Shown: one piece after another, positions 1-64,000 of the stretch
Layout: each line of letters opens with the position of its first letter
Position numbering within the stretch: the first letter of the stretch is position 1
NCBI GenBank assembly: GCA_964594965.1
Contig: CAZQMX010000002.1
Span: forward strand, 44,306-108,305
Origin: an uncultured Candidatus Saccharibacteria bacterium
GTDB taxonomy: Bacteria > Patescibacteriota > Minisyncoccia > Portnoybacterales > UBA2143
Direction of reading: 5' to 3'
Length of the DNA: 64,000 bases
Position numbers and translations under genes: made by a program
The notes under the pieces: generated by a model
What the model was told of the DNA's origin: nothing
Database searches by the model: none
What the model saw: the letters and a program-made list of their open reading frames with translations, nothing else

Positions 1-976
1 CTGTTCCGGCCGGCAGAAGCCCCTGTCGGTCAATCATTTTCAGTTCTTTGTTAGCCAATTCCAGAATCTCGCCTAATCTAGCCTCGATTATTCTAACTAC
101 TTCAGCCCGGGAAACAATTCCCTTTTCTTCTGAACCCAACCTGGATAAATCAACCATATCTTTCTTACCAATATCAGAAGATAGGGCTGTTCCATATTCC
201 AGTTTAACTTTTTCTGCCAGGTCAATGCTGCTTCTCAGACCGATAGCAATATCATTGGTAATATGGGAAGAGCCAACCGGCAAAACGCAACTATGGACAA
301 ATTCTCCTTCTTCAAAAACAGTTAGACCAGCTGTTCCGCCGCCTAAATCCAAGGCCAGGACTCCGAGTTCTTTCTGTCTCTTGTTCAAAGATGATCGGCT
401 GGCAGCCAAAGGCGCCAAAACCAATTCTTCTATTTCCAGGCCAACTTCTGAAACACACTTGGTCAGATTCTTAATATACGGAGCAGCTCCTTCAATAATT
501 AAGGTATCGGCTTCCAATCTGACTCCGTTCATGCCAACCGGGTCTTTAATTCTGTCCTGGTTGTCAACAAGAAAACTTTTTGGAATGACATGGATAATTT
601 CCCTGTTTTGAGAAACTGAAACAGCAGAAGCAGCGTTAATCACCCTTTCAACATCTTCTTTTGAAACTTCTGTGTCAGCCCGGGAAACAGCCACAACTCC
701 TTTACTTGACCGGGAAACAATATGGTTACCGCTGATTCCGACTATGACCCGGTCAATTGAAAGACCGCTGTTTCGTTCTGCTTCCTGAACCGACTGGCTA
801 ATATTTTTAACCGTTTCTTCAATATCAACAACAACTCCCCGACGAAGACCATAGGAAGGAACTTGTCCAATACCAATAATCTGGGGTTTGGTCCCGTCCG
901 GTTTCATTTTGGCTATGACAGTCCGAATAAAACAGGTGCCAACATCCAGACCAACAATGATGTTTTCTTTAGCCAC
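1..976 (-). CDS. ftsA: cell division protein FtsA (actin-like ATPase); N-terminal part, gene continues beyond window start
   Basis: Reverse-strand translation from ~976 (GTG; VAKENIIVGLDVGT...) gives an FtsA-like N-terminus and actin-fold motifs (LDLGGGTAGLTVF, LPVGSSHITNDIAIGL). The ORF runs off the window. The listed + ORF 48..611 is its antisense shadow. Confidence 0.8.
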   Translation of the reverse strand, partial: MAKENIIVGLDVGTCFIRTVIAKMKPDGTKPQIIGIGQVPSYGLRRGVVVDIEETVKNISQSVQEAERNSGLSIDRVIVGISGNHIVSRSSKGVVAVSRADTEVSKEDVERVINAASAVSVSQNREIIHVIPKSFLVDNQDRIKDPVGMNGVRLEADTLIIEGAAPYIKNLTKCVSEVGLEIEELVLAPLAASRSSLNKRQKELGVLALDLGGGTAGLTVFEEGEFVHSCVLPVGSSHITNDIAIGLRSSIDLAEKVKLEYGTALSSDIGKKDMVDLSRLGSEEKGIVSRAEVVRIIEARLGEILELANKELKMIDRQGLLPAGT

Positions 977-979
977 AAT

Positions 980-1075
980 AAATAATTTTCAATTACCAAT
1001 TTTCAATTTTCAAACAATTTTCAATGATTTAATTTTCAATTAAATTGATTATTGATTGATTATTGGTTATTGAGA
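980..1075. repeat. AT-rich tract with repeated TTTTCAATT/AATTGAAAA motifs (ftsA-ybeY intergenic)
   Basis: aattttcaattaccaattttcaattttcaaacaattttcaatgatttaattttcaatt...; reverse-complement-related tract at 10385..10516. Confidence 0.5.
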
Positions 1076-1564
1076 GTTGATAATTTTCATCAAAATCTCC
1101 TTCTCCATCTCCTCCATCTCTTTTGCCTCTTTATCTTCTTTTTCGTGTTCGTATCCTAACAAATGAAGTATACCATGGATTAGCAAAACGGTCAGTTCTT
1201 TTTTTAAAGAATGACCAAGGCGCCTGGCCTGTTTTTTTGCCTGAGGGTAACAGATAACAATCTCGCCTAATCTTTTAATCCCATCGGGCGGCTGGATAAA
1301 TTCTGTTTTTTCTCCTTTTTTTAATCGGGGAAAAGATTTGGACAGATAGGGAATAATGGACTTGTTATCAAAAGATAAGACATCAGTTACCCGATTCTTG
1401 CCCCGATAGATTTTATTTAATTTTCTCATTCGGCCATCACCAACAATTGCCAGGCTAATTTCTGTTTTATCCTTCAAATTAATCTTTTTTGAAACAACCC
1501 CAAATATTTTCTGAAAAAACTTTTCATCTATCTCATTTTGAGTAAAATTATGGATTTCCAACAT
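1067..1564 (-). CDS. ybeY: endoribonuclease YbeY (rRNA maturation factor)
   Basis: C-terminal HGILHLLGYEHE zinc-binding histidine motif; ~160 aa; typical UPF0054/YbeY length. Confidence 0.85.
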   Translation of the reverse strand: MLEIHNFTQNEIDEKFFQKIFGVVSKKINLKDKTEISLAIVGDGRMRKLNKIYRGKNRVTDVLSFDNKSIIPYLSKSFPRLKKGEKTEFIQPPDGIKRLGEIVICYPQAKKQARRLGHSLKKELTVLLIHGILHLLGYEHEKEDKEAKEMEEMEKEILMKIINSQ

Positions 1565-2088
1565 TATTCCTTTTTCAATTCCTCCTGAACAATTTTGCTA
1601 ATAACGCCTCCTTCGGCTTTGCCTTTGAGTTCGGACATAACCGCTCCCATAACTTTGCCGGTTTCCTGTGGGCCGCTTGCCCCTAATTCTTCTATCTTTC
1701 CCTTTACTATTTTCCTAATTTCTTCTTCCGGCATTTGTTCCGGCATGTATTCCGTTAAAATGCCGAGTTCTTCTTTTTCCTGTTTGACTAAATCATCTCG
1801 ATTGCCTTTCTGATATTGTTCGATTGAATCCTTTCTTTTTTTAACTTCACTTGAAATTACTTCTAAAATTTCTTCGTCATTTAATTGGCTTAATTCTTCC
1901 AGTTTTTTCCCTCGACTTCGCTCGGGATCCCGACCTTGCGTCGGGACCTCTTTAGCTAATTTAGCCCTTTTGTCTTTTTCTTTGTTCTGAATCGCGGCCA
2001 TGAGCATTTTCAAAACAGAAACCTCAGTGTTTCTTTTAGTCGTCATTGCGCTTTTAATGTCTGTTTTAATCTTCTCTTTGAGAGACAT
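1564..2088 (-). CDS. yqeY: GatB/YqeY domain protein, with in-frame repeat insertion
   Basis: N-terminus MSLKEKIKTDIKSAMTTKRNTEVSVLKMLMAAIQNKE resembles the YqeY family. Stop/start overlaps ybeY. Contains the GC-rich element encoding VPTQGRDPERSRG. Confidence 0.7.
   Translation of the reverse strand: MSLKEKIKTDIKSAMTTKRNTEVSVLKMLMAAIQNKEKDKRAKLAKEVPTQGRDPERSRGKKLEELSQLNDEEILEVISSEVKKRKDSIEQYQKGNRDDLVKQEKEELGILTEYMPEQMPEEEIRKIVKGKIEELGASGPQETGKVMGAVMSELKGKAEGGVISKIVQEELKKE
1909..1948. repeat. GC-rich element family 1 (..CGACTTCGCTCGGGATCCCGACCTTGCGTCGGGAC..), in frame inside yqeY
   Basis: Core hairpin cccgac-cttgc-gtcggg around a GGATCC; encodes VPTQGRDPERSRG on the minus strand. Confidence 0.65.
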
Positions 2089-2162
2089 TCTTTTTTGGAA
2101 TTACGAATCAGGAATTAAGCATAAAATTCATAATTCATAATTCTTTATTCCTTATTCCATTA

Positions 2163-2417
2163 CTATCTTCTTTTCCATCTGGGTTCTTCTTCTAAAAGAC
2201 CCATTTTTCTTAATTTTTCTTTTTCTTTGGAGATCTTATTTCTTCTTAGAGCGCCCTCCCTTCTTTCACGTTTACTCTTTGTTTTTTCCAGAAATCTGGC
2301 TTTGCGGGCACGAATTAAAACACCGCTTTGCTGAATTCTTCGGGTAAAGCGCCTTAACAGACTGCGAGTTGTCTCGCCTTCTTTTTTCTTTACTTCTATG
2401 GTCATAAAAGAAATCAC
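2163..2417 (-). CDS. rpsU: 30S ribosomal protein S21
   Basis: TIEVKKKEGETTRSLLRRFTRRIQQSGVLIRARKARFLEKTKSKRERR is S21-like. The true start is probably the internal Met (MTIEV, ~2405). Confidence 0.85.
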   Translation of the reverse strand: MISFMTIEVKKKEGETTRSLLRRFTRRIQQSGVLIRARKARFLEKTKSKRERREGALRRNKISKEKEKLRKMGLLEEEPRWKRR

Positions 2418-2422
2418 CTCCT

Positions 2423-3163
2423 TTAAAAATTGATGTCATCTCTTGGTTTGGATTTTTTAATTATTTCCAATGCCTCTTCGGCTGAATCGACAATGCGATA
2501 AAAATCCATGTCCTTTTTATCAATAAATTTGTTTTTTCCGTAACTGATTTTCTCAATCCATTCAGTAACCGGTCCCCAGAATTCTTTGCCAACGCAGACA
2601 ATTGGAATATATTGGGGAATCTTTTCTGTCTGAATTAAAGTTAAAATCTCAAAAAACTCATCCAGAGTTCCGTAGCCGCCCGGGAAAAAAACATAGGCCT
2701 GAGCTGAATAAGAAAGCATGACTTTGCGGGTGAAGAAATAGTGGAAGCCCATGGCTTTTTTAATGAATTGATTCATTCGCTGGGCATATTTTAATTGGAT
2801 ATCCAATCCAACCGATTCTCCATCAGCATTATATGCCCCCTTATTAGCTCCTTCCATTATTCCCGGCCCACCGCCGGTAAAAACAGCGAATCCTTCTTTT
2901 GAAAGCATTCCAGCCAGCTTTTCGGCTTCCTTGTAACGGGGATCATCAGGAGAAACCCGGGCAGAACCAAAAAAAGTGACTGATTTGCCAAAATTACTTA
3001 GGAACTCAAATCCATCAACAAATTCGGCCATAATTCGAAATATTCTCCACTGGGCCGATTCCTTAAAATCATTTTTTTCCTTGATTTTTTCTTCCTTGGC
3101 TATCTGGGGTAATTTTGAAGCCGGAACCAATATTTTTTTTCTAATTTTTTCGTCTCCATTCAT
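2423..3163 (-). CDS. LOG family protein (cytokinin riboside 5'-monophosphate phosphoribohydrolase / TIGR00730-like)
   Basis: Motifs VFTGGGPGIMEGANKGA and PGGYGTLDEFFEILTLIQ are diagnostic of the LOG/lysine-decarboxylase-like family. Confidence 0.8.
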   Translation of the reverse strand: MNGDEKIRKKILVPASKLPQIAKEEKIKEKNDFKESAQWRIFRIMAEFVDGFEFLSNFGKSVTFFGSARVSPDDPRYKEAEKLAGMLSKEGFAVFTGGGPGIMEGANKGAYNADGESVGLDIQLKYAQRMNQFIKKAMGFHYFFTRKVMLSYSAQAYVFFPGGYGTLDEFFEILTLIQTEKIPQYIPIVCVGKEFWGPVTEWIEKISYGKNKFIDKKDMDFYRIVDSAEEALEIIKKSKPRDDINF

Positions 3164-3290
3164 ATTTGAATAATTTAATTATCTATCCTATCCTACTATT
3201 TTTTAAATTTTTTGTCAAAAGCGTCTTGTGAAAAGAAAAGCCCTTTTCTAAGGGACATTAAACCAACTATTAATTTATGAGGTAATAGGG

Positions 3291-3821
3291 TTAAATATAT
3301 TTATCGGCGATGTTGGAAGCGGCGTATGATTCAGGCTTGATTTTGGCATTAAAGCCATTACCTCTAACCATACCAACAACCTCTTTAATCATTTCACGAG
3401 TTGGTCCATTTTGACCAACATCAATATGAATCTGAAAATCGTAACTCGGTTGATTGGATTTAACAGCTGATTCTAGTTGTCCTAGAATGTCCTGAGCGGT
3501 TTTAAGAGAAAGAGTAACTTCCTGATAAATTCTATCTCTCAAGGTATGATATGTCTTTCCCCCATTGGTTTTTTTCCAAAAATATCTACCACCACGACCA
3601 ACCCGACAGACAATAATGGCCGTAACGAAATCGGCTTTTTCACAACCATTAGAATCAGTCCCGACGATTAGTCGATACTTGTTTTCTGAATCTTCTTTGA
3701 TGTAATCCGAAATTTCCCGGGCAACTCTAATCAGTTCCATTTTTCCTTTTGTCGGGCTTCGGAATATCTCTTTTTTGCTTTTCATTGTCCTTATTGTAAA
3801 ACTTTTGATAGATTTTGTCAA
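3291..3821 (-). CDS. hypothetical protein (possibly RNase H-like fold, DUF458/YkuK-like); true start likely internal Met (MELIRV, ~3740)
   Basis: ORF with good coding periodicity; IVGTDSN...IHIDVGQNGPTREMIKEVVGMV pattern weakly reminiscent of YkuK-type proteins; no firm motif. Confidence 0.35.
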   Translation of the reverse strand: MTKSIKSFTIRTMKSKKEIFRSPTKGKMELIRVAREISDYIKEDSENKYRLIVGTDSNGCEKADFVTAIIVCRVGRGGRYFWKKTNGGKTYHTLRDRIYQEVTLSLKTAQDILGQLESAVKSNQPSYDFQIHIDVGQNGPTREMIKEVVGMVRGNGFNAKIKPESYAASNIADKYI

Positions 3822-3921
3822 TTTCTTCTTTTTGCTTCTTGATATCTAAAAACTCCCGCCGAATGCGAGACTTTTCAAATCGAATATATTTACGAATGCT
3901 TTTGGGTAATTTTCTTTCCAT
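3727..3921 (-). CDS. small highly basic hypothetical protein (64 aa)
   Basis: ATG lies 2 nt after the stop of the upstream transporter gene (TAG-AC-ATG coupling). Lys/Arg-rich. Overlaps only ~14 nt with the probable real start of the downstream gene. Confidence 0.25.
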   Translation of the reverse strand: MERKLPKSIRKYIRFEKSRIRREFLDIKKQKEEIDKIYQKFYNKDNEKQKRDIPKPDKRKNGTD

Positions 3922-3923
3922 GT

Positions 3924-5063
3924 CTAAGTGGTAAAATAGTAAACCTCGTAAACCGCGCCAAGGATGAAGAAGAGGATTAGGGAATAAATTAAAAGACGGG
4001 GAAGATTAAGAGAATAGGCCGGTTTGATATCTCCTTTTTTCTTGGCTTGCAGATAAATCAGAATCATTAAAGTAATATCAATACCTAAAAATACTCCGCC
4101 GGCCAGGCTAATAATGGTAATGAAATTATTAAATCCGAGGAGGAAGAATATTAGGGGAACAAAGCAGGCCAATGCCCAGGAAAGATTCTTCTTTATCCCA
4201 ATATCATACCAGAGGATTTTTTTAAGAGTTAAGCCAATTGTTAAATACGAGGTAAAAACAGTTAAGAAGCCGAAGATAAGGGCCAGATTAACAATACCAT
4301 CGCCCAATATATTTTTCAGGCCGGTAATGGCATCATTGGTTGTATTCTGACCGGTAATGCCGGTGATAATGACAATGAAGAAAAGATAAGTCAGGGCTGA
4401 AATCAAAATTGACCAAAAGATTACTTTTTTTAAATCTTTAGGATTATCTTTGAGCATTTCTCTGATTTCCGGAATCAAAGAACTACCAAAAAGAGAAAAA
4501 AGAATTGCTCCGTAGGGAAGGAATAGATAGGTTGGATTAAAATTAAATAGGTTTGGTGTTTCAATTAAAGAAAAACCTCTTTGGAAAATAAAGAGCAGGA
4601 CAACAAAAAACAAAATTAAAAGAATTGATTCAACCCGGGCAATGCTTTTAATGCCGAAATAGATTAGGAGGGAACCGATTAAAAACAGAGCTAAAACATA
4701 GAAAAGAAGGCTTTGGCCAAAAAAAGGATTAAAAAGAGAAAAAAGAAATCCTCCGCCAACAACCAGATAAGCCAGGAGGGCGCCGCCCAATCCCAAACTA
4801 TTACTCAAGAAAGAAAGTCCCTTGGCCCATTTGCCCAAATATTTTTCAGCGTAACCGGGTAGACGATGAAGGCCTTTTGTCCTTAAAACAATTTCCCCAT
4901 AAACAAAATTTGTTAAAACGGCAATTGCTCCGATAATGATGAAATAGAGGAGCATTGTCCAGATACCGACTTTTGAAGTAATGTAGGGCAAACTAAAAAG
5001 TCCGACACCAATAATGGTCCCGGTTAAAGTTGCTAAAGCTTTGAAGAAATTTTTGTCTCTCAT
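3924..5063 (-). CDS. amino acid transporter family membrane protein (Trp/Tyr-permease-like), ~11 TM
   Basis: N-terminal GTIIGVGLFSLPY motif and multi-TM hydrophobic profile typical of amino-acid permease families. Confidence 0.5.
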   Translation of the reverse strand: MRDKNFFKALATLTGTIIGVGLFSLPYITSKVGIWTMLLYFIIIGAIAVLTNFVYGEIVLRTKGLHRLPGYAEKYLGKWAKGLSFLSNSLGLGGALLAYLVVGGGFLFSLFNPFFGQSLLFYVLALFLIGSLLIYFGIKSIARVESILLILFFVVLLFIFQRGFSLIETPNLFNFNPTYLFLPYGAILFSLFGSSLIPEIREMLKDNPKDLKKVIFWSILISALTYLFFIVIITGITGQNTTNDAITGLKNILGDGIVNLALIFGFLTVFTSYLTIGLTLKKILWYDIGIKKNLSWALACFVPLIFFLLGFNNFITIISLAGGVFLGIDITLMILIYLQAKKKGDIKPAYSLNLPRLLIYSLILFFILGAVYEVYYFTT

Positions 5064-5227
5064 AAGACCTCTTTCAAGATAATTTTTCGTTACGAAGATT
5101 AAAGATTTTGAGCGAAAATTGTGAAAAGGGAGGAGCTTATACTAGTGTATAGGCGACGAGGTTTGAACAATTTGCAGCCAAAATATTTAATCTGGAGTAG
5201 AAAGGATTGTTTTGGAAGGGGTCTAAT

Positions 5228-5455
5228 CTAGTAGGCAGGGAGATATCCTCGATTACCCAGCCAGCTTATTAAATAGACAGAAATTATTCCCCAGATAATA
5301 GAGAGGGCCAGGATAATCCCGCCCTGTTTTTTTAAATCCTCTTCTGTTAGAAAAGCAACAGCCAAAACTATCCCTGAAATAGGACTGATTAAAGTAATGG
5401 CAATTGCCAGCCAAAACCATTTCTTTTTTGAACTAAGAGTAATTTTTTCTTCCAT
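5228..5455 (-). CDS. small membrane protein (2 TM), hypothetical
   Basis: 75 aa, two hydrophobic helices; start overlaps the stop of the HIT gene. Confidence 0.3.
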   Translation of the reverse strand: MEEKITLSSKKKWFWLAIAITLISPISGIVLAVAFLTEEDLKKQGGIILALSIIWGIISVYLISWLGNRGYLPAY

Positions 5456-5793
5456 TAAAATTCCTTTATTAATCCTCCGCCTAATAAATGAAGGTGGAGA
5501 TGAAAAACTGTCTGACCGCCTCCTTTTTCAACGCAGAAAATTAAGCGATAGCCCTTTTTATCAATATTCTGCTTTCTAGCTAAATCTCTGGCTAAAAAAA
5601 TCATATCATTAATCAAGGGTTTATCTTCTTTTTCTAAATCATTGATTGACCTAATATGTTTTTTCGGGACAATTAAAAGATGAACTGGCGCTTTTGGATT
5701 AATATCCTTAAAGACGATTACCTGGTCGTTTTCAAAAACAATATCGGCTTTTTGCTTATGCTCAGCAATCTGGCAAAAAATACAATCCTTCAT
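5455..5793 (-). CDS. HIT family (histidine triad) nucleotide hydrolase
   Basis: C-terminal HLHLHLLGG histidine-triad motif; N-terminal CIFCQI zinc motif of Hint-like proteins. Confidence 0.85.
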   Translation of the reverse strand: MKDCIFCQIAEHKQKADIVFENDQVIVFKDINPKAPVHLLIVPKKHIRSINDLEKEDKPLINDMIFLARDLARKQNIDKKGYRLIFCVEKGGGQTVFHLHLHLLGGGLIKEF

Positions 5794-7127
5794 TACTTCT
5801 TAACTCTCTTTTTAATTTCTTTAACAACTTTTTCCAAAGGAACGGTTTCCTGGCTGCCGGAAGCCATATCCCGGATAATGATAGTTTCATCCAGGGCTTC
5901 TTTCTGCCCCAGAATCAGGGCAAAACGAGCATTCATCTTGTCGGCAATTTTCAACTGACTATTGATTGTATTTTTACTGAACGAACTTGATGTTTCTATG
6001 CCGGCCTGTCTTAGTTCTTCAAATAGTTTTAAGGATTTCTTCTTGCCTAATTCACCTAATTGAATCAGAAAAACCAGGGATGAATTCCTTAAAGGGACTT
6101 TAACATCCTTCTCCATCATCAGATTAACTATCCTGTCCAATCCCATAGCAAAACCAACTCCGGGCGTATCTTTGCCGCCGAGGAGTCTAACTAATCCGTC
6201 ATAGCGGCCGCCGCCGCCCAAAGCAGACTGCCTGCCCGCCGAATTGGCGGGTCGGCCATCCCCTTCTTCCGGCCAGATCTCAAAAACGGTTTTAGTGTAA
6301 TAATCCAGTCCCCGGACCAGATTAGAATTGAGGATATAGGGAACTTCAACTTCATCAAGATATTCAAGAACATTCTTAAAATGGTTATGACATTCTGGAC
6401 AAAGATTATCAATTGTCTGAGGAGCTTCTCCGGCTATCAAAACACATTTTTCATTCTTGCAATCCAACAATCTTAAAGGATTTTGTGAAAGTCGTTTCTG
6501 ACAATTAGAACAAATTTCTTTTTTTCTCCTCCGGTAGAAATTAACCAGTTTCTTTCGGTAGGCCGGTCGGCATTGGCGACAGCCAATGCTATTAATCTGG
6601 GTAATGACATTTTTAAGACCAACTCCTTTAATAACGGAGAAGAATAATTGGATTAATTGGGCATCCAGAACCGGATCTTTTTCACCAAAGATTTCAAAAT
6701 TAGCCTGTTCATGCTGTCGGTAACGGCCTTTTTGAGATCTTTCATAGCGAAAAACCGGTCCGGTGCTATAGAGTTTAATTGGGTGTGGCAAAGAAGAAAG
6801 ACCGTTTTGAAGATAGGCCCTGATAACGGCCGGGGTAAATTCCGGACGAAGGACTAATTTGTCTCCCCCTTTTGTTCTAAGGGTATACATTTCCTTTTGG
6901 ACAATATCAGTTGTCGCGCCAGTTCCCCTAATAAACAGATCAACATCTTCTATTATTGGAGTATCAATTTGTTCAAAGCCATAAGTCTTGGCTGTCTTAG
7001 AGATTACTTGCCTGGCTTTTTCCCAATAGGCCTGTTCTTGAGGCAGAATATCTCTTGTCCCCTTTGGCGCTTGAAAGGTTCTTTTTCTTTTCGGAGTTGT
7101 TGTTTTTTTCTTGCTTTTTGTTGGCAT
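5793..7127 (-). CDS. hisS: histidyl-tRNA synthetase
   Basis: GTRD motif near the N-terminus; class II motif 3 GGGRYDGL. Carries a GC-rich in-frame palindromic insertion (GRPANSAGRQSALGGGG) and a Cys-rich (4x CxxC) insertion. Confidence 0.9.
   Translation of the reverse strand: MPTKSKKKTTTPKRKRTFQAPKGTRDILPQEQAYWEKARQVISKTAKTYGFEQIDTPIIEDVDLFIRGTGATTDIVQKEMYTLRTKGGDKLVLRPEFTPAVIRAYLQNGLSSLPHPIKLYSTGPVFRYERSQKGRYRQHEQANFEIFGEKDPVLDAQLIQLFFSVIKGVGLKNVITQINSIGCRQCRPAYRKKLVNFYRRRKKEICSNCQKRLSQNPLRLLDCKNEKCVLIAGEAPQTIDNLCPECHNHFKNVLEYLDEVEVPYILNSNLVRGLDYYTKTVFEIWPEEGDGRPANSAGRQSALGGGGRYDGLVRLLGGKDTPGVGFAMGLDRIVNLMMEKDVKVPLRNSSLVFLIQLGELGKKKSLKLFEELRQAGIETSSSFSKNTINSQLKIADKMNARFALILGQKEALDETIIIRDMASGSQETVPLEKVVKEIKKRVKK
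6205..6258. repeat. GC-rich palindromic element family 2 (CCTGCCCGCC..GGCGGGTCGG), in frame inside hisS
   Basis: cctgcccgccgaattggcgggtcgg inverted repeat in an AT-rich gene; translates to GRPANSAGRQSALGG. Confidence 0.6.
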
Positions 7128-7129
7128 GA

Positions 7130-7648
7130 TTAAAAAACCTCTGCTTGATTAAAAGGCCAGGCTCTTATCCAGACCTGACCAACAATATTATCTTCTGGTA
7201 AAGCTCCCCATCGTCTTGAATCAGAACTAGCTTTCCGGTTATCGCCCAAAACAAAATATTCTTGATTGCCTAATTCTATCCTGGTCTCTCCTTGGGTGGT
7301 CATTTCTTCAGAAAGATAACCTGTTTCATCAAGTTGAAGATTATTAACAAAAACCCGACCACCTTTAATCTCTATTATCTCGCCGGGAAGACCGACAATT
7401 CTTTTAATATAATACTGGGAAGGGTCAAGGGGATATTTAAAAACAACAACATCCCCGCGCTGGGGATTATCAAAGCGATAGCCAATTTCATTAATAACCA
7501 GATATTGACCATTATCAAAATTGGGCTCCATTGAAGCCCCACGAACGAAAAACGGCTGAATTAAGTAATAGCGGACCGGGATAATGATAGCCAGGGAAAT
7601 AACGACTATTTTAACTATTTCCCAGATAAAAGTCAGTAATTTTTTCAT
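7130..7648 (-). CDS. lepB: signal peptidase I
   Basis: N-terminal TM, catalytic Ser region GASMEPNF, and the GDNRKASSDSRRWG box typical of SPase I. Confidence 0.85.
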   Translation of the reverse strand: MKKLLTFIWEIVKIVVISLAIIIPVRYYLIQPFFVRGASMEPNFDNGQYLVINEIGYRFDNPQRGDVVVFKYPLDPSQYYIKRIVGLPGEIIEIKGGRVFVNNLQLDETGYLSEEMTTQGETRIELGNQEYFVLGDNRKASSDSRRWGALPEDNIVGQVWIRAWPFNQAEVF

Positions 7649-7656
7649 TGCTTTTT

Positions 7657-7722
7657 TGTCATTCTGAGCGAAGCGAAGAATCTGTTTAACAGATCCTTCG
7701 GGCTTTGCCCTCAGGATGACAA
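7657..7722. repeat. intergenic palindromic element (TTGTCATTCTGAGCGAAGCGAAGAATCTG...CCTCAGGATGACAA) between lepB and the LCP gene
   Basis: Terminal inverted repeats gtcattctgag / ctcaggatgac with a nested inner inverted repeat; related copy at 28473..28533. Confidence 0.6.
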
Positions 7723-7784
7723 CTCTGTTGTCAATTCTAAACTATTTCTTGTTGAAAATCAACCACTCTGATATACTTTGAAGA

Positions 7785-8780
7785 ATGACAGGAAAAAAGA
7801 AAAAAAGAATTGTTTCCTGGGTTGTATTCTTTACATTTTTCTTGTTTCTTTTTTTTCTCTATCAGATAATGCCTTCTTCTTCTTTTGAAGTCCAGTCGGG
7901 TCAGGAATTATCAGAAGAGAGAAAAATTGTTTTCAAATCCCTTCCTATAATTTCAAAAGAGGGGGATCTCAAAAAAAACATTTTAATTCTTGGTCGGCCA
8001 GGTCCGGGCTATTCCGGCAGTAACCTAACCGATACCATTATTCTGGCCCGTATTGACCAAAGCGATTCATCCAAAAAAGCAACTTTGATTTCTTTACCAA
8101 GGGATTTACTTGTTAAAGTTCCTGAAAAAGGAAATCTGACTAAAATCAATTCTCTCTACACTCTTTCCGGCATAGAGGGCCTAAAAGAGAAAATTAAAGA
8201 AATTACTGGTCTTTCAGTTAATAATCATCTCATTATTGACCTGGTTGTTTTCAAGGAAATCATTGATTTAATTGATGGTCTTAATGTCTATGTTGCTCAG
8301 GATATCCATGACCCGTATTTTCCCGGGCCAAATCACACTTACCAGACATTTAACTTAGCCGCCGGCTGGCGCTATCTTGATGGAGAGAATGCCTTGAAAT
8401 ATGCCCGGACCCGCTATACTTCGCCTAACGGCGACTTTGACCGAATGGCTCGTCAGCAACAGATTATCCAGCTTCTAAAACAAAAAGTTCTGGCCCTTAA
8501 TCCCTTATGGGACTTTCCAACCTATTTGAAAATATTTAATTCCCTTAATGAACGAATTGAAACTGACCTCTCTATTTTAGAAATGCGTCTTTTTTATCAG
8601 ATTGCCAAAGAGATTGGGGCTGATAGAATAAGGAGTGTTGTTGTCGATAAAAAGGAAACCGGACTTTTGACCGGCGGCGGAGTCATGTTTGGAGAGCAAA
8701 TGGCCTCGGTTGTCTATCCTGTTATTGGACAAGGGAATTACCGGGAAATACAAGGATATATTAAGGAAAGTATTAAATGA
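7785..8780 (+). CDS. LytR-CpsA-Psr (LCP) family protein
   Basis: N-terminal TM; LILGRPGPGYSGSNLTDTIILARID...ISLPRDL is the LCP-domain signature. Confidence 0.8.
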   Translation: MTGKKKKRIVSWVVFFTFFLFLFFLYQIMPSSSFEVQSGQELSEERKIVFKSLPIISKEGDLKKNILILGRPGPGYSGSNLTDTIILARIDQSDSSKKATLISLPRDLLVKVPEKGNLTKINSLYTLSGIEGLKEKIKEITGLSVNNHLIIDLVVFKEIIDLIDGLNVYVAQDIHDPYFPGPNHTYQTFNLAAGWRYLDGENALKYARTRYTSPNGDFDRMARQQQIIQLLKQKVLALNPLWDFPTYLKIFNSLNERIETDLSILEMRLFYQIAKEIGADRIRSVVVDKKETGLLTGGGVMFGEQMASVVYPVIGQGNYREIQGYIKESIK

Positions 8781-9346
8781 TGAAATTAATTGTTGGCTTG
8801 GGCAATCCTGGAGAGAAATATGAAAAGACCCGTCATAATTTGGGTTGGCGGGTAATTGATTTTTTAGTTGAAGAAATGGGAATTAATCAATTAAAGGAAG
8901 ATAAAAAATTTAAATCCCTGATTGGTAAAAAGAATAATATCATTTTGTCCAAACCACTGACCTTTATGAATAACTCTGGTCAAAGCGTTAAGGCCGTTGC
9001 TGACTATTTTAAAATTCTTAATCAGGATATTTTAATTATCCATGATGATATTGATTTGGATTTAGGCGAGACAAGGATACAGGAAGGCAGAGGCGCTGCC
9101 GGACATAAGGGAGTTGAATCAATTATTGAACACTTAGGAACAAAAGATTTTAAGAGAATTAGAATTGGCGTTAAACCGGCAGAAGAGAATATTGATACCC
9201 CGAAAGGGAATAAATTCCCAACGGGGCAGGCAGAAAAGTTTGTTCTAGAAAACTTTACTAACCAGGAAGAAAAGATTATTGGAGAAATAATTAAAAAGGC
9301 CGCCCAAATAATTAGGACGACTTTTAAACTACCTAGTCTTCACTAG
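8777..9346 (+). CDS. pth: peptidyl-tRNA hydrolase
   Basis: MKLIVGLGNPGEKYEKTRHNLGW start is the canonical Pth N-terminus. Confidence 0.9.
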   Translation: MMKLIVGLGNPGEKYEKTRHNLGWRVIDFLVEEMGINQLKEDKKFKSLIGKKNNIILSKPLTFMNNSGQSVKAVADYFKILNQDILIIHDDIDLDLGETRIQEGRGAAGHKGVESIIEHLGTKDFKRIRIGVKPAEENIDTPKGNKFPTGQAEKFVLENFTNQEEKIIGEIIKKAAQIIRTTFKLPSLH

Positions 9347-9496
9347 CCTACCCAGGAGCGTTAGAAACAAGTTCGCAAAAGCGAGTCATCTCTAATCTTT
9401 CAGCCGCTTGAACTAGGAGGGATTGTTCAAGTAATGGCTACTCCGCGGGCAGGCTGGTAGAGACTAGTTTGCCTATAAGAGGTCATACTATAAAAA

Positions 9497-10381
9497 ATGG
9501 AAGGAATTGTCAATAAAAAATATTTTAATGCCTTTAATTGTATTGATGGAATCGGTCCAATTGCTTTTAAGAAATTATTAGTTCATTTTAAATCTTTGAA
9601 AGATGCCTGGTCTGCTGATCTAATTGAATTCAGCCGAGCAGGCCTAAGCAGGTCAGTTATTGAACAAATTAAAAAACAGAGGCCAAAGATTAACCCTGAT
9701 TTGGAAATGGAAAAACTTTCAAGAGAAAATATTGACCTAATTACAGTTTTTGATAAAAATTATCCTCAATTGCTTAAAGAAATCTATGCTCCGCCGGCAA
9801 TGCTATACATTCGCGGCCAATTCAAACCAAAAGATAAATTCAGTTTAGGTATTGTCGGACCAAGAAAACTTTCTCCCTACGGAAAACAAATTACTCCCTT
9901 AATTACAGCTGAATTATCTCAATCAGGATTAACTATTGTCAGTGGTTTAGCCAAAGGAATTGACACCTTGGCTCATCAGGCAACAATAAAATCCAAAGGA
10001 AGAACAATTGCTGTTTTGGGCTCTGGTCTGGATAAAAGGAGCATCTATCCTTATCAGAACAAGCATCTGGCTGAAGAGGTCAGCCAGAACGGCGCTCTTA
10101 TCAGTGAGTACCCGATTGGTACCCGTCCTCTGGCTCAGAACTTTCCCCAGCGCAACAGAATTATTTCCGGCCTGAGCTTAGGAATTCTGGTTATTGAAGC
10201 TGGAGAAAAAAGCGGGTCTTTAATTACTGCCCGAGATGCTTTAGAACAAAATCGAGAGGTCTTTGCCATCCCTGGTTCGATTTTAAGCCAAAACTCGACA
10301 GGAAGTAATAATTTGATTAAAATGGGAGCAAAGCTGGTAAGCCAGGCTAATGATATTTTGGAAGAACTGAATTTGAGATAA
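9497..10381 (+). CDS. dprA: DNA processing protein DprA (Smf)
   Basis: GIVGPRKLSPYG...GLAKGIDTLAHQ...TIAVLGSGLD Rossmann-like DprA core. Confidence 0.85.
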   Translation: MEGIVNKKYFNAFNCIDGIGPIAFKKLLVHFKSLKDAWSADLIEFSRAGLSRSVIEQIKKQRPKINPDLEMEKLSRENIDLITVFDKNYPQLLKEIYAPPAMLYIRGQFKPKDKFSLGIVGPRKLSPYGKQITPLITAELSQSGLTIVSGLAKGIDTLAHQATIKSKGRTIAVLGSGLDKRSIYPYQNKHLAEEVSQNGALISEYPIGTRPLAQNFPQRNRIISGLSLGILVIEAGEKSGSLITARDALEQNREVFAIPGSILSQNSTGSNNLIKMGAKLVSQANDILEELNLR

Positions 10382-10384
10382 TTA

Positions 10385-10516
10385 TCAACTCTCAATAACC
10401 AATAACCAATCAACGATCAAGTATCAATGATCAATTCTTGAATTAATTAATTTAATTGAAAATTAAGAAATTGATAATTGTTTGATAATTGAAAATTGAT
10501 AATTGAAAATTAGCTT
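10385..10516. repeat. AT-rich tract with repeated AATTGAAAATT/GATAATTG motifs (dprA-topA intergenic)
   Basis: ...aattgaaaattaagaaattgataattgtttgataattgaaaattgataattgaaaatt. Confidence 0.5.
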
Positions 10517-12586
10517 ATGCGTTTAGTCATAGTTGAATCCCCAACTAAATCAAAAACAATCTCTCGGTATCTAGGTAAAGACTATCGGGTGCTTTCTTCC
10601 TATGGGCATATTCGTGACTTGCCAATAAAAGGACTTGGCATTGATGTTAAAAAAGATTTTAAGCCGGAATATGTTGTTCCGGAAAAAGCTGAAAAAGTAG
10701 CCAAGGAACTTAAGGCTGCCGCTAAGAAAGCAAAGTTGGTTATTCTTGCTACGGACGGAGACAGAGAAGGAGAAGCCATTGCCTGGCATATTCTTCATAT
10801 TCTAAAATTATCTGATTCTTCTTATCAACGAATTGTCTTTCACGAAATAACCAAGAAAGCAATTGAAAAAGCACTTAAAAATCCTCATAAAATTAATCTG
10901 AAACTTGTTAACGCCCAGCAGGCTCGACGAATTCTGGACAGGTTAGTTGGATACAAGCTTTCGCCTTTCCTTTGGAAAAAGGTTGTCCGGGGACTCTCAG
11001 CCGGCCGGGTTCAATCAGTCACCGTCCGACTAATTGTTGACCGGGAAAGAGAAATCAAGGCCTTTAAACCGGATGAGTACTGGTCTATTGAGGCCAAGTT
11101 AAAAAAACGGGAAGAAAAGGAAGAATTCATTGCTCATTTAATAAGGGAGAATAAGAAATCAATTTCTAAACTGGGAATAAAGAATAAGAAAGAAGCTGAT
11201 GGGATATTAAAGAATTTAAAAGATGCCCAATACCAGGTTTCCAGGATTGAAAGCAAAGAAGCTCAAAGGCATCCTGGTCCTCCTTTTACAACCAGCACCC
11301 TTCAACAGGAAGCCGCCCGTAAACTAGGATTTTCATCCCAGCAAACAATGCGGATCGCCCAGCAACTTTATGAAGGAGTAGGGCTAAGCAAAGGGTCAAC
11401 TGGATTAATTACTTATCATCGAACTGATTCTCTCAATATTTCCGGCGAAGCATTAAGAAAAGCCCAAGAATTTATTCAGGAAAAATTCGGCTCTAAATAT
11501 TCTCTAACTGCCCCGAGGGTCTTTAAAACTAAATCTAAAGGCGCTCAGGAGGCCCACGAGGCCATCCGACCAACCAGGCCGGGCCGGGAACCGGGAAAGA
11601 TCAAACAACGCCTGGATAAAAGACAACTTAGACTTTATGACCTAATCTGGAAAAGATTTATTGCCTCTCAAATGACACCTGCTATTTTGGATTCAACTTC
11701 AGTTGATATTCAGGCCAAGGGAGCATCGAATAAATCATATACTTTCCGAGCAACCGGTTCTGTCATTAAATTCGACGGATTTTTGAAGGTTTATCCAGGG
11801 AAAATGAAAGAAAACATTCTGCCAAAATTAACCAAGGAAGAAATTATGAAATTAATCAAACTATTCTCCGAACAGCACTTTACCAAACCCCCGGCCCGAT
11901 ATACGGAAGCTTCCTTGATTAAAATTCTGGAAGAATACGGCATTGGCCGTCCTTCAACCTATGCTCCAACTATTAATACTATCCAAAAACGCGGCTATAC
12001 AGAAAAAGATGAACAAAAAAGATTTGTTCCAACAGAAATTGGTTTAATTGTCACAGACATTCTTAAAGAAAATTTCTCTCAAATTGTTGATGTTAAATTT
12101 ACCGCTAAGATAGAAGAAGACCTTGATGAAATTGCTCGAGGAAAACAGGACTGGGTCAAAACCCTGAAAGAATTCTACGAGCCTTTCATTAAAAATCTGG
12201 AGAAGAAATATGATGAAGTCAAAAAGATAAAATTTGAGGAAAAGACCGATAAAAAATGTCCCAAATGCAGTAAGCCAATGGTAATTAAAATGGGACGATT
12301 TGGAAAGTTCTATTCTTGTTCTACCTTCCCGAAATGCAAGCATGCTGAACCAATTATTAATTCAACTGGTGTTAAATGTCCCGAATGCCAAAAAGGTGAA
12401 ATTGTTGAAAGGAAAACAAGAAAAGGAAAAACCTTTTATTCCTGTTCCAAATACCCTAAATGTAAATATGCTCTTTGGGACAAGCCGATTGATGAAAAAT
12501 GCCCGAAATGTAAATCACTTCTGGTAGAAAAGGGTAAAAAGATTAAATGCAGTAATAAGGAATGCGGATATGTAAAGGAAATGTAA
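10517..12586 (+). CDS. topA: DNA topoisomerase I with C-terminal zinc ribbons
   Basis: TOPRIM start MRLVIVESPTKSKTI; catalytic Tyr region GLITYHRTDS; three C-terminal CPKC...C zinc-ribbon repeats. Confidence 0.9.
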   Translation: MRLVIVESPTKSKTISRYLGKDYRVLSSYGHIRDLPIKGLGIDVKKDFKPEYVVPEKAEKVAKELKAAAKKAKLVILATDGDREGEAIAWHILHILKLSDSSYQRIVFHEITKKAIEKALKNPHKINLKLVNAQQARRILDRLVGYKLSPFLWKKVVRGLSAGRVQSVTVRLIVDREREIKAFKPDEYWSIEAKLKKREEKEEFIAHLIRENKKSISKLGIKNKKEADGILKNLKDAQYQVSRIESKEAQRHPGPPFTTSTLQQEAARKLGFSSQQTMRIAQQLYEGVGLSKGSTGLITYHRTDSLNISGEALRKAQEFIQEKFGSKYSLTAPRVFKTKSKGAQEAHEAIRPTRPGREPGKIKQRLDKRQLRLYDLIWKRFIASQMTPAILDSTSVDIQAKGASNKSYTFRATGSVIKFDGFLKVYPGKMKENILPKLTKEEIMKLIKLFSEQHFTKPPARYTEASLIKILEEYGIGRPSTYAPTINTIQKRGYTEKDEQKRFVPTEIGLIVTDILKENFSQIVDVKFTAKIEEDLDEIARGKQDWVKTLKEFYEPFIKNLEKKYDEVKKIKFEEKTDKKCPKCSKPMVIKMGRFGKFYSCSTFPKCKHAEPIINSTGVKCPECQKGEIVERKTRKGKTFYSCSKYPKCKYALWDKPIDEKCPKCKSLLVEKGKKIKCSNKECGYVKEM

Positions 12587-12616
12587 AAGCCGCCTCCAGC
12601 AGGGACGGCTTTTTTA
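12586..12616 (+). terminator. rho-independent terminator after topA (aaagccg-(15 nt)-cggcttt + T-run)
   Basis: 7-bp stem followed by ttttttag directly after the topA stop. Confidence 0.55.
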
Positions 12617-12631
12617 GTAAAAAAACGACTC

Positions 12632-14155
12632 TTGTCAAATGAGAAATCTTATTGTATAATCAGAATTACTATGGTCACTATTGAAAAAATTGTTGACGAG
12701 TTCAAAAAGAATCATCCCTTGGCCAGCGCCAAGGTTATTGAAAGGGCTTGTGAGTTCGCTGAAAAACATCATCGGGGACACAAGAGAGCGTCTGGCGAAC
12801 CATATTTTAATCACTGTCTTAGCACAGCTTTGACTTTAGCAGAGTTAAAGTTGGACGCTAAAACAATTGCCGCTGGCCTACTTCATGATGTTCTAGATGA
12901 TACTAGGGCAACTCCCGGTCAAGTAAAGAAGAATTTCGGGGAGAATATTTTAAATCTTGTTAAGGGCGTCTGTAAAATGGGAAAGATTAAATATCGGGGC
13001 AAAGAGAGAATGGTTGAAAACTTAAGAAGATTGTTTTTAGCCATGGCTAAAGATATCCGGGTAATTCTGATTAAACTGGCTGACCGGCTTCATAATATGA
13101 AAACCCTTGATGCCTTACCAGAAGAAAAGCAAAAGAGAATTGCCTTGGAAACCCTAGAAATCTACGCTCCTTTAGCTGATCGGCTTGGTATTAATGAATT
13201 AAAAGGAGACCTGGAAGACCTGGCTTTTAAATATGTTTATCCTGAAGAATACCAGGAAATAGTTAGCCAGGTTGAAGATAAATACATCCAGGGAAAAAAG
13301 TATCTTCAAAAGATTATTCCGATTATCAAAAAAACTTTGGCCAAAAAAGATGTCCGGGTAATAGAAATCCATGCCCGGACCAAACATCACTATAGATTAT
13401 ACCGGAAACTTCTCCGTCATGATATGGATTGGCATAAGGTTTATGACCTGGTTGCCTTGCGAATTATCGTTCCGGATATTGAAAACTGCTACGCTGCTTT
13501 AGGAATAATTCATAAAAAATGGAAGCCGCTTATTGGCCGAATTAAAGATTACATTGCCATACCCAAACCCAATGGCTATCAATCGCTTCACACAACCGTT
13601 TTTTGCCAAGGAGGAAAGATTACTGAATTCCAGATCAGAACTCCTCAAATGCATCAGGAGTCAGAATATGGTATTGCTGCCCATTGGTATTACAGCGAAG
13701 AAAAAGGCCTTAAATCATATATTAAAAAGAAAATTTTAAGACGGGAACCAAAAAGAGAATTCAAAGAAGAAGAACTAGGCTGGGTCAAACAACTTCAGGA
13801 ATGGCAAAAAGAAAAATTCTCCTCGCCGGAAGAATTTATTGATTCTTTGAAAATTGATTTTCTTAAGGACCGGATTTTTGTCTTTACTCCCAAGGGTGAT
13901 GTTATCGACCTGCCCGAAGGGGCAACTCCAATTGATTTTGCTTATCAGATTCACAGCGATATTGGCCACCAGTGCACCGGCGCAAAGATTGACGGAAAAT
14001 TAAGTTCTTTATCTCGACCGCTCCAAAATGGGGAGATGATTGAAATTATTACCCAAAAAAACAAAAAGCCAAACAGGGATTGGCTTAAGTTTGTTAAAAC
14101 CAGCGAAGCCAGAAAAAGAATTAAAAACTGGTATCGAAAAGAGGAAAATCCTTAA
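12632..14155 (+). CDS. rel: bifunctional (p)ppGpp synthetase/hydrolase, short Rel/SpoT homolog (HD + synthetase + TGS)
   Basis: HD motif HHRGHKRASGEPYFNH...LLHDVLDD; synthetase motifs RTKHHYRLYRKL and YQSLHTTV; TGS region FVFTPKGDVIDLPEGATPIDFAY. No ACT domain. Start probably at MVTIEKIV. Confidence 0.85.
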   Translation: MSNEKSYCIIRITMVTIEKIVDEFKKNHPLASAKVIERACEFAEKHHRGHKRASGEPYFNHCLSTALTLAELKLDAKTIAAGLLHDVLDDTRATPGQVKKNFGENILNLVKGVCKMGKIKYRGKERMVENLRRLFLAMAKDIRVILIKLADRLHNMKTLDALPEEKQKRIALETLEIYAPLADRLGINELKGDLEDLAFKYVYPEEYQEIVSQVEDKYIQGKKYLQKIIPIIKKTLAKKDVRVIEIHARTKHHYRLYRKLLRHDMDWHKVYDLVALRIIVPDIENCYAALGIIHKKWKPLIGRIKDYIAIPKPNGYQSLHTTVFCQGGKITEFQIRTPQMHQESEYGIAAHWYYSEEKGLKSYIKKKILRREPKREFKEEELGWVKQLQEWQKEKFSSPEEFIDSLKIDFLKDRIFVFTPKGDVIDLPEGATPIDFAYQIHSDIGHQCTGAKIDGKLSSLSRPLQNGEMIEIITQKNKKPNRDWLKFVKTSEARKRIKNWYRKEENP

Positions 14156-15081
14156 GCTTTGGAAAGTAAATTAACCAATTGGTCTAATTCTCCCTGGTTG
14201 TTAAATTCAACCCTAACATGACCAAGATCGCCTCTCTGGGTAATACTGACCCGGCGACCAAGGGCTTGTTGAAGCTCGCTTTCTAATTTCTTGAAAAGCG
14301 GGTTTTTTGGTCCAAAAGATTTTGCTTTTTCCGGCGCTGCCATTTTCCTGGCTTTTTCTTCTGCCTGGCGAACACTTAAATTCTTTCTAATAATTTCTCT
14401 GAAAATAGGGAGGCGGACTTCTTGCTTGGCTAACAAAAGGGCGCGGCCGTGTCCCTCGCTAATTTTATTACTCCTGATTGAATTTTGAACTTCCGAAGGT
14501 AGAGTTAAAATCCTCATGGCATTACTCACCGTTGATCGGTCCTTGCCTATTTTCTCGGCAATTTCATGGTGTTTCAAACCAAAATCATCCTGAAGTCTCT
14601 TAAAAGCCAAAGCTGCTTCAATGGCATTAAGGTTTTCTCTCTGAATATTTTCAACTAAAGCAATCTGCAATCTTTCGTTAGCCCGGCTGTCTTTGATAAT
14701 GACCGGGACGCTTGGCAGTCCGGCTAATTTAGCTGCCCGCCATCTTCTTTCTCCGGCAATCAATTCATATTCAACCTGGCGACCCCGTTCGGTCGCTTTT
14801 TCCAGTTTAGAAACAATTAATGGCTGTAAAATCCCATGTTCCCTGATTGAATCAGCCAATTCGGTTAAGCCTCCTCTTGATAAATCTTTTCTGGGTTGTT
14901 CGGAATTCGGCCTGATTTTATCAACTTCAATATTAAAAATACTCTCCTTTTTGGGCAGACTTGAATCAGGTTTTTCTTTTTGTCCCTTAACTAAATCTCT
15001 TAGCTTTGATTCCCTTTTAGGAATAAGCGATTGAAGTCCTCTACCTAATGATGTTGCCATAAAACATAAAACATGGAACAT
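14152..15081 (-). CDS. parB: chromosome partitioning protein ParB (Spo0J)
   Basis: GLPSVPVIIKD...IALVENIQRENLNAIEAALAFKRL ParB box and HTH. Probable true start is MATSLGRGLQSLIP (~15060), matching the ParB N-terminal GLGRGL motif. Confidence 0.85.
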   Translation of the reverse strand: MFHVLCFMATSLGRGLQSLIPKRESKLRDLVKGQKEKPDSSLPKKESIFNIEVDKIRPNSEQPRKDLSRGGLTELADSIREHGILQPLIVSKLEKATERGRQVEYELIAGERRWRAAKLAGLPSVPVIIKDSRANERLQIALVENIQRENLNAIEAALAFKRLQDDFGLKHHEIAEKIGKDRSTVSNAMRILTLPSEVQNSIRSNKISEGHGRALLLAKQEVRLPIFREIIRKNLSVRQAEEKARKMAAPEKAKSFGPKNPLFKKLESELQQALGRRVSITQRGDLGHVRVEFNNQGELDQLVNLLSKA

Positions 15082-15102
15082 GAAGCATGGAACAATTTAT
15101 AT

Positions 15103-15130
15103 GTTTCAAGTTTCAAGTTTCAAGTTTCAA
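15103..15130. repeat. tandem 7-mer (GTTTCAA)x4 in the parA-parB intergenic region
   Basis: gtttcaagtttcaagtttcaagtttcaag directly between the parA stop and the parB start. Confidence 0.6.
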
Positions 15131-15132
15131 GA

Positions 15133-15915
15133 TTATCTGTCTAATTCTATTATCTCCTGGGCCAGTAGGCGATAAGCCTTGGCGCCTTTTGAATGAGGGT
15201 TGTATTGAATAATTGGCTGGCCAAAACTGGGTGCTTCAGCCAATTTAATACAACGAGGAACAATTGATTCAAAAACATAGCCGGAAAAATTCCTTTCCAT
15301 TTCTTTTCTGACCTGACGGGATAATCTATTCCGACGGTCATACATGGTTAAAAGAGCTCCTTTAATTTTTGTTGGACTCTCTAAGTTCTCTTCAATCAGT
15401 TCAACTGTTCTTAAAAGCTGGCCTAATCCTTCCAGGGCGTAATACTCGCACTGAACCGGAATAATGACCTCGTCGGCCGCAACCAGGCCATTAATTGTTA
15501 AAAGACCTAGGCTTGGCGGGCAATCAATTAAGATGTAATCATAGTTGGTCCTGACCTGACGAAGTAGTTCATGGAGTCGGTATTCACGATTAGGCATATT
15601 AACCAATTCAATTGTTGCTCCGGCTAAATCAGAAGATGAAGGAATAATATCATAACCAAAAAGACCGGTTTTTTTAATAATTTCTTCAGGCAAAAGACCG
15701 CCGATTAAAGAATGGTAAAGATTAAGAGGAACTGTTCGGGGATTAATCCCAAGACCTGATGTTGCATTAGCTTGGGGATCAATATCAACCAAAAGAACAT
15801 ACTTGCCTAAAGCAGCTAAATAGGAGCCTAAATTTATTCCAGTCGTTGTTTTGGAAACCCCGCCCTTCTGATTAACCAAACTAATTACCCTTGCCATATT
15901 CCTATTATACTTCAA
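15133..15915 (-). CDS. parA: chromosome partitioning ATPase ParA (Soj)
   Basis: Deviant Walker A ISLVNQKGGVSKTTT; ~260 aa. Confidence 0.9.
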   Translation of the reverse strand: MKYNRNMARVISLVNQKGGVSKTTTGINLGSYLAALGKYVLLVDIDPQANATSGLGINPRTVPLNLYHSLIGGLLPEEIIKKTGLFGYDIIPSSSDLAGATIELVNMPNREYRLHELLRQVRTNYDYILIDCPPSLGLLTINGLVAADEVIIPVQCEYYALEGLGQLLRTVELIEENLESPTKIKGALLTMYDRRNRLSRQVRKEMERNFSGYVFESIVPRCIKLAEAPSFGQPIIQYNPHSKGAKAYRLLAQEIIELDR

Positions 15916-15962
15916 TACTAAAAAATTGACAACAAGGGGTTTTTAAGAGAGAATGAAAATAT

Positions 15963-16046
15963 GGGGATGTGCTGGAACTGGTAGACAGTGCGGTCTCAAA
16001 CACCGCTGGACGCAAGTCCGTGTGGGTTCGACTCCCACCATCCCCA
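15963..16046 (+). tRNA. tRNA-Leu (anticodon CAA), long variable arm, CCA not encoded
   Basis: Acceptor ggggatg/catcccc; anticodon stem gcggt/accgc with loop ctCAAac; long variable arm; T-arm gtggg-ttcgact-cccac. The ORF-track entry 15953..16135 is this RNA, not a CDS. Confidence 0.85.
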
Positions 16047-16123
16047 CTAATAGGGTTCGCCCCGTCATTCGACGGGGCGCCACATCGGATGATGTGGCGA
16101 CTCCCACCCCAGGCACATTAAAA

Positions 16124-16148
16124 TACCCTGCTTGAGCAGGGTATTTTA
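16124..16148. terminator. rho-independent terminator hairpin (accctgct-tgag-cagggt + T-run); likely bidirectional between tRNA-Leu and tsaC
   Basis: Perfect 8-9 bp GC-containing stem, 4-nt loop, followed by atttt. Two further small hairpins (gccccgtc..gacggggc, gccacatc..gatgtggc) precede it. Confidence 0.6.
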
Positions 16149-16793
16149 CTTAAATAGCTTCATTAAATCTTTTTTTGTTATTGGACCGACCCGGGTAATC
16201 CTTGGCTGGGAACGGGTTAAGTCCAAAACACTTGAGGGCGGGCTTTCTGGTAAATCACCGGCGTCAAGAATTAAAGTCGGCCGGGGATAGGCCCTTTCAA
16301 AAGTTTTAATCACCTCTTGGGATGAGATTAAAGGCGGATCGCCGGAAAGATTAGCTGAGGTGCAGGTGACAGGAAAATCAAGATTTTCCATTAAATATCT
16401 TGTGAAAGGATGTTCCGGGATTCTCATGCCAATACTTCTTTTACCGGCGGTTAAAATCTCTGAAAGAGCATCTCTTCTTTCCAGGACTGCTGTTACCTGT
16501 CCTGGCCAGATTGATTTCAATATTTTCTCTCTTTCAGGATTAACATAGGCTAGTTTCTTGGCCATTTCAATATCTTTGACCATAATTGGAACTGGTTTTG
16601 TTTCCGGCCTTTTTTTCATTTTAAAAAGCCGCTTGACACTATGAATATCAAGGGCATTAACTCCTAATCCGTAAACAGTATCTGTTGGAAAAATGATGCT
16701 GTTTCCTTGTTTCAGGGTATCAATTGCTTCCTGAATGACTCTCTCATCAATATCATTCCAATCACCGGTTAAATTGAATTTAATTATTTCCAT
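16146..16793 (-). CDS. tsaC: L-threonylcarbamoyladenylate synthase (Sua5/YrdC/YwlC family)
   Basis: IFPTDTVYGLG motif and ~210 aa YrdC-domain size. Confidence 0.8.
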   Translation of the reverse strand: MEIIKFNLTGDWNDIDERVIQEAIDTLKQGNSIIFPTDTVYGLGVNALDIHSVKRLFKMKKRPETKPVPIMVKDIEMAKKLAYVNPEREKILKSIWPGQVTAVLERRDALSEILTAGKRSIGMRIPEHPFTRYLMENLDFPVTCTSANLSGDPPLISSQEVIKTFERAYPRPTLILDAGDLPESPPSSVLDLTRSQPRITRVGPITKKDLMKLFK

Positions 16794-19196
16794 TTAAATA
16801 ACTAAATTAATCAAACGGTTGGGGATGTAGATGGATTTTTTCAGTTTCTTCTTCCCCATCCATTTTTTTATCTTCTTGCTTTCTAAGGCAACTTCTTTAG
16901 CTTGTTTTTCGCTAATGCCTTTTTCTACTTCAATCTTATCCCTGACTTTTCCATTAATCTGAATAATTAACTGCCAGGTTTCTTCTTGAATTAATTTCTT
17001 ATCATATTCCGGCCATTTTTCTTTGAAGATGGTTTTTTTGTTTCCCAATGTTTGCCAGAGTTCTTCGGCAATATGGGGGGCAAGTGGCGATAAAACCGTC
17101 AAAAGAGTCTGGGCATTTTTTTTGGATAAAACTTTCCCCTCCCCTGCCCAGAAGTTAAAAAATTCCATTAGGGCTGCAACGGCAGTATTAAACTTCATTG
17201 TTTCCAGGTCTTGGCTAACCTTTTTAATCAATTGGTGAAGTTTAGTTAATAGTTCCTTGCTGGTTTCTTTTCCAATTTTTTCCTTATTACCAAACAATTG
17301 CCAGACCCGATTCAAAAATCTAAAACATCCTTGAACTCCTTCCGAACTCCAACTGATGGTCTGGTCAAAAGGTCCCATAAACATTTCGTAGACCCTTAAA
17401 GTGTCTGCCCCGTGTTTTTTAACAACATCGTCAGGCTGGATAACATTACCAAAACTTTTACTCATTTTTCTTCCATCTTCAGCCAGAACAACCCCGTGCG
17501 ATTGCCTTCTTTGATAGGGCTCGGCCGTTGGAACAACCTTAATATCATACAAAAACTTATGCCAGAAACGAGAATAGAGTAGATGGAGAGTAGTATGTTC
17601 CATCCCCCCGTTATAGATATCTACCGGCAGCCAGTATTTTAACTTTTTAAAATCAGCCAGTTCTTTGTCATTCCTTGGGTCAACGTAGCGAAGAAAATAC
17701 CAGGAAGAACCCGCCCAGTTAGGCATAGTATCAGTTTCCCTTCGCGCCTGCCCTTTACATTTCGGACATTTAACATTAACCCATTCTTTTATTGCTGCTA
17801 AAGGCGATTGGCCAGTATCAGTTGGCTGGTACTTCTCTACGTAGGGCAATTTAACTGGTAAATCCTTTTCAGGAACAGGGACTGCACCACATTTCTGACA
17901 ATGGATAATTGGGATTGGTTCGCCCCAATAATGCTGTCTTGAAAAAACCCAATCTCTCAAATTATACTGAACTGTCTTTTTACCCAATTTATTCTTAACC
18001 AACCAGTCGGTGATTTTTTTAATTGCTTCTTTTGAGGACAATCCATCAAATTGACCTGAATTAACCAATTTTCCATAATCAACATAGGATTCCTTGGTAA
18101 TATTACCGCCGGAAATGACTTCTTTGATTTCTAGACCATATTTTTTAGCAAACTGATAATCTCTTTTATCATGGGCCGGAACAATCATAACTGCCCCTCC
18201 GCCGTAATCAGCGATAACATAGTCACTTACCCAAACAGGAATCTTTTCTTTGTTTAGGGGATTAATACAGTAAGAGCCAAGGCGTAGCCCGGTTTTTTCT
18301 TTGTCTAACTGGGTTCTTTCAAATTCGCTTTTCTTTTGAGAATTCTGAACATATTCTTTAACTTTTTCCGTATTTTCTTTAGTTGTCAGTTTCTCCAACA
18401 AAGAATGTTCCGGAGCAACGACCATGGCCGTAACGCCAAAGATAGTATCTGTCCGGGTAGTGAAAACAGTTAATTTATCTGAAGACCCATCTATCTTAAA
18501 ATCAATTTCCGTCCCATAACTTTTGCCAATCCAATTAATCTGTTGGGTCTTTATTTTCCCGACATAATCGACTTTATCCAAATCTTTAATTAGTCGGTCA
18601 GCATATTTGGTGATCTTAAGCATCCATTGCTTTAATTTTTTCTTTTTGGTTTGGGCCCCGCATCTTTCGCATTTACCACCAATAACTTCTTCGTTGGCCA
18701 GGCCAATCTTACAACTTGGACACCAGTTAATTGGCATTTCTGCCTGGTAAGCCAATTCTTTCTTGAATAATTGAAGAAATATCCACTGAGTCCACCGGTA
18801 ATATTTCGGGTCAGTCGTATTAATTTCCCTTGACCAATCAAAAGAAAGGCCCAATGACTTCATTTGTTTTTTAAAGGTTTTAATATTATCAGCCGTCACC
18901 TTTTCTGGATGAATTCCCGTTTTAATGGCGTAATTTTCAGTTGGCAGACCAAAAGCGTCCCAACCCATTGGATAGAGAACATTTTCTCCTTCCATTCTTT
19001 TTTTCCGAGCCAGAGCATCAAGAGAACAATAACTTCTTAGATGCCCCATATGTAAACCATCCCCGGAAGGATAGGGAAACTCAACCATTAAATATTTCTT
19101 TGGTTTTTTATCAAAATCTTTGGCAGAATAGAGGGTATCTTTCTTCCATCTGCTTTGCCACTTTTTTTCAATTTTATTTGGATTGTATTTAGGCAT
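16794..19196 (-). CDS. leuS: leucyl-tRNA synthetase
   Basis: HMGHLRSY (HIGH) and KMSKSFGN (KMSKS); 800 aa; LeuRS-type editing insertion. Confidence 0.9.
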   Translation of the reverse strand: MPKYNPNKIEKKWQSRWKKDTLYSAKDFDKKPKKYLMVEFPYPSGDGLHMGHLRSYCSLDALARKKRMEGENVLYPMGWDAFGLPTENYAIKTGIHPEKVTADNIKTFKKQMKSLGLSFDWSREINTTDPKYYRWTQWIFLQLFKKELAYQAEMPINWCPSCKIGLANEEVIGGKCERCGAQTKKKKLKQWMLKITKYADRLIKDLDKVDYVGKIKTQQINWIGKSYGTEIDFKIDGSSDKLTVFTTRTDTIFGVTAMVVAPEHSLLEKLTTKENTEKVKEYVQNSQKKSEFERTQLDKEKTGLRLGSYCINPLNKEKIPVWVSDYVIADYGGGAVMIVPAHDKRDYQFAKKYGLEIKEVISGGNITKESYVDYGKLVNSGQFDGLSSKEAIKKITDWLVKNKLGKKTVQYNLRDWVFSRQHYWGEPIPIIHCQKCGAVPVPEKDLPVKLPYVEKYQPTDTGQSPLAAIKEWVNVKCPKCKGQARRETDTMPNWAGSSWYFLRYVDPRNDKELADFKKLKYWLPVDIYNGGMEHTTLHLLYSRFWHKFLYDIKVVPTAEPYQRRQSHGVVLAEDGRKMSKSFGNVIQPDDVVKKHGADTLRVYEMFMGPFDQTISWSSEGVQGCFRFLNRVWQLFGNKEKIGKETSKELLTKLHQLIKKVSQDLETMKFNTAVAALMEFFNFWAGEGKVLSKKNAQTLLTVLSPLAPHIAEELWQTLGNKKTIFKEKWPEYDKKLIQEETWQLIIQINGKVRDKIEVEKGISEKQAKEVALESKKIKKWMGKKKLKKSIYIPNRLINLVI

Positions 19197-19198
19197 AA

Positions 19199-20080
19199 TT
19201 AAATATTAAATAATTCCCGGGAGTTTTTGGTTGTTTGTTTAGCAACTTCCTCAAATTTAATTCCTTTAATCTCGGCTATTTTTTCTGCAACATATTTAAC
19301 ATAAGCTGGTTCATTTCTTTTGTTTCGATTTGGTTCCGGAGCTAAATATGGACAATCGGTTTCAATTAATATCTTATCCAAAGGAATCTCCCTTATTACT
19401 TTATCATAATCTCGGGCATAAGTAATCAATCCATTGAAACTAATATGTAATCCCATTTCAATAATTTTCTTTGCCTGGGAAAGACGACCCATAAAACAAT
19501 GGACAACTCCTTTTAATCCGGGTGCGCAGACCATTGGACAAGAAGCACAGCCAAGATTAAACATAGTTAAAATTTCAATTAAATCATCGTAAGCCTTGCG
19601 GCAATGGAAAACAATTGGTTTTCCCATTTGTTGGGCCATTTCCAATTGTCTGACTAAAGCTTCTTTTTGTTTTTCCCTTCGACTCCGCTCAGGATCCCGA
19701 CCTTGCGTCGGGACTTTCTTATCGATATCTCCATAATCCAGACCAATCTCTCCAACTCCAACCACTTTTGGGTCTTCAAGTAATTTAAGATATTTTTTCT
19801 CATCTAATTCCTCGTATTCCCTTTCTTCTATTTCTCCTTTCCAATTTTTTTCCCTTCCGCCTTCAAGAACATGAATTGGATGAAGTCCAACAATGGCATA
19901 AACCCCTTCCTTGTATTTGTTGGCGTATTCAACCGCTCTTTTGCTCGTTGAATACTGAGCGCCAACATTAATCATCCAGACACCATTATCAAGAGCCCGG
20001 CGAACAACTTTATCCCCGTCTTCCTTAAAATCTTTGAAATTAACATGGGCGTGAGTGTCAATTAATATTGGCTTAGGCAT
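19199..20080 (-). CDS. tatD: TatD family metal-dependent DNase, with in-frame repeat insertion
   Basis: IDTHAHVNF start and GEIGLDY box. Internal GC-rich element encodes KKVPTQGRDPERSRRE. Confidence 0.8.
   Translation of the reverse strand: MPKPILIDTHAHVNFKDFKEDGDKVVRRALDNGVWMINVGAQYSTSKRAVEYANKYKEGVYAIVGLHPIHVLEGGREKNWKGEIEEREYEELDEKKYLKLLEDPKVVGVGEIGLDYGDIDKKVPTQGRDPERSRREKQKEALVRQLEMAQQMGKPIVFHCRKAYDDLIEILTMFNLGCASCPMVCAPGLKGVVHCFMGRLSQAKKIIEMGLHISFNGLITYARDYDKVIREIPLDKILIETDCPYLAPEPNRNKRNEPAYVKYVAEKIAEIKGIKFEEVAKQTTKNSRELFNI
19676..19714. repeat. GC-rich element family 1, in frame inside tatD
   Basis: cttcgactccgctcaggatcccgaccttgcgtcgggac; encodes KKVPTQGRDPERSRRE. Confidence 0.65.
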
Positions 20081-20103
20081 AATGGGGAAATTTCCTTTAG
20101 GTT

Positions 20104-21546
20104 TTACAACCGAGGGAATAATGCCTCGGTTTTTTTGTTTTGTTTGATTTGTTCCAGAATTTTTTCCGATGTTTCCGGAATAAATGGTTTTAGTAGATTG
20201 GCAATTTCTTGAAGAGTAATCAAGAGTTCTGAAATAATATTCTTGAATTGTTCTGATTCTTTATCAATTTCCCAGGGTTTGTTTTTCTCAATATATTCAT
20301 CACAAAAACTAACTAATTGCCAAACAGAGTCCAGGGCTTCATTGAATTTAATATCCTCGAAAGCTTTGCGATAATCCTTTTTAATTGGCTCTATCTTTTT
20401 TATTAATTCCTTATTCCTTATTCCTAATTCATGATTCATAATTCCGGTTTTCTCTGATAAAGTCAAAACCCGGCTAACCAAATTACCTAACCCATTAGCC
20501 AAATCCGCATTATATCTTTCCTCTAATCTTTTAATACTAAAATCACCGTCTGCAGTAGAAGAAAATTCACGCGAGAGAAAATAGCGAATTGGGTCAGCCC
20601 CATATTTTTTAACCAATTCAAAAGGATCAATTACATTACCAAGTGACTTAGATATCTTCTGCCCTTCAATGGTTAGATAACCATGAACAAATATTTTTTT
20701 AGGTAAAGGTAAACCGACTGACAAAAGCATTGCTGGCCAATAAATGGCGTGGAAGCGAAGGATCCCTTTGCCGATACAATGGAGATCTGCCGGCCAGTAT
20801 TTATCGTATTTTTCTAAATTATCTGAACCATAACCCAGAGCAGTGATATAGTTTATCAAAGCGTCATACCAAACGTAAATTCTTTGAGAATCATCATCAG
20901 GCACTTCAATTCCCCATCCATCACCTCGCTTGGCCGAACGAGAAATACTAAAATCTTCCAAACCGGACTTAATAAATGATAAGGTTTCGTTTTTCCGACT
21001 ATCGGGAACTATTTCTAATTCACCCGATTCAATAATTTTTTCTAATTGTTTTTGGTAATTTGAAAGTTTGAAAAAATAGTTTTCTTCTTCAATCACTTCT
21101 GGTTCAGTTTTGTGTTCTGGGCAGAGTCCATTTTCTAATTCGCTTTCTTTAAAAAACATCTCGCAACCAACGCAATAAAGTCCTTTGTATTTCTTTTTGT
21201 AAATATCTTTTTCAGAAACCTGCCAAAATTTCTGCGCTCCCTTGATATGCCTTTCCTCCGTTGTCCGAATAAAGTCACTGAAAGACAGGTTCAAAGCCGG
21301 ACCCAAGTCTTCAAAAATCTTTGAATTACGATCAACTAATTCCTGAGCAGTAATTTTTTCTTTTTGAGCAGCTTGAAAATTTTTCAAACTATTCTCGTCT
21401 GTACCAGCCAAAAAGAAAACGTCTTCGCCTTTTTGTCGGTAATAGCGAGCCAAGATATCTGCCTGAACCACTTCTAAGGCAAAGCCGACATGCGGAGCGG
21501 CATTAACATAAGGAACTGCAGTTGTGATATAGAATTTCTTTTTCAT
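20104..21546 (-). CDS. metG: methionyl-tRNA synthetase
   Basis: YITTAVPYVNAAPHVGFA (HIGH-class) and KISKSLGN; zinc knuckle CVGCE...CPEH. Confidence 0.9.
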   Translation of the reverse strand: MKKKFYITTAVPYVNAAPHVGFALEVVQADILARYYRQKGEDVFFLAGTDENSLKNFQAAQKEKITAQELVDRNSKIFEDLGPALNLSFSDFIRTTEERHIKGAQKFWQVSEKDIYKKKYKGLYCVGCEMFFKESELENGLCPEHKTEPEVIEEENYFFKLSNYQKQLEKIIESGELEIVPDSRKNETLSFIKSGLEDFSISRSAKRGDGWGIEVPDDDSQRIYVWYDALINYITALGYGSDNLEKYDKYWPADLHCIGKGILRFHAIYWPAMLLSVGLPLPKKIFVHGYLTIEGQKISKSLGNVIDPFELVKKYGADPIRYFLSREFSSTADGDFSIKRLEERYNADLANGLGNLVSRVLTLSEKTGIMNHELGIRNKELIKKIEPIKKDYRKAFEDIKFNEALDSVWQLVSFCDEYIEKNKPWEIDKESEQFKNIISELLITLQEIANLLKPFIPETSEKILEQIKQNKKTEALFPRL

Positions 21547-22208
21547 TTTCTTATAACAATAACAAACTCGCCTTTAATTCTTCCGCCGGTTGGCGGAGTA
21601 AGTTGGCTAATAATTTCTTTGGGTTTTCCCCGGTAAGTTATTTCAAACTTTTTGGTCAATTCCCGGCAAAGAACGATTTCTCTTTCAGGAAGTTCTTTCA
21701 GGGTTTTAATAATCCGGTGAGGAGATTCGTAAATAACAATTGTTTCTTTTATCTTTTCTATCTTTTCAAAAAATTTCTTTCTTTTGTTTTTAATTGGCGG
21801 AAAGCCAAGGGAAACAAATCTATCAGCTGGAAAACCGGAAACCGATAAAGCTACAATTAGGGCAGAAGGTCCAGGAATCGGAATAATTTTCAATTGAGGT
21901 AATCTCTCTAAAAGATATTCAATTAGTTTCCCGCCCGGATCGTTAATTGACGGTGTTCCGGCATCAGAAACCAAGGCAATATTTCTGCCCTTTTTTAATT
22001 GCTCTGAAATATATTCTAGTTTCTTTAATTTGCTCTGCTGGTGGTAACTGAGAGTCGGTTTTGAAATCTGATAACGATTGAGAAGTTTTTTGGTTACTCG
22101 GGTATCTTCGCAAAGAATTAAATCAACTTGTTTTAGGGTTTCTGTTGCTCTTTGGGAAATATCTTTGAGATTGCCAATCGGGGTTGAAACAATGTATAGA
22201 TTAGCCAT
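21543..22208 (-). CDS. rsmI: 16S rRNA (cytidine1402-2'-O)-methyltransferase RsmI
   Basis: LYIVSTPIGNLKDIS...LILCEDTRVTKKLL tetrapyrrole-methylase-type RsmI N-terminus. Confidence 0.85.
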   Translation of the reverse strand: MANLYIVSTPIGNLKDISQRATETLKQVDLILCEDTRVTKKLLNRYQISKPTLSYHQQSKLKKLEYISEQLKKGRNIALVSDAGTPSINDPGGKLIEYLLERLPQLKIIPIPGPSALIVALSVSGFPADRFVSLGFPPIKNKRKKFFEKIEKIKETIVIYESPHRIIKTLKELPEREIVLCRELTKKFEITYRGKPKEIISQLTPPTGGRIKGEFVIVIRK

Positions 22209-22351
22209 TTCATTATTAACGCAGCGAGCGAGGGAAATGAAAACTCGTTTTCATTTCCGAGCAAGCAAGTTAATATAATATTATATTAAATCAAAAAACG
22301 CCCTTTTTGGCAAGCCCCGTAAAACGGGACAGGGGCGCTTCTGAAATCAGT

Positions 22352-23356
22352 TTAATCCTTGAAATCTTTGAAAAACTCTGAAACCGAGGCTGCCAAGGGG
22401 ACAGACAGAATTATTCCCAAAATACCGGCTAATTTAGCACCGATTAACATAACAATAATGATAATAATCGGGTTAAGCCCGACTGCCTTTTTCATTACCT
22501 GGGGATAGACAACATAGTTCTCTATTTGCTGGATAACGATATAGAGGGCAATGGCTAAAAGAGCCAGAACAGGCGATTGGACAAAAGCCAGAATAACTGC
22601 CGGGATAGCAGCCAGAATCGGCCCAAGATAGGGAATAATTTCTAAAATGCCGGCGATAAGAGCTAGAGTCAAAGCATATTTAACCCCTAAAAGCCGAAGG
22701 CCGATATAGGTCATAACGCCGATAATGACCATTAAAATAAGTTGACCCCTTAACCAACCGCCAATTCTAACTTCAATCCTGTCAATTAAATCAGAAAGAT
22801 AACTCTGATGGCCATTAGGCGTTAATGAAACAAAAAATCTCTTTATCCCTTTTTCCTGGACAGCCAGATAAAAGGAAATGACTAAAATAACTGCCGCTGA
22901 GAATAGTCCGCCAAAAAGGTCAATAATTGTTCCGAAAACACTTGAGGTTGCTTCCCCTATTTTATTCCCGATATTATTCAAAATGGATTGTAAGTTTTCA
23001 TCGGCCTGGTAATCAATCCAGAACTCCTTAAAATTCAAGCCGATTTTCTCCATAAAACCGGGGAAGACCTGGGTTAATTGTTTTACCTGTGTAGCCAGAG
23101 GAGGAAAAATTAAAGCAATAACCAGGGCTAGTAAAAGAAGGAGAAGGAGGTAAATAAAGATAACGCCTAAGACACGAGGGACTTTCCGTCTTTGAAGCCA
23201 ATTAACCGGACTACTGACTGCCGCCGCGATAATAACTGCGACAACGATAATCAAAACAATATCCCGGATTAAATAAAGGAAAACTAGTCCTAAAAGGATT
23301 AGAATAATCCGGAAAATGGTTGAAACCGGGATATCAAATGATTGCGGCTGGTTCAT
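22352..23356 (-). CDS. AI-2E family transporter (PerM/UPF0118)
   Basis: 8-TM profile and size (334 aa) typical of PF01594. Confidence 0.7.
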   Translation of the reverse strand: MNQPQSFDIPVSTIFRIILILLGLVFLYLIRDIVLIIVVAVIIAAAVSSPVNWLQRRKVPRVLGVIFIYLLLLLLLALVIALIFPPLATQVKQLTQVFPGFMEKIGLNFKEFWIDYQADENLQSILNNIGNKIGEATSSVFGTIIDLFGGLFSAAVILVISFYLAVQEKGIKRFFVSLTPNGHQSYLSDLIDRIEVRIGGWLRGQLILMVIIGVMTYIGLRLLGVKYALTLALIAGILEIIPYLGPILAAIPAVILAFVQSPVLALLAIALYIVIQQIENYVVYPQVMKKAVGLNPIIIIIVMLIGAKLAGILGIILSVPLAASVSEFFKDFKD

Positions 23357-24624
23357 ATCTTAAGTAATTTATTAAATTTATCTTTTTCCTTAAACGGTCC
23401 GATAAGAGCGAGGTTTAGTTTTTCAGGCTTGAAAATATCATTGGCCACTCTCTGAATATCATTAACCGTTACTTTATTAATTTTAGCAAGTTTCTCTTCC
23501 AAGGTCAAAATCTCTCCGGTTAAGAGTTCTTGGGAAGCGTAAAATGAGGCCTGTTCATCTGAGGCCTCCATACCAATTAGAGATCTTCCCTTGGTATAGT
23601 CTTTAGCTTTTTGAAGTTCTGATTGAGAAACCTTCTTATTCTTAATCTTCTGATATTCGTCCATAATTGTTTCAATTGCTCTTTCGACTTTAGTATTATC
23701 TACTCCGGCGCTGGTAGTGATAAAGCCGACATCGGTATCTAAATCAGCCCCGGTGCTAACATAATATGCTAACCCCTGTCTTTCTCGAACCGAAATGAAC
23801 ATTCTTGAACTCATGTTTCCTCCTAGGATTGTGGCTAAAAGACCAAGAGCGTATCTGTCAGGGTGAAAAATATTATAAGCCCGAAAACCTAGATGCAAAT
23901 GAGTCTGGTCTGTTTTCTTGTGATAAATTAATGATTGAGGATTACTTTGTTTTTCTTTGGTTCTTAATTTATCTTTTACTTCTTCCTGGTTAATATTTTG
24001 GAAATATTTTTCAACTTTTTTAATTGTTTTTTCTTGATCAATATTACCAGCTAAAGCAATAACAGTATTTTTTGAAGAATAATGATTTTTTAAATAATCA
24101 ATGAAGTTATCTCTTTTTATGTTATTGAGTGATTTTTCTGTTCCGCCAAGATTCCAGCCAGCTGGTTGGTTGCCGTAGAGTAATTCTAACCACAAGTCAG
24201 AAACATGTCTTATCGGCATATCAAGATACATCTTTAATTCCTGTAAAATCGTCCCTCTTTCTTTATTAATTTCTTCCTGCTTTATTAAAGAATTCAAATA
24301 AATATCAGAAACCCAGGATAAGACCAAATCAAGATGACTCGCATCAATTTTAGCCCAATAACCAGTATATTCTTGGCTGGTAAAGGCATTATAAATCCCA
24401 CCAACCTTATCCAAGGGCTCAATTAATTTTAAAGACGAAGGGTATTTTTTAGTCCCCTTAAAAAGCATGTGTTCCAGAAAATGGGAAAGACCATTAATGT
24501 CCTTGGTCTCGTATTTTGAACCAGTTCCAACTAAAACTAAAATTGCCGCCGTTTTGGTTGATTTGGATGGGACGGTAATAATCCTTAATCCATTTTTAAG
24601 AGTTGTTTTCTTATAATCTCCCAT
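23353..24624 (-). CDS. M16 family zinc peptidase (insulinase-like)
   Basis: Inverted zincin motif HFLEHMLFKGT (HxxEH) near the N-terminus. Confidence 0.75.
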   Translation of the reverse strand: MGDYKKTTLKNGLRIITVPSKSTKTAAILVLVGTGSKYETKDINGLSHFLEHMLFKGTKKYPSSLKLIEPLDKVGGIYNAFTSQEYTGYWAKIDASHLDLVLSWVSDIYLNSLIKQEEINKERGTILQELKMYLDMPIRHVSDLWLELLYGNQPAGWNLGGTEKSLNNIKRDNFIDYLKNHYSSKNTVIALAGNIDQEKTIKKVEKYFQNINQEEVKDKLRTKEKQSNPQSLIYHKKTDQTHLHLGFRAYNIFHPDRYALGLLATILGGNMSSRMFISVRERQGLAYYVSTGADLDTDVGFITTSAGVDNTKVERAIETIMDEYQKIKNKKVSQSELQKAKDYTKGRSLIGMEASDEQASFYASQELLTGEILTLEEKLAKINKVTVNDIQRVANDIFKPEKLNLALIGPFKEKDKFNKLLKI

Positions 24625-26050
24625 ATCGCTCTTTAAAATAAGGGTTTAATTCTTTAATTTTAATTCTTTCTTGCTTCATGCTGTCGCGGTCGCGAACAGT
24701 AACATCGTCTTTTTCCAAACTATCAAAATCTATAGTTACACAGTAGGGTGTTCCAATCTCATCCTGCCTGCGATAACGCTTGCCAACATTGCCATTATCA
24801 TCAAATTCACAGGTATAGCCTGTTTTTAATAAGTTGAAAACTTCCTTGGCTTTTTTAACTAACTTCGGCTTATTCCTCAAGAGAGGGAAAACCGCTACCT
24901 GAACCGGAGCCAATCTTTTCGGAAATTTCATTACTATCCTTGTTTCTTTATCAACCTTTTCCTCTGTATATGCCTCGCAAAGCACGGCAAAAACAATTCT
25001 ACCAACACCAACTGATGATTCAATTATATGAGGAATATATTTTTTCTCAGTTTTTGGATCAGTATATGATAAATCCTTGCCGGAGGATTTAGAATGCTGG
25101 GATAGGTCATAGTTTCCTCGGGCATGAACTCCTTCCAGTTCAGTAAAACCAAAAGGGAATTCATAATCTATGTCATAAGCCGCTTTGGCATAAAAAACCA
25201 GGTTCTTATGCTTATTCCATTTCAAATGATTTTCTTTTATTCCTAAATCCAGATAGTATTGCCAGCGATCCTTCCTTAGTTTTTCATATTCTTCCATTTC
25301 TTTATCTGGGTGAACGAAATATTGCATTTCCATTTGATCAAATTCGCGCGTCCTGAAAATGAACTGACGGGCGGTAATCTCATTTCGAAAGGCCTTTCCG
25401 ATTTGAGCAATACCAAAAGGAATTTTAACTCGGGTTGAATCTAAAACATTTTTGTAATTTACATAAATTCCCTGACAGGTTTCTCCCCGTAAATAGACTG
25501 GGTCTTTGTTCCAATCTTCTGTAAAATTACCCAGATTAGATTTAACCAACTGATTAAATTTCCTAATATCAGTAAAATCGCTCTTTTTGCAATTAGGACA
25601 TTTTAACTTTTCCTTATTCTTGTTAAAAACTTGACTAATTTCCTCTTCTGACATTTTTTCGTCTGCCTCTATTCCAACCTCCTCTAATAAATGGTCTGCC
25701 CTTGATCTAACATGGCAGTTTTTACATTCAACCAGAGGGTCAGCAAATCCGGAAACATGCCCGCTGGCCTCCCAAATCTTAGGGTGCATAAAGATAGCAG
25801 AGTCCAGACCAACAATATCTTCCCTTTGTAAAACCATTCTCCGCCACCAAAAATGCTTGATATTGTTTTCCAACTCAACCCCATAAGGACCATAATCATA
25901 AACAGCGGCCAAACCACCGTAAATCTCCGAAGACGGATAAACAAATCCCCGTCTTTTTGCTAGTGATACAATTTTTTCCATTGTTGCCATAAATTTATTC
26001 AATAACCTGGCCGTTACCAACGGTTGGATCATCGGGTAAATTAGTGTCAA
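24611..26050 (-). CDS. glyQS: glycyl-tRNA synthetase (homodimeric class II type)
   Basis: MEKIVSLAKRRGFVYPSSEIYGGLAAVYDYGPYG is the canonical GlyRS N-terminus. Probable start at MATMEK (~25987), which removes the overlap with the downstream ORF. Confidence 0.85.
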   Translation of the reverse strand: MTLIYPMIQPLVTARLLNKFMATMEKIVSLAKRRGFVYPSSEIYGGLAAVYDYGPYGVELENNIKHFWWRRMVLQREDIVGLDSAIFMHPKIWEASGHVSGFADPLVECKNCHVRSRADHLLEEVGIEADEKMSEEEISQVFNKNKEKLKCPNCKKSDFTDIRKFNQLVKSNLGNFTEDWNKDPVYLRGETCQGIYVNYKNVLDSTRVKIPFGIAQIGKAFRNEITARQFIFRTREFDQMEMQYFVHPDKEMEEYEKLRKDRWQYYLDLGIKENHLKWNKHKNLVFYAKAAYDIDYEFPFGFTELEGVHARGNYDLSQHSKSSGKDLSYTDPKTEKKYIPHIIESSVGVGRIVFAVLCEAYTEEKVDKETRIVMKFPKRLAPVQVAVFPLLRNKPKLVKKAKEVFNLLKTGYTCEFDDNGNVGKRYRRQDEIGTPYCVTIDFDSLEKDDVTVRDRDSMKQERIKIKELNPYFKERYGRL

Positions 26051-27908
26051 TTGACCTTGTTGTTTGGGTTAATTCTGCCCCGGTAAAAGTATCCTGACCA
26101 GCTATTTTCGACTGGCCAATCAGTTCCATGGCATCGCCGATATTAGCCGTTCCAGGTGTAATTGAAACCTGAAAAGCAATTTGTTTAACCGGCGATAAAA
26201 CACCGATTCCGGCCGGCAAACTGCCAATATCCCAGGCAATTTGACCGGTTGAGGGACTATAGCTCAAATTAGCATTAGAAGGACTAGTCCGGCCCTCCCA
26301 TTTGACATGAGGTGGCAGATAGGCCTCAACCCGCACACCAGACAAATCATTGTACTTATTAACCACTCTCCATTTAACCGTATAAGTTGTCTTTTGACCA
26401 ACCTTGGGCGGAATCGGTCCACTATTAGAAATTGAATCATCATTGTAAAACACCTGGGTCTGAAAAGTCAAATCACTTGATATTTTAGTGACTGATTTAC
26501 TCTCGCCGGAAATATCAATTCTTTCCAGAGAAAGCGGAACTTTATCTGAATCTATTTCAACAGTATTGGTTACAGCAAAATTCTTATCAGCATAACTATT
26601 AATTGGTAGGGATTTTTTAATATCGATTGAAAATTCAACTTCTCCTTCCTGATGTGGACCAAGATATTCTAAATCTGGCAGGTTGGAAGCGTTCCAGGCA
26701 ATTATCTGATTAACGCCGTCGTACGAGCCATTTCTTGGCTCTAAACTGGCCAAATCCAATGCCTGGCCTTCCAGTTTAGAAGTAATGACAACATCTTCAA
26801 TACCAATATCGGTTGTGTTTTTGTATTTAATCCGGTAATTCAATCTTTGACCGGATTGGGCAATGTATTCAGATGATTGATTAACTTCCTGACTGACTGA
26901 CAGGGGAGAAACAGAAATCTGGGTGGCATCAGCAGTCTGGGCATAAGGAATAAATTGGTCATCTTCAGAAATACCCAGGTTTGCCCGGAACAATTTGTTT
27001 TCTCCTTCTGTTCCGGATAACGTTCCTTTAATAAATATCTTGTTTTGTTCTCCGGCCATTAACTGATTTATTTGCCAAAGGTCATCTTCCCTTAAAGGGC
27101 TTGGCTGGGATGATTCAAAGATAAAGCCAGTTGGATATTCCATTTCAATCTCTAAATCATCGAAAGAAACATCAGATTGATTAGAATAGATCAAGGAAAA
27201 ACTAAACGACTGACCGTCAACTAATCTTTCCGGCAGGTCAAAGTTAAGAATAAAGGGAACAGAAATTATTTCAGTTTCAAATTTAGCCTTGTTGGAAAAA
27301 CGGGAACTAAGATCACCGGGAGTGTAGAAGAGTTCGGCCCAAGCCTCTTTTTTTTCTTCTTTTAACCCAATAATTCTGGCTGGTAATTCAATTTCTTCCT
27401 CCTGGCCAACTGCCAGGCTCTCCAATTCAAGCGTTTTAATCAATCCTTCGTTGTCTGAAGGAATTGAATCTTCTGGAAAGCGAAAGATTAACTGTAGATT
27501 ATTCAAAGGCAGTTTGGTCTCATTTTTGTACCTAACAATATATTTAACTTCATCACCGCTAATAATTCTTTCTGCTCCTTCAATTTCAAATTTAACATCG
27601 TCTGTATCAAAAGAAGTCATTCCCCGCCAAAAGAAAAAGCCGGCTACAATTAAAAAAATAGCCAGCGCCCAAATACCAAAAACTTTTAAAAGTTTCTTTT
27701 GCTTTGGCGATAATTCCTTTTTTTCTGTTTTTTGCCATTTTCCGGTTTCAATCTTTTTTCTTTTCTCTTCTGGCTGAAATTCTTCTGGTCCCTCCAATCT
27801 TTCTTCAAATTCAACTTCACTTCCCGGCTTATATATTTTCTTTTTAAGTTTTTCTAAATCGTTGTCAGGCATTGTTCTTATTTTAAAACATTTACCAAGA
27901 ATGAACAA
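25995..27908 (-). CDS. large membrane-anchored surface protein, hypothetical
   Basis: Lys/Glu-rich cytoplasmic N-terminus, a single TM (FGIWALAIFLIVAGFFFW), then a ~520 aa beta-rich ectodomain with no recognisable catalytic motif. Confidence 0.5.
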   Translation of the reverse strand: MFILGKCFKIRTMPDNDLEKLKKKIYKPGSEVEFEERLEGPEEFQPEEKRKKIETGKWQKTEKKELSPKQKKLLKVFGIWALAIFLIVAGFFFWRGMTSFDTDDVKFEIEGAERIISGDEVKYIVRYKNETKLPLNNLQLIFRFPEDSIPSDNEGLIKTLELESLAVGQEEEIELPARIIGLKEEKKEAWAELFYTPGDLSSRFSNKAKFETEIISVPFILNFDLPERLVDGQSFSFSLIYSNQSDVSFDDLEIEMEYPTGFIFESSQPSPLREDDLWQINQLMAGEQNKIFIKGTLSGTEGENKLFRANLGISEDDQFIPYAQTADATQISVSPLSVSQEVNQSSEYIAQSGQRLNYRIKYKNTTDIGIEDVVITSKLEGQALDLASLEPRNGSYDGVNQIIAWNASNLPDLEYLGPHQEGEVEFSIDIKKSLPINSYADKNFAVTNTVEIDSDKVPLSLERIDISGESKSVTKISSDLTFQTQVFYNDDSISNSGPIPPKVGQKTTYTVKWRVVNKYNDLSGVRVEAYLPPHVKWEGRTSPSNANLSYSPSTGQIAWDIGSLPAGIGVLSPVKQIAFQVSITPGTANIGDAMELIGQSKIAGQDTFTGAELTQTTRSIDTNLPDDPTVGNGQVIE

Positions 27909-28468
27909 CTTTTTATTTCCTCATTAATTAAAGACTGAACAAAATTGAGCGGATTTTTTTGTTGCCCATATCCCAAAAATTCCAATAACCTATTTTCATA
28001 ATTATTAACAACCCCTTTTATATCCTTTTTCTGATTAAGACTCTCAAAACTCCCTAAAAGCAATTGCCAAATATTTTCGTCTTTTTCCGGTCCGGCAATT
28101 AATTTATCAATGATTTCTGCTAAATAGTATCCTCCGGCTAAAGATGATAAATCTTTCCGAAGGGAAGAAAAATTCTCAAGCGTTTCAGCGCCGGTAATAA
28201 TATCAAAGCCTCTGCCCGGCCCGCCTGCAACGCTTGATGCGTAGCGTCTGCGGGCAGGAGCAATCACCAAATGACTCAATAAAAAAAGTTCCAGGTGTCC
28301 TTTTAATTTGGCCTGGTTTTTTCTGACTGACTTGGCTTTGACTAGGATTTTACCGTAATCTTTGGTGTAAATGGTCAAAAGCCGGTCTAGGTCATTAAGA
28401 TTTTGTTTTTTAATAATAATGCCTTCAGTTTTGTAGAGCATATTGTTTGTCACTCTGAATATTAACAT
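27878..28468 (-). CDS. recO: DNA repair protein RecO, with in-frame GC-rich insertion
   Basis: MLYKTEGIIIKKQNLNDLDRLLTIYTKDYGKILVKAKSVRK OB-fold N-terminus. Internal insertion APARRRYASSVAGGPGRG. Confidence 0.8.
   Translation of the reverse strand: MLIFRVTNNMLYKTEGIIIKKQNLNDLDRLLTIYTKDYGKILVKAKSVRKNQAKLKGHLELFLLSHLVIAPARRRYASSVAGGPGRGFDIITGAETLENFSSLRKDLSSLAGGYYLAEIIDKLIAGPEKDENIWQLLLGSFESLNQKKDIKGVVNNYENRLLEFLGYGQQKNPLNFVQSLINEEIKSCSFLVNVLK
28214..28258. repeat. GC-rich palindromic element family 2, in frame inside recO
   Basis: cccgcctgcaacgcttgatgcgtagcgtctgcgggcagg; near-identical to the reverse complement of the argS copy; encodes APARRRYASSVAGGPGRG. Confidence 0.65.
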
Positions 28469-28472
28469 TCAT

Positions 28473-28533
28473 TGTCATTCTGAACGCAGTGAAGAATCTG
28501 TTCGTATAGATCCTTCGACTTCGCTCAGGATAA
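28473..28533. repeat. intergenic element related to 7657..7722 (GTCATTCTGAACGCAGTGAAGAATCTG...CGACTTCGCTCAGGAT) between recO and ileS
   Basis: Shares both the gtcattctga..gaagaatctgtt and the cttcgacttcgctcaggat modules (the latter also present in the in-frame family-1 copies). Confidence 0.6.
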
Positions 28534-28568
28534 CTATTTATAACTAAATCAAAGATTTAGATAAATAG

Positions 28569-31517
28569 TTACTTCTTAATTCCGAGCCAGAGATTATGGC
28601 CGTTTAATTTGATCTCCTTTTCAACCAAAAAGACTTCCCCGATGTTTTTAGAGTCGGGATCCCGACCTTGTGTCGGGACTTTCTTTTTTGGCCCGCCCGC
28701 ATTGCCTTGCGAAGCATGGCGGGCGGGTCCGGCTTCAATTTTTCTGGCTGAAACTTCTTTTTTAATTTCTTCGAGGTTGTTTTTAATTAAATCGCTTAGT
28801 TTTGATTCACCGGCTGAATAGCGGAAATATGCTGGTTGGCCTGGTTTTAATCCGGCGTCTTTTCTCATTCCCTGGATAAAACGGATTAAATCCCGAATCA
28901 TTCCTTCTGATTCTAATTCTGAAGTAATTTTTGTATCTAATTTAATACTTTTGCCAAAATCAACTTCTTTAACATTAACTTCTTCTTTGATTAATTGGGT
29001 TAATTCTTTATCCTGGACAATCTGTTTTTTGGTAATTATTAATTTCTTCAGAGGTTGTCTGACTTTAATTCCTTTTTCTGCTCTTTTAGCCAGAGCCAAA
29101 GCAACAATTTCTCTGACATCATTCATTTTCTTTTCCAGCTTTTCATCAATTAAAGATTTGTCCGGCTTGGGATAACCGCAGAGATGAACGCTTTCTTTGT
29201 CTTTTCCGGTCCGAAGCTGAAGATAAATTTCTTCGGAAATGAAAGGGGTGAAAGGAGCGATTAATTTGGATAAATTAAGTAAGGTTGAATAGAAAATCTG
29301 TGAGGCTTCTTCTTTTTGTTTTCTATTCTCCGGTTTCTGAAACCTCGATCTTGACCGTCTGATATACCAGTTAGACAAATCTTCAACAAATTCCTCAATT
29401 AAACGAGCAGCCGAGACAACATCATATTTCTCTAAATTATCAATGACCAAAGTGTTTAATTGATTAAATTGAGAAACAATCCATTTATCCAGAATGAATC
29501 TTGGCTTTGTTTTCTTTGGTTTAAAGTTTTTGTCTTTGTAAGTATTGAAAAAGACAGCCGAGTTATGAAGCGTTCCAAAAACTCTTCTGTTTTTGTCGGC
29601 AACATCCTTAACATCAAATCTCTTTGGCTCTCCAGCGGAATTGATGGTGTATAAGTACCAACGGAGAGTGTCGGCTCCGAATTGTTCGCACATTTTCCAG
29701 GGATCAACAATATTGCCCTTTGACTTTGACATTTTCTTGCCTTTCTTATCCAAGACATGGCCAAGAGAAATGACATTTTTAAAACAAGCCCCATTCTTAA
29801 TTTCTCCGGCTTCCTCCATTAAAGTCGCGATGGCAAGGAGAGAATAGAACCAGCCTCTGGTCTGATCAACGGCCTCGCAGATATAGTCGGCGGGGTAGTG
29901 GTCTTTTAATTCCTTCTGGCTGTTTTTCTGATGAGGATAGCCCCATTGAGCAAATGGCATTGCTCCTGAATCAAACCAGACATCAATAACTGACTTTTCC
30001 CGAATCATTTGGCCGCCGCACTGGCATTTGAATTTAACCTGGTCGATATGTGGCCGGTGAAGATCTTTAATTTCTTTTCCCAGTTCCTTTATACTGCCAA
30101 TTGCCTTTTCCTTATCGCATTTCTGGCATTTCCAGATTGGCAAAGGGGTCCCCCAGTATCTTTCCCTTGAAAGAGCCCAATCCTTGGCTTCTTTAATAAA
30201 TTCGCCAAACCGGCCATATTTGGTGTGATTCGGCTCCCAATTAATCTTTTCGTTGTTATCTGTCAGCTTTTTTCGAAGAGATGACATTTTAATAAACCAG
30301 GAATCTTCGGCGTAATAGAGAAGAGGGGTGTCGCATCGCCAACAAAAAGGATAATCATGCTCGTATTCTTCTTCCTTGAATAAGAGGTTTTTCTCTTTTA
30401 AGTAATTAATAATTTTCTTTTCGGTTTCTTTATCTTTAACATATTGATTAGCTAAACCATATGGAGCCAAATCATTGGTAAAATATCCTTTTTGATCAAC
30501 AGTATGGATTTCAGGCAAGCCGATTTCTTTACCCAGATTATAGTCATCTTCGCCATACATGACAGCAGTATGAACAATGCCGGTTCCTTCTTCGGTTGTA
30601 ACAAAATCAGCTAAAACAAGGTAATGGGATTTCTTTTTACTTTTTTTAACTGATTCAATTTCAAAGAGAGGCTGGTATTCAAGACCAACCATATCCTTTC
30701 CTTTGAGCTCTTTTTCTACTTTATAGTCGCCTTCAATAATTTCTAATCTCTCCTTGGCTAAGATATATTTCTTGCCCTGGTATCCTATCTTAACGTAATC
30801 AATATTCTTTCCAATGGCTAAAGCGACATTTCCCGGCAGGGTCCAGGGAGTAGTTGTCCAGGCTAAAATATTGTCCCCCTTTTTTACTTTTTCATTTCCT
30901 TTGGTAATTTTAAAATTAAGATAAACTGAATTCTCTTTTACTTTCTCGTATCCCTGAGAAACCTCGTGGGTGGATAGAGCTGTTCCGCAGCGGGTACAAC
31001 GGGGAACAACCTTAAATCCTTTGTAAAGCAGTCCTTTTTCCCAAACTTTTTTTAAAATATGCCAAACGCTTTCAATATATGAATTTTCGTAAGTAATATA
31101 TGGATTATCCATATCTATCCAATAACCAATCCTATCTGTCATTTTTTCCCATTCGTCCTTGTATTTCCAAACACTTTTTTTACATTCCTGATTGAATTTA
31201 TCAATTCCATATTTCTCAATATCGTCTTTTCCTTTGAAATTTAATCTTTTTTCAACTTCAATTTCAACTGGCAGGCCATGCGTGTCCCAACCGGCCTTTC
31301 GATGACAAAAAAATCCGCGCATGGTTTTGTACCGCGGAATGATATCTTTAAAAGCTCTGGCTTCAACATGGTGCATGCCTGGTCGACCATTGGCTGTTGG
31401 CGGACCTTCAAAAAAAACAAAACTTTTTTTGCCTTTGTTTTTTTTCAAACTTTTTTCGAAAATTCCAGACTTTTTCCAGAATTTTAGAATTTTTAATTCA
31501 TTCTTTGAAAAGTTCAT
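28569..31517 (-). CDS. ileS: isoleucyl-tRNA synthetase (type 2-like), with C-terminal repeat insertions
   Basis: KMSKSKGN; WALSRERYWGTPLPIW; CWRCDTP zinc motif; 982 aa. C-terminal region contains two adjacent GC-rich elements (AGPARHASQGNAGGPKKKVPTQGRDPDSK). Confidence 0.9.
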   Translation of the reverse strand: MNFSKNELKILKFWKKSGIFEKSLKKNKGKKSFVFFEGPPTANGRPGMHHVEARAFKDIIPRYKTMRGFFCHRKAGWDTHGLPVEIEVEKRLNFKGKDDIEKYGIDKFNQECKKSVWKYKDEWEKMTDRIGYWIDMDNPYITYENSYIESVWHILKKVWEKGLLYKGFKVVPRCTRCGTALSTHEVSQGYEKVKENSVYLNFKITKGNEKVKKGDNILAWTTTPWTLPGNVALAIGKNIDYVKIGYQGKKYILAKERLEIIEGDYKVEKELKGKDMVGLEYQPLFEIESVKKSKKKSHYLVLADFVTTEEGTGIVHTAVMYGEDDYNLGKEIGLPEIHTVDQKGYFTNDLAPYGLANQYVKDKETEKKIINYLKEKNLLFKEEEYEHDYPFCWRCDTPLLYYAEDSWFIKMSSLRKKLTDNNEKINWEPNHTKYGRFGEFIKEAKDWALSRERYWGTPLPIWKCQKCDKEKAIGSIKELGKEIKDLHRPHIDQVKFKCQCGGQMIREKSVIDVWFDSGAMPFAQWGYPHQKNSQKELKDHYPADYICEAVDQTRGWFYSLLAIATLMEEAGEIKNGACFKNVISLGHVLDKKGKKMSKSKGNIVDPWKMCEQFGADTLRWYLYTINSAGEPKRFDVKDVADKNRRVFGTLHNSAVFFNTYKDKNFKPKKTKPRFILDKWIVSQFNQLNTLVIDNLEKYDVVSAARLIEEFVEDLSNWYIRRSRSRFQKPENRKQKEEASQIFYSTLLNLSKLIAPFTPFISEEIYLQLRTGKDKESVHLCGYPKPDKSLIDEKLEKKMNDVREIVALALAKRAEKGIKVRQPLKKLIITKKQIVQDKELTQLIKEEVNVKEVDFGKSIKLDTKITSELESEGMIRDLIRFIQGMRKDAGLKPGQPAYFRYSAGESKLSDLIKNNLEEIKKEVSARKIEAGPARHASQGNAGGPKKKVPTQGRDPDSKNIGEVFLVEKEIKLNGHNLWLGIKK
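28650..28680. repeat. GC-rich element family 1, in frame inside ileS 3' end (adjacent to a family-2 copy)
   Basis: gagtcgggatcccgaccttgtgtcgggac; encodes KVPTQGRDPDS. Confidence 0.6.
28689..28730. repeat. GC-rich palindromic element family 2, in frame near the 3' end of ileS
   Basis: cccgcccgcattgccttgcgaagcatggcgggcggg; encodes AGPARHASQGNAGGP. Confidence 0.65.
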
Positions 31518-31737
31518 ACCATATTTATCTAAATTTTCAAGCTATCAAGCGAAGAAAATTTAGTGATTAAATTTGAGCACCCCGCCCCCTATACTCTAAC
31601 TTTTGTCAGAATAAACGTAGATAGTAAAATCAATTTTATTCTTTTCTTCAATCTTTGTCAGAACATAGGGGGCGGGGTAAGGTTTTGTGACATAATTTTA
31701 ATTTATCTAAAGATAAATTAAAATTCTGACAAAGCCC

Positions 31738-33294
31738 TTACATCCTCTCTGGAGCGTTAATTCCCATTAAACTTAAACTGTTTTTTAAGACAATCTGAAC
31801 GGCCTTGACTAAAGCCAGGCGGGATTGGCTTTTTTCCTTATCTTTATCAATGACCCGACATTTTTCATAAAACTTATGAAAAGAATTGGCTAATTCAAGG
31901 GAGTAATAGGGGAGTCGCTGAGCTTGATAATCCCCTGCAATATCTTGAACAATTTCAGGGAATTTGATTAGCTGACGAATTAAATCCAATTCTTCTGGTT
32001 TTTTTAAACTAGCTTCTTTATCCGGTTTTAATCCTTCCTTTTCCGCTTTCCTTAAAATACTGGATATTCTGGCATGAGCGTACTGGACATAGAAGACCGG
32101 ATTTTTGTTTGACTGTTCCTTGGCTAAATTAATATCAAAATTCAAATGAGTGTCGTTTGATTTTTGAAGGAAAAAAAATCTGACTGCATCGGGACCAACC
32201 TGGTCTAAAATCTCATCCATTGTCACATAAACCCCGGCTCTTTTAGACATTCTTTTCTTTTCGCCTTTTTCAAGAATTGTGACGAACTGAAGAAGAATAA
32301 TTTCTAATTTGTCCTTATAACCCAAAGCTTCAACCCCGGCCATTAATCCTAAAACATCGCCATGATGGTCTGCTCCCCAAATATTAATAACTTTGTCAAA
32401 TTTCTTATCTTCAAATTTGTATTGATGAAGGGCGATATCCCCCGCCAGGTAGGTCTTTTCGCCGTCGCTTTTGACGACTACCCTATCCCTTTCATCCCCG
32501 AATTTTGAGGATTGAAACCATTGGGCTTTGTCTTTGTCGTCAATTAAACCTTTTTTCTCTAATTTTTTCAAGACCTGATCAACTTTTCCTGAACTATACA
32601 AATCTGATTCAAAAATCCATTCATCATATTTTATTCCAAGTTTGTCTGTTGTTTTTTGGATGTGGTCTTTAATAATATACTTGGCAGCCATTTGTCCGGC
32701 TTTGTATGGGTCTTTCTCTTTTATCTTTTCCGCTAATTGGTCGATATATTCTCCCTTGTATTTAGCTTCTTTATCTTTTAGAACCGAATGGCCTAGGGTT
32801 AGAATCTGCATTCCAGCATCATTGACATAAAAAGCTTTTTCAACTTGATAACCGGCTTTATTTAAAACATTAGCCAAGACATCGCCATAAGGCCCACCCC
32901 GGGCATTACCAACTGTTAAGGGTCCGGTTGGATTGGCAGAAATAAATTCAACCTGAATTTTCTTTTTCTTTCCAATATCTAATTCGCCGTAGTCATTTTC
33001 TTTTTTAAGAATTTCGTTTAATTCATCTAAGAGTGCTTGTCTAGACAAAAAAAAGTTAATAAAAGCAGGCCTGCCCGCATCGCTACGCGAAGCGTTGCGG
33101 GCGGGGCCCGCCATCTCAACTTTGGCAAACAAAGGATTGTCTTTTAGTTTGGAAATAATCTCGTCTGGATTGATTTTCTCCTTTAAGGCGATATTGGTTG
33201 AGAAATCGCCAAATTGAGCATTGGTTGGGTGCTCTAATTCGGCCTCTTTTTTAACAACTTCTTTAATTAATTTCTCAATTTCCTCTCTTAGCAT
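31738..33294 (-). CDS. argS: arginyl-tRNA synthetase, with N-terminal-region GC-rich insertion
   Basis: VEFISANPTGPLTVGNARGG (HIGH-region equivalent) and DALR-type C-terminus. Insertion MAGPARNASRSDAGRPAF. Confidence 0.9.
   Translation of the reverse strand: MLREEIEKLIKEVVKKEAELEHPTNAQFGDFSTNIALKEKINPDEIISKLKDNPLFAKVEMAGPARNASRSDAGRPAFINFFLSRQALLDELNEILKKENDYGELDIGKKKKIQVEFISANPTGPLTVGNARGGPYGDVLANVLNKAGYQVEKAFYVNDAGMQILTLGHSVLKDKEAKYKGEYIDQLAEKIKEKDPYKAGQMAAKYIIKDHIQKTTDKLGIKYDEWIFESDLYSSGKVDQVLKKLEKKGLIDDKDKAQWFQSSKFGDERDRVVVKSDGEKTYLAGDIALHQYKFEDKKFDKVINIWGADHHGDVLGLMAGVEALGYKDKLEIILLQFVTILEKGEKKRMSKRAGVYVTMDEILDQVGPDAVRFFFLQKSNDTHLNFDINLAKEQSNKNPVFYVQYAHARISSILRKAEKEGLKPDKEASLKKPEELDLIRQLIKFPEIVQDIAGDYQAQRLPYYSLELANSFHKFYEKCRVIDKDKEKSQSRLALVKAVQIVLKNSLSLMGINAPERM
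33068..33112. repeat. GC-rich palindromic element family 2, in frame inside argS
   Basis: cctgcccgcatcgctacgcgaagcgttgcgggcgggg; encodes MAGPARNASRSDAGRPAF. Confidence 0.65.
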
Positions 33295-33375
33295 ACCCTG
33301 TAGTGAAATTTCGATTTTAACAATCGAAATCCGTTAATAATTGTCATTTATTCTGATACTGCGACTTTTATCTGT

Positions 33376-33434
33376 ATGCCCCGTTTTTATTAATCCGCCT
33401 TCAGCGGATTTATCGAAATTCTACTACGGGGCAT
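33376..33434 (-). promoter_or_regulatory. structured leader element copy A (argS upstream; minus-strand sense)
   Basis: Outer 10-bp stem tatgccccgt/acggggcata enclosing ctactac...cgaaatt and inner hairpin aatccgc-cttca-gcggatt; same architecture as copies B and C with compensatory changes. Confidence 0.55.
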
Positions 33435-33563
33435 AATATTTTAATCATACTTGATTTTCCCCTACTCGACAAGCATTAGACTATTGACAGAATACACTCT
33501 AAATGTTATAATTATGCCAAGTTTGTTCTCGAAAATTAACCCAAAACCCTAAAGGAGGATCAA

Positions 33564-34199
33564 ATGAGAAAAAGTTTATTTTTGGCAATTACGGCCGTTT
33601 TGGTGGTTTTTTTGTTTCAGGCTCTTGCTGCGGGCGCGACGGAAAAGCGAGCCCTATCGATCAAAGCGGAGGCACGAGTACAGGAAGTGATGAAAGAGAC
33701 CGGCTTTAGTCGGGAAAAAATTCTTAATCTGGTTAACCTCTTCGCCGCAGCAGAAAAAGTTCAAAAATCAGCAAGCAACGAGTCGGACCCGAAAAAGAAA
33801 GAAATTCTGATCCTGGAAGCGGAATATTATGAATCCTTGGCAAAATCATATATGTTCATGGATATCCTTGAGAAAAAAACAAAGGAGCTTATCAAAGAAC
33901 TAGAAAAAGCCAAGGTAACCGACACAGACAATAGAATTTCGAAAAAACTGGCAACTAAGATAAACCTGCTCGGAGCAATGGGAACAAAAGCAGTTTTAGT
34001 TACTACAGATACCGCTGCCAGGTTACTTGAGTTAAAAATCAAAATTTGGCTCGCAAGCGACAGCAGAATGGTGGAAAAAGCCAAAGAGCTCGAGGAAGCA
34101 TATTCCGGTATAGAAACAGCCCTCGACCTTTTTTACAAAGCAATCAAGCCATTCGGTGACCTCGTCCTGTTTGAGGTAATGGAAAATTTCGAGTACTAA
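33564..34199 (+). CDS. secreted alpha-helical hypothetical protein (signal peptide)
   Basis: MRKSLFLAITAVLVVFLFQALAAGA signal-like N-terminus and good SD (aaaggagg); coiled-coil-like K/E-rich body. Noticeably higher GC than its neighbours. Confidence 0.5.
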   Translation: MRKSLFLAITAVLVVFLFQALAAGATEKRALSIKAEARVQEVMKETGFSREKILNLVNLFAAAEKVQKSASNESDPKKKEILILEAEYYESLAKSYMFMDILEKKTKELIKELEKAKVTDTDNRISKKLATKINLLGAMGTKAVLVTTDTAARLLELKIKIWLASDSRMVEKAKELEEAYSGIETALDLFYKAIKPFGDLVLFEVMENFEY

Positions 34200-34225
34200 A
34201 ACCCAAACTAGCCGCTTCCGGCTAC

Positions 34226-34270
34226 AGCCGCATCCAATCAACAGCAGGATGCGGCTGTTTCATTTTCATA
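34226..34270 (+). terminator. rho-independent terminator after the 33564..34199 gene
   Basis: cagccgcatcc-(11 nt)-ggatgcggctg stem followed by tttcattttcat. Confidence 0.65.
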
Positions 34271-34292
34271 ATCCATATAATACAATAAAAGT

Positions 34293-34353
34293 ATGCCCGG
34301 TAGTAGAACTTTGATAGGTCCCGCAGTGCTGCGGGACAAGAATACTGGGCATA
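34293..34353 (+). promoter_or_regulatory. structured leader element copy B (smpB upstream)
   Basis: atgcccggta-gtagaactttgata-[ggtcccgcag-tgc-tgcgggac]-aagaa-tactgggcat; distal complementary segment atcaaagtttcactaccggg at 34414..34433 abuts the smpB ATG. Confidence 0.55.
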
Positions 34354-34433
34354 GAAATAAGTATTAATTTATAGGTAATAATGTAGGAGTTTTGATTAAA
34401 TTACTAAATTAGAATCAAAGTTTCACTACCGGG

Positions 34434-34883
34434 ATGGCAACCTTAGTCAGAAATCCAAGAGCCAGGTTTGATTACCATATCCTTGAAAAATTCGAGGCTG
34501 GTTTAGTTTTGGCCGGTTTTGAAGTTAAGGGAATTAAAAACGGAAGAATGACTTTAAGGGGCTCCTATGTCACAATTAAAAATGAAGAAGTTTTTTTAAT
34601 TAACGCCCAGATTATGCCCTATCAGCCCAAAAACACACCGCAAGATTACGAACCAAGCCGAACCCGAAAACTCCTTTTAAACAAATCTGAGATTAAAAGA
34701 TTGATTGGGAAGACTAAAGAGAAAGGCTTGACTTTGGTCCCTATTCGGGTCTATACTAAACACCGAAAGCTTAAATTGGAATTTGGTCTGGGTCTGGGAA
34801 AGAGAAAAACTGACAAAAGAGAAGTTATTAAAAAAAGAGAAACCCAGCGCAGAATCCGAAGGGCCCTACGAGAGAAAGTATAA
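34434..34883 (+). CDS. smpB: SsrA-binding protein SmpB
   Basis: RNPRARFDYHILEKFEAGLVLAGFEVKGIKNGRMTLRGSYV is the canonical SmpB N-terminus. Confidence 0.9.
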   Translation: MATLVRNPRARFDYHILEKFEAGLVLAGFEVKGIKNGRMTLRGSYVTIKNEEVFLINAQIMPYQPKNTPQDYEPSRTRKLLLNKSEIKRLIGKTKEKGLTLVPIRVYTKHRKLKLEFGLGLGKRKTDKREVIKKRETQRRIRRALREKV

Positions 34884-34948
34884 AAATATTTTTCCAGTTT
34901 AGAAATTAAAAATTAAAAATTAAAAATTCTTTCGCGAAGCGAAAGCTT

Positions 34949-35290
34949 GGGGGTGCCTGGCATCGATGGAAAGGGATTTCAAAATAGGCAGGTTCCCGCA
35001 GGAGTGCGGGATAAAATTCTACTCATCATATAGTTGCAAACAAACAACTTTCACCTGCTTACGCTTAAATCGTAAGTCATCTGCCTTATTGACTCTTGAT
35101 AGATAGGGTAGGTGTCAATTATCAAGATAGACAGGATTGGTGACCGGACAATTCTGTTGAAACTAATCGGTCTAGAGATAATGGAATTTTGTTTCTTTCA
35201 ATCCATTGTTTCGAAAACTTTAAAGGAAATAAGCCTGTAGAATATTTTGGATGAGCTTTTCAGACAAGGGTTCGACTCCCTTCACCTCCA
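34949..35290 (+). ncRNA. ssrA: tmRNA (ssrA), ~340 nt, CCA not encoded
   Basis: Immediately downstream of smpB. 5' GGGGGUG pairs with 3' CACCUCC-A acceptor. T-arm-like ggttcgactccc near the 3' end. Candidate tag reading frame gca aac aaa caa ctt tca cct gct tac gct taa (ANKQLSPAYA*). Confidence 0.75.
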
Positions 35291-35440
35291 CTCGACTCGT
35301 TCCTCGTCTTCGACTACGCTCAGACTCGTCACTCGCTCGTGGCAAGCCACCATAATGTTTGTTATTAAGAAATATTCTCTTATTTAAGAGTCGAGTGTCC
35401 CGAGCGAAGCGAATCCCGAGCTAGTCGAGGGACAAATCAA
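35291..35440. repeat. composite GC-rich repeat region immediately 3' of tmRNA
   Basis: ctcgactcgttcctcgtcttcgactacgctcagactcg ... gtcccgagcgaagcgaatcccgagctagtcgaggg; shares cgcttcgctcggga-type modules with family 1. Confidence 0.45.
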
Positions 35441-35499
35441 TAACTAATAGCAAAAATATATACAAGAAATTCAAGCAACCACAAATTAAAAGAGCAAGG

Positions 35500-35988
35500 T
35501 TGAATATGCAAATCAGAGTCAGCCCAATTCGGCTGATTGATGAGAACGGCGAGAATTTAGGAGTTGTTGAAACGAGCGAAGCTCTCAAAATGGCCCGAGA
35601 AAAAGGGCTTGATTTAATTGAGATAGCGCCAAATATCAGTCCCCCGGTCTGTAAAATCATGGACCACGGCAAGTATCAATACCAGAAATCCAAAGATGAA
35701 AAAAAACAGAAATCCAAACAAAAGAGAGTAGAGATTAAAGGAGTCAGAATTGGAATCCGGACTGGGAAGCATGATTTAGAAACCAAAGCCAAACAGGTAG
35801 AAAAGTTTCTTAATCAGGGCAACAAAGTTAAAATTGATATGATGCTCAGGGGCCGGGAAAAAGGACTTTTTCAATTATCTAAAGAAAGATTAAATGATTT
35901 TATTAAAATGATTCCATTTGAAATTAAGATTGAACAGGAAATCAAAAGACAGCCAAGAGGGCTATCAATGGTAATCGGGAAAGAATAA
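35500..35988 (+). CDS. infC: translation initiation factor IF-3
   Basis: IRVSPIRLIDENGENLGVVETSEALKMAREKGLDLIEIAPN matches the IF3 N-domain; followed directly by rpmI. Confidence 0.85.
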   Translation: MNMQIRVSPIRLIDENGENLGVVETSEALKMAREKGLDLIEIAPNISPPVCKIMDHGKYQYQKSKDEKKQKSKQKRVEIKGVRIGIRTGKHDLETKAKQVEKFLNQGNKVKIDMMLRGREKGLFQLSKERLNDFIKMIPFEIKIEQEIKRQPRGLSMVIGKE

Positions 35989-35989
35989 T

Positions 35990-36190
35990 ATGGGTAAAAT
36001 GAAAACAAAGAAAGCGCTGGCTAAAAGATTGAAAATTACCGGCGGAAAAAAAATATTAAAGAGAAGAACTCATCAAGATCATCTCAATGCCAAAGATTCT
36101 GGCAATCGAACCAGAAGAAAAAGAGAGGTTAATAAATTGTCTTCGTCTAATAGGAAGGTAGTAAAAAGATTACTACCTAATTTAAAATGA
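35990..36190 (+). CDS. rpmI: 50S ribosomal protein L35
   Basis: MGKMKTKKALAKRLKITGGKKILKRR is the L35 signature. Confidence 0.85.
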   Translation: MGKMKTKKALAKRLKITGGKKILKRRTHQDHLNAKDSGNRTRRKREVNKLSSSNRKVVKRLLPNLK

Positions 36191-36247
36191 CCCGGTAGTA
36201 GAACTTTGATACAATTCGCCAAAGGCGAATTAAGAATACCGGGCATA
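36187..36247 (+). promoter_or_regulatory. structured leader element copy C (between rpmI and rplT)
   Basis: atgacccggta-gtagaactttgata-[caattcgcc-aaa-ggcgaattaa]-gaa-taccgggcat, starting on the rpmI TGA stop; distal segment atcaaagtttcactaccggg at 36308..36327 abuts the rplT ATG. Confidence 0.55.
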
Positions 36248-36327
36248 AAATAGAGTAATAACATTTAATACAGGGCTTTGATTTTTTGATAAATTAAGTT
36301 AGTCAAAATCAAAGTTTCACTACCGGG

Positions 36328-36672
36328 ATGACCAGAGTTAAAAGAGGCGTTACTGCCAGCAAAAGAAGAAAAAAAGTTATTAAAATGGCCAAGGGCTATA
36401 AGTGGGGAAGAAAGTCGAAATACAAGGCGGCTAAAGATGCTGTTCGCCACGCCCTGGGTTATGCTTATCGAGACCGCCGAAGAAAAAAGCGGGATTTTAG
36501 GCAATTATGGAATATTAAGATTAATGCCGCTTCAAGAGAAAAAGGAATTACTTATTCTCAATTTATTAATAAATTAAAAAAAGCTAAGATTGAATTAGAC
36601 AGAAAAATCTTAGCTCATTTGGCAGAACACAAACCGGAAGTCTTCTCAAGGATTGTTGAGAAAATCAAATAA
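36328..36672 (+). CDS. rplT: 50S ribosomal protein L20
   Basis: [55 protein letters not shown] is the L20 signature. Confidence 0.9.
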
Positions 36673-37605
36673 TTAAATTTCTACGACTAATAAATCTAGA
36701 GCGGTTTGACTGTTTATTCGACCAACTTTTAGACCAAAATCTATCTCTGATAAGCGCTGATAGATTTTTTTTAATCCTTCCAAACTGAAATTTCTTAATT
36801 GAGATGAACTTTTTTTAACAACATAAGGATGAAGTCCGCTTTTCTTAGCCAAATTGTAATAAGGAGTCCCCTTTTCAATTAAATCCTTTAATTTAAGTAA
36901 AGTTCTGACTTGGTAAACCAGCATGGAGAATAAATAGAATTCATCTTCTCCCTGATTCAAATGCTGATGAATAAGTTTTAAGGCAGTTTTTTTGTCTTTC
37001 TCAGCCAAGGCGTCAAGAGTTTTGAATATATTGGTATCAAAACTGGCTTTGACTAATAAATCAACATCTTCTTCAACAATTTTTTTGTCTTTCCCAAAAC
37101 TGGCTAATTTATTAATCTCTGAAGACATTTGCCATAAATCTTTGCCAACATAGGCGGTTAATTTTTTAATTACTTCCGGATTAACCTGGATATTATTTTT
37201 TTCAAACTCTTTTTTTACCCAGTTGGCTAAATTCACTCCTTCTAAAGAATTAAATGCTTCAAGCATACTCAATTTATTCTTAAAAGGAGAAACTGCTAAT
37301 TTGCCTTCCTGGTGAATGACAATAACAATATCCTGGTTATCTTTTAATTTAATTTTCTTGGCGTAATTAAAAAAATCTTCCTGATTTTTTTTATTTTGAA
37401 AAAGATTTTCTAGAATTATTAATTTCTTTTCATCAAACATTGAAACCGCCTCTATTTTCTCCCTGATTTTATCCAAATTCAAATCTCCGTCCCTGAAAAT
37501 TGCCAAACTCAAGCCACTCTCGTGTTTGGCTTCGTACTTCCCAACTATTTCTTTTAATTTCTGGCGGGAACGATAGGTATCCTCGCCGTATAGGAGAATT
37601 AACAT
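36673..37605 (-). CDS. holA: DNA polymerase III delta subunit
   Basis: MLILLYGEDTYRSRQKLKEI N-terminus and ~310 aa helical clamp-loader-like body. Confidence 0.6.
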   Translation of the reverse strand: MLILLYGEDTYRSRQKLKEIVGKYEAKHESGLSLAIFRDGDLNLDKIREKIEAVSMFDEKKLIILENLFQNKKNQEDFFNYAKKIKLKDNQDIVIVIHQEGKLAVSPFKNKLSMLEAFNSLEGVNLANWVKKEFEKNNIQVNPEVIKKLTAYVGKDLWQMSSEINKLASFGKDKKIVEEDVDLLVKASFDTNIFKTLDALAEKDKKTALKLIHQHLNQGEDEFYLFSMLVYQVRTLLKLKDLIEKGTPYYNLAKKSGLHPYVVKKSSSQLRNFSLEGLKKIYQRLSEIDFGLKVGRINSQTALDLLVVEI

Positions 37606-37680
37606 AACTTTATTCTAGCATTGTTTTTAAAAATATAAAGAGGCTGAGTAAATTGACCCAGCCTCTTCAACAGAATCTAT

Positions 37681-38433
37681 CTATTCCCAAAGAACCGAAA
37701 AATCCTCTCGGAAACCCCCGATTAAACATCGGGCGACTATACCAGTGCTTCCCAAGCTGGCTAATCTCATGTCCGGAGGATCGTAGTAAAATCCATTAAA
37801 AATTCCTTCATCTGAATTCTTTAACCTAGAAACCATTCTTAGGGTTTTTGCCTGTATAATTCCACCATATTCGTCGATTTCCTTCCCAATCATAGAAGGT
37901 TGTCTTTCTCCAAGAGAGATGCCTTTTTCCTGGAAAAAAACAATTATAGCTTGGCGAATAGTATCTTTGACAAAATTAGGACATTGTTTTCTGAATTTTT
38001 TTAGATAGAATTCCTTTTGCTTCCCTATCTCTATCCTTTCAATGATTTTTAGATTGGAAAGAAGTTGTTCCTGAAGATTTCTCGCTCTTTCATTTTCTTC
38101 TACCCAACAGGAATAACATTTATCCCCGAGAATAACCGGTGTTCGATGTCTGAAGCACATCTTTGGTTCAGTTTCTTGATTTATCTGATCCTCTGCATTT
38201 TCTACGAATCGAGGGAAAAACCTAGTCAACTTATATTGCCAGCTATTCCAATACCTCTCTTTTTCTGTATAAACTTTTGCCCCTCTTCCCTCAATAGCCC
38301 TTATTCCCTCTCCTATCATTTTTTCAATTCCTTCTAAGAGAATTTTAAGAATGGTTTTTTCTTTTTCATTTTCTGGCCTGATAAAGATCTCTAAGACATC
38401 TGTAATTTCTTGAGCCATATATTCTCCTTGCAT
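37681..38433 (-). CDS. hypothetical protein with CxxC pair
   Basis: ORF of 250 aa; CFRHRTPVILGDKCYSCW Cys cluster; no recognisable family. Confidence 0.4.
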   Translation of the reverse strand: MQGEYMAQEITDVLEIFIRPENEKEKTILKILLEGIEKMIGEGIRAIEGRGAKVYTEKERYWNSWQYKLTRFFPRFVENAEDQINQETEPKMCFRHRTPVILGDKCYSCWVEENERARNLQEQLLSNLKIIERIEIGKQKEFYLKKFRKQCPNFVKDTIRQAIIVFFQEKGISLGERQPSMIGKEIDEYGGIIQAKTLRMVSRLKNSDEGIFNGFYYDPPDMRLASLGSTGIVARCLIGGFREDFSVLWE

Positions 38434-38465
38434 CAGTCACCCCCTATTCAGTTTTTAATATTCAG

Positions 38466-39494
38466 TTATTGCCAAGTAACTTCCTGATTTGGTTCAACTA
38501 TTTGTATCCAGGTTTGGCCTGGAACAAAAGGAATTTCCTTATTGTTTTCATCTAAAAATTTAAGTTTGCTGGTTGGATTTTTTTCGCTTTTCTGCCAGGT
38601 GCAGTCGATAACAATTCCATTCTGATAAATCTGGCACTCGCCGCTTCCTTCCAAATCCAAATCATTGTAATCCGGTCCCTGGATTTGTTTTGAAAATGAC
38701 CTCATGACAACAATATTCTTAGCTTGAATTTGTTTGTCATTGGCTTTATCCATTTCTTTCAGATTAGTCCGGTAGCGGAAATATGAATTAGAATCTGGCT
38801 CATATTGATAGGAAACATTGTAGGGATAAGAATAATTTATCCTTAAAACTTTTCTTTCTTTTGTCTGGCTTTCGTCTTTTTGACTATGAGAATATCCCTC
38901 AAATTCATTTGTCATCCGATAGCCAAGTTTTTTGGCGGCGTTGATTAAGCGGGTCATTGAAGTAAAGCCGTTATGGGGCTGAGGAATTGAACTTTTCTGG
39001 TAAAAGGAATTATATGGATTTTTCATAGCATCAATATTATCCATTATTCCGGCGTCTAAATCATCAAGGGCAAAATGAGAACCGCCCCAATGGACTAAAA
39101 TAGCGTCGAGACCAATAGTTAAAGGAATAAAATCATGGCGGGCGCTTCTTAAAGAACCCATTTCATTTGGAGAATTACATTGATAGACCGCTATAATCCG
39201 GGTAATGCTTTGGGTTATGACCGGCATTTCTAAAACCAAATCTGCTTCTGATAGGCCGGTTAAAGGACGGGTGACCGGGTCATTGGCAAAAACAACTGCC
39301 ATTGGTCTTCTCTGATAATTATCACAGGAAAGACCGGAAAAAGGACTAATATTCTTTCCTCCAATTGTCTGGACTCCGCTCGCCTGATGTTCTATTCTAA
39401 TTACCCGCCCTATTTTCTGCCAAGCAAAAAAAGCTCCGATAGCGATGAGAATTAAAAACGGATACAAAATATATTTTTTCCTAAATATTTTCAT
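38466..39494 (-). CDS. DUF3048 (YerB-like) domain secreted protein
   Basis: N-terminal TM/signal; RPMAVVFANDPVTRPLTGLSEADLVLEMPV resembles the DUF3048 N-domain consensus (RP-AV-IDN-P-ARPQSGL-AD-VYE). Confidence 0.45.
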   Translation of the reverse strand: MKIFRKKYILYPFLILIAIGAFFAWQKIGRVIRIEHQASGVQTIGGKNISPFSGLSCDNYQRRPMAVVFANDPVTRPLTGLSEADLVLEMPVITQSITRIIAVYQCNSPNEMGSLRSARHDFIPLTIGLDAILVHWGGSHFALDDLDAGIMDNIDAMKNPYNSFYQKSSIPQPHNGFTSMTRLINAAKKLGYRMTNEFEGYSHSQKDESQTKERKVLRINYSYPYNVSYQYEPDSNSYFRYRTNLKEMDKANDKQIQAKNIVVMRSFSKQIQGPDYNDLDLEGSGECQIYQNGIVIDCTWQKSEKNPTSKLKFLDENNKEIPFVPGQTWIQIVEPNQEVTWQ

Positions 39495-40347
39495 TTAAGT
39501 TATTGAATCTTTTAATTAAACTCTTGAATTCCAGTTTTTCTAAAAACTTAATTACTTTTTTCTTATCATAATCTTTCATTTTAGATTTTTTGAGATTAAA
39601 GTCAATTGGAACATCTTTTTTAATTGTTGCTAAATACATGCTCAAAAATGCCTGATCTTTGTATTCTAAAAGTCTGGCTTTTAATTTTGGCTCAACTTGA
39701 TTAATTTTCTGATAAAGATTTTCGAGGTTTTTGAATTCTTTAATCAGTTTCAGGGCAGTTTTTTCGCCAATTCCTGTTACACCCGGGATATTGTCAGAAG
39801 GGTCCCCTCTTAATCCCTTAAAATCATTTAATTGTTCCGGAATTAATCCGTAACGGTCTTTAACCGCTTTTTTGTCGTAGATGGCAATCTGGTTAATTCC
39901 TTTTTTGAGATTATAAACCCAGGTATTTTTGTTGACTAATTGAAGAGTGTCCAAATCACCGGTGATAATAATATTCTCTGTTTTCTCTGATTTTTTTGAA
40001 ATTGTTCCAATAACATCATCGGCTTCAAAGCCTTCTTTTTCATAAATTGGGATATTAAATGATTGAACCAATTCCTTGACCAGAGAAATCTGGTCATAAA
40101 GGTCCTGGGGGGCTTTAACTCTTTTAGCTTTGTATTCCTTGTATTCCAAATCTCTGAAGGTTGGTCCGGGTAAATCGAAAGTTGCAACCAAATAGTCCGG
40201 ATTTAGTTCACGGATAACTTTAAATAAAACACTGGCAAAGCCATAGACGGCATTGACTAATTTTCCTTTTTTATCCTTAAAAGGCGGTAGGGCGTGATAA
40301 GACCGGTGGATTAAAGCATTGCCATCAATAATAATTAGTTTTTTCAT
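39481..40347 (-). CDS. 5'-3' exonuclease (stand-alone Pol I N-terminal domain / FEN-like)
   Basis: LIIIDGNALIHRSYHALPP...YKAKRVKAPQDL and the H3TH region GIPGVTGIGEKTALKLI. Confidence 0.8.
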   Translation of the reverse strand: MKKLIIIDGNALIHRSYHALPPFKDKKGKLVNAVYGFASVLFKVIRELNPDYLVATFDLPGPTFRDLEYKEYKAKRVKAPQDLYDQISLVKELVQSFNIPIYEKEGFEADDVIGTISKKSEKTENIIITGDLDTLQLVNKNTWVYNLKKGINQIAIYDKKAVKDRYGLIPEQLNDFKGLRGDPSDNIPGVTGIGEKTALKLIKEFKNLENLYQKINQVEPKLKARLLEYKDQAFLSMYLATIKKDVPIDFNLKKSKMKDYDKKKVIKFLEKLEFKSLIKRFNNLNENI

Positions 40348-40778
40348 AAACTTATTCTCCTCTTATCTTCATCCAGATACTCAAACTTAATTGATAAAAC
40401 ATCTTTTGGCAAGATGTCTTTAATTTTCTCCGCCCATTCAATAACAACAATATTTTCCTTGTTTTCCAGGATTTCCTTAAAATCTAAATCAATCAAATCC
40501 TTGGAATCATTGATTCGGTAACAATCAACATGATAAAAATCCTTTTTTTCGATAGAATACTTCTTGAAAATGACAAAGGTCGGACTGGTAATTTTGTCTT
40601 TTATTCCCAGTCCTTTTGCCAACCCCTGGATAAAAGTAGTTTTACCGGAACCCAATTCCCCTGATAAACCAATAATCGGACCTTTGTCTCCTTTTAATAC
40701 CTCTTCTCCTAGAATCTTCCCTATATTTTTTGTCTCTCTGCTATTTTTTGACTCTATGTTCCATGTTTTATGATTCAT
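40344..40778 (-). CDS. tsaE: tRNA t6A biosynthesis protein TsaE (YjeE ATPase)
   Basis: P-loop GLSGELGSGKTTFIQGLAKGLGI and ~140 aa size. Confidence 0.8.
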   Translation of the reverse strand: MNHKTWNIESKNSRETKNIGKILGEEVLKGDKGPIIGLSGELGSGKTTFIQGLAKGLGIKDKITSPTFVIFKKYSIEKKDFYHVDCYRINDSKDLIDLDFKEILENKENIVVIEWAEKIKDILPKDVLSIKFEYLDEDKRRISL

Positions 40779-40831
40779 GTTTTATGATTCAAGTATAATA
40801 CAATTGACCCTAAAATCAAAATAAGGTAAGA

Positions 40832-42517
40832 TTGGAATATATGGCCCAAATTAATCACAAAAAAAAGGAACTCGAGGAAAAACTGAATCAGATAAACAAA
40901 AAGGAAGAAGAGAAGAAAACCAAACTATTGGCTGAAAAATATGATTTGCCTTATCTTAACCTAAATATCGTTCCAATTGATCCAGATGATGTTTCCTTTT
41001 TACCCAAGGAAAAGGCCTTGGAAGGAAATTTAGCTGTCCTTGAAAAAAAAGGGAAAACCTTGAGAATAGTCGTTAAAAACCCTGAAGATTCAAAAACTAA
41101 ATCCGTTATCGAAGAATTAAAGAAAAAGGGCTATGATTGTCGGCTTTTTCTTGGTTCTTTGACTGGATTAAAAAGAGCCTGGCAGCGATATGAACTAGTC
41201 ACCCCTGAAGCAGTTTCTTTAAGGGGTGTTTTTAATATTAACCAAAAGGAATTAAAGGGATTTGAAAAATCATTAAAAACTATCCAGGAATTAAAGGAAG
41301 TTATTGGCTCTTTGACAACAACTCAACTCCTAAGTGTTGTTTTTGCCGGGGCAATTAAAATGGGTGCTTCCGATATTCATCTGGAACCGAGAAAAGAAAA
41401 TGTCCGTCTTCGTTACCGGATTGACGGAGTCCTACAGGATATTACCCAACTTTCAAGAGGGAAATACAATTTCATCCTTTCAAGAATCAAAACCTTGTCA
41501 GATATGCTTTTGAATGTGACTGATGTTAGTCAGGACGGCCGTTTTAGTATTAAAATTAAAGATGGGGAGATAGAATCAATTGACATTAGGAGTTCAATCC
41601 TGCCCAGCGCTCATGGAGAGAGTATTGTTCTTCGTCTTTTGGGAATCGCTGTGGCTAAACTTGATTTAGAAAAACTGGGTATGAAACCGTCCATTTTTGA
41701 AATGGTTAAGAAACAAATTAATCAGCCCAATGGCATGATTCTATCAACCGGACCAACCGGTTCAGGAAAAACAACAACTCTCTACGCCTGCCTTAACTAT
41801 GTTAACAAGCCCGGAACGAAAATTATTACCGTTGAAAACCCGATTGAATACCAGTTAGAAGGTATTACCCAGACTCAAATCGATGAAAGAGATGGCCATA
41901 CTTTCGGCCAATCACTTAGAGGGATTGTTCGTCAGGACCCGGATGTTTTAATGGTTGGTGAAATTAGAGACCAAGAAAGTGCAGAAATTGCAATCCAGTT
42001 TTCTTTAACCGGTCATCTGGTCTTCTCAACTCTCCATACCAATGATGCGGTCGGGGCTGTCCCCCGCTTGATTGGCATAAAGGTTGAGCCTTCTTCTTTG
42101 TCTTCTTCTTTGAAAATAGTTATTGCCCAAAGGTTGGTTAGAGTCCTTTGTCCTGATTGTAAAAAACCGGCTAATCCATCAGAGGAAATTAAAAAAGCGG
42201 CCAAGAAACTAATTGCCGCCATTCCAAAAACCTCTGGCATTGTCATTCCTAAAAAATTATCCTTTTACCAGGCTAAGGGATGTGACAAATGTCATGGCCT
42301 GGGCTATCAGGGAAGAATTGGCGTTTTTGAGGTTATGGTTATTAACAACCAAATTGAAAAGCTCATTCTTGATAGAGCGACCAGTTATCAGTTGGACGAA
42401 AAAGCCAGGGAAAACGGCATGACAACCCTGATCCAGGACGCTTTGGTTAAAGCCATTGAAGGAATGACCTCCTTGGAAGAAATTGAAAGAGTAATTGGTT
42501 CAATTACCCTTGACTAA
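40832..42517 (+). CDS. pilB: type IV pilus / type II secretion assembly ATPase (PilB/GspE family)
   Basis: Walker A TGPTGSGKTTTLYA; VGEIRD box; C-terminal tetracysteine CPDC...CDKCHGLGYQGRIGVFE. Confidence 0.85.
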   Translation: MEYMAQINHKKKELEEKLNQINKKEEEKKTKLLAEKYDLPYLNLNIVPIDPDDVSFLPKEKALEGNLAVLEKKGKTLRIVVKNPEDSKTKSVIEELKKKGYDCRLFLGSLTGLKRAWQRYELVTPEAVSLRGVFNINQKELKGFEKSLKTIQELKEVIGSLTTTQLLSVVFAGAIKMGASDIHLEPRKENVRLRYRIDGVLQDITQLSRGKYNFILSRIKTLSDMLLNVTDVSQDGRFSIKIKDGEIESIDIRSSILPSAHGESIVLRLLGIAVAKLDLEKLGMKPSIFEMVKKQINQPNGMILSTGPTGSGKTTTLYACLNYVNKPGTKIITVENPIEYQLEGITQTQIDERDGHTFGQSLRGIVRQDPDVLMVGEIRDQESAEIAIQFSLTGHLVFSTLHTNDAVGAVPRLIGIKVEPSSLSSSLKIVIAQRLVRVLCPDCKKPANPSEEIKKAAKKLIAAIPKTSGIVIPKKLSFYQAKGCDKCHGLGYQGRIGVFEVMVINNQIEKLILDRATSYQLDEKARENGMTTLIQDALVKAIEGMTSLEEIERVIGSITLD

Positions 42518-42675
42518 CCTGCAGGCAAAAGCTCCCTGCCTGAGAACAGAGAGAAAGGTCTTTCCGAGGAATAATCCAGCCGGAGCCAAAATATCCAAAT
42601 ACTAAGAGAAAACCCCAAAGAGTCCAAAAATGAACCCCTTTGCCCGCAGATTAGTAAAGGTTAAAGTAATCTAAA

Positions 42676-42703
42676 ATGGAGATAGGAATCATCTCCATTT
42701 ATT
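42676..42703 (+). terminator. possible rho-independent terminator after pilB
   Basis: atggagat-aggaatc-atctccat hairpin followed by ttattc; the AT-rich stem makes it weak. Confidence 0.4.
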
Positions 42704-42756
42704 CAATGATAGCAGATAATATTTCTTTTGTCAACCCCGCCTAGCGGGATAAACCC

Positions 42757-43767
42757 ATGTTAACCAACTCAAAACAACAAAAAGAAGATAAATATCTTGA
42801 TACGACTTTAAGGCCCCGTTCCTTTAACGAATACGTTGGCCAGGAGAAAATTAAGAATAATTTATCTATTCTAATCGAAGCCGCTAAAAAAAGAAGCGAA
42901 GCTATTGATCATACTCTTCTTTATGGTTCTTCCGGATTGGGCAAAACAACCTTAGCCCATATTATTGCCAGAGAAATGGGCGGGAATATTAAGATTACTT
43001 CTGGACCAGCTATTGAAAAGGTTGGTGATTTGGCTTCTATCCTGACGAATCTTGAGGATGGCGATATCCTTTTTGTTGATGAATGTCATCGAATGAATAA
43101 AACCATAGAAGAAACCCTTTATCCGGCTATGGAAGATTTTGTTCTTGATATTGTCATTGGCAAAGGCCCTTCGGCCAAAACCCTTCAATTAGAACTACCT
43201 AAATTTACTTTAATCGGAGCAACAACCCGGATTGGGCTTTTATCTTCTCCTCTAAGGGGTCGTTTTGGGGCAACCTACCGATTAGATTTTTATAAAGATG
43301 AAGACATTGAAAAGATTGTTGCCCGTTCATCTAAAATCCTGGGGGTTGAAATTAAGGATTCGGAAGCTTCGAAAATGATTGCCCGCTGTTCAAGAAAAAC
43401 ACCCCGGGTGGCTAACCGTCTTTTAAAAAGAGCTCGGGATTACAGCCAGGTCAGAAGTGATGGAATAATTGACAAAAAAACCGCCCAGGAGGCGCTTAAA
43501 ATGTTAGAAATTGATCAATACGGATTAGAGCCGTCCGACCGCCATATTCTGGAAATTATTATTAAAAAATTCAATGGCGGACCGGTTGGATTGAATGCTT
43601 TAACAGCTTCTTCAAATGAGGAATCAGAAACTATCGCTGATGTCCATGAGCCTTATCTTCTGCAAATGGGGTTTTTAGCTCGGACTCCCCGGGGAAGGGT
43701 CGCAACCAAACTCGCCTACAATCATCTCGGGATGAAATATGATAAAGAGCAGGATAAATTACTCTGA
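42757..43767 (+). CDS. ruvB: Holliday junction branch migration helicase RuvB
   Basis: [21 protein letters not shown] Walker A; sensor and winged-helix C-terminus. Confidence 0.9.
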
Positions 43768-44028
43768 TTACTGATAAATCCTGTGGGTACCGACTGAATG
43801 AAAATAAATAACACCGTCCCCAGCAAACTCGAATACTATCCTGTATTTATAGCCGACCGAAAAAGACCAAAAGCCTCTAAATTTCCCAGAAAGTTTGTGG
43901 GTCTTTAATTTTTTATCAAAAGGATTTTGACGAAAAATATTTTCTTTCTCTTCCATTAATTTCTTAGCTTTATCGGGTAGCTTCCTGTATTCCCGATAAA
44001 ATTTAGGAGAATATATTATTTTGTCCAT
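43768..44028 (-). CDS. type II toxin-antitoxin toxin, RelE/ParE (YafQ-like) family
   Basis: 86 aa; HKLSGKFRGFWSFSVGYKYRIVFEF..DGVIYFHSVGTHRIY matches the RelE/ParE C-terminal beta-sheet pattern; immediately downstream of a small RHH-like gene. Confidence 0.65.
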   Translation of the reverse strand: MDKIIYSPKFYREYRKLPDKAKKLMEEKENIFRQNPFDKKLKTHKLSGKFRGFWSFSVGYKYRIVFEFAGDGVIYFHSVGTHRIYQ

Positions 44029-44063
44029 TTATTTTCAGCAAGCCCACTCACAAGCTGTATTAA

Positions 44064-44282
44064 TTATCTTAAATCTTTAAAAGACTTTAAAACTTTGCCT
44101 TTTCCATCTAGTATTTCACGATGACTTTCCTCCAATTCAGCCAAAATCTTACTTTCTTCTTCATATTCACGCAAAAGAGAACGAAAGAATTCGCTGACAC
44201 TGGCATATTTGCCCTTTTTGACTTCTTGTTTGACCATCTTTGCCATTTGAGCAGGCAAAGAAATGTTGATAATGTTTCTCAT
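44064..44282 (-). CDS. TA antitoxin, ribbon-helix-helix (ParD/CopG-like)
   Basis: 72 aa; N-terminal NISLPAQMAKMVKQEVKKGKYASVSEFFRSLLREY is RHH-like; upstream of the toxin in the same orientation. Confidence 0.55.
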   Translation of the reverse strand: MRNIINISLPAQMAKMVKQEVKKGKYASVSEFFRSLLREYEEESKILAELEESHREILDGKGKVLKSFKDLR

Positions 44283-44309
44283 ATTGGTTGTTTCTTAGTT
44301 ATATATTAT

Positions 44310-44330
44310 TTGTAATAATCTGTATTACAA
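44310..44330. promoter_or_regulatory. palindromic candidate operator upstream of the TA operon (ttgtaata-atctg-tattacaa)
   Basis: Perfect 8-bp inverted repeat ~30 nt upstream of the antitoxin start; RHH antitoxins typically autoregulate via such palindromes. Confidence 0.35.
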
Positions 44331-44430
44331 TACTAGCAAACCCAAATATCTCTGTCAAGTCCTTCTATTAGGAATATTTTTCTTACCATCTTTTTGCTCC
44401 GCTTCAGTTCTGATTAATGAAATTGCCTGG

Positions 44431-45762
44431 ATGGGGACGAGTGGGTCAGCTAATGATGAGTGGGTTGAATTGTATAACAGCGCCGGTGAAGAAGTTGATT
44501 TAACCGGCTGGGCTTTGAAAGCGGTTGATGGAATACCGGAAATAGGTTTATCAGGAACAATATCCCCTCAGGGATATTTTTTACTTGAACGAACCGATGA
44601 TACCAGTGCCCCCGATGTTGTGGCTGATTTAATCTATGTTGGCGCTCTGTCCAATACCGGAGAAGAATTAGGGCTCTATGACAGTGGGAATAATTTAATT
44701 GATTCAATTGATGCTTCTTCTGGCTGGGATTTTGGCGATAATTCAACCAAACAAACTATAGAAAAAACTGATTCTGGCTGGCAGACCAGTTTAGAAATTG
44801 GTGGAACGCCCAAAGCAGAAAACAGCAATCAGGAAGAATCAGGAGAATCAACCAGCGACGGAACCCCTTCATTTAAGCCGGCAAGTGATTATCCGCCAAC
44901 TGCCAATGCCGGACCGGATATTACTGCTCTGGTCGGACAGGAAATATTTTTTGACGGCAGTCAGTCATCTGATCCGGACTGGGATAAATTAAATTTTTTC
45001 TGGAATTTTGGCAATGGAGCAACCAGTACCCAGGAAAAAATTACTCACGCCTATGATTATCCCGGTCAATACATTGTTTCTCTTTCTGTTGAAGATGATA
45101 AATTCACCCATATTGATATTGCTCTGATTAATATCTATTCCGAATCGGTTGTGATTAGTGAATTTGACCCTAACAACAACTGGGTTGAATTGTATAATCC
45201 GAAGGAGGAAATTGCTAATTTAACTGGTTGGAAATTAAATGATTTCACTTTTCCGGAAAACACCTTTGTTGCTCCGAATCAATTCCTTGTTTTAAATCAT
45301 CAATCCAATTCCAATTCAATCCAACTTTTTTATCCTGATGGCTCTTTGGCCAGTCAAGTTGATTATTCTGAAAAAAAAGAAGGTTCCTGTATTGCTTTTG
45401 ACGGCAATGACTACTTTTGGACAAAAATTCCGACTCCTTCCGCAACTAATATTATTAGTTCAACCGGTCTGGAAAACGGAAACCAAAAGATTCTGAATAA
45501 TCCGGTCATAAAACAAAGCCGGGAAATTCCTAACCCGGATAATTCAGTTATTAATCTCGCTCAAAGTAGTAATCTTTCTGTTCTCGAGTCGGATGATATG
45601 ATAGAAGATAATCCGTATTCTCAGCAATCAGCTTCTTTATCTCAAACCGCTTCTTCAAGCCAGAAATCCAAATTAATTTTAATCATTTCAATTATCATTT
45701 CCGGTTCTCTTTTAGTCAGTTGGGGCCTGATTTTAATCAAAAACAGGGTCAAAACTCATTGA
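44431..45762 (+). CDS. cell-surface protein: lamin-tail domain - PKD domain - lamin-tail domain - C-terminal TM anchor; N-terminus probably extends upstream
   Basis: LINEIAWMGTSGSANDEWVELYN and SEFDPNNNWVELYNP are LTD signatures. PTANAGPDITALVGQEIFFDGSQSSDPDWDKLNFFWNFGNGAT is PKD-like. C-terminal hydrophobic helix. The in-frame upstream region (from 44299) encodes a hydrophobic signal-like stretch with no ATG. Confidence 0.75.
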   Translation: MGTSGSANDEWVELYNSAGEEVDLTGWALKAVDGIPEIGLSGTISPQGYFLLERTDDTSAPDVVADLIYVGALSNTGEELGLYDSGNNLIDSIDASSGWDFGDNSTKQTIEKTDSGWQTSLEIGGTPKAENSNQEESGESTSDGTPSFKPASDYPPTANAGPDITALVGQEIFFDGSQSSDPDWDKLNFFWNFGNGATSTQEKITHAYDYPGQYIVSLSVEDDKFTHIDIALINIYSESVVISEFDPNNNWVELYNPKEEIANLTGWKLNDFTFPENTFVAPNQFLVLNHQSNSNSIQLFYPDGSLASQVDYSEKKEGSCIAFDGNDYFWTKIPTPSATNIISSTGLENGNQKILNNPVIKQSREIPNPDNSVINLAQSSNLSVLESDDMIEDNPYSQQSASLSQTASSSQKSKLILIISIIISGSLLVSWGLILIKNRVKTH

Positions 45763-45819
45763 CACTGACTCTTTGTCAATAGTATCATTAGTAGAGGAGG
45801 CTTTTTTAATATACATACT

Positions 45820-46362
45820 ATGTCCGGTCATTCAAAATGGTCTTCAATTAAACACAAAAAAGCAATTACCGACGCCAGACGGGGTAAGATTTTTTCTAAA
45901 ATATCCCGTTTGATTAGCGTTGCTGCTAAAGAAAAAGGCGGTGATCCGGAAAGTAATTCTAAATTAAGATCGGCTATTGAACAGGCCCGTCAGGTCAATA
46001 TGCCCAAAAGCAATATTGAGAAAGCGATTAAAAAAGGAACTGGCCAGGTCAAAGGGGCTCAAATGGAAGAAATTATCTATGAGGCCTATGGCCCTTCAGG
46101 CATCGCTTTAATTATTACCGGCATCACTGATAACAAGAACCGGGCAACAGCTGAAATCAGACACATCTTAACCAAATTTGATGGAAAGCTGGCTCAGGTT
46201 GGCAGTGTCCGATATATGTTTAATAAAAAAGAGGAGGACTGGGAACCAAAATATCCTGTTGAAATTGCTGACGAAAAAACAAAAAAAAGACTGGAAAAAC
46301 TTTTTGAATCCCTGGATGAAAATGATGATGTCCAGGAAATCTATTCTAATTTAAAAATGTGA
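45820..46362 (+). CDS. yebC: YebC/PmpR family transcriptional regulator (short form)
   Basis: MSGHSKWSSIKHKKAITDARRGKIFSKISR canonical YebC N-terminus. Confidence 0.8.
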   Translation: MSGHSKWSSIKHKKAITDARRGKIFSKISRLISVAAKEKGGDPESNSKLRSAIEQARQVNMPKSNIEKAIKKGTGQVKGAQMEEIIYEAYGPSGIALIITGITDNKNRATAEIRHILTKFDGKLAQVGSVRYMFNKKEEDWEPKYPVEIADEKTKKRLEKLFESLDENDDVQEIYSNLKM

Positions 46363-47045
46363 CTATCTCTAAGGCAAATAAAATAAATTCGGGAAAGAAG
46401 TATTCCGAGAATTGGAGGAAAAAAGTAAGTAAAGGGTGGTTTAAAAAAGAAGGCATTCCTTGGAATAAAAGCAAAAAGATGCCTATGGAGACAAGGAGAA
46501 AATTAAGTAGAGCCCTTAAGGGACGCAAGGCTTGGAATAAGGGAAAAACAATGCCGGAAGAAGTAAAAAAGAAGTTGAGTGAACTTCTTAAAGGAAAGCG
46601 TCGTTCACCCGAGACAGAATTTAAAAAAGGACAATATAAAGGAGACGGGAACCCAGCCAAAAGAATGGAAATAAGAAGAAAAATAAGTGAAGCCAAAAAA
46701 GGAAAACCACACTTCAATCAAAGAGGAAGAAATCACGGAAACTGGAAAGGCGGGATTACTCCTAAAAACGAAAAAATCAGGAAAACTCTAGAATATAAAT
46801 TATGGAGAGAAGCTGTCTTTGCTAGAGACAATTGGAGTTGTCGAAAATGTAGAAAAAGAGGAAGTAAATTAGCTTCACATCATCTCTATAACTTCGCCGA
46901 TTTCGCCAGATCACGAACCTCGATTGAAAATGGAATTACCCTTTGTGAAAAATGTTATAGAGAATTCCATAAAGTTTATGGCTTAAAGAGGAATACAAAA
47001 GAAAAATTCGAAGAGTTTTTAAGTTTGCCCAATCGTTATAAATAG
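46359..47045 (+). CDS. HNH homing-type endonuclease with NUMOD3 DNA-binding repeats
   Basis: Four to five W/GNKGK...MPEE/TRRK NUMOD3-like repeats, then HNH core CRKCRKRGSKLASHHLYNF...NGITLCEKCYREFH. ATGA overlap with the yebC stop. Confidence 0.75.
   Translation: MTISKANKINSGKKYSENWRKKVSKGWFKKEGIPWNKSKKMPMETRRKLSRALKGRKAWNKGKTMPEEVKKKLSELLKGKRRSPETEFKKGQYKGDGNPAKRMEIRRKISEAKKGKPHFNQRGRNHGNWKGGITPKNEKIRKTLEYKLWREAVFARDNWSCRKCRKRGSKLASHHLYNFADFARSRTSIENGITLCEKCYREFHKVYGLKRNTKEKFEEFLSLPNRYK
46359..47045 (+). mobile_element. free-standing HNH endonuclease gene inserted between yebC and ruvC
   Basis: yebC-ruvC are normally adjacent; an HNH-NUMOD gene sits exactly between them. Confidence 0.5.
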
Positions 47046-47069
47046 ATAATTAAAATATATTTCATAAAC

Positions 47070-47546
47070 ATGACTATCTTAGGCGTAGACCCGGGAGTAG
47101 CCCGTGTAGGGTATGGTTTAGTTAAAAAAACATCAAATAATAATTTAAAACTGATTGACTATAATTGTATTGAAACCGATAAAGAATTACCGATTGCCCA
47201 GCGACTTAGCCAGATAGATAAACAATTGAAAAAGATAATCAAAGAAAACAAACCAGAACAGGTAGCTGTCGAAGATATTTTCTTTTTTAAGAATCTTAAA
47301 ACCGTAATTGCTGTTAGTCAGGCCCGGGGTGTTATTCTGGCCAGAGCGGCTAAAATGAGAATTCCTGTTATTGAATACACTCCCCTTCAGATTAAACAGG
47401 CCGTGACAAGTTACGGCCGGGCGGATAAAACCCAGGTTCAAAAAATGGTTAAATTGCTTTTAAAATTAAAACAAATTCCCAAGCCGGATGACGCTGCCGA
47501 CGCGCTGGCAACAGCCATCTGCTGCGCTCATTCTGTTTGTCAATAA
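47070..47546 (+). CDS. ruvC: Holliday junction resolvase RuvC
   Basis: MTILGVDPGVARVGYGLV start and catalytic acidic residues (VEDIFFFKN, DAADALA). Confidence 0.85.
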   Translation: MTILGVDPGVARVGYGLVKKTSNNNLKLIDYNCIETDKELPIAQRLSQIDKQLKKIIKENKPEQVAVEDIFFFKNLKTVIAVSQARGVILARAAKMRIPVIEYTPLQIKQAVTSYGRADKTQVQKMVKLLLKLKQIPKPDDAADALATAICCAHSVCQ

Positions 47547-47547
47547 A

Positions 47548-48210
47548 ATGTCATTTATCAGTCAATATTTAATCAATCAGGGAATGCCTGAGGAAACATT
47601 AATTCTTCTTTTAATGCTGCCAATTGTGGCAACCATTATTGCCTTTGCCCGCCAGGTCATTGGCATTAAGGGCTTTGGCATTTACACCCCTTTAATCATT
47701 TCTTTTGCTTTTTTAGCGACTGGTTTAAGATATGGCCTGGCTCTTTTTCTGATAATTCTCCTGGTCGGGACGATTATGAGGTTAGTTGTTAAAAAATTCC
47801 GCCTTCTCTATCTTCCCCGAATGGCAATTGTTTTAACAGCGGTTGCCGTTGTTGTTATTGCTCTTTTTCCCCTCGGAGCATATTTTGACCGAAATGGTCT
47901 GATTGGCGCTTCGATTCTAGCTATTCTAATTATGACAACCCTGGTTGAAAAATTTATTGTCGCTCAGATTGAAAGGGGTGCTCGGGGAGCAATCCTTTTA
48001 ACAACCGAAACTCTTTTTCTTTCCGTCATTTCCTTCTTTGTTATCAGCTGGATCTGGCTCCAAGGATTTGTCTTAATTTACCCTGCCTGGATTATTCTGG
48101 CTGCTGTTTTAGCCAATATTCTTTTAGGCAAATGGACCGGTCTTCGTTTAACTGAATACTTCCGTTTTAAGGAAGTTATCAAACATGCTGAAATTTCTGG
48201 AAAAAAGTAA
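47548..48210 (+). CDS. 7-TM integral membrane protein (first gene of the ATP-grasp operon)
   Basis: Start at MSFISQYL (the ORF-track start 47488 overlaps ruvC). Seven hydrophobic helices, no soluble domain. 26-nt overlap with the next gene. Confidence 0.55.
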   Translation: MSFISQYLINQGMPEETLILLLMLPIVATIIAFARQVIGIKGFGIYTPLIISFAFLATGLRYGLALFLIILLVGTIMRLVVKKFRLLYLPRMAIVLTAVAVVVIALFPLGAYFDRNGLIGASILAILIMTTLVEKFIVAQIERGARGAILLTTETLFLSVISFFVISWIWLQGFVLIYPAWIILAAVLANILLGKWTGLRLTEYFRFKEVIKHAEISGKK

Positions 48211-49513
48211 ATACGTTCTGGGATTAAATGCCCGCAATCTGACTTATCTCCGGCCCTCCAATAGTTCGAGGGCTGTTCGGATTGCTGATAACAAGCTTTT
48301 AGCCAAGAGGATTTTGAAAAAAGCTGGCTTGCCGGTTTTGGATACTCACGCCACCATTTCTGACTCAAAAGAATTAAGGGAGTTTGACTGGAATTCCTTG
48401 CCGCCAACCTTTGTTTTGAAACCTAATCGGGGTCTGGGCGGTGAAGGCATTATCATTGTTTACGGCAAAAAAAAGAAAGCTCCTTATCCCTGGGTCAGGG
48501 CAGACCGGAGAACGGTTGAAATTGAAGACCTCGAAGATCACACCCAGAATATTCTGGATGGAACCTATTCTTTAACCGGTTTGCCTGATGTTGCCTTTTT
48601 TGAAGAAAGAGTCAAATTAATTAAACTCTTAAAGCCGTATTCTTTTAGAGGAATTCCTGATATCCGCATTATTGTCTATAACTCTGTTCCGGTTATGGCG
48701 GAAATGCGCTTACCAACCCAGGAATCAGGCGGTAAAGCCAATCTTCATTTAGGCGGCATTGGTGTTGGTATTGATATGGGCAATGGTATTACTACAACTG
48801 CTATTCAAAGAGACCGTTTGATTGAATACGCTCCTGGAACCCGACTTCCCCTTTCAGGAATTCATATTCCTGATTGGAAAGAAGTTCTTCGAATGGCAAT
48901 TTACGCCCAGCAGGCAACCCGAATTGGATTCCTCGGCATTGACATTGCTATTGACCGGGATAAGGGACCAATGATCCTGGAATTAAATGTCAGGCCGGGC
49001 CTATCAATCCAGATTGCTAATTTGACTCCTTTGGGAGATCGCCTCCAAAGGGTTAAAGGCCTTAAAATTAAAACTATTAATAAGGGGGTTAAAATTGCCC
49101 AGGATCTTTTTGGCGGTGAAATCGAGGAAGAACTTGAAGAAATCTCTGGCCGGAAAGTAATTGGCATTAACGAACCAATTGAAATTCTGGACAATGATGA
49201 AAACAAACATCCAACCATGGCTAAAATTGATACCGGCGCCTACCGGACAACAATTTGCCAGACCCTGGCCGATAAATTAAATCTGAATAAGATTATTAGC
49301 CACAAGAAAGTCAGAGGAGCATTAGGGATTGAAGAAAGACCGATTATTAACCTCTCTTTTATTTTAGATAAAAGACTAGTCACAACCGAAGCTTTTGTCG
49401 CTGACCGGAGCGAGATGAAATATGATATTATCGTCGGAAGAAAAGATTTGAAAAGGTTTTTGGTTGATCCGGCTAAGAACGTCTTTATGCGGGGGAAAGG
49501 ACGAGTTAGTTAA
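48185..49513 (+). CDS. fusion protein: RimK-related alpha-L-glutamate-ligase-like ATP-grasp domain (N) + retropepsin-like aspartic protease domain (C; RimB/PF05618-like)
   Basis: N-terminus VLGLNARNLTYLRP...IADNKLLAKRILKKAGLPV matches the alpha-L-glutamate ligase-related family pattern (GMN-RN--YI...ADDKLLTK-LA--AG-PVP). C-terminus has KIDTGAYRTTI (D-T-G-A at 49229..49240) plus a second half with IIVGRKDL, typical of retropepsin-like protease. Confidence 0.7.
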   Translation: MLKFLEKSKYVLGLNARNLTYLRPSNSSRAVRIADNKLLAKRILKKAGLPVLDTHATISDSKELREFDWNSLPPTFVLKPNRGLGGEGIIIVYGKKKKAPYPWVRADRRTVEIEDLEDHTQNILDGTYSLTGLPDVAFFEERVKLIKLLKPYSFRGIPDIRIIVYNSVPVMAEMRLPTQESGGKANLHLGGIGVGIDMGNGITTTAIQRDRLIEYAPGTRLPLSGIHIPDWKEVLRMAIYAQQATRIGFLGIDIAIDRDKGPMILELNVRPGLSIQIANLTPLGDRLQRVKGLKIKTINKGVKIAQDLFGGEIEEELEEISGRKVIGINEPIEILDNDENKHPTMAKIDTGAYRTTICQTLADKLNLNKIISHKKVRGALGIEERPIINLSFILDKRLVTTEAFVADRSEMKYDIIVGRKDLKRFLVDPAKNVFMRGKGRVS

Positions 49514-49515
49514 TT

Positions 49516-51009
49516 ATGCTTATCAAAGACCTAGCCTCTCTAAAAGAATACTTTTCTCAGATTAAAACTCCGATATTTGGCGCCGGGGTCTATGTTTTTA
49601 ACCGGCTTGGCCTGGAAGATATCTATTCCAATTACCGGATTCTGGCCCTGCGCTATAGTTTGGATACCAAACTAATTGAAAAAGGCATTAAGGTTCTGTC
49701 TTTGGAAAAGGGAATGGGAACCAGGCATATCAGAGAGCCAAGAAATGCCACCACCGTTATTAGCCATTCTAAAACAAAAGAATACCTTAAGAAATTCCAA
49801 AATCCGGCTATTCTGGTTTATCAGCCGTCTAAAAAAATGGAAGAGGTTTGTCAGGAAAATGGATGGGAATTACTTAACAATCCGACAAGTTTTGGCAAAG
49901 ATCTATTGGAAAACAAAATCAAATTCAGAAGAATCTTAAAAGAATTAGGTATTGCTGTTCCGCCCGGAAAAATTGCTTCAGCTTCCAAACTTCATTACGG
50001 GCATTTGATTAATAGGTATGGGTTGCCTTTTGTTATCCAGCATCCAACCAAGGGCGGCGGCAAAGGAACTTTTTTCATCAACAACAAAGAAGATTTTGAC
50101 CAGGCCTACAAGAAACTTCATAAGAAATGGGACGAAGATAATGAAAAAGAAGTCACTCCGCCGGATGAAGTTATTGTTGCCCAGTTTATCCAGGGTTCTT
50201 CCCCTTCAATTACCGCCTGCGTTACAAAACATGGCGTTCTTTCAACCAATCTTCAGTATCAGATTCTTGATGCTCCGAAGTTATATAATCCGGAAAAGGG
50301 TTCTGGTCTTTTCTGCGGTCATGACTGGACAAGTTCCAGGTTTTCTGATTCAATCAATTACCAGGCCTACGAAGCTGTTGAAAAAATCGGCCAGTATTTC
50401 AAAGAGCTGGGCTACAAGGGAATTTTCGGCTTAGATTTTGTCCTTGACGAAAAAAAAGAAAAACTCTACATTGTTGAATGTAATCCCCGCTTTCTTGGTT
50501 CTTACCCGGTTATTAACATGGCTCAGTTAATAAACAACGAGCCGCCAATTCTGGCCTTTCATGTTTTGGAGTTTTTAGGAAATGATTACCAGATTGATAA
50601 AAATGAAATTAATTACCAAATGCGAAGAGAAAAAATCGGCGCTCAGATGATTTTGCATAATTTAACAACCAAATGGGCCAGAAATCACAAGCAAATTAAG
50701 GCCGGGGTTTACAAATTAAGGAAAAACAAATTAAAATACATCCGGGAGGGGTATGATTTAAAGCATTTAAGAGAAAAGGAAGAATTTCTTTTAGCTGACG
50801 GGGTTTCATTAAAACATTCCCATTTTAGTCCTAATCGCCGGCTTTGCCGGATCCTGACTCTTAATCAATGCCTTGCTGATGATTACAAGAATCTTAATCC
50901 CTGGGCAAAGCAGGTATCTGAAACAGTCTATTCTGCCTTTGAAATGAAACCAATCAAGTTTATTAAACTCAAAAAATTCTTTTTTCCTAATCTTTTAGCT
51001 AAAGGTTAG
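49516..51009 (+). CDS. ATP-grasp superfamily ligase with N-terminal pre-ATP-grasp domain (uncharacterized subfamily)
   Basis: KIKFRRILKELGIAVPPGKI...GLPFVIQHPTKGGGKGTFFINNKEDFDQAYKKL...VIVAQFIQG...GIFGLDFVLDEKKEKLYIVECNPRF. 2-nt gap from the upstream gene. Confidence 0.6.
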   Translation: MLIKDLASLKEYFSQIKTPIFGAGVYVFNRLGLEDIYSNYRILALRYSLDTKLIEKGIKVLSLEKGMGTRHIREPRNATTVISHSKTKEYLKKFQNPAILVYQPSKKMEEVCQENGWELLNNPTSFGKDLLENKIKFRRILKELGIAVPPGKIASASKLHYGHLINRYGLPFVIQHPTKGGGKGTFFINNKEDFDQAYKKLHKKWDEDNEKEVTPPDEVIVAQFIQGSSPSITACVTKHGVLSTNLQYQILDAPKLYNPEKGSGLFCGHDWTSSRFSDSINYQAYEAVEKIGQYFKELGYKGIFGLDFVLDEKKEKLYIVECNPRFLGSYPVINMAQLINNEPPILAFHVLEFLGNDYQIDKNEINYQMRREKIGAQMILHNLTTKWARNHKQIKAGVYKLRKNKLKYIREGYDLKHLREKEEFLLADGVSLKHSHFSPNRRLCRILTLNQCLADDYKNLNPWAKQVSETVYSAFEMKPIKFIKLKKFFFPNLLAKG

Positions 51010-51014
51010 GCTCC

Positions 51015-52043
51015 ATGATTACATACTTTAATACAAAAAAAGAGATTAATCTCAAAGAATTTATCGGCCGGGGGGGTCGTTTTTTAATTCTGCATTTAAG
51101 GGAACTTAAAAAAAGGAATATTGATTGTCAGGTTCTTGTCCAGAAAAGAAAAGACAGGGATGATGTTCTTTTCTTGAAAATTAGAAAAGAAGGCAAGACC
51201 AGATGGCTTTCTCCTCAAAAAGGATATTTCAATACCAAGCAAAGCTGCGAACTGGCCCTTCACAAAGACCTGACTTACAAGATTCTTGAATCAGTTAATT
51301 TGCCTGTTCCTCAAAACTACAAGATTGAAAAAATCAGCCAATTAAAGAAAATAGATTTGTCTTATCCGGTTGTGGTTAAACCAACTGACCAGGCCAAGGG
51401 CAAAGGTGTCCTAATTGGCATTAAAGACAGGGAAGAATTGAAAAAATCAGTTAAAAGACTGCTTAAAAAATATTCTTCTTTGATTGTTGAAGAATACATT
51501 CCGGGAAATGATTATCGTCTTTTAATTCTGGATAAAAAACTCCTGGGAGCGATAAAAAGAACGCCGCCAAAAATTAAAGCTGATGGAAAAAGAACCATCC
51601 GGGAATTAATCAGAAAGGAAAACAAAAAAAGATATGATAGGCCAATTGCCTTTAAGCCCTACTCCAAAACACTGGAAATTGATTTAGAAGTTAAGAGATG
51701 CTTAAGAGAGCAAGGTTATTCCCTTAATTCAATTCCTAAAAAGGATGAAAAAATTATTGTCAGGAGAAATACTAATTTCTCGAGCGGTGGAGAAACATTA
51801 GATGTGACTAAAAAAGTTCATCCGGAGAATATTAAAATCGCCAAAAAGGCGATTAAATCTCTCGGACTTAAATTCGGCGGAGTTGATTTCGTTGCTGAAA
51901 AAATATCAGAGCCGATTAGCCGGAACAATGGTCGGATTGTTGAAATTAACGGTATTCCTGGAATTTGGATACATCATTTTCCAAATCACGGCCAAAGAAG
52001 AAACATTGCCAAGAAAATTATTGATTACTTGTTTGAAAACTAA
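51015..52043 (+). CDS. stand-alone cyanophycin-synthetase-N-domain-like / RimK-like ATP-grasp ligase
   Basis: YPVVVKPTDQAKGKGVLIGI...DYRLLILDKKLLGAIKRTPPKIKADGKRTIRELI...NFSSGGETLDVTKKVHPENIKIAKKAIKSLGLKFGGVDFV closely parallels the CphA N-terminal ATP-grasp motifs (DYRLLVV..KVVAA..RxPAxVxGDG..TIxELI ... NLSTGGxAxDVTDxVHPxN...GLDIAGIDF). Confidence 0.7.
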   Translation: MITYFNTKKEINLKEFIGRGGRFLILHLRELKKRNIDCQVLVQKRKDRDDVLFLKIRKEGKTRWLSPQKGYFNTKQSCELALHKDLTYKILESVNLPVPQNYKIEKISQLKKIDLSYPVVVKPTDQAKGKGVLIGIKDREELKKSVKRLLKKYSSLIVEEYIPGNDYRLLILDKKLLGAIKRTPPKIKADGKRTIRELIRKENKKRYDRPIAFKPYSKTLEIDLEVKRCLREQGYSLNSIPKKDEKIIVRRNTNFSSGGETLDVTKKVHPENIKIAKKAIKSLGLKFGGVDFVAEKISEPISRNNGRIVEINGIPGIWIHHFPNHGQRRNIAKKIIDYLFEN

Positions 52044-52063
52044 AAGTGTAATGTCTTGCTTTT

Positions 52064-52237
52064 TTAGGCCTTGTGAAAAAGGATCGCCAGTATGAAAGAA
52101 ACCACTGCGGCAAGAGCGTAGATTAATATCCCGGATGAATTGCCGTTAGCTATGACATGTCCGGAAATTGCCCCTACCCAGATGATTCCAAGAGTAAGCC
52201 AAAACATTGTAAAAAACTTACTAGTTTTTTTATTCAT
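52064..52237 (-). CDS. possible small 2-TM membrane protein (57 aa), below ORF-track threshold
   Basis: Reverse-strand ATG at 52237 to TAA at 52064: MNKKTSKFFTMFWLTLGIIWVGAISGHVIANGNSSGILIYALAAVVSFILAILFHKA. Confidence 0.25.
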   Translation of the reverse strand: MNKKTSKFFTMFWLTLGIIWVGAISGHVIANGNSSGILIYALAAVVSFILAILFHKA

Positions 52238-52294
52238 ATTCCTATTATACCACCTTTGGAATAGGAACCAATCAAATTAACTGGGGAAAACTTT

Positions 52295-52328
52295 AACGGC
52301 AGACCTGTTTAAGTCTGCCGTCTTTTTA
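52295..52328. terminator. bidirectional rho-independent terminator (acggcagac-ctgtttaa-gtctgccgt + ttttta)
   Basis: 9-bp GC-rich stem with U-tail on + strand and A-run upstream; sits between the convergent ATP-grasp operon and the 52335..52955 gene. Confidence 0.65.
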
Positions 52329-52334
52329 GATGAG

Positions 52335-52955
52335 TTAGTCAGGAACATTGCAATACGCGTAAGCAGCGCTTACAGCCTCCTGTATTTCTTCGAGACGCTC
52401 CTTTACCACGCGCCTCTTGGCCTCTTTTAACCTGGCGAGGAAAAAATCAGTCCAGAATTCGGGCATAGACGTTAGTTCGTCTTTATGGCGACCTGGCTCC
52501 AAGAGATCGAACGGATTACGGGTCGTGCCACCCCCTCCCCATAAATGGACTACATTGGCTTTGCCATCTTTTGTCACTAACGGCATTCCATTTTCATCGT
52601 ATTCCGGCAGAGTTGTAATCTGGACCCAAATCCGATAAGGAATACTAAAGACTTCTGTTGTATCAAAGACAATCAGAGAAACATTGGCTAATAAGGGTAA
52701 ATCTATGGACTCTAATCCAACAAGGACTGGCCAGATAAAGCTTTCTTCAAATAAAACAGTTCCTTTTTCATCGGTCGTTTTGTACTCTGCCATCTTTTCA
52801 CTATCAAACAGAGCAGTTGGAACCTGAGGATTCTGCCGAAGCGGCAAATGATTATGATCGGTATAAAACGCTATTTTCATGGTGTCTTCCCTCCTTTTCG
52901 GTATTCTGATTTGAAGAACATTAATTTGAGACAAGGATACAATAATGTTTGTCAA
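52335..52955 (-). CDS. hypothetical protein, compositionally atypical (higher GC); probable start MKIAFYTDHNHL (~52880)
   Basis: Clear ORF with markedly higher G+C than surrounding genes; no recognisable motif. Confidence 0.4.
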   Translation of the reverse strand: MTNIIVSLSQINVLQIRIPKRREDTMKIAFYTDHNHLPLRQNPQVPTALFDSEKMAEYKTTDEKGTVLFEESFIWPVLVGLESIDLPLLANVSLIVFDTTEVFSIPYRIWVQITTLPEYDENGMPLVTKDGKANVVHLWGGGGTTRNPFDLLEPGRHKDELTSMPEFWTDFFLARLKEAKRRVVKERLEEIQEAVSAAYAYCNVPD

Positions 52956-53048
52956 AAGTAAACAAAAAAAAAACCGATTAGGGTTGGTTTGTAATCACCA
53001 AAAGAGTTTAAAGTATAATTTTTAGCAGTTCAGGAAATCGTTCTGTCT

Positions 53049-53573
53049 TCATATCTCCATAGGTAAAATGACCCATATTTTTGAACTGATGTATTTCTGC
53101 TTTAGAAAAGGTTTTTTTATTCTGTCTACTGATTCTTTTACTCCTTCTATATCTTCGTCCTCTGATATAAGTATATGGATTTCTTTAGCTCTTTCTTGAA
53201 TACCAGAATCAATAGAAAAATCAAAGAAAGATGATGTTCTTCTTTTGTTTGGATCCAGCCAGGGCGCAACCAGAACAAGTTTGCTTATTTTAACCTTGTT
53301 CTCGGTTAGCCATCGTACCAAAAATCCTCCACCAAAACTATACCCAACCAATATCGTGTCTTCGCCAATATTAAATCGCTCAAATTCCTTTACCCATTTT
53401 TGGTAGTTTGGGTTATAAGCCCTTGGCATTTCGGGCGTCTGCGTAAATACATCTTTTATTAATAATTGTTTTTGTAGCCAAGGAAGCCAATGACTATTAG
53501 AAAGCGATGGGTAAGTATCACTAAAATACTCTTCCCTGTCACAACTACCATGAATAAGTATCGCATTTTTCAT
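53049..53573 (-). CDS. alpha/beta hydrolase, RBBP9/YdeN-like serine hydrolase family
   Basis: AILIHGSCD...ILVGYSFGGGFLVRWL (GxSxG nucleophile elbow) ...LVLVAPWLDP; ~175 aa as in PF06821. Confidence 0.65.
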   Translation of the reverse strand: MKNAILIHGSCDREEYFSDTYPSLSNSHWLPWLQKQLLIKDVFTQTPEMPRAYNPNYQKWVKEFERFNIGEDTILVGYSFGGGFLVRWLTENKVKISKLVLVAPWLDPNKRRTSSFFDFSIDSGIQERAKEIHILISEDEDIEGVKESVDRIKKPFLKQKYISSKIWVILPMEI

Positions 53574-53579
53574 ACTCCA

Positions 53580-53604
53580 ATTATACCCTCCCCAAACAAA
53601 AAAA
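53580..53604 (-). promoter_or_regulatory. repeated promoter cassette (minus-strand sense TTTTTTTGTTTGGGGAGGGTATAAT) upstream of the hydrolase gene
   Basis: TATAAT located ~12 nt before the GGAG SD/ATG of 53049..53573; identical 25-nt cassette recurs at 54391..54415. Confidence 0.4.
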
Positions 53605-53622
53605 CCAATTGGGATTGGTTTT
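53601..53622 (-). terminator. terminator hairpin (aaaaccaat-cccaatt-ggtttt + T-run on minus strand) after membrane-protein gene
   Basis: Same hairpin sequence recurs at 56023..56044 downstream of mpg. Confidence 0.5.
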
Positions 53623-53668
53623 GGGACTTAAAACTAGTAACTGTAATTTACAATTAATTTGTTTCTCT

Positions 53669-54361
53669 TTACTTTCTTATCATCTTATACCTATCTACAT
53701 TTATCCAAAATTCATAAACTACTCCCGAAAACATCCCCCAGGCAAAAAACCATACTATTTCTTCAATTGGAATTTTAGCAAAAGCGACACCAGACAAGCC
53801 ATCTTGCACCCAAAGCCTATTAATCGCATCAGGATATATTTTTAACCAGGCCACATAAACTATCAATATCATAAATACCATTAAGACTGCACTCATTAAA
53901 GAATCTCTTCTTAAATCCTTGTCAATAAATAATAATACGACTGAACTAATAAACAAGGGGGTAATACTTGCCCAGATTGTATTTATTCCTAATCGCTTTA
54001 AGATTAAAAACAATATTATCATACCAGCCACGATTAGGATTGTTTCTAGTGTCCTTTTTCTTCCTACATCATGTTTTCTGGCAAATACAATCTCATAAAA
54101 CACACTGCCGATACCGCCAATAAAAAATCCGAATAAAATCTCCTCTATACCAACATAGGCGCCAAGAATCTTAATTGGCAAAACATACTCTGGGCTCCAA
54201 TAATCTTTAGCGAAAAACAATATTTGACTTATTGGCGCAACAGGAGCGACCAAGATGCTTACAAATAATTGTTGTTTTCTAAGGTCTTTTCTTTTTAAGA
54301 AAAACAAAAACCATACTAATCCAAGAAATAGGGTGGCGAAGAAATAGGCGTAATTATACAT
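53669..54361 (-). CDS. polytopic membrane protein, hypothetical (6-7 TM)
   Basis: 230 aa hydrophobic ORF; preceded by the promoter cassette at 54391..54415. Confidence 0.45.
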   Translation of the reverse strand: MYNYAYFFATLFLGLVWFLFFLKRKDLRKQQLFVSILVAPVAPISQILFFAKDYWSPEYVLPIKILGAYVGIEEILFGFFIGGIGSVFYEIVFARKHDVGRKRTLETILIVAGMIILFLILKRLGINTIWASITPLFISSVVLLFIDKDLRRDSLMSAVLMVFMILIVYVAWLKIYPDAINRLWVQDGLSGVAFAKIPIEEIVWFFAWGMFSGVVYEFWINVDRYKMIRK

Positions 54362-54390
54362 TTTCTAGCTTTTATTTTATTTCCTATATT

Positions 54391-54415
54391 ATTATACCCT
54401 CCCCAAACAAAAAAA
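54391..54415 (-). promoter_or_regulatory. second copy of promoter cassette TTTTTTTGTTTGGGGAGGGTATAAT (minus-strand sense)
   Basis: Identical to the 53580..53604 copy; precedes the 53669..54361 start. Confidence 0.4.
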
Positions 54416-54435
54416 CCAATCAGAAACCAATATAA

Positions 54436-54467
54436 AGAAGGGGGCTCTCAATGGAACTCCCTTCTTC
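54436..54467 (-). terminator. terminator hairpin after pncB (aagaaggg-(13 nt)-cccttctt on minus strand, then T-rich)
   Basis: 8-bp stem immediately downstream of the pncB stop. Confidence 0.45.
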
Positions 54468-54485
54468 GGTGTTTAAATAAAATAA

Positions 54486-55913
54486 CTAATTATATAACGC
54501 TTCTCTCCTTATTTCCTTGAGCAAGCCTGTTACTGTTCTGCTGTATTTAATCCTATTCCACGGATTAAGATTGTCCAGCGTTAACAACTCTGAAGGCAGC
54601 ATTACAAGCTGTTCGTTGATGTAATCCCTGATCTGCGACAAATCAGGCAATTCGTAAGAAACAATTCCGTTTTCGATCATCGGAATAAGGAGCGGTTCGC
54701 CCAGGTCTTCGCCAACGAGACCAACTACATCAGAAGAAAATTTTCCGTCCTGAAAAATTCTGTAAACTTGCTTGATGCCCGGATAGGACTGTTTTTCCGT
54801 AGAGAGCTTGGCACAATACTTAACTCCGTCCTTCCCGTTAATAGCTGCAAGCTTGTAAACAATCTCCAATTTCGGGTCGTCTGTGACTACCCCCACTTCG
54901 GTCACAACAATAAAGCAATCAACCGGCGCTTTTTGCCTGACTATTTTTTGTATCTTCCATTCATCAAGATTGGTAGCTACGATAATCTTTGTTTCTTTGA
55001 GGTCGGCCTGATCAAGTTCAGCCCGGGCATAACGGGACAATGTAACCAAATTACCCGAATCGATAATAACAGCGAATAATTGTTCCCCTCGTTCGGCCAT
55101 TTCCTGACCGACCTGTATTGCATTAGACAGTCCCTGGATCACATCGTAAGTATCTATCATTAGGGCTGCCGATTGGCCGAATCGTTTTGTAATTTCCCGC
55201 ATAGCAGTCAGTTCGTCATCAAACGAAACAATGTAGTTATGACAGGCCAGATTGATAGCCGGCTCCATGCCAAACTGATACTTTTTGGAAAACCCAGGCA
55301 TTGCCGTTCCACCAGCCGTACCGACCAGGTAAGAAGCCCGGCCGCATTTATAGGATGATTCAAATCCATGCGTCCGTTGACTAACCGAACCGACAATATC
55401 TGTCCCTTGGGCAGCAATTCTGCTTCGAATCATCTTTGATGTAAAGACCGTATTGCTGTGCACAGCAGCGATCAAAAATGAACCAATCAGGCTACCTTCA
55501 ATAATCGGAGCTGTAACACGGACAACCGGTTCCTGTGGAAAGAATATTGTTCCTTCAGGCATAGCATAAACATCTCCTGTAAACCGAACATTAGACAGAT
55601 AGTCGGCGAATCCTTCGGTGATAGTGCCGGCTTCGAGAAGATAGGCAATAGAATCATCATCGTATTGCCACTTGCTGAGGGCAGATACTATTTCTTCAAT
55701 ACCGCCCAAAACCAGGAAATTCCTGTTATAGGGTATGTCCCTGACCACCAGATCAAAGGTAGCAATCCGTTCATGTTGATTGAGTTCATACCAAACAGAG
55801 CAATTGGAGAAGATATAGGCCAGCTCAAAGAGCGGCAAATCATCTTGAACAAACAAATGGCTCTTTGGTATTCCAAGCTCTCCTCTAGACCAGTAATTCT
55901 CTGACTTTATCAT
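54486..55913 (-). CDS. pncB: nicotinate phosphoribosyltransferase family protein
   Basis: 475 aa; strong SD aaggaggg. Overall similarity pattern of the NAPRTase family; somewhat higher GC than housekeeping neighbours. Confidence 0.65.
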   Translation of the reverse strand: MIKSENYWSRGELGIPKSHLFVQDDLPLFELAYIFSNCSVWYELNQHERIATFDLVVRDIPYNRNFLVLGGIEEIVSALSKWQYDDDSIAYLLEAGTITEGFADYLSNVRFTGDVYAMPEGTIFFPQEPVVRVTAPIIEGSLIGSFLIAAVHSNTVFTSKMIRSRIAAQGTDIVGSVSQRTHGFESSYKCGRASYLVGTAGGTAMPGFSKKYQFGMEPAINLACHNYIVSFDDELTAMREITKRFGQSAALMIDTYDVIQGLSNAIQVGQEMAERGEQLFAVIIDSGNLVTLSRYARAELDQADLKETKIIVATNLDEWKIQKIVRQKAPVDCFIVVTEVGVVTDDPKLEIVYKLAAINGKDGVKYCAKLSTEKQSYPGIKQVYRIFQDGKFSSDVVGLVGEDLGEPLLIPMIENGIVSYELPDLSQIRDYINEQLVMLPSELLTLDNLNPWNRIKYSRTVTGLLKEIRREALYN

Positions 55914-56022
55914 AATTCCCTCCTTTATTGGATTATAGGTTGTCGGATTATATCAATATGCGGTTGTTAATTTAACTAAAAAACAGAATAACATAATATA
56001 CTATTCTGTCAAAATAAAATAA

Positions 56023-56044
56023 AAAACCAATTGGGATTGGTTTT
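56023..56044 (-). terminator. terminator hairpin after mpg (same aaaaccaat..attggtttt module)
   Basis: Identical hairpin module to 53601..53622. Confidence 0.5.
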
Positions 56045-56072
56045 GGGCAGAGGAATTTGCGAAAACTCTTTT

Positions 56073-56684
56073 TTAGTTGCGATACAGGAATCTTAATTTA
56101 CGCTGACTCCCATCAAGTTTTGGACTGATACCAATTCTTTTGTCAGATAATATTTCCTTGGGGCTTATAACAACGCCTCTGTCTTCAATAAATATGGTAT
56201 TTCCTGTTAAATTTTTGCCGTACAAATTGATATCAATGCCAAACGACTTGCATAGATTTCCCGGTGACTTGGTTAGATCATTAACCCGTCCAACCGGCTT
56301 CCCAAAATTACCCTTCATTATTTCTATGCCTTCCTCAGGAATAACTGCTCTAATAAAGACGACTTCTGGAATATTTTTCTTATTAACAACCAGAGCAAGC
56401 TGATGATAAATCCCGTAAACAAGATAAACGTAGGCATATCCACCATCCTGATACATAACTTCTGTTCGTCTAGTTCTTTTATTCCCGTGTGAGACTTTAT
56501 CAGAAAAAGCTGGATAAGCCTCAACCTCAATTATTTTTCCAGAAACCTTCCCTTTTGGGGAATTAAATACTAAATATTTTCCCAGAAATTCCTTTGCTAT
56601 ATCCCGAGCTGACCGCTGATAAAAAGATTTTTGTAATTTAGGCATCTTTGGGTATGGGTTCATGGGGTTGCTTCTTGGGTACAT
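56073..56684 (-). CDS. mpg: DNA-3-methyladenine glycosylase (Mpg/AAG family); probable start MPKLQKSFYQR (~56645)
   Basis: FYQRSARDIAKEFLGKYLV...GKIIEVEAY...RTRRTEVMYQDGGYAYVYLVYGIYH...FIRAV matches PF02245 conserved blocks. Confidence 0.75.
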   Translation of the reverse strand: MYPRSNPMNPYPKMPKLQKSFYQRSARDIAKEFLGKYLVFNSPKGKVSGKIIEVEAYPAFSDKVSHGNKRTRRTEVMYQDGGYAYVYLVYGIYHQLALVVNKKNIPEVVFIRAVIPEEGIEIMKGNFGKPVGRVNDLTKSPGNLCKSFGIDINLYGKNLTGNTIFIEDRGVVISPKEILSDKRIGISPKLDGSQRKLRFLYRN

Positions 56685-58423
56685 TGATAATCATGATAAT
56701 ATTTATAATCTATACTGCTAATAAAATATCCTGGCTTGTAAGTAGATTTAGCACACCAAGACACTACTTTTTGAGTACAACTACTATCCCAGTAACTATA
56801 ATCACCATCCCAATATCTATCCGAATATATTAAAGAGGGTTCACATATTTTTGCTGTTTGAGTACACCTAGAGTCATAATAATAGAGATCCGAATCATCA
56901 TAAAAATATCCCGGATAATTTGTAGATTTATAGCATCCTGGCACAGCTATTTGAGTACACCCGCTGTTATGATAAAAAGATTGAGTTTGGGGATTAATAT
57001 AAAAATCTTCATAGAAAATACAATTGGCAAGATAATTACACTGACTATCAGAATAAATATTTTCTCCATCTGAATAATATCCAGAATAAGTCAAAGAAGA
57101 GTAGCAGGGCTTTACGTATTGAGGGCCCGAATAACTAACATTACCATCCCATATTCTTGTTATTTTAGCTTTTTCATGTAAGTAATCTTCTGGTAATTGT
57201 CCTATTTTCCAACCCTTCTCCGTAGTTTCGTAATAATAATACCAATCATTCCCTATTGGATAATAATATCCTGATTGAGCATGAACTGTTTTAATCCCTA
57301 CTCCCATATGGTCATGAAATTCGATTAATGAAGCTCCTAGTCCCATAGCTTGAACAAGAGAAGCAAATAAATAAGAAGTATCTTCACAATCACCATTTCT
57401 TTCAACAAATGTTTCTATTGGATATTTTGGGAGGTCAGCAACATTTGTATAAAAATCAGCCACATAGGGTAAGCCTTGGACAAAGCTTACTATAAAGGAA
57501 CTACGATGATAATTTTCTCTATCTGCGATTTCTTTTAACGCTTCTGCTATCTCTTTAATAAATGGGTCGTTTTCTATTACATATTCAAGACCGTGAGAAC
57601 TCCTTGGTTTATTTTTATAATACTCATACCAATCTTCCTGTATTGAATAATTCCTAGTCCAAGATTTTCCATTGTGTTCCCATTGAAAATTCTGAGCAAG
57701 ATATCTTCCCCCGCCAGATGGATTTGCATCTTCATTATCATTAATTCCATCGTCGTCAGAGTCTTTATTTGTATCTAGTGTCCCTTGGTCTAATTCTTGT
57801 CTGTAAGTCAATCCATCCCCGTCACTATCAGCGTTCATTTTTTCTTCTTCTGCTTCTTTTGCTAATACTTCCTGTTCAGCTACTTGCCTAGCTAATTCTT
57901 CTTGTATCCTTTTATCTTCTTCCTCCACCGCCCTCTGCTGAGCTACCTTTTTCGCCGCTTCAGCTCTAGATCTTTTTTCGGTCTCTTGTTGGGTTTTCTG
58001 CTCAGCTTCTTCTTTGGCTATTTTAGATTCTTGAGCTTCCCCCTTAGCCCTTCTCTCTTCTAGGCCACTCATTTCAACTTCTCGCTCCAGTTCTTCTATT
58101 TTAAATTTCTCTTCCCACGATACCTTATAAATTAAGTTCGACACGTTTGCGAAAATCGGTTTGTCAGCTAAGAAATTTGAAATTTCTTTACCAAATCCCT
58201 GGCTATATAACGCTGCACTTATGCCCACTACAATAATCGATATCCAAATTATTAATTTTTTTGATACGGGGACCTTAATAAAACTCTCTTTGGTCTTAAT
58301 CCTGTTTTTTACAAATTCTACGCCTTTATTTTTATAAGATGGAAAAGACACGATCAAATTACGCCACTTATTAAGCGCTTTATCTCTTATAGTTCTTATC
58401 CTGTTTTTGAGATCTTTCCTCAT
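56660..58423 (-). CDS. membrane-anchored surface protein: coiled-coil E/K-rich region, Asp-rich TSP3-like Ca-binding motif, transglutaminase-like cysteine-protease core, C-terminal Tyr/Cys-rich triple repeat
   Basis: N-terminal TM LIIWISIIVVGISAALYS; DSDGDGLTYRQELDQGTLDTNKDSDDDGINDNED; RNGDCEDTSYLFASLVQAMGL...EFHDHMGV (G-x-C-x-x-x-x-(Y/F)-x-A plus downstream His/Asp as in TGase-like cores); 3x Y..D...YYDS.CTQ....C.KSTY.PGYF repeats. Confidence 0.55.
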   Translation of the reverse strand: MRKDLKNRIRTIRDKALNKWRNLIVSFPSYKNKGVEFVKNRIKTKESFIKVPVSKKLIIWISIIVVGISAALYSQGFGKEISNFLADKPIFANVSNLIYKVSWEEKFKIEELEREVEMSGLEERRAKGEAQESKIAKEEAEQKTQQETEKRSRAEAAKKVAQQRAVEEEDKRIQEELARQVAEQEVLAKEAEEEKMNADSDGDGLTYRQELDQGTLDTNKDSDDDGINDNEDANPSGGGRYLAQNFQWEHNGKSWTRNYSIQEDWYEYYKNKPRSSHGLEYVIENDPFIKEIAEALKEIADRENYHRSSFIVSFVQGLPYVADFYTNVADLPKYPIETFVERNGDCEDTSYLFASLVQAMGLGASLIEFHDHMGVGIKTVHAQSGYYYPIGNDWYYYYETTEKGWKIGQLPEDYLHEKAKITRIWDGNVSYSGPQYVKPCYSSLTYSGYYSDGENIYSDSQCNYLANCIFYEDFYINPQTQSFYHNSGCTQIAVPGCYKSTNYPGYFYDDSDLYYYDSRCTQTAKICEPSLIYSDRYWDGDYSYWDSSCTQKVVSWCAKSTYKPGYFISSIDYKYYHDYQCTQEATP

Positions 58424-58491
58424 CTTTCATTAAAGGGGGTCACGAAAGCCTCCGTTTTTAAATATTAATGACTAAAAGCCTTGTATTTGAT

Positions 58492-59130
58492 TTATTCATT
58501 TTTAGGTATGGGTTCATGGGGTTGGGTGGGGTTATTGAGTCTGTCTACATCAGGAGGAAAGATTAATCCTGTTATTATGGTAAATATAGCTACGCCAATC
58601 AGGGTCGCGATTAATAGACGGAGTGACCATCTTCTTAACCAATCCCACTGCTTTTGTTTTTTTGTGATATTTTCTTCGAAGATTTTACGAAAACCTTCTT
58701 TTTCTGTATTGTTTAATTCTTCTATGTCCTTTTCAAATTTACCGATATCATGGTGTGCTCTAGAGATAACTTTTAATACATCTTGTCGGATAAACTTGGG
58801 TATAAATTCTGCTCGTTCGTCGGCAATTGCACGATTTGCCTCTAAAACTTTGTTTTTATATATAATTTCAAAAATAATAGATACTATCGGAAAAACTAGT
58901 ATCAAAACAAAAAGCTGAAAGGGTAAACTATGACCTTCTTCTCTTAAAAACAGGAAAGACATCGCGCCAAAAATACCAACGTCCAGAGAGATAAGAAGAT
59001 TAGAGAATTTGTAAGTTTTTTCCATCGCGAACTCATCCCTCATTTTTAAATTCTCGTCTTTATAAAATTCCAGACGTTTAATAGCGTTATCAAAGTATTT
59101 TTCTTTAAGTTCGTTGATAGGAGAAGTCAC
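58492..59130 (-). CDS. hypothetical membrane protein (3 TM)
   Basis: 212 aa ORF with three hydrophobic helices; no family motif. Confidence 0.4.
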   Translation of the reverse strand: MTSPINELKEKYFDNAIKRLEFYKDENLKMRDEFAMEKTYKFSNLLISLDVGIFGAMSFLFLREEGHSLPFQLFVLILVFPIVSIIFEIIYKNKVLEANRAIADERAEFIPKFIRQDVLKVISRAHHDIGKFEKDIEELNNTEKEGFRKIFEENITKKQKQWDWLRRWSLRLLIATLIGVAIFTIITGLIFPPDVDRLNNPTQPHEPIPKNE

Positions 59131-59144
59131 AAAATCTTATAAAT

Positions 59145-60317
59145 TTAACTAATTTTAACTTTAACAAACTTTCTTTTTCCAACTTGGATAATGGTTTTAT
59201 CCTTTGGTGTGATTTCTTCGTTTGGATCTTTGATGACTTTGTTGTCTATCTTGACTCCTCCCTGTTCTATTAATCTTCTGGCTTCGCTTTTGCTTGGGGC
59301 TAGTTTTGATTCTGTTAGAATATCTGTCAGTTTTGTTTTTTCTGGCTTGGCTTTGAAGATGGGGGTGTCGGTTGGTTTTTCTTTGTCTTTGAAGACCTGG
59401 TTGAATTCTTTTTCTGCTTTTCTGGCTAAATCTTCGTTATGAAAGGTTTTGGTAATTTCTTTGGCTAATTTGGCTTTATCTTCTCTTGGATTTTTAACTT
59501 CTTTGACTTCTAAATCAGTTAATAATTCAAAGCCGGGAAGGATTAGGTCGTCTGGCCAGGACATAATCTGGCCAAACATTTGATTTGGTTCTTCATCTAA
59601 ATTAACAACATTTCCTTCAGTTTTACCCATTTTCTTTCCGCATGAATCAACTAGAAGTTTGGTTGTTAAAACAAACTTTTCTTTGTTTTTCATCTTCTTG
59701 ATTAATGTCCTGCCAGCCAACATATTAAACATCTGATCATTGCCGCCAACTTCTAAATCTACATCCATAGCAACAGAATCATAGGCCTGGGTTAATGGAT
59801 AAAGGAATTCATGCAAATAGATTGATTCATCTTGCTTTATTCTCTCCTGAAACATATCTCTTTGAATCATTTGTCCGTGAGTGAAATTAGAAGCCATTTC
59901 AATTAAATCAATAAAACTTAATTTATCATTCCACTCACTATTATAAAGAACCTTAACTGGATTTTCTCCTTCAAAATTGATGACTTTACTTGCCTGTTCC
60001 TGGTAATTGGTCATGTTCTTTTTAACTTCTTCTCTGGTCATTTTCTTTCTAACGGCGGTTTTATCAGTTGGGTCGCCAATCATACTGGTAAAATCTCCTA
60101 AAAGGAAAATGACTTCGTGGCCGAGGTCCTGGAATTGGGCTAATTTTCTTAAGGTAATCGCATGGCCAATATGAAGAGTTGGCGCCGTAGCGTCATAACC
60201 ACAATAAAGTTTAATCTTTTTGTCAGATTTTAAAACTTTTTCTAATTCTTCTTTAGAAGGATAGATTTTCTCTACGCCTCTGGTTAAAATTTTGTTTATT
60301 AGTTTTTCTTTATCCAT
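59145..60317 (-). CDS. tyrS: tyrosyl-tRNA synthetase with C-terminal S4 domain
   Basis: PTLHIGHAI (HIGH), KMGKTEGN (KMSKS), S4-like ARRLIEQGGVKIDNKVI. Confidence 0.9.
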   Translation of the reverse strand: MDKEKLINKILTRGVEKIYPSKEELEKVLKSDKKIKLYCGYDATAPTLHIGHAITLRKLAQFQDLGHEVIFLLGDFTSMIGDPTDKTAVRKKMTREEVKKNMTNYQEQASKVINFEGENPVKVLYNSEWNDKLSFIDLIEMASNFTHGQMIQRDMFQERIKQDESIYLHEFLYPLTQAYDSVAMDVDLEVGGNDQMFNMLAGRTLIKKMKNKEKFVLTTKLLVDSCGKKMGKTEGNVVNLDEEPNQMFGQIMSWPDDLILPGFELLTDLEVKEVKNPREDKAKLAKEITKTFHNEDLARKAEKEFNQVFKDKEKPTDTPIFKAKPEKTKLTDILTESKLAPSKSEARRLIEQGGVKIDNKVIKDPNEEITPKDKTIIQVGKRKFVKVKIS

Positions 60318-60371
60318 AGTTTTTAATTAAAAAATAGGGTTGGGAGCGGGAGATGGGCTTTTCTCCCGCTC

Positions 60372-60647
60372 TTATTGTAATAGGGGCTCGGTAATAGGTT
60401 TAATGTGTTCATCGTAAACTTCTGTGTAAAACTGTAGTTCTCTGCCAACAAAACTTGTCCAAATCTCTCCAAGCGTGACTCTTTTATGAAAGTTGTCTCC
60501 TAGACTAGGTATGATTTCTCCAAAATAGAAAAGGTACATTTTCTTTTTCTCGGAAAATACCAGAGCAGTAATATCTCCCCTTTTTTCAATAGTTGGTTTC
60601 TCAATCTCATTCTCCATAGCCCTTACCTCCTTTAGCCCAATTTCCAT
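60372..60647 (-). CDS. hypothetical small protein (91 aa)
   Basis: ORF followed by a 10-bp stem hairpin (gagcgggaga...tctcccgctc at 60331..60360) that could terminate it. Confidence 0.35.
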   Translation of the reverse strand: MEIGLKEVRAMENEIEKPTIEKRGDITALVFSEKKKMYLFYFGEIIPSLGDNFHKRVTLGEIWTSFVGRELQFYTEVYDEHIKPITEPLLQ

Positions 60648-60680
60648 TTTTCAATTGTTAAACATATTTTCACTATACCA

Positions 60681-60863
60681 CCCCCTGCCCCGTGGCGCAA
60701 TAATTGTTGCCTTCTACGGGGCCTGCCCCGAGCGAAGTCGAGGGGTTGATTAAACGGGTCAATTCTGGCAGAATAAATTAAGATAGAAAGCTTATAAAGC
60801 GCAGAAAATAAATTTTTGAAGAGTAGGTGTGGGCGCGCTGCCCGAGCAGAGCGAGGGTAGGGC
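60681..60863. repeat. intergenic GC-rich repeat cluster upstream of PBP1A gene
   Basis: ccccgtggcgcaataattgttgccttctacggggcctgccccgagcgaagtcgagggg and ctgcccgagcagagcgagggtagggc; family-1-like modules. Confidence 0.45.
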
Positions 60864-60900
60864 TAAGCGATTCAAAAATTTGATTTTCGGAGCTTAAATA

Positions 60901-63393
60901 ATGTTCAAAAAACTATTGAAACTTGCTGGATTTCTTTTTGCCATGGCCATTCTTTTGGGAATTGGTCTTTTTGCTTTCTTTGCTAAGGATTTACCTGATC
61001 CGACCAAAATGGGTTCCCGACAAATTGTTGAATCAACTAAAATCTATGACCGAACCGGCGAAGTCATTCTTTACGATATCCACGGCGAGGAAAAAAGAAC
61101 CATTATTCCATATGATCAAATCCCCCAATTCATTAAAGACGCCACTATTATCGCAGAAGATGATAATTTCTATCATCACATTGGCATTGACTGGAAAGGA
61201 ATTTTAAGAGCAGCCTGGGCCAATCTGAATAAAAACAAAATTGCCCAGGGCGGTTCAACCATTACCCAGCAATACATCAAGAATGCCTATCTGGGCGGTC
61301 CCAGGTCAGAAAGAACCTATGCCCGTAAAATTAAAGAAGCGATTTTGGCCGTTGAAATGGAAATAAAGTATTCTAAGGATGAAATTCTTGATTTCTATTT
61401 AAACCAGGTTTCCTATGGCTCTAATGCCTATGGGATTGAGGCGGCTGCCCAGACATTTTTTAACAAGAATACTGATGATTTAACTTTGGCCGAAGGCGCT
61501 CTTTTGGCATCCCTGCCCAAAGCCCCAAGCTATTTCTCCCCCTACGGCTCCCATATTGAAGATTTAAAAGCAAGACAGGAATATGTTTTAGAAAGAATGA
61601 TTAAATTCGGCTACATTACCGAAGAAGAGTCATTAGCCGCCAGGGAAGAAGAATTAAAATATGCTTCCCAGGGCGATTTAAAAGCTCATCATTTTATAAC
61701 AATGATTCAGGAATATTTAGAAGAAGAATACGGCCGAATCTATTCTGATATTAATATGGCTGGATTAAAGGTCTATACTACCCTGGATTGGGATATGCAG
61801 AGAATTGCTGAAGAAGTTGTCACCGAAGGGGTTGAAAAGAATGAAAAAACCTATCGGGCAACTAATGGAGCTCTGGTTGCGATTGACCCTAAAACCGGTC
61901 AGGTTTTAGCCCTGGTCGGTTCAAAAAACTATTCTGAAGATCAATTTAATGTTGCGACCAGTCCTTTTCGACAGCCGGGTTCTTCTTTTAAACCTTTTGC
62001 CTACGCCGTTGCTTTTGATGAAGGATATTCTCCGGATAGCATGATTTTTGATTTAGAAACCAGTTTTGGCAAATTTGGTCCAGCCGGAGCAGAAAAAGAA
62101 TACAAACCGAATAACTATGATTTGAAATTTAGAGGACCGGTTACTTTTAGACAGGCCTTGGCCCAGTCAATTAACCTGCCCTCGGTTAAAGTTCTTCATC
62201 TGGCTGGAGTCAATGATACGATTAATTTAGCCCAGGATATGGGAATTACAACCCTAAAAGAAAGGGGTCGGTATAGCTTGTCATTGGTTCTAGGCGGCGG
62301 CGAAGTTAAATTAATTGATGAAACCACAGCTTACGGAGTTTTTGCGACAGAAGGAGTCAAACATCCAACTAATTTAATTTTAAGGATTGAAGATGCTGAC
62401 GGAGACGTTTTAGAAGAATTCAAGGATGAATCTGACCGGGTTTTAGATAGTCAGGTTGCCCGTCAGATTACCAGTATTTTATCAGATGAAGCTGCCCGGG
62501 CACCAATGCTTGGTAATAATTCAAAATTGTATTTACCCGGACGGCCAGCCGCAGCCAAAACCGGAACAACCCAGGATTACGCTGATGGCTGGACAATTGG
62601 TTATACGCCCAGTTTGGTTGTTGGAGTTTGGGCGGGGAATAATGATTTTACCGATAAGATGAGAGTTGGGGCAGCTGGTCTTTATGTTGCCGCTCCAATC
62701 TGGAATGATTTTATGAGAAAAACTTATCAGGAAAAGACCGAAAGACCTGATGATGTTGAAGAAATTAAACCGAATACTTTCTTTTTACCCAAAAGCGCTG
62801 AAAACTTTAATCCACCCGATTCACCAAAAGAAAGTGACAAACCGATGGTTAATGGTCAATTAACTTTTGAAAATATTATTAAAATTGATAAAATCTCAGG
62901 AAAACTGGCGACAGATTTAACTCCACCTAATTTAATTGAAGAAAAAACCTATCGGGAAGTCCATTCAATTCTCTATTATGTTAATAAGAATGATGAACAA
63001 TTTGAAAACTGGGAAAATCCTGTTTTAAACTGGGCTCAAAACCAGCCCTGTGATAATAATATCTGCTATAATCAAGAGCCGCCTCAGGAAGAAGATGATG
63101 CCCATACCAAAGAAAACCAACCGAGTGTTGAGATTATTTCTCCTAGTCAGGGAACCTCAATTAGCCCGACTTATTTAATAATTAAAGCCGACGCTTCAGC
63201 GCCCTTAGGAATTAAACAAGTTGATTTCTTTTTTAATGACCAATTAATTGGAAGTGATACAAATTCACCTTATTCAGTTAATTTTAATATTTCCCATTAC
63301 TCATATGACTCCGGCAGGCAATATATTAAAGTCAGGGCTTATGATCAATCCCTTAATCGGGAAGAGGATGAGATATATATTAAAGTAGATTAA
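60901..63393 (+). CDS. class A penicillin-binding protein (PBP1A: glycosyltransferase + transpeptidase) with C-terminal extension
   Basis: GT51 motifs EDDNFYHHIGIDWKG, QGGSTITQQYIKN; transpeptidase SSFKPF (SxxK), SIN, KTGTT; N-terminal TM. Confidence 0.9.
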   Translation: MFKKLLKLAGFLFAMAILLGIGLFAFFAKDLPDPTKMGSRQIVESTKIYDRTGEVILYDIHGEEKRTIIPYDQIPQFIKDATIIAEDDNFYHHIGIDWKGILRAAWANLNKNKIAQGGSTITQQYIKNAYLGGPRSERTYARKIKEAILAVEMEIKYSKDEILDFYLNQVSYGSNAYGIEAAAQTFFNKNTDDLTLAEGALLASLPKAPSYFSPYGSHIEDLKARQEYVLERMIKFGYITEEESLAAREEELKYASQGDLKAHHFITMIQEYLEEEYGRIYSDINMAGLKVYTTLDWDMQRIAEEVVTEGVEKNEKTYRATNGALVAIDPKTGQVLALVGSKNYSEDQFNVATSPFRQPGSSFKPFAYAVAFDEGYSPDSMIFDLETSFGKFGPAGAEKEYKPNNYDLKFRGPVTFRQALAQSINLPSVKVLHLAGVNDTINLAQDMGITTLKERGRYSLSLVLGGGEVKLIDETTAYGVFATEGVKHPTNLILRIEDADGDVLEEFKDESDRVLDSQVARQITSILSDEAARAPMLGNNSKLYLPGRPAAAKTGTTQDYADGWTIGYTPSLVVGVWAGNNDFTDKMRVGAAGLYVAAPIWNDFMRKTYQEKTERPDDVEEIKPNTFFLPKSAENFNPPDSPKESDKPMVNGQLTFENIIKIDKISGKLATDLTPPNLIEEKTYREVHSILYYVNKNDEQFENWENPVLNWAQNQPCDNNICYNQEPPQEEDDAHTKENQPSVEIISPSQGTSISPTYLIIKADASAPLGIKQVDFFFNDQLIGSDTNSPYSVNFNISHYSYDSGRQYIKVRAYDQSLNREEDEIYIKVD

Positions 63394-63395
63394 AT

Positions 63396-63428
63396 AAAAA
63401 AGCCTTCTGATACTAGGGCTTTTTTTAA
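63396..63428. terminator. bidirectional rho-independent terminator between PBP1A and dnaN (aaagcc-(12 nt)-ggcttt + T7)
   Basis: Hairpin flanked by A-run upstream and T-run downstream. Confidence 0.6.
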
Positions 63429-63434
63429 TTCCAA

Positions 63435-64000
63435 TTAAACCTTAATCGGCATGACAATATATGTATAGGATTCGTCTCCAACTGGTTTAAGAACAACCGG
63501 CTTGGAACTATCATTTAATCCAATAACAACCTTATCAGAGAAAATATTATTTAATCCATCTAAAACATAGCGATAATTAAAGAATACCTCAATATTATTT
63601 CCCTGGATTTCAGCTTTAATCTGAGATTTATTCTCTCCAACATCAGCGCTTTTAGATGAAATTTCTAAATTTGATTTATCTGGATTGATAATAACTTTAA
63701 TATCATTAACTTTTCCGCTAAACAAGCTGGCCATTTTAATACTACTAATTAATTCTCTTTTATCAACTACAACCTGGGTTGTGGTTTTATCTGGGATAAT
63801 TTGTTGATAACTTGGGTACTGACCCTCAATTAACCTGGAGATAAGTTGAGTATAACCTAAATTAAATAGAATTTGGCTACCAGAAAGAACAACTTCAACT
63901 TCCTGCTCTTGATCCGGCTTATTACCATCTCCCTCACCCAGGATTCTAATTAATTCCTGGATAGTTCTCTGAGGAATAATCACTGATTGGTCCTCTACCC
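63435..64000 (-). CDS. dnaN: DNA polymerase III beta subunit (sliding clamp), C-terminal part; gene continues beyond window end
   Basis: GQYPSYQQIIP...VVLKPVGDESYTYIVMPIKV matches DnaN domain II/III. The reading frame stays open upstream of the GTG at 63983 through to the window edge. Confidence 0.85.
   Translation of the reverse strand, partial: VEDQSVIIPQRTIQELIRILGEGDGNKPDQEQEVEVVLSGSQILFNLGYTQLISRLIEGQYPSYQQIIPDKTTTQVVVDKRELISSIKMASLFSGKVNDIKVIINPDKSNLEISSKSADVGENKSQIKAEIQGNNIEVFFNYRYVLDGLNNIFSDKVVIGLNDSSKPVVLKPVGDESYTYIVMPIKV

Follow-up and report, generated by a model that had tools for sequence, protein, structure and literature searches.

The question raised by this locus, a 64-kb stretch of Patescibacteria DNA (hereafter, the window), is why almost the same GC-rich sequence is found in frame in three unrelated proteins. 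This occurrence, proposed by an earlier sequence-only reading, is borne out. The core GGATCCCGACCTTG(C/T)GTCGGGAC has three matches in the window compared with 0 expected from 100 shuffles, and Pfam identifies the hosts, all long ORFs on the minus strand, as YqeY, TatD_DNase and class-I tRNA synthetase/IleS.

Repeat copies and modules in the window

The 22-23-nt core, GGATCCCGACCTTG[C/T]GTCGGGA(C), lies at 1925-1947, 19692-19714 and 28657-28679, each time on the plus strand and thus in one chromosomal orientation, and all three copies keep the reading frame of their host. The density is about one copy per 20 kb. A CRISPR array or tandem repeat was rejected, as the copies are not regularly spaced (17.8 and 9.0 kb apart) and each is intragenic. 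The host genes, the copies and the related features are as follows.

1564..2088, minus strand: host gene yqeY (174 aa), insert within a variable K/E-rich linker
1909..1947, minus strand: yqeY copy, 39-nt chimera, mRNA sense GTCCCGAC-GCAAG-GTCGGGA plus TCCCGAGCGAAGTCGAGGG, peptide VPTQGRDPERSRG
7658..7720, no strand: 63-nt palindrome between lepB and lytR, GTCATTCTGAGCGAAGCGAAGAATCTG-TTTAA-CAGATCCTTCGGGCTTTGCCCTCAGGATGAC, fold z-score -6.1
19199..20080, minus strand: host gene tatD (293 aa), insert in the loop that follows the GEIGLDY strand
19676..19714, minus strand: tatD copy, 39-nt chimera, peptide VPTQGRDPERSRR
28474..28534, no strand: 61-nt palindrome between recO and ileS, right arm carrying module CCTTCGACTTCGCTCAGG, fold z-score -5.7
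28569..31517, minus strand: host gene ileS (982 aa), two hairpin inserts in a C-terminal loop
28637..28679, minus strand: ileS copy, 43-nt canonical double hairpin near the 3' end, mRNA sense GTCCCGAC-ACAAG-GTCGGGA/TCCCGAC-TCTAAAAAC-ATCGGGG, peptide VPTQGRDPDSKNIG
28692..28727, minus strand: 'family 1' GC hairpin, a separate element, CCCGCCCGC...GCGGGCGGG, -29.9 kcal/mol, z-score -4.1
35398..35434, plus strand: two degenerate module units (GTCCCGAGCGAAGCGAATCCCGAGCTAGTCGAGGGAC) downstream of the tmRNA gene
60727..60744, minus strand: solo module CCCTCGACTTCGCTCGGG in an intergenic GC-rich patch, identical to the 18-mer of the yqeY copy at 1909-1926 (plus strand)

The repeat unit is a head-to-tail double hairpin, TCCCGAC-loop-GTCGGGA/TCCCGAC-loop-GTCGGGAC. 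Its basic form of about 40-46 nt can be written (W)AGTCCCGAC-loop-GTCGGGA/TCCCGAC-loop-GTCGGGACT(W), where the four 7-nt arms are one sequence, the stems have 7-8 bp and the loops 5 nt; with the chimera included, the GC-rich repeat is 39-46 nt long. The CCCGAC-CTTGC-GTCGGG hairpin described earlier is therefore present, but GGATCC, taken for its centre, is the junction of two adjacent hairpins. The stem structure is conserved, with compensatory C-G/T-A changes: the left stem closes with C-G in 57 copies, T-A in 13, A-T in 2 and G-C in 1, and about 6 copies are mixed. Folds of the element copies have z-scores from -2 to -4.5 (yqeY copy, -19.1 kcal/mol and -2.7; ileS copy, -3.25). In the window, only the tmRNA and one tRNA pass the Rfam gathering threshold, and nothing around the elements exceeds 16 bits, compared with thresholds of 34-47.

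The yqeY and tatD copies, identical at 36 of 39 bases, are chimeras of one hairpin and the module CCYTCGACTYCGCTCRGG. This module is also present in intergenic palindromes and was taken from a second, longer palindrome family. Module CCTTCGACTTCGCTCAGG in the right arm of the 28474-28534 palindrome is common to the yqeY and tatD copies, and is one base off the module of the latter. The ileS copy shares only the hairpin of about 25 nt with these two and is another subtype. Its peptide is VPTQGRDPDSKNIG, and therefore the three proteins, which had been said to carry the same peptide, have only VPTQGRDP in common and differ over the full insert.

The intergenic palindromes, previously placed at 7657..7722 and 28473..28533, are real, as are the degenerate relatives suspected near 35291..35440 (two degenerate units) and 60681..60863 (an exact 18-mer). 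The 'gtcattctgagcg...' arm does not belong to the ORF element as supposed; it is found only in the two intergenic palindromes and is absent from the ORF copies. In the relatives L125 and L128, ileS and recO abut, and no spacer like the 28474-28534 palindrome is present.

Distribution and recent gain of the copies

The element was expected to occur beyond the window, and its hairpin family is indeed dispersed in many genomes. More than 118 genome loci match the repeat, compared with about 17 expected by our estimate. The double-hairpin architecture was found at at least 70 of these, nearly all in the ultra-small Patescibacteria (CPR) of many classes, and the CTTGY-loop variant at 21 metagenome loci, all 21 of which are double hairpins. 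One and the same 40-mer is present at loci labelled Saccharibacteria, Falkowbacteria and Uhrbacteria. Since 71 of 97 copies (about 73%) are intergenic and the ORF copies across Patescibacteria use both orientations and several frames, the repeat is a DNA-level element and not a peptide module. The ends of the element are sharply defined. Beyond about 3 nt the flanks of 104 copies are random, and their profile contains only W-A/G-T ... C-T-W, which extends the palindrome.

A syntenic relative with about 88% DNA identity (GCA_964596615.1) lacks the yqeY copy, the tatD copy and the 7658-7720 palindrome; the lineage of the window gained these copies after the split from this relative. In L119, the yqeY orthologue has no insert (net +27 nt in the window, with 12 host nt replaced), and the tatD insert is lacking in the L124 orthologue and in 119 other homologues listed. 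Both inserts are missing in more than 100 other orthologues each, and the insert peptide is absent from the 119 YqeY and 119 TatD homologues listed, apart from independent cases. For ileS, most relatives have an empty site. The peptide segments are thus not conserved protein features, in agreement with the sequence-only reading. The element-bearing yqeY allele is present in assemblies from four different samples and so is not an assembly artefact.

Nearly all indels of at least 9 nt between the window and the relative are extra sequence in the window, and several of the extra segments are other hairpin-forming stretches, mostly GC-rich. The pth gene has a clean 33-nt in-frame hairpin insertion, and the 7658 palindrome lies inside a clean 77-nt presence/absence difference to L119 with flanks about 97% identical. 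In five ORF cases compared with empty sites, 9-27 host nt were lost or replaced, with net gains of +18, +21, +27 and +30, which simple insertion does not predict. The earlier suggestion of a miniature element, mobile or recombinogenic and recently active, that can land in ORFs is supported by the absence of copies from the relative and by the dispersal of the family; mobility itself is deduced from presence and absence.

The only copies seen in essential genes are in frame, free of stops and located in flexible surface loops, where translation yields short, hydrophilic VPTQGRDP...-type peptides. In the AlphaFold model of TatD (mean pLDDT 90.7), the insert is a low-confidence loop at residues 121-130, predicted as coil between the strand 106-115 and the helix 130-152. 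In other lineages, this loop of TatD holds palindrome-derived inserts of three further kinds. Judging by the model, the inserts appear to be tolerated in loops.

Family 1 and family 2 had been thought to be nested in ileS. The two hairpins are adjacent, 12 nt apart and both intact, and IleS proteins of other lineages have family 2 alone at the shared site. They are two separate insertions in one permissive loop and not nested. The family-1 hairpin is absent from every IleS homologue listed; the family-2 copy is missing in most IleS relatives, and two other clades have one at the same loop. This loop was entered three times independently, by different subfamilies, and the YqeY linker twice. All seven ORF copies in the YqeY, TatD and IleS families share one orientation and one frame. 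Together, the repeated hits and the shared frame and orientation suggest that, instead of transposing at random, the element either prefers certain sites or frames or is copied between coding contexts that are similarly A-rich.

Hallmarks of transposition and similarity to known repeats

No target-site duplication or flanking direct repeat was detected, either in the flank profile of the 104 copies or in the filled/empty comparisons for yqeY, tatD, 7658 and pth. The flanks of the 104 copies contain no conserved target tetranucleotide. A transposase or RAYT-like gene was seen neither among the Pfam-annotated genes of the window at about 18.5-61 kb nor at positions 1-21.6 kb as read from the annotation of the relative, and no gene family recurs beside the element in 88 loci. 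A MITE dependent on a DDE transposase, which would have terminal inverted repeats plus a target-site duplication, was ruled against, as no direct repeats flank the copies. An IS200/IS605-type hairpin mini-element was rejected because the flanks are random beyond +/-3 nt and hold no fixed target tetra- or pentanucleotide.

IS200/IS605-derived hairpin mini-elements (PATEs) consist of two hairpins and make no target-site duplication. The present repeat resembles them in both respects, and its three window copies have one orientation, but it has no conserved target tetranucleotide beside it, no tnpA was seen and the stems of its two hairpins are identical. DNA uptake signal sequences are short motifs that occur about once per kb and accumulate by point substitution. 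TCCCGAC/GTCGGGA has 12 occurrences in 64 kb, seven of them within the three elements, and such a role was rejected because this 7-mer is far too sparse and the gains are insertions.

REPs and REP dimers (BIMEs/REPINs), intragenic REPs included, are among the nearest known kinds and likewise pair a GC-rich hairpin unit of 20-40 nt, whose stem has 7-8 bp and whose loop has about 5 nt, into dimers (PMC3733652). With at least 70 genome and 21 metagenome loci, the repeat falls within the REP definition of a 20-40-nt hairpin with a 5-13-bp stem and many dispersed copies. As with REPs, there are tens of dispersed, mostly extragenic copies, no target-site duplication, and some copies inside known genes that code for short extra peptides (PMC3733652). 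In contrast to REPs, the unpaired GTAG/CGTC tag at one end is lacking, and CGTC is found only inside the stem. The dimers are head-to-tail with all four arms identical, whereas head-to-head dimers predominate and head-to-tail ones are negligible among REPs (PMC3733652). In the Pfam annotation of the window and of the relative, the REP-associated RAYT (Y1 transposase) gene was not seen; CGTC-type REPs have no dedicated transposase (Di Nocera et al. 2013, PMC3733652). The hosts, Patescibacteria, are not listed in that REP survey.

Rickettsia palindromic elements (RPEs), as summarized in PMC10969869 and PMC3733652 (Ogata et al. 2000/2002), are palindromic repeats inserted in frame into housekeeping genes that are unrelated to one another, in a host-dependent bacterium with a reduced genome. 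The yqeY, tatD and ileS copies, with empty orthologous sites, are insertions of this kind. According to the same summaries, RPEs add surface peptide segments and also occur between genes, as does the present repeat, but the RPE-1 type has about 100-150 bp compared with 39-46 nt here, and RPE families belong to the genus Rickettsia rather than to many class-level lineages of Patescibacteria. No sequence relationship to RPEs was found, and the distinction is drawn from unit length and from the host, taken as Patescibacteria from the names of homologues and the titles of genome records. Unlike RPEs, the repeat struck one protein loop independently in several lineages. A modular build is shared with the BOX elements of Streptococcus pneumoniae (PMC2229807, PMC10969869): here, the hairpin with module CCYTCGACTYCGCTCRGG forms the chimera in ORFs or an arm of longer spacer palindromes. 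BOX modules are longer, mostly intergenic, without sequence similarity to the repeat and from another host group.

Possible modes of spreading

The copies probably belong to an interspersed hairpin repeat that is short and non-autonomous, is of the REP or Rickettsia-palindromic-element kind, and is copied in trans through recognition of the hairpin. Precedents are RPEs and intragenic REPs, for some of which no transposase is known (PMC3733652, PMC10969869).

The same repeat could also spread with no transposase, by ectopic short-patch gene conversion or template switching from an existing copy to a new site with A-rich microhomology, the hairpin growing by fold-back (snap-back) synthesis. Natural transformation, on which Patescibacteria rely, may help. 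We regard this mode as possible, though on balance unlikely. It would account for gains that replace 9-27 host nt rather than merely add sequence, for the missing target-site duplication, target motif and associated gene, and for the repeated strikes at identical loops. The yqeY and tatD copies have similar flanks (84% identity over 61 nt, including A/T-rich host codons), AAGAAAG directly precedes the element in both the tatD and ileS copies, and copying between coding contexts would preserve the one frame and orientation of seven out of seven ORF copies. The X-loop-X'-X-loop-X' build and the second-family chimera are what template switching yields. On the other hand, both the 33-nt pth hairpin and the 77-nt 7658 palindrome are essentially clean insertions whose flanks are not shared, the element ends are sharp with random flanks over 104 copies, the flanks of the IleS pairs track lineage and no flanking sequence looks imported, and microhomology in K/E-coding DNA would be expected by chance.

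More speculatively, and with rather low probability, we suggest a Patescibacteria-wide double hairpin spread by transposase-independent, hairpin- or microhomology-guided copying, possibly involving natural transformation. Independent lineages would thereby have acquired one peptide of 13-16 residues, always in a single frame, again and again at the same surface loops of their essential proteins, and near-identical 40-mers would be shared between class-level lineages by horizontal exchange.

It is quite improbable that the hairpins are functional cis-elements selected at each site (hairpins for RNA 3' ends or stability, terminators, or binding sites of a conserved Patescibacteria protein) rather than selfish copies. 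Stem pairing kept through compensatory changes, the 40-mer identical across three class-level lineages, the 73% of copies between genes and T-rich sequence after some copies are all compatible with such a role. Nevertheless, close relatives differ in presence or absence at otherwise conserved sites, copies lie within essential ORFs, in which a terminator would do harm, and their position relative to genes is inconsistent. The density of about 1 per 20 kb in the window is low, and that of the 7-mer (12 in 64 kb, seven in three elements) is far below an uptake-signal-like role.

The reading of VPTQGRDP... as a conserved protein motif or domain with secondary DNA similarity, suggested by the one frame used in YqeY, TatD and IleS, is effectively refuted and has next to no probability, as neither the nearest orthologues, at 84-87% identity, nor over 100 further ones have the peptide, the same DNA is mostly extragenic and elsewhere in other frames and orientations, no Pfam domain covers the peptide, the insert splits the YqeY Pfam match and it is modelled as a disordered loop.

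We regard the hairpin repeat as a further member of the REP and palindromic-element kind. For a repeat copied in trans, we infer the following way of spreading. The unit would be recognized in its folded hairpin form, most probably while the DNA is single-stranded, at sites that are rich in AT and open easily, and a trans-acting enzyme, whose gene lies elsewhere in the genome or which is supplied in another way, would copy it in and leave the target unduplicated. Selection would afterwards purge the disruptive copies, and the intergenic ones, about three quarters of the total, may act secondarily as RNA 3'-end or stability hairpins.

Hairpin repeats of the window and their recent gain

The core of the family-2 hairpin repeat, GGATCCCGACCTTG(C/T)GTCGGGA(C), has three matches in the window and none in dinucleotide-preserving shuffles. 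All three lie within the YqeY, TatD and IleS ORFs, confirming the sequence-only reading of a GC-rich repeat in three unrelated proteins; since the window is AT-rich (~38% GC), they are conspicuous GC islands. The intergenic palindromic copies and degenerate relatives described in that reading were also recovered.

Family-2 features of the window (cores by string matching; host ORFs as long ORFs with Pfam matches)
1925-1947, + strand, family-2 core
19692-19714, + strand, family-2 core
28657-28679, + strand, family-2 core
1564-2088, - strand, host ORF YqeY
19199-20080, - strand, host ORF TatD
28569-31517, - strand, host ORF IleS
7658-7720 and 28474-28534, intergenic palindromes
60727-60744 and 35398-35434, module relatives

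In the mRNA sense the copies read VPTQGRDPERSRG (YqeY), VPTQGRDPERSRR (TatD) and VPTQGRDPDSKNIG (IleS). The yqeY and tatD copies constitute one 39-nt unit (36 of 39 positions identical), with which the ileS copy has only the first ~25 nt in common. The claim that ORF and intergenic copies are built from common modules holds for CCYTCGACTYCGCTCRGG, which the yqeY and tatD copies share with the right arm of the 28474 palindrome and with the 60727 site, and fails for the arm GTCATTCTGAGCG...GAAGAATC, found only in the two intergenic palindromes (7658 and 28474). The solo hairpin candidate CCCGATTAAACATCGGG (37717-37733) has no GGATCC junction and was left out of the family.

The recent gain of the element was assessed by comparison with a relative identified through protein search, GCA_964596615.1, whose 97.8-kb contig is syntenic with window positions 1-21.6 kb at 83-91% DNA identity. 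The element is missing from the relative's yqeY (net gain of 27 nt in the window, with 12 host nt replaced) and tatD (net gain of 30 nt), and the lepB-lytR spacer lacks the entire 7658 palindrome, a clean 77-nt difference between flanks that are ~97% identical. The insert is also absent from 119 other YqeY and 119 other TatD homologues among the matches listed, bar one independent case for each protein, so the direction of change is clearly a gain. The element-bearing yqeY allele is present in assemblies from four different samples and is therefore not an assembly artefact. Nearly all indels of at least 6 nt listed between the window and the relative are additional sequence in the window, and several of these are other hairpin-forming segments, mostly GC-rich. 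The earlier proposal of a recently active mobile or recombinogenic element that lands in ORFs was thus right in outline, and insertion-free orthologous sites were found for yqeY, tatD and ileS. The nested insertion suggested for ileS was not borne out: the family-1 hairpin, a separate GC hairpin at 28692-28727, and the family-2 copy are both intact, 12 nt apart, and are two adjacent insertions. Family 2 occurs alone at this site in other lineages, and family 1 occurs in no IleS homologue among the matches listed.

The family-1 type, GGCCCGCCCGCATYGC...GCGGGCGGG, is in frame both in ileS and at a second site in argS (33070-33105). Its probable relatives are at 28202-28262 and 6193-6276 (recO, hisS), the hisS region being 17 nt longer than that of the close relative. 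A third hairpin type, CCTGCCCCG...CGGGG, is present at 60690-60725 and at 9198-9230 in pth (ORF 8777-9346, + strand), where it forms a clean 33-nt in-frame insertion without target-site duplication, missing from the relative's locus L119. An AT-rich 69-nt inverted repeat pair (983-1051 and 10444-10512, 90% complementary, 9.4 kb apart) is a further presence/absence family, since 64 nt around 1081 are missing from the close relative. Near an AT-rich CATGTTCCATG-type repeat (15058-15094 and 40753-40789, 85% matching), 32- and 27-nt segments (~15093 and ~15124) are missing from the relative's locus L124. Three hairpins lie 3' of tRNA-Leu at 16053-16143, namely CCACATC..GATGTGG, CGCCCCGTC..GACGGGGCG and TACCCTGC..GCAGGGTA followed by TTTT; compared with the relative, they show up as window-only segments of 40 and 27 nt. 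A terminator-like hairpin, AAAAACCAATTGGGATTGGTTTT, is repeated at gene ends (53594-53625 and 56016-56047; weaker at 14059 and 52963).

Other features of the window include a 47-nt direct repeat (34390-34436 and 36284-36330, 83% identical) that ends at the ATG of the ORFs starting at 34434 and 36328 and resembles a 5' leader or promoter region that has been duplicated. A 228-aa ORF inserted between the yebC-like and ruvC genes (46359-47045, + strand) contains a NUMOD3 motif, typical of DNA-binding modules of homing endonucleases. A small YafQ-like toxin and RHH antitoxin pair (weak Pfam matches) adjoins ruvB at 43768-44282 on the - strand. Diverged tandem periodicity of ~90 nt was seen at 56670-56975, within a 587-aa ORF without a Pfam match (56660-58423, - strand).

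Architecture and spread of the double hairpin

The pattern GGATCCCGAC-N5-GTCGGGAC was scanned against one genome per species (596 Gb) and found at no fewer than 118 loci, compared with ~17 by chance as estimated from its 18 specified bases. In 70 of the 118 matches listed it makes up the right half of a double hairpin arranged head-to-tail, TCCCGAC-loop-GTCGGGA followed directly by TCCCGAC-loop-GTCGGGAC; the other 48 comprise coding matches and hairpins unrelated to the element, and ~40% of these 48 come from GC-rich (≥0.59 GC) genomes. The element thus exists beyond the window, at no fewer than 70 loci. According to record titles, nearly all of the 70 listed belong to Patescibacteria (CPR) of many classes, labelled Saccharibacteria, Nomura-, Kuenen-, Falkow-, Magasanik-, Uhr-, Sung-, Zambryski-, Doudna-, Ryan- and Vogelbacteria and Paceibacteria; a few MAGs are recorded as Omnitrophota, WOR-1/Saganbacteria or Gammaproteobacteria. 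The window's own loop variant, CTTGY, was found at 21 loci in a metagenome scan, every one a double hairpin. Loci labelled Saccharibacteria, Falkowbacteria and Uhrbacteria share an identical 40-mer.

The ileS copy matches the double-hairpin architecture exactly. In the yqeY and tatD copies the CCYTCGACTYCGCTCRGG module substitutes for the left hairpin, which makes this unit a chimera, and one that was copied in its turn. The closing pair of the hairpin that is free to vary covaries (C-G in 57 copies, T-A in 13, A-T in two, G-C in one, ~6 mixed), and its variants may mark subfamilies and not changes that arose independently several times. Folding predictions give structures more stable than those of shuffled sequences, with z between -2.0 and -4.5 for the elements and between -5.7 and -6.1 for the long palindromes. 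Across 104 copies the flanks are informative only to about ±3 nt, where the signal prolongs the palindrome (WAGT...ACTW), and contain no direct repeats or target motif. Most copies (71 of 97) are intergenic or within short ORFs; ~14 of the 97 lie well within ORFs of 150 aa or more, where both orientations and several frames are represented.

A copy at L145:844-883 (JGI contig Ga0209211_10047048), inside a 286-aa ORF, has the mutually reverse-complementary loops GCAAG and CTTGC, so the 41-nt element is a perfect palindrome centred on GGGATCCC. Orthologues of ~508 aa in three Nomurabacteria- or Saccharibacteria-labelled MAGs (L070, L107 and L014) have a double hairpin 25-45 nt before the stop, read as SPD.KSGSRPK.VGTSQEA with differing loops. 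The insertion may be old and inherited vertically, and would then be useful for testing how selection acts on the stems.

Repeated insertion into the same protein loops

A 64%-identical YqeY orthologue (L122) has, at this linker position, a canonical double hairpin from the T-A stem subfamily that is translated as APIQDRDPDQSVG. The TatD loop after GEIGLDY contains in-frame copies of other palindrome types in three other lineages, for example VILNEAKRNEES...RSFADAQDD and SLRAKRSNP...IAASQTPRND, and VPMQDRDPDSEGVG sits in another TatD loop in one more lineage. Among the 27 closest IleS homologues, three (those of the window, P0246 and P0252) have the element at the same site of the C-terminal loop. 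On a neighbour-joining tree of 879 columns, with the insert loop excluded, the carriers fall into three clades whose nearest relatives, 86-87% identical, are empty, and they belong to different stem subfamilies. These observations rule out a single ancient insertion, and we read the sequences as three gains that occurred independently.

All seven ORF copies in the YqeY, TatD and IleS sets have one orientation and one frame; other frames are in use elsewhere in Patescibacteria. The recurrence at the same sites could reflect few permissive sites, a preference for A-rich K/E-coding sequence, or copying between similar coding contexts. Empty IleS sites (L126:~3010-3040 compared with L125:~5800-5830) have a conserved E-L-K-P-K motif, whose Pro-Lys codons (CCTAAG) align with a CCTAAA that the inserted second hairpin has in its loop. 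Coincidence, a leftover of an older copy or a target preference could each account for this match. The idea, prompted by this match, that the variable loop of the second hairpin is trapped host sequence was rejected, as near-identical loops occur in unrelated genes and lineages (e.g. L070 and L107).

An AlphaFold model of the window TatD, built on a 38-sequence alignment, has a mean pLDDT of 90.7 and a confidently modelled barrel apart from the insert, which falls in a low-confidence coil (residues 121-130) that links strand 106-115 to helix 130-152. The YqeY Pfam match is interrupted by the insert at the linker between domains. Both fit inserts predicted to sit in tolerant surface loops, and the copies seen in essential genes are all in frame, free of stops and loop-located.

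Mode of spread and significance

The element is a discrete unit, copied to unlinked sites and recently gained, with a conserved hairpin structure. We consider it probable overall that the folded hairpin would be recognised, probably as single-stranded DNA, by a trans-acting enzyme, with purifying selection acting after insertion; we are less confident of the enzyme on its own. The main rival, spread without a transposase by template switching or short-patch ectopic conversion, is possible though distinctly less likely. It explains better the replacement of host sequence (9-27 nt are lost with gain in the filled/empty comparisons), the constant frame and same-site recurrence, and the X-loop-X'-X-loop-X' architecture with its chimeras; clean insertions and sharp ends are less well explained. 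Neither the filled/empty comparisons nor the flank profile of 104 copies revealed a target-site duplication or target motif. The lack of duplications rules out a DDE-type MITE, and the lack of a target tetranucleotide disfavours an IS200/IS605-type element. The Pfam-annotated genes of the window and of its relative include no transposase-like gene, and all-against-all BLAST of 914 ORFs from 88 loci yielded no linked transposase or recurrent neighbour, only housekeeping clusters of up to four loci.

Hairpins with site-specific functions are improbable, and there was no Rfam match to a known RNA family. A DNA uptake sequence is ruled out by density, and a phage-borne element by a single match in 2.9 million viral contigs. 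A conserved protein motif is hardly credible, as the closest orthologues lack the peptide and the majority of copies either do not code or use another frame.

REPs are 20-40-bp hairpins, often dimers and mostly extragenic, although several species have intragenic REPs within known genes; two Rickettsia conorii elements, RPE-4 and RPE-6, belong to the CGTC type of REP, which has no dedicated transposase (Di Nocera et al. 2013, PMC3733652). In-frame RPE insertions are summarised in a MITE review (PMC10969869). The present family works similarly but belongs to neither class: it has no GTAG or CGTC tag, its dimer is head-to-tail, where the head-to-head form predominates in REPs, and its size and host differ from those described for RPEs. 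Literature searches by topic and by sequence turned up no description of such repeats in Patescibacteria, which is not proof of absence. The double hairpin is a new family among the small palindromic interspersed repeats able to sit in frame inside genes; less ordinary are its breadth across Patescibacteria, the identical four-arm structure and the repeated independent hits to the same loops in one frame.

Patescibacteria genomes are among the smallest and most streamlined of bacteria. This lineage has nevertheless lately gained selfish-looking hairpins in essential translation and repair genes (ileS, tatD, yqeY), with other hairpin families likewise in argS, pth, hisS and recO. For annotation, the inserts explain why Patescibacteria proteins contain odd GC-rich peptides and vary in length, and can mislead alignments and the delineation of protein families. 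The filled/empty pairs and repeated loop use are a natural experiment on protein insertion tolerance, and the lack of target-site duplications and of a transposase is relevant to the long-standing puzzle of how repeats of the REP and RPE types move. Near-identical units shared by distantly related classes of Patescibacteria could be used to trace DNA exchange among these organisms.

What the first reader, a model, noticed from the sequence alone, without database searches (positions are those of the whole stretch)
6205..33112. GC-rich palindromic elements (family 2, CCCGCCCGC...GCGGGCGGG type) inserted in frame inside essential genes: hisS, recO, ileS, argS
Four 40-55 nt segments are imperfect palindromes built from the same modules: cctgcccgc / gcgggcagg around tacgcgaagcg-like cores. 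Their GC content is far above the surrounding AT-rich coding sequence.

Each is in frame and adds a Gly/Pro/Ala/Arg-rich peptide to an otherwise Lys/Ile/Asn-rich protein: GRPANSAGRQSALGG, APARRRYASSVAGGPGRG, AGPARHASQGNAGGP, MAGPARNASRSDAGRPAF.

The recO and argS copies are close reverse complements of each other. This resembles Rickettsia palindromic elements (RPEs), which colonise ORFs in frame and are tolerated in surface loops.

Finding such elements in aaRS and repair genes of a reduced genome is notable.
Basis: seen in the sequence. Interest (0 to 1): 0.75.

Follow-up and report, generated by a model that had tools for sequence, protein, structure and literature searches.

The report
Hairpin repeats written into essential genes
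Three essential genes of this tiny-genome (Patescibacteria) bacterium carry recent in-frame copies of one 36-base GC-rich hairpin element. The same element occurs almost unchanged in many bacterial phyla, sits next to a tiny GIY-YIG nuclease gene, and adds 12-amino-acid loops to housekeeping proteins.

Summary
argS, ileS and recO each carry an in-frame GC-rich palindrome of 36, 36 and 39 nt. hisS carries a 21-nt hairpin with similar ends. All four are absent from a sister genome. Two modelled sites lie in low-confidence loops between beta-strands.

The three long copies belong to one sharply bounded 36-nt element, E: CCCGCCCGCATCGCTACGCGAAGCGTTGCGGGCGGG. A scan of species-representative genomes found it nearly invariant in at least 120 loci, in many Patescibacteria lineages, Verrucomicrobiota, Lentisphaerae, Bdellovibrionales and others.

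Covariation supports an asymmetric hairpin with a GCGAAGC mini-hairpin. E is stop-free in 5 of 6 frames. In low-GC genomes 21 of 51 copies lie inside ORFs, such as SecA, UvrB, RadA and TsaD. Seventeen of those 21 share one orientation and phase, giving PARNASRSDAGG. That argues the element is translated and filtered by selection.

E-like hairpins flank an 81-aa single-domain GIY-YIG nuclease gene that sits beside tRNA or tmRNA genes, and the association holds in both directions.

The closest known system is Ssn/SRM (NTS) of 2025. E fails the published SRM motif, and it is not a Rickettsia RPE. The hisS insert cannot be assigned to the family. Mobilisation by the nuclease is inferred, not shown.

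The parts
33070..33105 (+). Element E copy in argS (gene on the - strand, 31738-33294). It is 36 nt, CCTGCCCGCATCGCTACGCGAAGCGTTGCGGGCGGG, with the GCGAAGC strand on +. It encodes PARNASRSDAGR between AG and P(A/G)FINF.
   Evidence: nhmmer E=5e-13. The site is empty (GGC|CCG) in the sister genome L003. 118 of 120 ArgRS orthologues lack any insert here. Residues 65-74 have pLDDT<50 in the turn between strands 56-62 and 78-83.
28692..28727 (+). Element E copy in ileS (gene on the - strand, 28569-31517). It is 36 nt, CCCGCCCGCATTGCCTTGCGAAGCATGGCGGGCGGG, and encodes PARHASQGNAGG near the C-terminus.
   Evidence: nhmmer E=1.5e-9. It is absent from L003 and L005 (empty site GGA|CCA). It matches the 'CCTTGCGAAGCATGG' subtype seen in other genomes.
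28220..28258 (-). Element E variant in recO (gene on the - strand, 27878-28468). It is 39 nt, with the GCGAAGC-type strand on -, 3 extra bases and several substitutions. It encodes PARRRYASSVAGG.
   Evidence: nhmmer E=0.016. It is a 39-nt insertion relative to L003 and L005 (empty site GCT|CCG).
6231..6251 (.). 21-nt GC-rich mini-hairpin in hisS (gene on the - strand, 5793-7127). The coding strand reads CCCGCCAATTCGGCGGGCAGG and adds GRPANSA just before motif 3 (GGGGRYD). Its ends resemble E ends. Family membership is not shown.
   Evidence: It is a 21-nt insertion relative to the 93%-identical orthologue P0121/L127. It is not detected by the E profile. No class of short-centre E derivatives was found. 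It lies in the loop 289-299 (pLDDT<50) between strands 280-286 and 304-308.
28652..28680 (.). Second, unrelated GC-rich hairpin insertion ('family 1', GGGATCCCGACCTTGTGTCGGGAC) in ileS, 11 nt from the E copy. The two together add 26 aa.

Best explanation
The argS, ileS and recO segments are copies of a 36-nt, non-autonomous, hairpin-forming repeat, here called E.

One DNA strand of E folds into a 9-bp outer stem, a 5-nt bulge (ATCGC) and an inner stem capped by the very stable GCGAAGC mini-hairpin. E is the cognate repeat of a family of 78-82-aa single-domain GIY-YIG nucleases. These nuclease genes sit immediately beside tRNA or tmRNA genes, with E-like hairpins inserted in a duplicated tRNA fragment next to them.

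By analogy with SsnA/NTS, a GIY-YIG ssDNA nuclease that binds a hairpin repeat and cuts beside it, and with REP/RAYT, I infer three steps. The nuclease recognises the folded strand in single-stranded DNA. Its breaks, repaired by host functions, spread solo copies. The pair moves horizontally between phyla.

In Patescibacteria there is almost no intergenic space. Surviving copies are therefore often inside genes. E is exactly 12 codons long and stop-free in 5 of 6 frames, so such insertions are translated as a 12-aa hydrophilic loop. Selection keeps those in tolerant loops and mostly in one frame (PARNASRSDAGG).

Shown: the element boundaries, recent insertion, cross-phylum conservation, covariation, frame bias, loop location and the two-way association with the GIY-YIG gene.

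Inferred: that the nuclease binds or cuts E, that it drives the spread, that the substrate is ssDNA, and that the peptides are present in the proteins.

The hisS 21-nt hairpin is either a decayed relative or an independent hairpin insertion.
For: - Empty sites: the sister genome GCA_964596615.1 (82-91% nt identity) has empty sites for all four. Every insertion of 9 nt or more in the window relative to it is a GC-rich hairpin.
- Independent hit: L005 carries E 3-4 nt away in the same ArgRS turn, in the opposite orientation and another phase.
The unconstrained positions are nearly invariant and the ends are sharp at 36 nt. The flanks are neither conserved nor complementary.
- Structure: the asymmetric fold has 21 double-change cells, reached by 0 of 500 shuffles. 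The symmetric fold has 1.
- Coding copies: 21 of 51 copies in low-GC genomes lie inside robust ORFs. Of these, 17 of 21 share one orientation and phase (P=3e-9) and 18 of 21 are in phase 0 (P=1e-6). Hosts include RadA, Tgt, trigger factor, SecA, UvrB, Fpg, TsaD and HtpX.
- Nuclease near E: 19 of 23 ORF fragments matching the GIY-YIG profile in 928 kb lie within 500 nt of E. The protein matches PF01541 at E=7e-17.
- E near nuclease: of 80 metagenome loci chosen by the protein alone, 33 have an E-like hairpin within about 150 nt, 36 times the density elsewhere in those loci. In 22, a tRNA or tmRNA gene starts 0-77 nt after the stop codon.
- Link to Ssn: GIY-YIG genes on Rhizobium and Azospirillum plasmids are flanked by canonical SRM hairpins, and the Azospirillum protein aligns to this family (hhalign 98%). 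Ssn biochemistry is in PMC11893778.
- Not an artefact: independent assemblies (JGI, ENA, Logan) give identical sequence.
Against: - No GIY-YIG gene of this family occurs in the 80 kb of the source genome that could be read, or in the sister fragments.
- Only 13% of E loci and 41% of nuclease loci show the pairing at the thresholds used.
- GIY-YIG nucleases are not known to join DNA strands, so an insertion mechanism is missing.
- E does not match the published SRM motif, and the C-terminal third of the protein differs from SRM-flanked Ssn-like proteins.
- No target-site duplication or clear target motif was found. With n=3 empty sites, all that can be said is that they are local CCGG or GGCC-rich spots.
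- Translation of the insert is inferred from frame statistics only.
- hisS is not detectably a member.
Confidence: 0.65

Rival explanations
1. E is a host-useful signal rather than a selfish repeat. It could be a recognition site for an Ssn-like ssDNA nuclease that restricts or shapes natural transformation and recombination, as proposed for NTS in Neisseria, or another ssDNA or RNA structural signal. Copies would then be kept by selection for that role.
For: - The sequence is extremely conserved across phyla and shows compensatory changes.
- The Ssn/NTS precedent exists (PMC11893778).
- The window encodes DprA, and the left extension L219 carries a gene with a PF03772 Competence domain. DNA uptake is therefore plausible.
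Against: - Copies are absent from a very close sister genome, and they sit inside conserved proteins where they cost 12 extra residues.
- Only 3 copies occur in 80 kb, with no clustering around particular genes.
- The strong frame bias looks like damage limitation, not design.
Confidence: 0.15
2. E is mobilised by something other than the GIY-YIG nuclease, for example a RAYT or IS200/IS605-type HUH transposase or a phage function. The GIY-YIG gene would be a homing-endonuclease-like passenger at tRNA genes, and E would simply tend to insert next to it or serve as its homing site.
For: - REP/RAYT and IS200/IS605 are proven hairpin-dependent ssDNA systems with strand-transfer chemistry, which GIY-YIG enzymes lack (established knowledge, also discussed in PMC11893778).
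- Most E copies are far from any GIY-YIG gene.
Against: - The only recurrent neighbour seen is the GIY-YIG gene. The association holds both ways and across hairpin subtypes that keep the same termini.
- E lacks the 5' GTAG or CGTC tag of REPs.
- Only 3 viral contigs carry E.
- I did not scan systematically for RAYT genes.
Confidence: 0.12
3. The inserts are removed or skipped at the RNA or translation level, as a mini-intron or by ribosomal bypassing. The proteins would then be unaffected.
For: - The hairpins in the mRNA are very stable, at -28 to -37 kcal/mol.
- E also occurs inside tRNA-derived sequence.
Against: - Removal would erase any reading-frame constraint. Yet 17 of 21 coding copies share one frame, and none uses the stop-containing frame.
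- All window inserts are multiples of 3 nt.
- The tRNA pieces that carry E are truncated duplicates beside intact tRNA genes. In-silico excision of E restored no tRNA in any of 127 cases.
- There was no Rfam match.
Confidence: 0.04
4. The hairpins arise locally by template switching or quasi-palindrome mutation, or are assembly artefacts, and are not copies of a mobile sequence.
For: - The hisS insert is short and unique. It sits in a loop where relatives carry other, non-palindromic 7-10-aa inserts.
Against: - For argS, ileS and recO the same 36-nt sequence is found in more than 100 unrelated genomes.
- Identical inserts occur in independent assemblies from different samples.
Confidence: 0.04

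Closest known systems
Ssn nucleases with their NTS/SRM hairpin repeats (Chenal et al. 2025, PMC11893778)
   Same: - A small single-domain GIY-YIG protein is encoded between or next to 20-50-nt GC-rich hairpin repeats, and those repeats are also scattered through the genome as solo copies.
- The hairpin centre is a GCGAAGC or GCGAAAGC-type mini-hairpin, and the repeat has an orientation.
- The systems are spread over several phyla and enriched in symbionts.
- The protein cores align: 36-40% identity by tblastn to both SRM-flanked proteins, and hhalign 98% to the Azospirillum one.
   Different: - E does not match the published SRM motif HGTCWY..., has no CGTC tag, and the window has no SRM hit.
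- The protein is shorter (81 aa against 94-97) and has a different C-terminus, LKTGFGRAYLKRRL.
- The gene is tied to tRNA or tmRNA genes and to tRNA-fragment duplications, which that paper does not mention.
- 41% of copies in low-GC genomes are inside ORFs, against 2% for NTS in N. meningitidis.
- No biochemistry exists for this family.
Rickettsia palindromic elements (RPE; from my own knowledge: Ogata et al. 2000)
   Same: Palindromic repeats insert in frame into conserved genes of a reduced genome. They add peptide segments that are tolerated at the protein surface.
   Different: - RPEs are about 100-150 bp and encode 30-50 aa. E is 36 nt and encodes 12 aa.
- None of the four host proteins hit an RPE model in NCBIfam.
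- E occurs in many phyla, not only Rickettsia.
- E has an identified candidate partner enzyme.
REP/BIME elements with RAYT transposases, and IS200/IS605
   Same: Short GC-rich imperfect palindromes, 20-40 nt long, are recognised as ssDNA hairpins. They occur as many solo copies plus a few copies flanking the enzyme gene.
   Different: - E has no terminal GTAG or CGTC tag.
- The neighbouring gene is a GIY-YIG nuclease, not an HUH tyrosine transposase.
- REPs are extragenic and usually species-specific. E is often intragenic and nearly identical across phyla.
GC clusters of yeast and other fungal mitochondrial genomes (from my own knowledge)
   Same: These are 30-50-nt GC-rich palindromes that spread in an AT-rich compact genome and can sit in frame inside protein genes.
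   Different: They are organellar and unrelated in sequence. No associated GIY-YIG or tRNA architecture is shown. This is an analogy only.

Membership tests
Ssn/SRM system (PMC11893778) | Partner protein is a small single-domain GIY-YIG nuclease | tested here: met
   The ORFs next to E are 78-82 aa. PF01541 matches at E=7e-17 over residues 1-70, with no other domain.
Ssn/SRM system (PMC11893778) | [quoted passage not shown] | tested here: inconclusive
   No CDD is available here. The core aligns to SRM-flanked GIY-YIG proteins of Rhizobium and Azospirillum plasmids at 36-40% identity by tblastn; hhalign against the Azospirillum protein gives probability 98%. All GIY-YIG domains are homologous, however, and the C-terminal third differs. 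The nearest solved structures are UPF0213 proteins, at E=8e-6.
Ssn/SRM system (PMC11893778) | Gene flanked by copies of a hairpin repeat that is also dispersed in the genome | tested here: met
   33 of 80 loci chosen by protein alone have an E-like hairpin within about 150 nt, a 36-fold density excess. 19 of 23 GIY ORF fragments in E-selected loci lie within 500 nt of E.
Ssn/SRM system (PMC11893778) | Repeat matches the SRM search motif HGTCWYN(0-2)YYVSBRHN(0-5)WNVSBRGN(0-2)RNCYNB | tested here: not met
   The regex finds 4-5 SRMs around each of the Rhizobium and Azospirillum genes. It finds none in E or anywhere in the window.
Ssn/SRM system (PMC11893778) | Enzyme cuts only ssDNA, next to one strand of the hairpin | not testable with these tools
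   This needs biochemistry. The indirect hint is covariation favouring an asymmetric fold with a GCGAAGC mini-hairpin.
Rickettsia palindromic elements (RPE) | Element of about 100-150 bp encoding a 30-50-aa segment recognisable as an RPE domain | tested here: not met
   The inserts are 21-39 nt. None of the four host proteins matched an RPE model in NCBIfam at E<=0.001.
Rickettsia palindromic elements (RPE) | In-frame insertion into conserved ORFs at tolerated surface positions | tested here: met
   All four inserts are in frame. The ArgRS and HisRS inserts lie in low-pLDDT loops between strands. Related copies occur in SecA, UvrB, RadA, TsaD and others.
REP / RAYT | Short imperfect palindrome with a conserved GTAG or CGTC tetranucleotide at one end | tested here: not met
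   The consensus of 127 copies starts CCCGCC and ends GGCGGG. The flanking positions are variable.
REP / RAYT | Extragenic location | tested here: not met
   All window copies are intragenic. 21 of 51 copies in low-GC genomes lie inside ORFs.
REP / RAYT | Association with a RAYT (HUH Y1 transposase) gene | not tested
   No systematic search for RAYT genes was made. The recurrent neighbour found was the GIY-YIG gene.
CRISPR repeat | Regularly spaced array of identical 24-40-nt repeats with unique spacers | tested here: not met
   The copies are singletons inside genes. The only tandem case (L072) has a 136-nt period made of repeated tRNA 5' fragment plus E.

The most novel reading that the evidence does not exclude
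E and its 81-aa GIY-YIG partner form a previously undescribed, horizontally spreading mobile system. A minimal ssDNA nuclease is nested at tRNA or tmRNA genes. Its 36-nt hairpin has evolved to be 'ORF-compatible': exactly 12 codons, stop-free in 5 of 6 frames, encoding a flexible Pro/Gly-capped loop. It can therefore colonise the essential genes of ultra-compact Patescibacteria genomes and rewrite protein loops across phyla.
Probability: 0.35. Interest if true: 0.8.

Novelty: new variant of a known kind. Interest (0 to 1): 0.66.

Why it matters
- It would show that the hairpin-repeat and small GIY-YIG nuclease pairing, described only in 2025, extends to Patescibacteria and Verrucomicrobiota with a different repeat and a tRNA-linked gene arrangement.
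- It would show that such repeats can live inside essential protein genes, not only between genes.
- It gives a concrete, testable enzyme and substrate pair: an 81-aa protein and a 36-nt ssDNA hairpin. That pair is of possible use as an ssDNA tool.
- It gives a simple marker for recent insertion events in uncultured lineages.
- It offers a natural experiment on which protein loops tolerate a fixed 12-aa insertion.
- It is a caution for annotation and phylogenomics of CPR proteins, because these inserts create lineage-specific 'low-complexity' segments.

Tried and rejected
- Rfam at gathering thresholds on the whole window found only a tRNA and the tmRNA, and nothing at the elements.
- ARAGORN on 127 E contexts, with and without the 36 nt excised, restored no tRNA. 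The idea of E as an intron in functional tRNAs was dropped.
- The SRM regex from the Ssn paper gave no hit in E or the window.
- A viral-contig scan found only 3 contigs with E, so there is no support for a mainly phage-borne element.
- An HMM search for the GIY-YIG family in the window, the sister-genome pieces and the two extensions of the source genome found nothing.
- I tested whether the hisS 21-mer belongs to a class of centre-deleted E copies. In low-GC loci the centre is 18 nt in 57 of 77 matches of the anchor pattern; the 17 of 22 nt are the same 36-nt element picked up from an extra upstream GCCCGC, and the rest are single cases. CCCGCC(N3-5)GGCGGG mini-hairpins are rare and heterogeneous, so this stayed unassigned.
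- HisRS loop inserts in two relatives (P0122, P0156) are not palindromic.
- Six literature searches, including the exact DNA and peptide strings and CPR together with palindromic elements or RPE, found no description of this element.
- Family 1 (GGGATCCCGACCTTGCGTCGGGAC) does not occur in any of the 213 loci held at the time.
- A search for a target-site duplication or flank complementarity found none.


Full report
**What is in the window**

The window is 38% GC. Best hits of its ArgRS and HisRS show it comes from a Parcubacteria/Patescibacteria genome of the Portnoybacteria type.

NCBIfam confirms the four host genes: hisS (5793-7127), recO (27878-28468), ileS (28569-31517) and argS (31738-33294). 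All lie on the minus strand.

They encode exactly the peptides quoted. Words of the CCTGCCCGC type occur 15 times against 4.9 expected, and no shuffle out of 100 reaches that count. As RNA, the argS and ileS segments fold far better than shuffled controls (z -3.6 to -5.2). recO and hisS fold only modestly better.

**The inserts are recent**

A homology search for ArgRS returned 120 orthologues. 118 of them read ...AGPGFINF... without interruption. Only the window protein and one other (P0003) carry 12 extra residues there.

I fetched syntenic DNA from two relatives.
- L003 and L127 come from GCA_964596615.1, with 87-93% protein identity and 82-91% nucleotide identity.
- L005 comes from GCA_002685955.1, with 74% ArgRS identity.

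The sister genome has clean empty sites in all four genes:
- argS: GGC|CCG, 36 nt inserted in the window
- ileS: GGA|CCA, 36 nt inserted
- recO: GCT|CCG, 39 nt inserted
- hisS: CGA|CAA, 21 nt inserted

L005 also lacks the ileS and recO inserts. It does carry a copy of the same element in the same ArgRS turn. That copy is 3-4 nt away, in the opposite orientation and in another reading phase, so it is an independent hit at a hot spot.

Over about 35 kb of aligned sequence, every insertion of 9 nt or more in the window relative to the sister is a GC-rich hairpin. The only such insertion in the sister is a 12-nt AT-rich stretch.

**Location in the proteins**

AlphaFold models built with orthologue alignments place the inserts in loops.
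- ArgRS: insert residues 65-74 have pLDDT below 50. They lie in the turn between strands 56-62 and 78-83 of an otherwise confident model (pLDDT 87.9, pTM 0.90).
- HisRS: the insert lies in residues 289-299 (pLDDT below 50), between strands 280-286 and 304-308, just before motif 3.

I did not model IleRS or RecO.

**The element is one sharply defined 36-mer found across phyla**

I scanned one genome per species with a pattern that fixes only the skeleton shared by the argS and ileS copies: GCCCGCANNGCNNNGCGAAGCNNNGCGGGC.

The loci come from many Patescibacteria lineages: Moranii-, Davies-, Giovannoni-, Doudna-, Zambryski-, Gribaldo-, Jorgensen-, Levyi-, Komeili-, Magasanikii- and Saccharibacteria. 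They also come from Verrucomicrobiota (Akkermansia, Prosthecobacter, Chthoniobacterales), Lentisphaerae, Bdellovibrionales, Margulisiibacteriota, Terriglobales and a gammaproteobacterium. All listed records are MAGs.

The positions left free in the pattern are nearly invariant. The consensus is CCCGCCCGCATCGCTACGCGAAGCGTTGCGGGCGGG. Conservation stops abruptly at positions 1 and 36. The flanks are neither conserved nor complementary, and there is no target-site duplication. Position -1 is C or G in 43 of 52 low-GC cases.

A profile of these copies finds three copies in the window: argS E=5e-13, ileS 1.5e-9 and recO 0.016. It finds one in L005 and none in the sister fragments.

It does not find the hisS insert. 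That insert shares only the end motifs (CCCGCC...GCGGGCAGG). I found no class of centre-deleted derivatives that would link it to the family.

Two independent assemblies extend the source genome by 7 kb and 8.9 kb with zero mismatches to the window. They contain no further copies. That gives 3 copies in about 80 kb.

**Structure**

Among 52 distinct variants, the changes at positions 16/26 (A-T to G-C) and 17/25 (C-G to T-A) are compensatory.

The fold they support has four parts:
- an outer stem, positions 1-9 with 28-36
- a 5-nt bulge, ATCGC
- an inner stem, positions 15-19 with 23-27
- a GAA triloop

This fold shows 21 double-change cells, and no shuffle out of 500 reaches that number. The obvious symmetric palindrome fold shows only one.

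The centre is therefore the GCGAAGC mini-hairpin, which from my own knowledge is unusually stable in DNA. The two strands are not equivalent. These counts cannot say whether DNA or RNA is the folded molecule.

**The element is read through, and selection filters the frame**

E is 12 codons long and has a stop codon in only one of its six frames, which follows directly from the sequence.

In loci below 50% GC, 21 of 51 copies lie inside ORFs that stay open for at least 150 nt on both sides. Of these 21:
- 17 share a single orientation and phase, giving PAR(N/H)AS(R/Q/H)(S/G)DAGG (P=3e-9 against an even spread over the five open frames)
- 18 start at codon position 1 (P=1e-6)

The residues before the insert are diverse, so a codon-specific target does not explain the phase bias. 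An insertion process cannot sense the reading frame. The bias must therefore come from selection on the translated product, possibly combined with a mechanistic orientation bias.

The argS and ileS copies use this majority frame. The recO copy is in the other orientation.

Host proteins in other genomes include RadA, Tgt, trigger factor, SecA, UvrB, Fpg, TsaD and HtpX. The phenomenon is therefore general in Patescibacteria and not special to aminoacyl-tRNA synthetases.

**Association with a small GIY-YIG nuclease at tRNA genes**

Some flanks of E looked like pieces of tRNA. Next to them lies an ORF of about 81 aa. A typical sequence is MFYTYVL...LYVG.T.DL..R...H..G.......R.P..L.YYEAC.....A..REK.LKTGFGRAYLKRRL. 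It is a single GIY-YIG domain (PF01541, E=7e-17).

With an HMM of this family, 19 of 23 matching ORF fragments in 928 kb of E-selected loci lie within 500 nt of an E copy.

In all 11 loci examined in detail the gene abuts an intact tRNA gene (tRNA-Val, tRNA-Gln) or, in L116, the tmRNA gene. E is then inserted in a duplicated, truncated piece of the tRNA on the other side of the gene. The insertion point is in the D-arm in some loci and in the T-stem in others. Excising E in silico restored no tRNA in any of the 127 contexts, so the interrupted pieces are remnants and not functional genes.

- 33 have an E-like hairpin within about 150 nt. I defined E-like as termini CCYGCCYGC...GCRGGCRGG with at most 2 substitutions and a variable centre.
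- That density is 36 times the density in the rest of the same loci.
- In 22 loci a tRNA or tmRNA gene starts 0-77 nt after the stop codon.

The family has at least 1,082 members at E<=0.001 in the protein database. Most named ones come from Patescibacteria.

No member is present in the 80 kb of the source genome that I could read.

**Comparison with what is known**

The closest described system is Ssn/NTS-SRM (PMC11893778). In that system, small single-domain GIY-YIG proteins (cd10448) are flanked by GC-rich hairpin repeats that are dispersed in the genome. The proteins bind one strand of the repeat as ssDNA and cut beside it. In Neisseria they modulate transformation.

That paper does not mention Patescibacteria, Verrucomicrobia or tRNA genes. 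It reports that NTS repeats are rarely inside genes (2%).

Using the 81-aa protein as a query, I found distant relatives on Rhizobium and Azospirillum plasmids. Those genes are flanked on both sides by canonical SRM hairpins such as CGTCATCCCCGCGAAGGCGGGGATCCAG, so they are Ssn-type loci. Both proteins match the new family over the core at 36-40% identity by tblastn, and the Azospirillum one aligns at hhalign probability 98%, but they have a different C-terminus.

E itself does not match the published SRM motif, and the window has no SRM at all.

I therefore file the system as working like Ssn/SRM and as a new variant. I do not file it as a demonstrated member.
- It is not an RPE. It is 36 nt rather than over 100 nt, the host proteins hit no RPE model, and it is not restricted to Rickettsia.
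- It is not a classical REP. It has no GTAG or CGTC tag, it is intragenic, and it has a different partner gene.
- It is not a CRISPR repeat.

Six literature searches, including the exact DNA and peptide strings, found no description of it.

**Mechanism: what is shown and what is inferred**

Shown:
- the element's identity and boundaries
- recent insertion, including an independent insertion in a relative
- location of the ArgRS and HisRS inserts in loops
- cross-phylum conservation with compensatory changes
- the frame bias
- the two-way association with the GIY-YIG gene beside tRNA genes

Inferred by analogy with SsnA and REP/RAYT:
- The nuclease recognises the folded strand of E in ssDNA.
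- Its cuts, followed by host repair, copy E to new GC-rich spots. The three empty sites all contain CCGG.
- The pair spreads horizontally.

GIY-YIG enzymes are not known to catalyse strand transfer. The insertion step is therefore the weakest link.

An NTS-like host function for E, or mobilisation by another enzyme, remains possible. RNA-level removal and local de novo origin are unlikely for the three E copies. A local origin remains open for the hisS 21-mer.

**Verdict**

The RPE-like reading is right about behaviour and wrong about family.

The finding leads to a widespread hairpin element with a candidate partner nuclease that I could not find described. I rate it a new variant of a known kind, with interest 0.66.

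Noticed in passing
window 1924-1947, 19691-19714, 28656-28679: A second GC-rich hairpin family ('family 1', GGGATCCCGACCTTGCGTCGGGAC) has 3 copies against 0 expected, all inside minus-strand genes. The copy at 1908-1950 and the ileS copy are absent from the sister genome. No copy occurs in any of the 213 other loci held at the time.
   Followed up: partly
window 9198-9230: A 33-nt hairpin (CCCCGAAAGGGAATAAATTCCCAACGGGGCAGG) is inserted in frame in the peptidyl-tRNA hydrolase gene (8777-9346). It adds about 11 aa (TPKGNKFPTGQ) and is absent from the sister genome. It belongs to a different sequence family.
   Followed up: partly
window 42735-42754: A 20-nt intergenic GC-rich hairpin (CCCCGCCTAGCGGGATAAAC) is absent from the sister genome.
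   Followed up: no
just right of the window (L216 13820-15333, equivalent to window coordinates 64720-66233): The order is dnaN and dnaA on the minus strand, then rpmH, rnpA and yidC on the plus strand. The intergenic region holds TGTGGAT-type DnaA boxes, so the replication origin lies about 1-2 kb beyond the window end. This fits the falling cumulative GC skew and the minus-strand gene bias across the window. It is useful for testing the orientation of E relative to replication.
   Followed up: partly
L072 4505-4947: In a Chthoniobacterales MAG there are four tandem 136-nt units. Each consists of a tRNA-Val 5' fragment (GCGCGATTAGCTCAGTGGTAGA) followed by E. They sit next to a decayed GIY-YIG ORF and an intact tRNA-Val. 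This suggests repeated duplication events at the nuclease locus.
   Followed up: partly
L060 (Moraniibacteriota UvrB): In UvrB the E-encoded peptide (PARIATRSVAGG) is followed directly by SARNASHNTG, which resembles a truncated second copy in the opposite orientation.
   Followed up: no
window 16042-16116: Two adjacent GC-rich hairpins (CGCCCCGTCATTCGACGGGGCG and CGCCACATCGGATGATGTGGCG) lie directly downstream of tRNA-Leu (15963-16047). The first contains a CGTCATTC string, the opening of the NTS motif, but the published SRM search motif does not match it.
   Followed up: no
HisRS orthologues; L214, L215: The same HisRS loop before motif 3 carries different 7-10-aa inserts in several related lineages (GRQTRLP, AKIASSA, RPAEGPLRQR, QPAEGKARQK). 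At the DNA level two of them are GC-richer but not palindromic. The loop is either an indel hot spot or holds decayed older insertions.
   Followed up: partly
L003 14741-15170 against window 28468-28569: The sister genome has a small two-gene cassette, a HicA-toxin-domain gene preceded by a DUF7387 gene, between ileS and recO. The window lacks it.
   Followed up: no
L219 6772-10239 (left of the window): The ribonucleotide reductase large-subunit gene of the source genome carries an intein (PF14890), another selfish insertion in an essential gene.
   Followed up: no

Follow-up and report, generated by a model that had tools for sequence, protein, structure and literature searches.

The question raised by this stretch of 64 kb (hereafter the window) is why argS, smpB and rplT, three translation-related genes, are each preceded immediately by the same non-coding sequence. 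An earlier note on this DNA had offered two interpretations, i.e., a cis-regulatory RNA common to translation genes or a MITE with promoter or leader function, and its interpretation as a whole is partly supported. In our judgment, what precedes the three genes is very probably a MITE found across the Candidate Phyla Radiation (CPR), present in three copies, rather than an RNA that regulates translation genes specifically.

A search with a family profile (nhmmer) found exactly three copies of this non-coding repeat in the window. These copies, A, B and C, end at the ATG of argS, smpB and rplT, respectively. Each is ~137 nt long: a pair of inverted 20-nt arms encloses an inner hairpin and a further segment that resembles an arm. 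Every part of the architecture described earlier for the three genes was found at its place. The arm CCCGGTAGTAGAACTTTGAT has five matches in the window at ≤3 mismatches, where 0.01 would be expected, and the sixth arm (33296-33315, in copy A) was recovered by inverted-repeat comparison and with the family profile. The inverted arms of each copy measure 20-23 nt, are 83-90% complementary and have a spacing of 96-98 nt.

Copy A (33296-33431, 136 nt) lies on the minus strand and reads towards argS (31738-33294), the profile match spanning 33431-33296. On this strand, its gene-distal arm CCCCGTAGTAGAATTTCGAT (33412-33431; found by arm search and as an inverted repeat) is followed by the inner hairpin AATCCGC/GCGGATT (33392-33410), by the middle segment ACGGGGCAT (33376-33384), which is complementary to the orphan ATG and the arm tip, and by the gene-proximal arm ATCGAAATTTCACTACAGGG (33296-33315). 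Here and in the other copies, the inner hairpin is defined by folding and by covariation in the family. Copy A is bordered on the gene side by CATA on the plus strand, i.e., TATG on the gene strand (33292-33295), which holds the argS start codon (33292-33294), and on the distal side by a second, orphan TATG (33432-33435). Copy B (34296-34433, 138 nt, plus strand, defined by repeats and profile) precedes smpB (34434-34883). Its arms, CCCGGTAGTAGAACTTTGAT (34296-34315) and ATCAAAGTTTCACTACCGGG (34414-34433), both found by arm search and as inverted repeats, enclose the hairpin GGTCCCGCAG/CTGCGGGAC (34318-34338) and the middle segment TACTGGGCAT (34344-34353); its left flank is TATG (34292-34295), an orphan start codon, and its right flank ATGG (34434-34437), the start of smpB. 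Copy C (36191-36327, 137 nt, plus strand, defined in the same way) lies between rpmI (35990-36190) and rplT (36328-36672). It has the same arms, CCCGGTAGTAGAACTTTGAT (36191-36210) and ATCAAAGTTTCACTACCGGG (36308-36327), identified as in copy B, around the hairpin AATTCGCC/GGCGAATT (36213-36231) and the middle segment TACCGGGCAT (36237-36246). Copy C directly follows the rpmI stop codon, the TGA of an ATGA (36187-36190), and extends as far as the rplT ATG at 36328, which forms the first three bases of a second ATGA (36328-36331). Two details needed correction: the distal segment ends exactly at the ATG in copies B and C, but in copy A one T intervenes, and the outer stem of 10 bp is in copy C one of 7 bp plus an ATG/CAT pairing offset by a bulged A.

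The sequences bordering the copies are target-site duplications of 4 bp: TATG for copy A, ATG(G) for copy B and ATGA for copy C. In copy B, only ATG is duplicated, and therefore the duplication was either 3 bp long or 4 bp long with the loss of one nucleotide. In the family at large, identical 4-nt flanks were found in 78 of 119 full-size copies (chance 1/256 each) and in 51 of 102 mini copies, and flanks that are not identical, in either size class, are mostly offset or different by 1 nt. Empty sites were found in a syntenic relative (L116), whose RplT is 91% identical. There, the argS site has a single TATG (..gatTATGttaagagag), and rpmI and rplT overlap as ATGA (..tttaaaATGAccagag). The smpB gene of this relative also has no element, its start reading ..aaaaccATGGcaac, but it is not strictly comparable as an empty site because the upstream DNA differs there. 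Six further loci (L117-L122) are likewise empty. Insertion in the window lineage is shown for three sites: T|ATG of argS, the smpB ATG and the overlapping ATGA that rpmI and rplT shared. The elements are small and non-coding, and they combine terminal inverted repeats and a target duplication of fixed length with mobility. Staggered cutting of the target would produce the 4-bp duplication, and since the start codon is part of the duplicated 4 bp, an intact ATG directly follows each element.

The family was searched with a pattern of both arms, which yielded at least 113 loci in about 60 CPR genomes, including Saccharibacteria, Parcubacteria, Microgenomates and Berkelbacteria. Six contigs are labelled as belonging to other phyla; within the set, the nearest homologues of their genes come from CPR loci. 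Among the matches listed, the family is apparently limited to, and widespread in, the CPR (Patescibacteria). Full-size elements are 125-150 nt long and mini forms 56-85 nt, and the element has no coding capacity. The frame opened by the orphan ATG is random and reaches a stop after a median of 22 codons, and no design of frame or stop codon was detected. Repeated insertion is seen in a nested (L038) and a tandem (L036) arrangement, and near-identical copies within genomes, e.g., three in L108 and those in L014, L025 and L037, indicate recent activity. The interiors are mostly <75% identical to any other copy, with some ≥90% identical within one genome. In the literature searched, no earlier report of this repeat family was found.

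The insertion history bears directly on the proposal of a dedicated cis-regulatory RNA, i.e., a riboswitch, protein-binding leader or thermosensor that frees or occludes the start codon of translation-related genes. The proposal draws on real features, several of which the earlier note had correctly recognized. Two mutually exclusive folds are present in all three window copies: a closed one, in which the 5' arm pairs with the 3' arm (-42 to -50 kcal/mol), and an open one, in which the 5' tip and the flanking ATG pair with the middle segment and the 3' arm is free (-26 to -35 kcal/mol). The orphan AUG is thereby paired, and the copies lie directly 5' of start codons with fixed polarity. The inner hairpins do vary in sequence and keep pairing, in the window as well as in the family; over 32 family members, the inner stem is 81.6% paired vs. 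33-51% in slid controls, with 47 double-change cells, a number reached by none of 500 shuffles. Nevertheless, a regulatory RNA shared by translation genes is contradicted by the target-site duplications, by the empty sites and by the genes downstream. Beyond the window, these show no restriction to translation genes and form no coherent set: 100 proteins contain 151 Pfam families, are functionally unrelated and include rpoB, ftsZ, tsaD, parA, sigma factors, RNR and aminoacyl-tRNA synthetases. Furthermore, the interior is not conserved between copies, and the middle segment, a degenerate third copy of the arm tip, reaches significance in about 32% of the copies only, shows weak tip covariation and is absent from mini copies. 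The seemingly covarying long-range pairing is that of the terminal inverted repeats, whose rare mismatches lack RNA-strand bias (9 G.U vs. 7 A.C). Also, the element matches no Rfam family: at the gathering score, Rfam 15 matched only tmRNA and tRNA, and the best other match, STnc380, scored 29 bits against a cut-off of 60. The open fold would not be a stable state, because the 5' arm leaves a free toehold from which the 3' arm should be able to displace the middle segment. A regulatory RNA as the primary identity of the element is thus largely refuted and we consider it highly improbable. The bipartite leader, the covariation and the two folds are by-products of three arm-derived segments and not a purpose-built switch.

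How the MITE moves is another matter. The terminal inverted repeat has the consensus CCNGGTAGT(AG/GA)AANTTNGAT, ~20 nt, with a GTAG motif adjoining the arm tip. When the two asymmetric positions are excluded, Watson-Crick pairs account for 1738 of 1764 arm cells. Four arm positions vary freely and are mirrored in at least 97% of the copies; at one of these, position 14, all four bases occur, and the mirroring holds in 97 of 98 copies. AG in one arm and GA in the other was found in 101 of 102 mini copies, with a search pattern that allowed 16 combinations. The subterminal hairpin covaries, often has loops of the GCGAAGC type and is clear in about a third of the copies (37/98 at MFE ≤-8 kcal/mol). 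The mirrored variable positions and the fixed AG/GA asymmetry are not what a DDE transposase predicts. These properties, i.e., compensated arm changes, a fixed tandem A.C/G.T mismatch that would mark the strand, and the GTAG near the tip together with the subterminal hairpin, could be expected if the element moved as a folded single strand recognized by its structure, by a REPIN/RAYT-like, attC-like or new enzyme instead of a classical DDE transposase. The search for an autonomous partner is consistent with this, since about 900 kb of flanks of the genome loci, and likewise the metagenome loci examined, yielded no autonomous element with these ends. Viral contigs gave chance matches only, and in no locus examined are paired arms separated by more than 160-200 nt. 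However, these elements as a rule duplicate 4 bp of widely varying sequence, as the empty sites prove, whilst HUH/RAYT, IS200/IS605 and attC recombination are not known to duplicate a target of arbitrary sequence. Moreover, copying does not require perfect pairing, since an imperfect tip is common to the three L108 copies. Movement as a folded strand therefore seems quite unlikely to us.

Comparison with known mobile repeats places the family near several of them. Correia elements (NEMIS/CREE) of Neisseria are non-coding, 100-155 bp long, with terminal inverted repeats of ~26 bp and a TA duplication; many lie near gene starts, are transcribed into mRNAs as arm hairpins and can donate promoters. 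The CPR element resembles them in size, inverted ends, short duplication and proximity to gene starts, but its arms are unrelated to the Correia repeat, its duplication is 4 bp and varied instead of TA, and its hosts span the CPR instead of one genus. In addition, in 71-77% of full-size copies the duplication itself holds the start codon. With generic IS-derived MITEs, such as RUP, MITEAba12 and Nezha, it shares small size, inverted ends, a duplication, dispersed and nested copies and presence or absence between relatives; it differs in ends that are near-invariant across class-level CPR lineages around unrelated interiors and in the fixed AG/GA asymmetry of the arms. REPINs, which are mobilized by RAYTs, are hairpin-forming inverted doublets of about 100 nt that make no target duplication and avoid gene starts. 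Likeness to REP/REPIN sequences lies in the inverted doublets, GTAG near the ends, compensated arm changes and long residence in a lineage, whereas flanks and empty sites demonstrate a target duplication here. Rickettsia palindromic elements are also small, palindromic mobile repeats tolerated in contact with coding sequence in reduced genomes, but they are inserted in frame and translated, unlike the orphan-ATG frame described above. Finally, IS1380/piggyBac-type transposons make duplications of 4-5 bp and have CC termini, with piggyBac requiring TTAA. The 4-bp duplication and ends starting with CC found here are a resemblance only, and the arms are unlike those of ISEcp1.

The most striking property of the family is its position. 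The start codon lies inside the duplication in 71-77% of full-size copies, and 54 of 55 TATG/CATA duplications are start codons, which a sequence preference for TATG alone is insufficient to explain. Mini copies occupy the first 4 nt of -35 boxes or lie within Shine-Dalgarno sequences or on start codons, and start-codon sites are also taken by mini copies without the AT-rich interior. Polarity is evident as well: the gene-facing half is the AT-rich one in 73 copies vs. 17, and -10-like hexamers 10-30 nt from the gene-proximal end number 39 vs. 6 in the opposite reading. One could envisage that the element is directed to, or survives only at, the 5' edge of expression signals (the first 4 nt of the -35 box, the Shine-Dalgarno sequence, and the start codon or leaderless start), the 4-bp duplication rebuilding the signal; recognition of a folded strand by its paired, mismatched arms would then be a new mode of transposition and targeting, and the full-size copies would be portable 5' modules on essential genes. 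This proposal is tentative and, taken as a whole, rather unlikely. The eukaryotic Ty3 (Pol III start sites) and P elements (promoters) insert at gene starts with the use of a tethering protein, and they likewise land only a few bases from a landmark of gene expression, but selection may explain part of the pattern here. We know of no bacterial transposon aimed at expression signals, and none was found in the literature searched. If the placement reflects targeting, this would be the first and could provide a natural tool for swapping promoters or leaders; if selection is responsible, the family neatly illustrates which sites in a streamlined genome tolerate insertions.

Which signals, then, drive the interrupted genes? 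Within the window copies, no full sigma-70 promoter (-35/-10) was predicted. Upstream of the orphan ATG of copy A, the predicted native argS promoter, TTGTCG-17-TATGAT, is kept (33444-33472, minus strand), and in L116 a TATGAT homologous to its -10 box lies 6 nt before the ATG. Similarly, the native smpB -10 box TACAAT (34281-34286, plus strand), read from the sequence, precedes the orphan A34293 by 6 nt, a leaderless-promoter geometry that is common in the window and also found at smpB in relatives. Of the 54 window genes, 12 show an SD-like motif, and in 17 a -10 box precedes the ATG by 5-8 nt. The three genes indeed have no Shine-Dalgarno sequence, as had been pointed out, but this does not set them apart. 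Thus, argS and smpB may be transcribed from their native promoters reading through the element, and rplT from an infC-rpmI operon transcript that does the same. The AT-rich, -10-like half facing the gene may additionally fire in many family members. That the element is a MITE is the part of the earlier suggestion that stands, while its promoter or leader function is inferred. The 3' arm would constitute a new leader without a Shine-Dalgarno sequence, which should be tolerable because about 78% of the genes of this genome have none and many appear leaderless, and the hairpin formed by the arms may be unwound or processed.

Possibly, the MITE has been co-opted, its arm hairpin in the mRNA looping out the insertion or being cut by RNase III, with a silent or mildly regulatory outcome. 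Either event would place the AUG beside a retained upstream signal, be it the 5' end, the promoter or the rpmI stop codon. The terminal stem is present in the MFE fold of 90 of 98 copies (z-scores -5 to -6), native promoters are retained upstream, and rplT must be translated despite a 136-nt insertion in the former ATGA overlap. There are precedents: Correia-element hairpins in Neisseria mRNAs are processed by RNase III, and in phage T4 gene 38 a hairpin bridges the Shine-Dalgarno sequence and the AUG. On the other hand, only 0-1 nt separates the stem from the AUG, so that an intact stem should hinder 30S binding, the arms lack the wobble bias specific to RNA, and the preference for start codons over other leader sites is left unaccounted for. 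Such co-option is conceivable but, on balance, not probable.

For the window genes, a MITE in place of a new riboregulator of translation genes removes a false lead. At the same time, it adds a repeat family, new to the literature searched, that is common to distant CPR lineages. The hosts are among those with the smallest known genomes, and most genes here have no Shine-Dalgarno sequence and many look leaderless. With insertions in the start regions of essential genes such as rpoB, ftsZ, argS and rplT, the element bears on how transcription and translation are initiated in the CPR. Annotation is affected too, as start codons are shifted or hidden by the elements; in related contigs, gene callers cut smpB short and shortened rpmI.

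Searching the 64-kb window with a profile derived from all family members recovered exactly three copies of the element. Copy A (33296-33431, minus strand) ends 1 nt before the ATG of argS, copy B (34296-34433) ends at the ATG of smpB, and copy C (36191-36327) lies between the stop codon of rpmI and the ATG of rplT. The 5' arm of each copy is a 20-nt segment, CC(C/G)GGTAGTAGAA(C/T)TT(T/C)GAT, of which the 3' arm is an inverted copy. The copies further contain a GC-rich inner hairpin, the sequence of which varies from copy to copy, a short middle segment that is the complement of the arm tip and of the ATG flanking that tip, and an AT-rich stretch between the middle segment and the 3' arm. Folded as RNA, they reach -42 to -50 kcal/mol (z = -5.3 to -6.5 relative to shuffled sequences), and an alternative fold that leaves the 3' arm and the start codon free is found at -26 to -35 kcal/mol. 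Since all parts, the stable fold and the alternative fold were recovered, the structural description of the three copies in the earlier note is accurate. Hairpin pairing was assessed by counting pairs on a named structure; RNAalifold returned no structure for the hairpin alignment. Rfam holds no family for the element, as only tmRNA and tRNA were hit, both at gathering score and at E ≤ 10.

The long-range pairing in the window copies is that of a pair of terminal inverted repeats, and short direct repeats of target DNA surround each copy: TATG...TATG around A, (T)ATG...ATG(G) around B and ATGA...ATGA around C. The window lies on a CPR contig of groundwater type. Its RplT is nearest to Candidatus Portnoybacteria proteins, and a fully syntenic relative, L116 (RplT 91% and ArgS 87% identical), is devoid of all three copies. 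Its rpmI/rplT overlap (..tttaaaATGAccagag) and argS start (..gatTATGttaagagag) are exactly the window sequence minus the element and minus one copy of the 4-mer. The element is also absent at these sites in the more distant relatives L117-L122. Elsewhere, nested and tandem copies are present (loci L038 and L036), and near-identical copies occur within individual genomes. Thus, on the basis of duplications, empty sites, and nested, tandem and near-identical copies, the alternative proposed in the earlier note, i.e., that the element is a MITE, is accepted; structurally it is a MITE in every respect, a parent element excepted.

In a search of one genome per species with a pattern that demanded both arms intact, at least 113 loci in ~60 assemblies were found to carry both arms. 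The hosts among the loci listed are Saccharibacteria, Parcubacteria/Paceibacteria, Doudna-, Buchanan-, Moran-, Uhr-, Berkel-, Gottesman-, Colwell-, Lipton-, Harrison- and Portnoybacteria; a few contigs are labelled otherwise, and their genes have their closest homologues in the set from CPR loci. Flanks were analyzed for the 119 copies with enough flanking sequence among the matches listed. Identical 4-nt flanks are present in 78 of them, and most others are off by one base or by a 1-nt offset. Autonomous elements were sought as well: no arm pairs more than 200 nt apart are present in ~900 kb of flanks of the genome loci, nor in the fetched metagenome loci, and viral contigs gave chance matches only. 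The family appears to be undescribed, with no description in the literature searched.

The three window copies lie within 3 kb (33296-36327), and similar clusters of two to three copies before adjoining genes are found in other genomes (L108, 2876-6090; L011, 3312-5560; L069, 2313-4087), which suggests local hopping. Some copies are associated with tRNAs: the interiors of the copies in L004 and L029 repeat tRNA-like flanking sequence, and a short form in L152 (3900-3969) lies at the 3' end of a tRNA and has TGGA as its duplication.

The occurrence of one architecture before three translation genes had led to the other proposal, a cis-regulatory RNA shared by such genes. This reading is rejected on the range of genes, the interiors, the arm mismatches and the middle segment. 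At the loci listed in other genomes, the genes after the element represent 151 Pfam families in 100 proteins, and those preceded by it include rpoB, aminoacyl-tRNA synthetases, tsaD, parA, sigma factors and ribonucleotide reductase. The element precedes ftsZ three times, with FtsZ proteins that are only ~50% identical and with unrelated element interiors. Most copies have an interior <75% identical to that of any other sampled copy. In the arms, positions 3, 4, 14 and 17 are free to vary among copies, position 14 showing all four bases, and the variable positions are mirrored in the partner arm in at least 97% of copies. The rare arm mismatches comprise 9 G.U versus 7 A.C, and selection on one RNA strand is therefore not indicated. 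As to the middle segment, which represents a third, degenerate arm tip, only ~32% of copies score above shuffled controls, and it covaries weakly with the arm tip.

Other roles of the sequence before the gene were considered and rejected. A leader peptide or in-frame N-terminal extension starting at the orphan ATG, the duplicated start codon on the gene-distal side, is contradicted by a random frame (29/22/28). The same frame data rule out stop-start coupling, together with the distances: the uORF has a median length of 22 codons, and the median distance from its stop to the gene ATG is 72 nt. Finally, the arm has no -10 box that could restore a leaderless start, as the hexamers at -13 to -7 (TTCACT, TCTACT) are without the essential A.

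The absence of a Shine-Dalgarno (SD) sequence before the three genes, also pointed out in the earlier note, is not peculiar to them. An SD-like motif is present in only 12 of the 54 window genes and in 88 of 706 genes in the CPR loci L003-L115. In 17 of the 54 window genes the geometry is leaderless, with a -10 box 5-8 nt from the ATG. In the window and L003-L115, many genes carry a TATAAT-like box at this distance, with T at -1 in ~44%. These sequence features suggest that leaderless or SD-independent initiation is widespread in these CPR genomes. As the absence of an SD is the rule here, it is not an argument for a leader specific to translation genes.

With ORF starts called mechanically, the start codon of a long ORF lies inside the duplication in 92 of the 119 listed full-size copies (125-150 nt), or in 85 by a stricter test. 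Eight further full-size copies sit in an SD (GAGG/GGAG), mainly in Saccharibacteria and Berkelbacteria. The insertion mechanism duplicates 4 bp, and an intact start codon is kept on the gene side. Where the duplication is exactly TATG/CATA, 54 of 55 copies are on a start codon. At the same loci, TATG start codons make up at most 27-45% of the non-coding TATG/CATA sites, the non-coding estimate being generous, and the probability of the observed number is ~1e-15 even with a 50% background. In the search for an extended target motif, nothing was conserved past TATG save a mild C at +4.

Either targeting or, intergenic DNA being very compact, strong selection could account for the placement. Slow survivorship as its only cause was rejected, since start codons are occupied even by the youngest copies (8/8, small numbers). 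Targeting of leaderless start sites only would agree with the -10 box found at 6-7 nt on 24% of the orphan sides versus 8% in the background, but it is not general, because 19 copies are located in tight tandem gene junctions.

Short forms of the element, the minis, were sought in metagenomes as arm pairs separated by 15-45 nt, and 102 of 56-85 nt were obtained. At arm positions 10-11, 101 of these 102 have AG in one arm and GA in its partner, with a pattern that allowed 16 combinations. Their duplications are varied (TTGA/TCAA, TTTG/CAAA, TATG/CATA, TGGA/TCCA, AGGA and GGAG/CTCC among others). The 79 unique sites include 13 start codons, 11 SDs and 6 TTGACA boxes, occupied at their first four bases and followed by a proper -10, versus random-position rates of 4.6, 1.6 and 0.2%, respectively. 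One mini is found in a terminator loop and one, as noted above, at the 3' end of a tRNA. In each such case, the signal of the downstream gene is rebuilt by the duplication. Start codons account for 71% of the full-size copies versus 16% of the minis. Some form of targeting is slightly favored by the youngest copies and by the position of the minis at the edges of signals. The placement on expression signals and the behavior of the arms are odd enough to deserve follow-up.

The full-size element is also polar, with the AT-rich side facing the gene and the hairpin/GC side distal in 73 copies versus 17 in the opposite orientation, and -10-like hexamers accumulate on the gene side. These features agree with the promoter or leader function that had been considered for a MITE, but no full promoter is predicted inside the window copies. 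A native argS promoter (TTGTCG-17-TATGAT) is predicted upstream of copy A, a native smpB -10 box (TACAAT) lies upstream of copy B, 6 nt before the orphan ATG, and copy C is inside the infC-rpmI-rplT operon. Hence, the window copies are probably transcribed as part of mRNAs, from the native promoters (A and B) or with the operon (C). Translation would begin at the AUG after the 3' arm, which is plausible in an organism mostly without SD sequences, and the 20-bp arm helix would have to be opened, bypassed or cut. Such read-through with an opened or processed hairpin is a tentative account of the window copies, to which we would give slightly less than an even chance. In other family members, the AT-rich half next to the gene may serve as a promoter directed outwards, which would explain both the polarity and the dominance of full-size copies, not minis, at start codons; that a substantial share of the family in fact donates promoters seems somewhat doubtful.

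Between copies A and B (33436-34291) lies a 211-aa ORF (33564-34199). Its promoter is of textbook type (TTGACA-17-TATAAT, 33484-33512), its SD is strong, and a terminator follows at 34240-34268. Syntenic relatives, in which only 43-61 nt separate argS from smpB, do not have the ORF, and no Pfam hit is recorded for it. A composite transposon, with copies A and B as its inverted ends around this ORF, was rejected: the outer flanks mismatch, and each copy has its own duplication.

Short-gene annotation in these genomes is fragile, whether the element is present or absent. In L116, the smpB call (2037-2417) begins 23 codons after the ATG at 1968; in L001, rpmI (4566-4757) is called at an internal ATG, giving 63 aa instead of 66; and in L120, rpmI (3278-3501) is without a gene call.

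Other repeats are present in the window. Relative to the 87%-identical ArgS of L116, the window ArgS has a 12-residue in-frame insertion, ARNASRSDAGRP (residues 65-76; 33066-33110, minus strand). Its DNA is a GC-rich palindromic stretch with CGCGAAGCG in a genome of 38% GC, and the insertion resembles a short hairpin repeat that entered the gene without a frameshift, as Rickettsia palindromic elements (RPEs) do; CGCGAAGCG is found at 33086 and also at 34933 (0.09 expected). The GC-rich palindromic repeat TCGGGATCCCGACCTTGCGTCGGGAC has three copies (1922-1953, 19689-19720 and 28654-28685), two of which extend to 61 nt, all inside long ORFs, including that of IleRS (28569-31517). The repeat TTGTCATTCTGAGCGAAGCGAAGAATCTGTT (7656-7686 and 28472-28502; copies 90% identical) is a small palindrome with a GCGAAGC-type center that precedes two start codons on the minus strand by a few bases. 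The tmRNA gene (34949-35293; tag ANKQLSPAYA) directly follows smpB, and 3' of it a GC-richer stretch (35289-35440) carries a 10-bp inverted repeat, CACTCGACTC / GAGTCGAGTG, the halves of which are ~90 nt apart.
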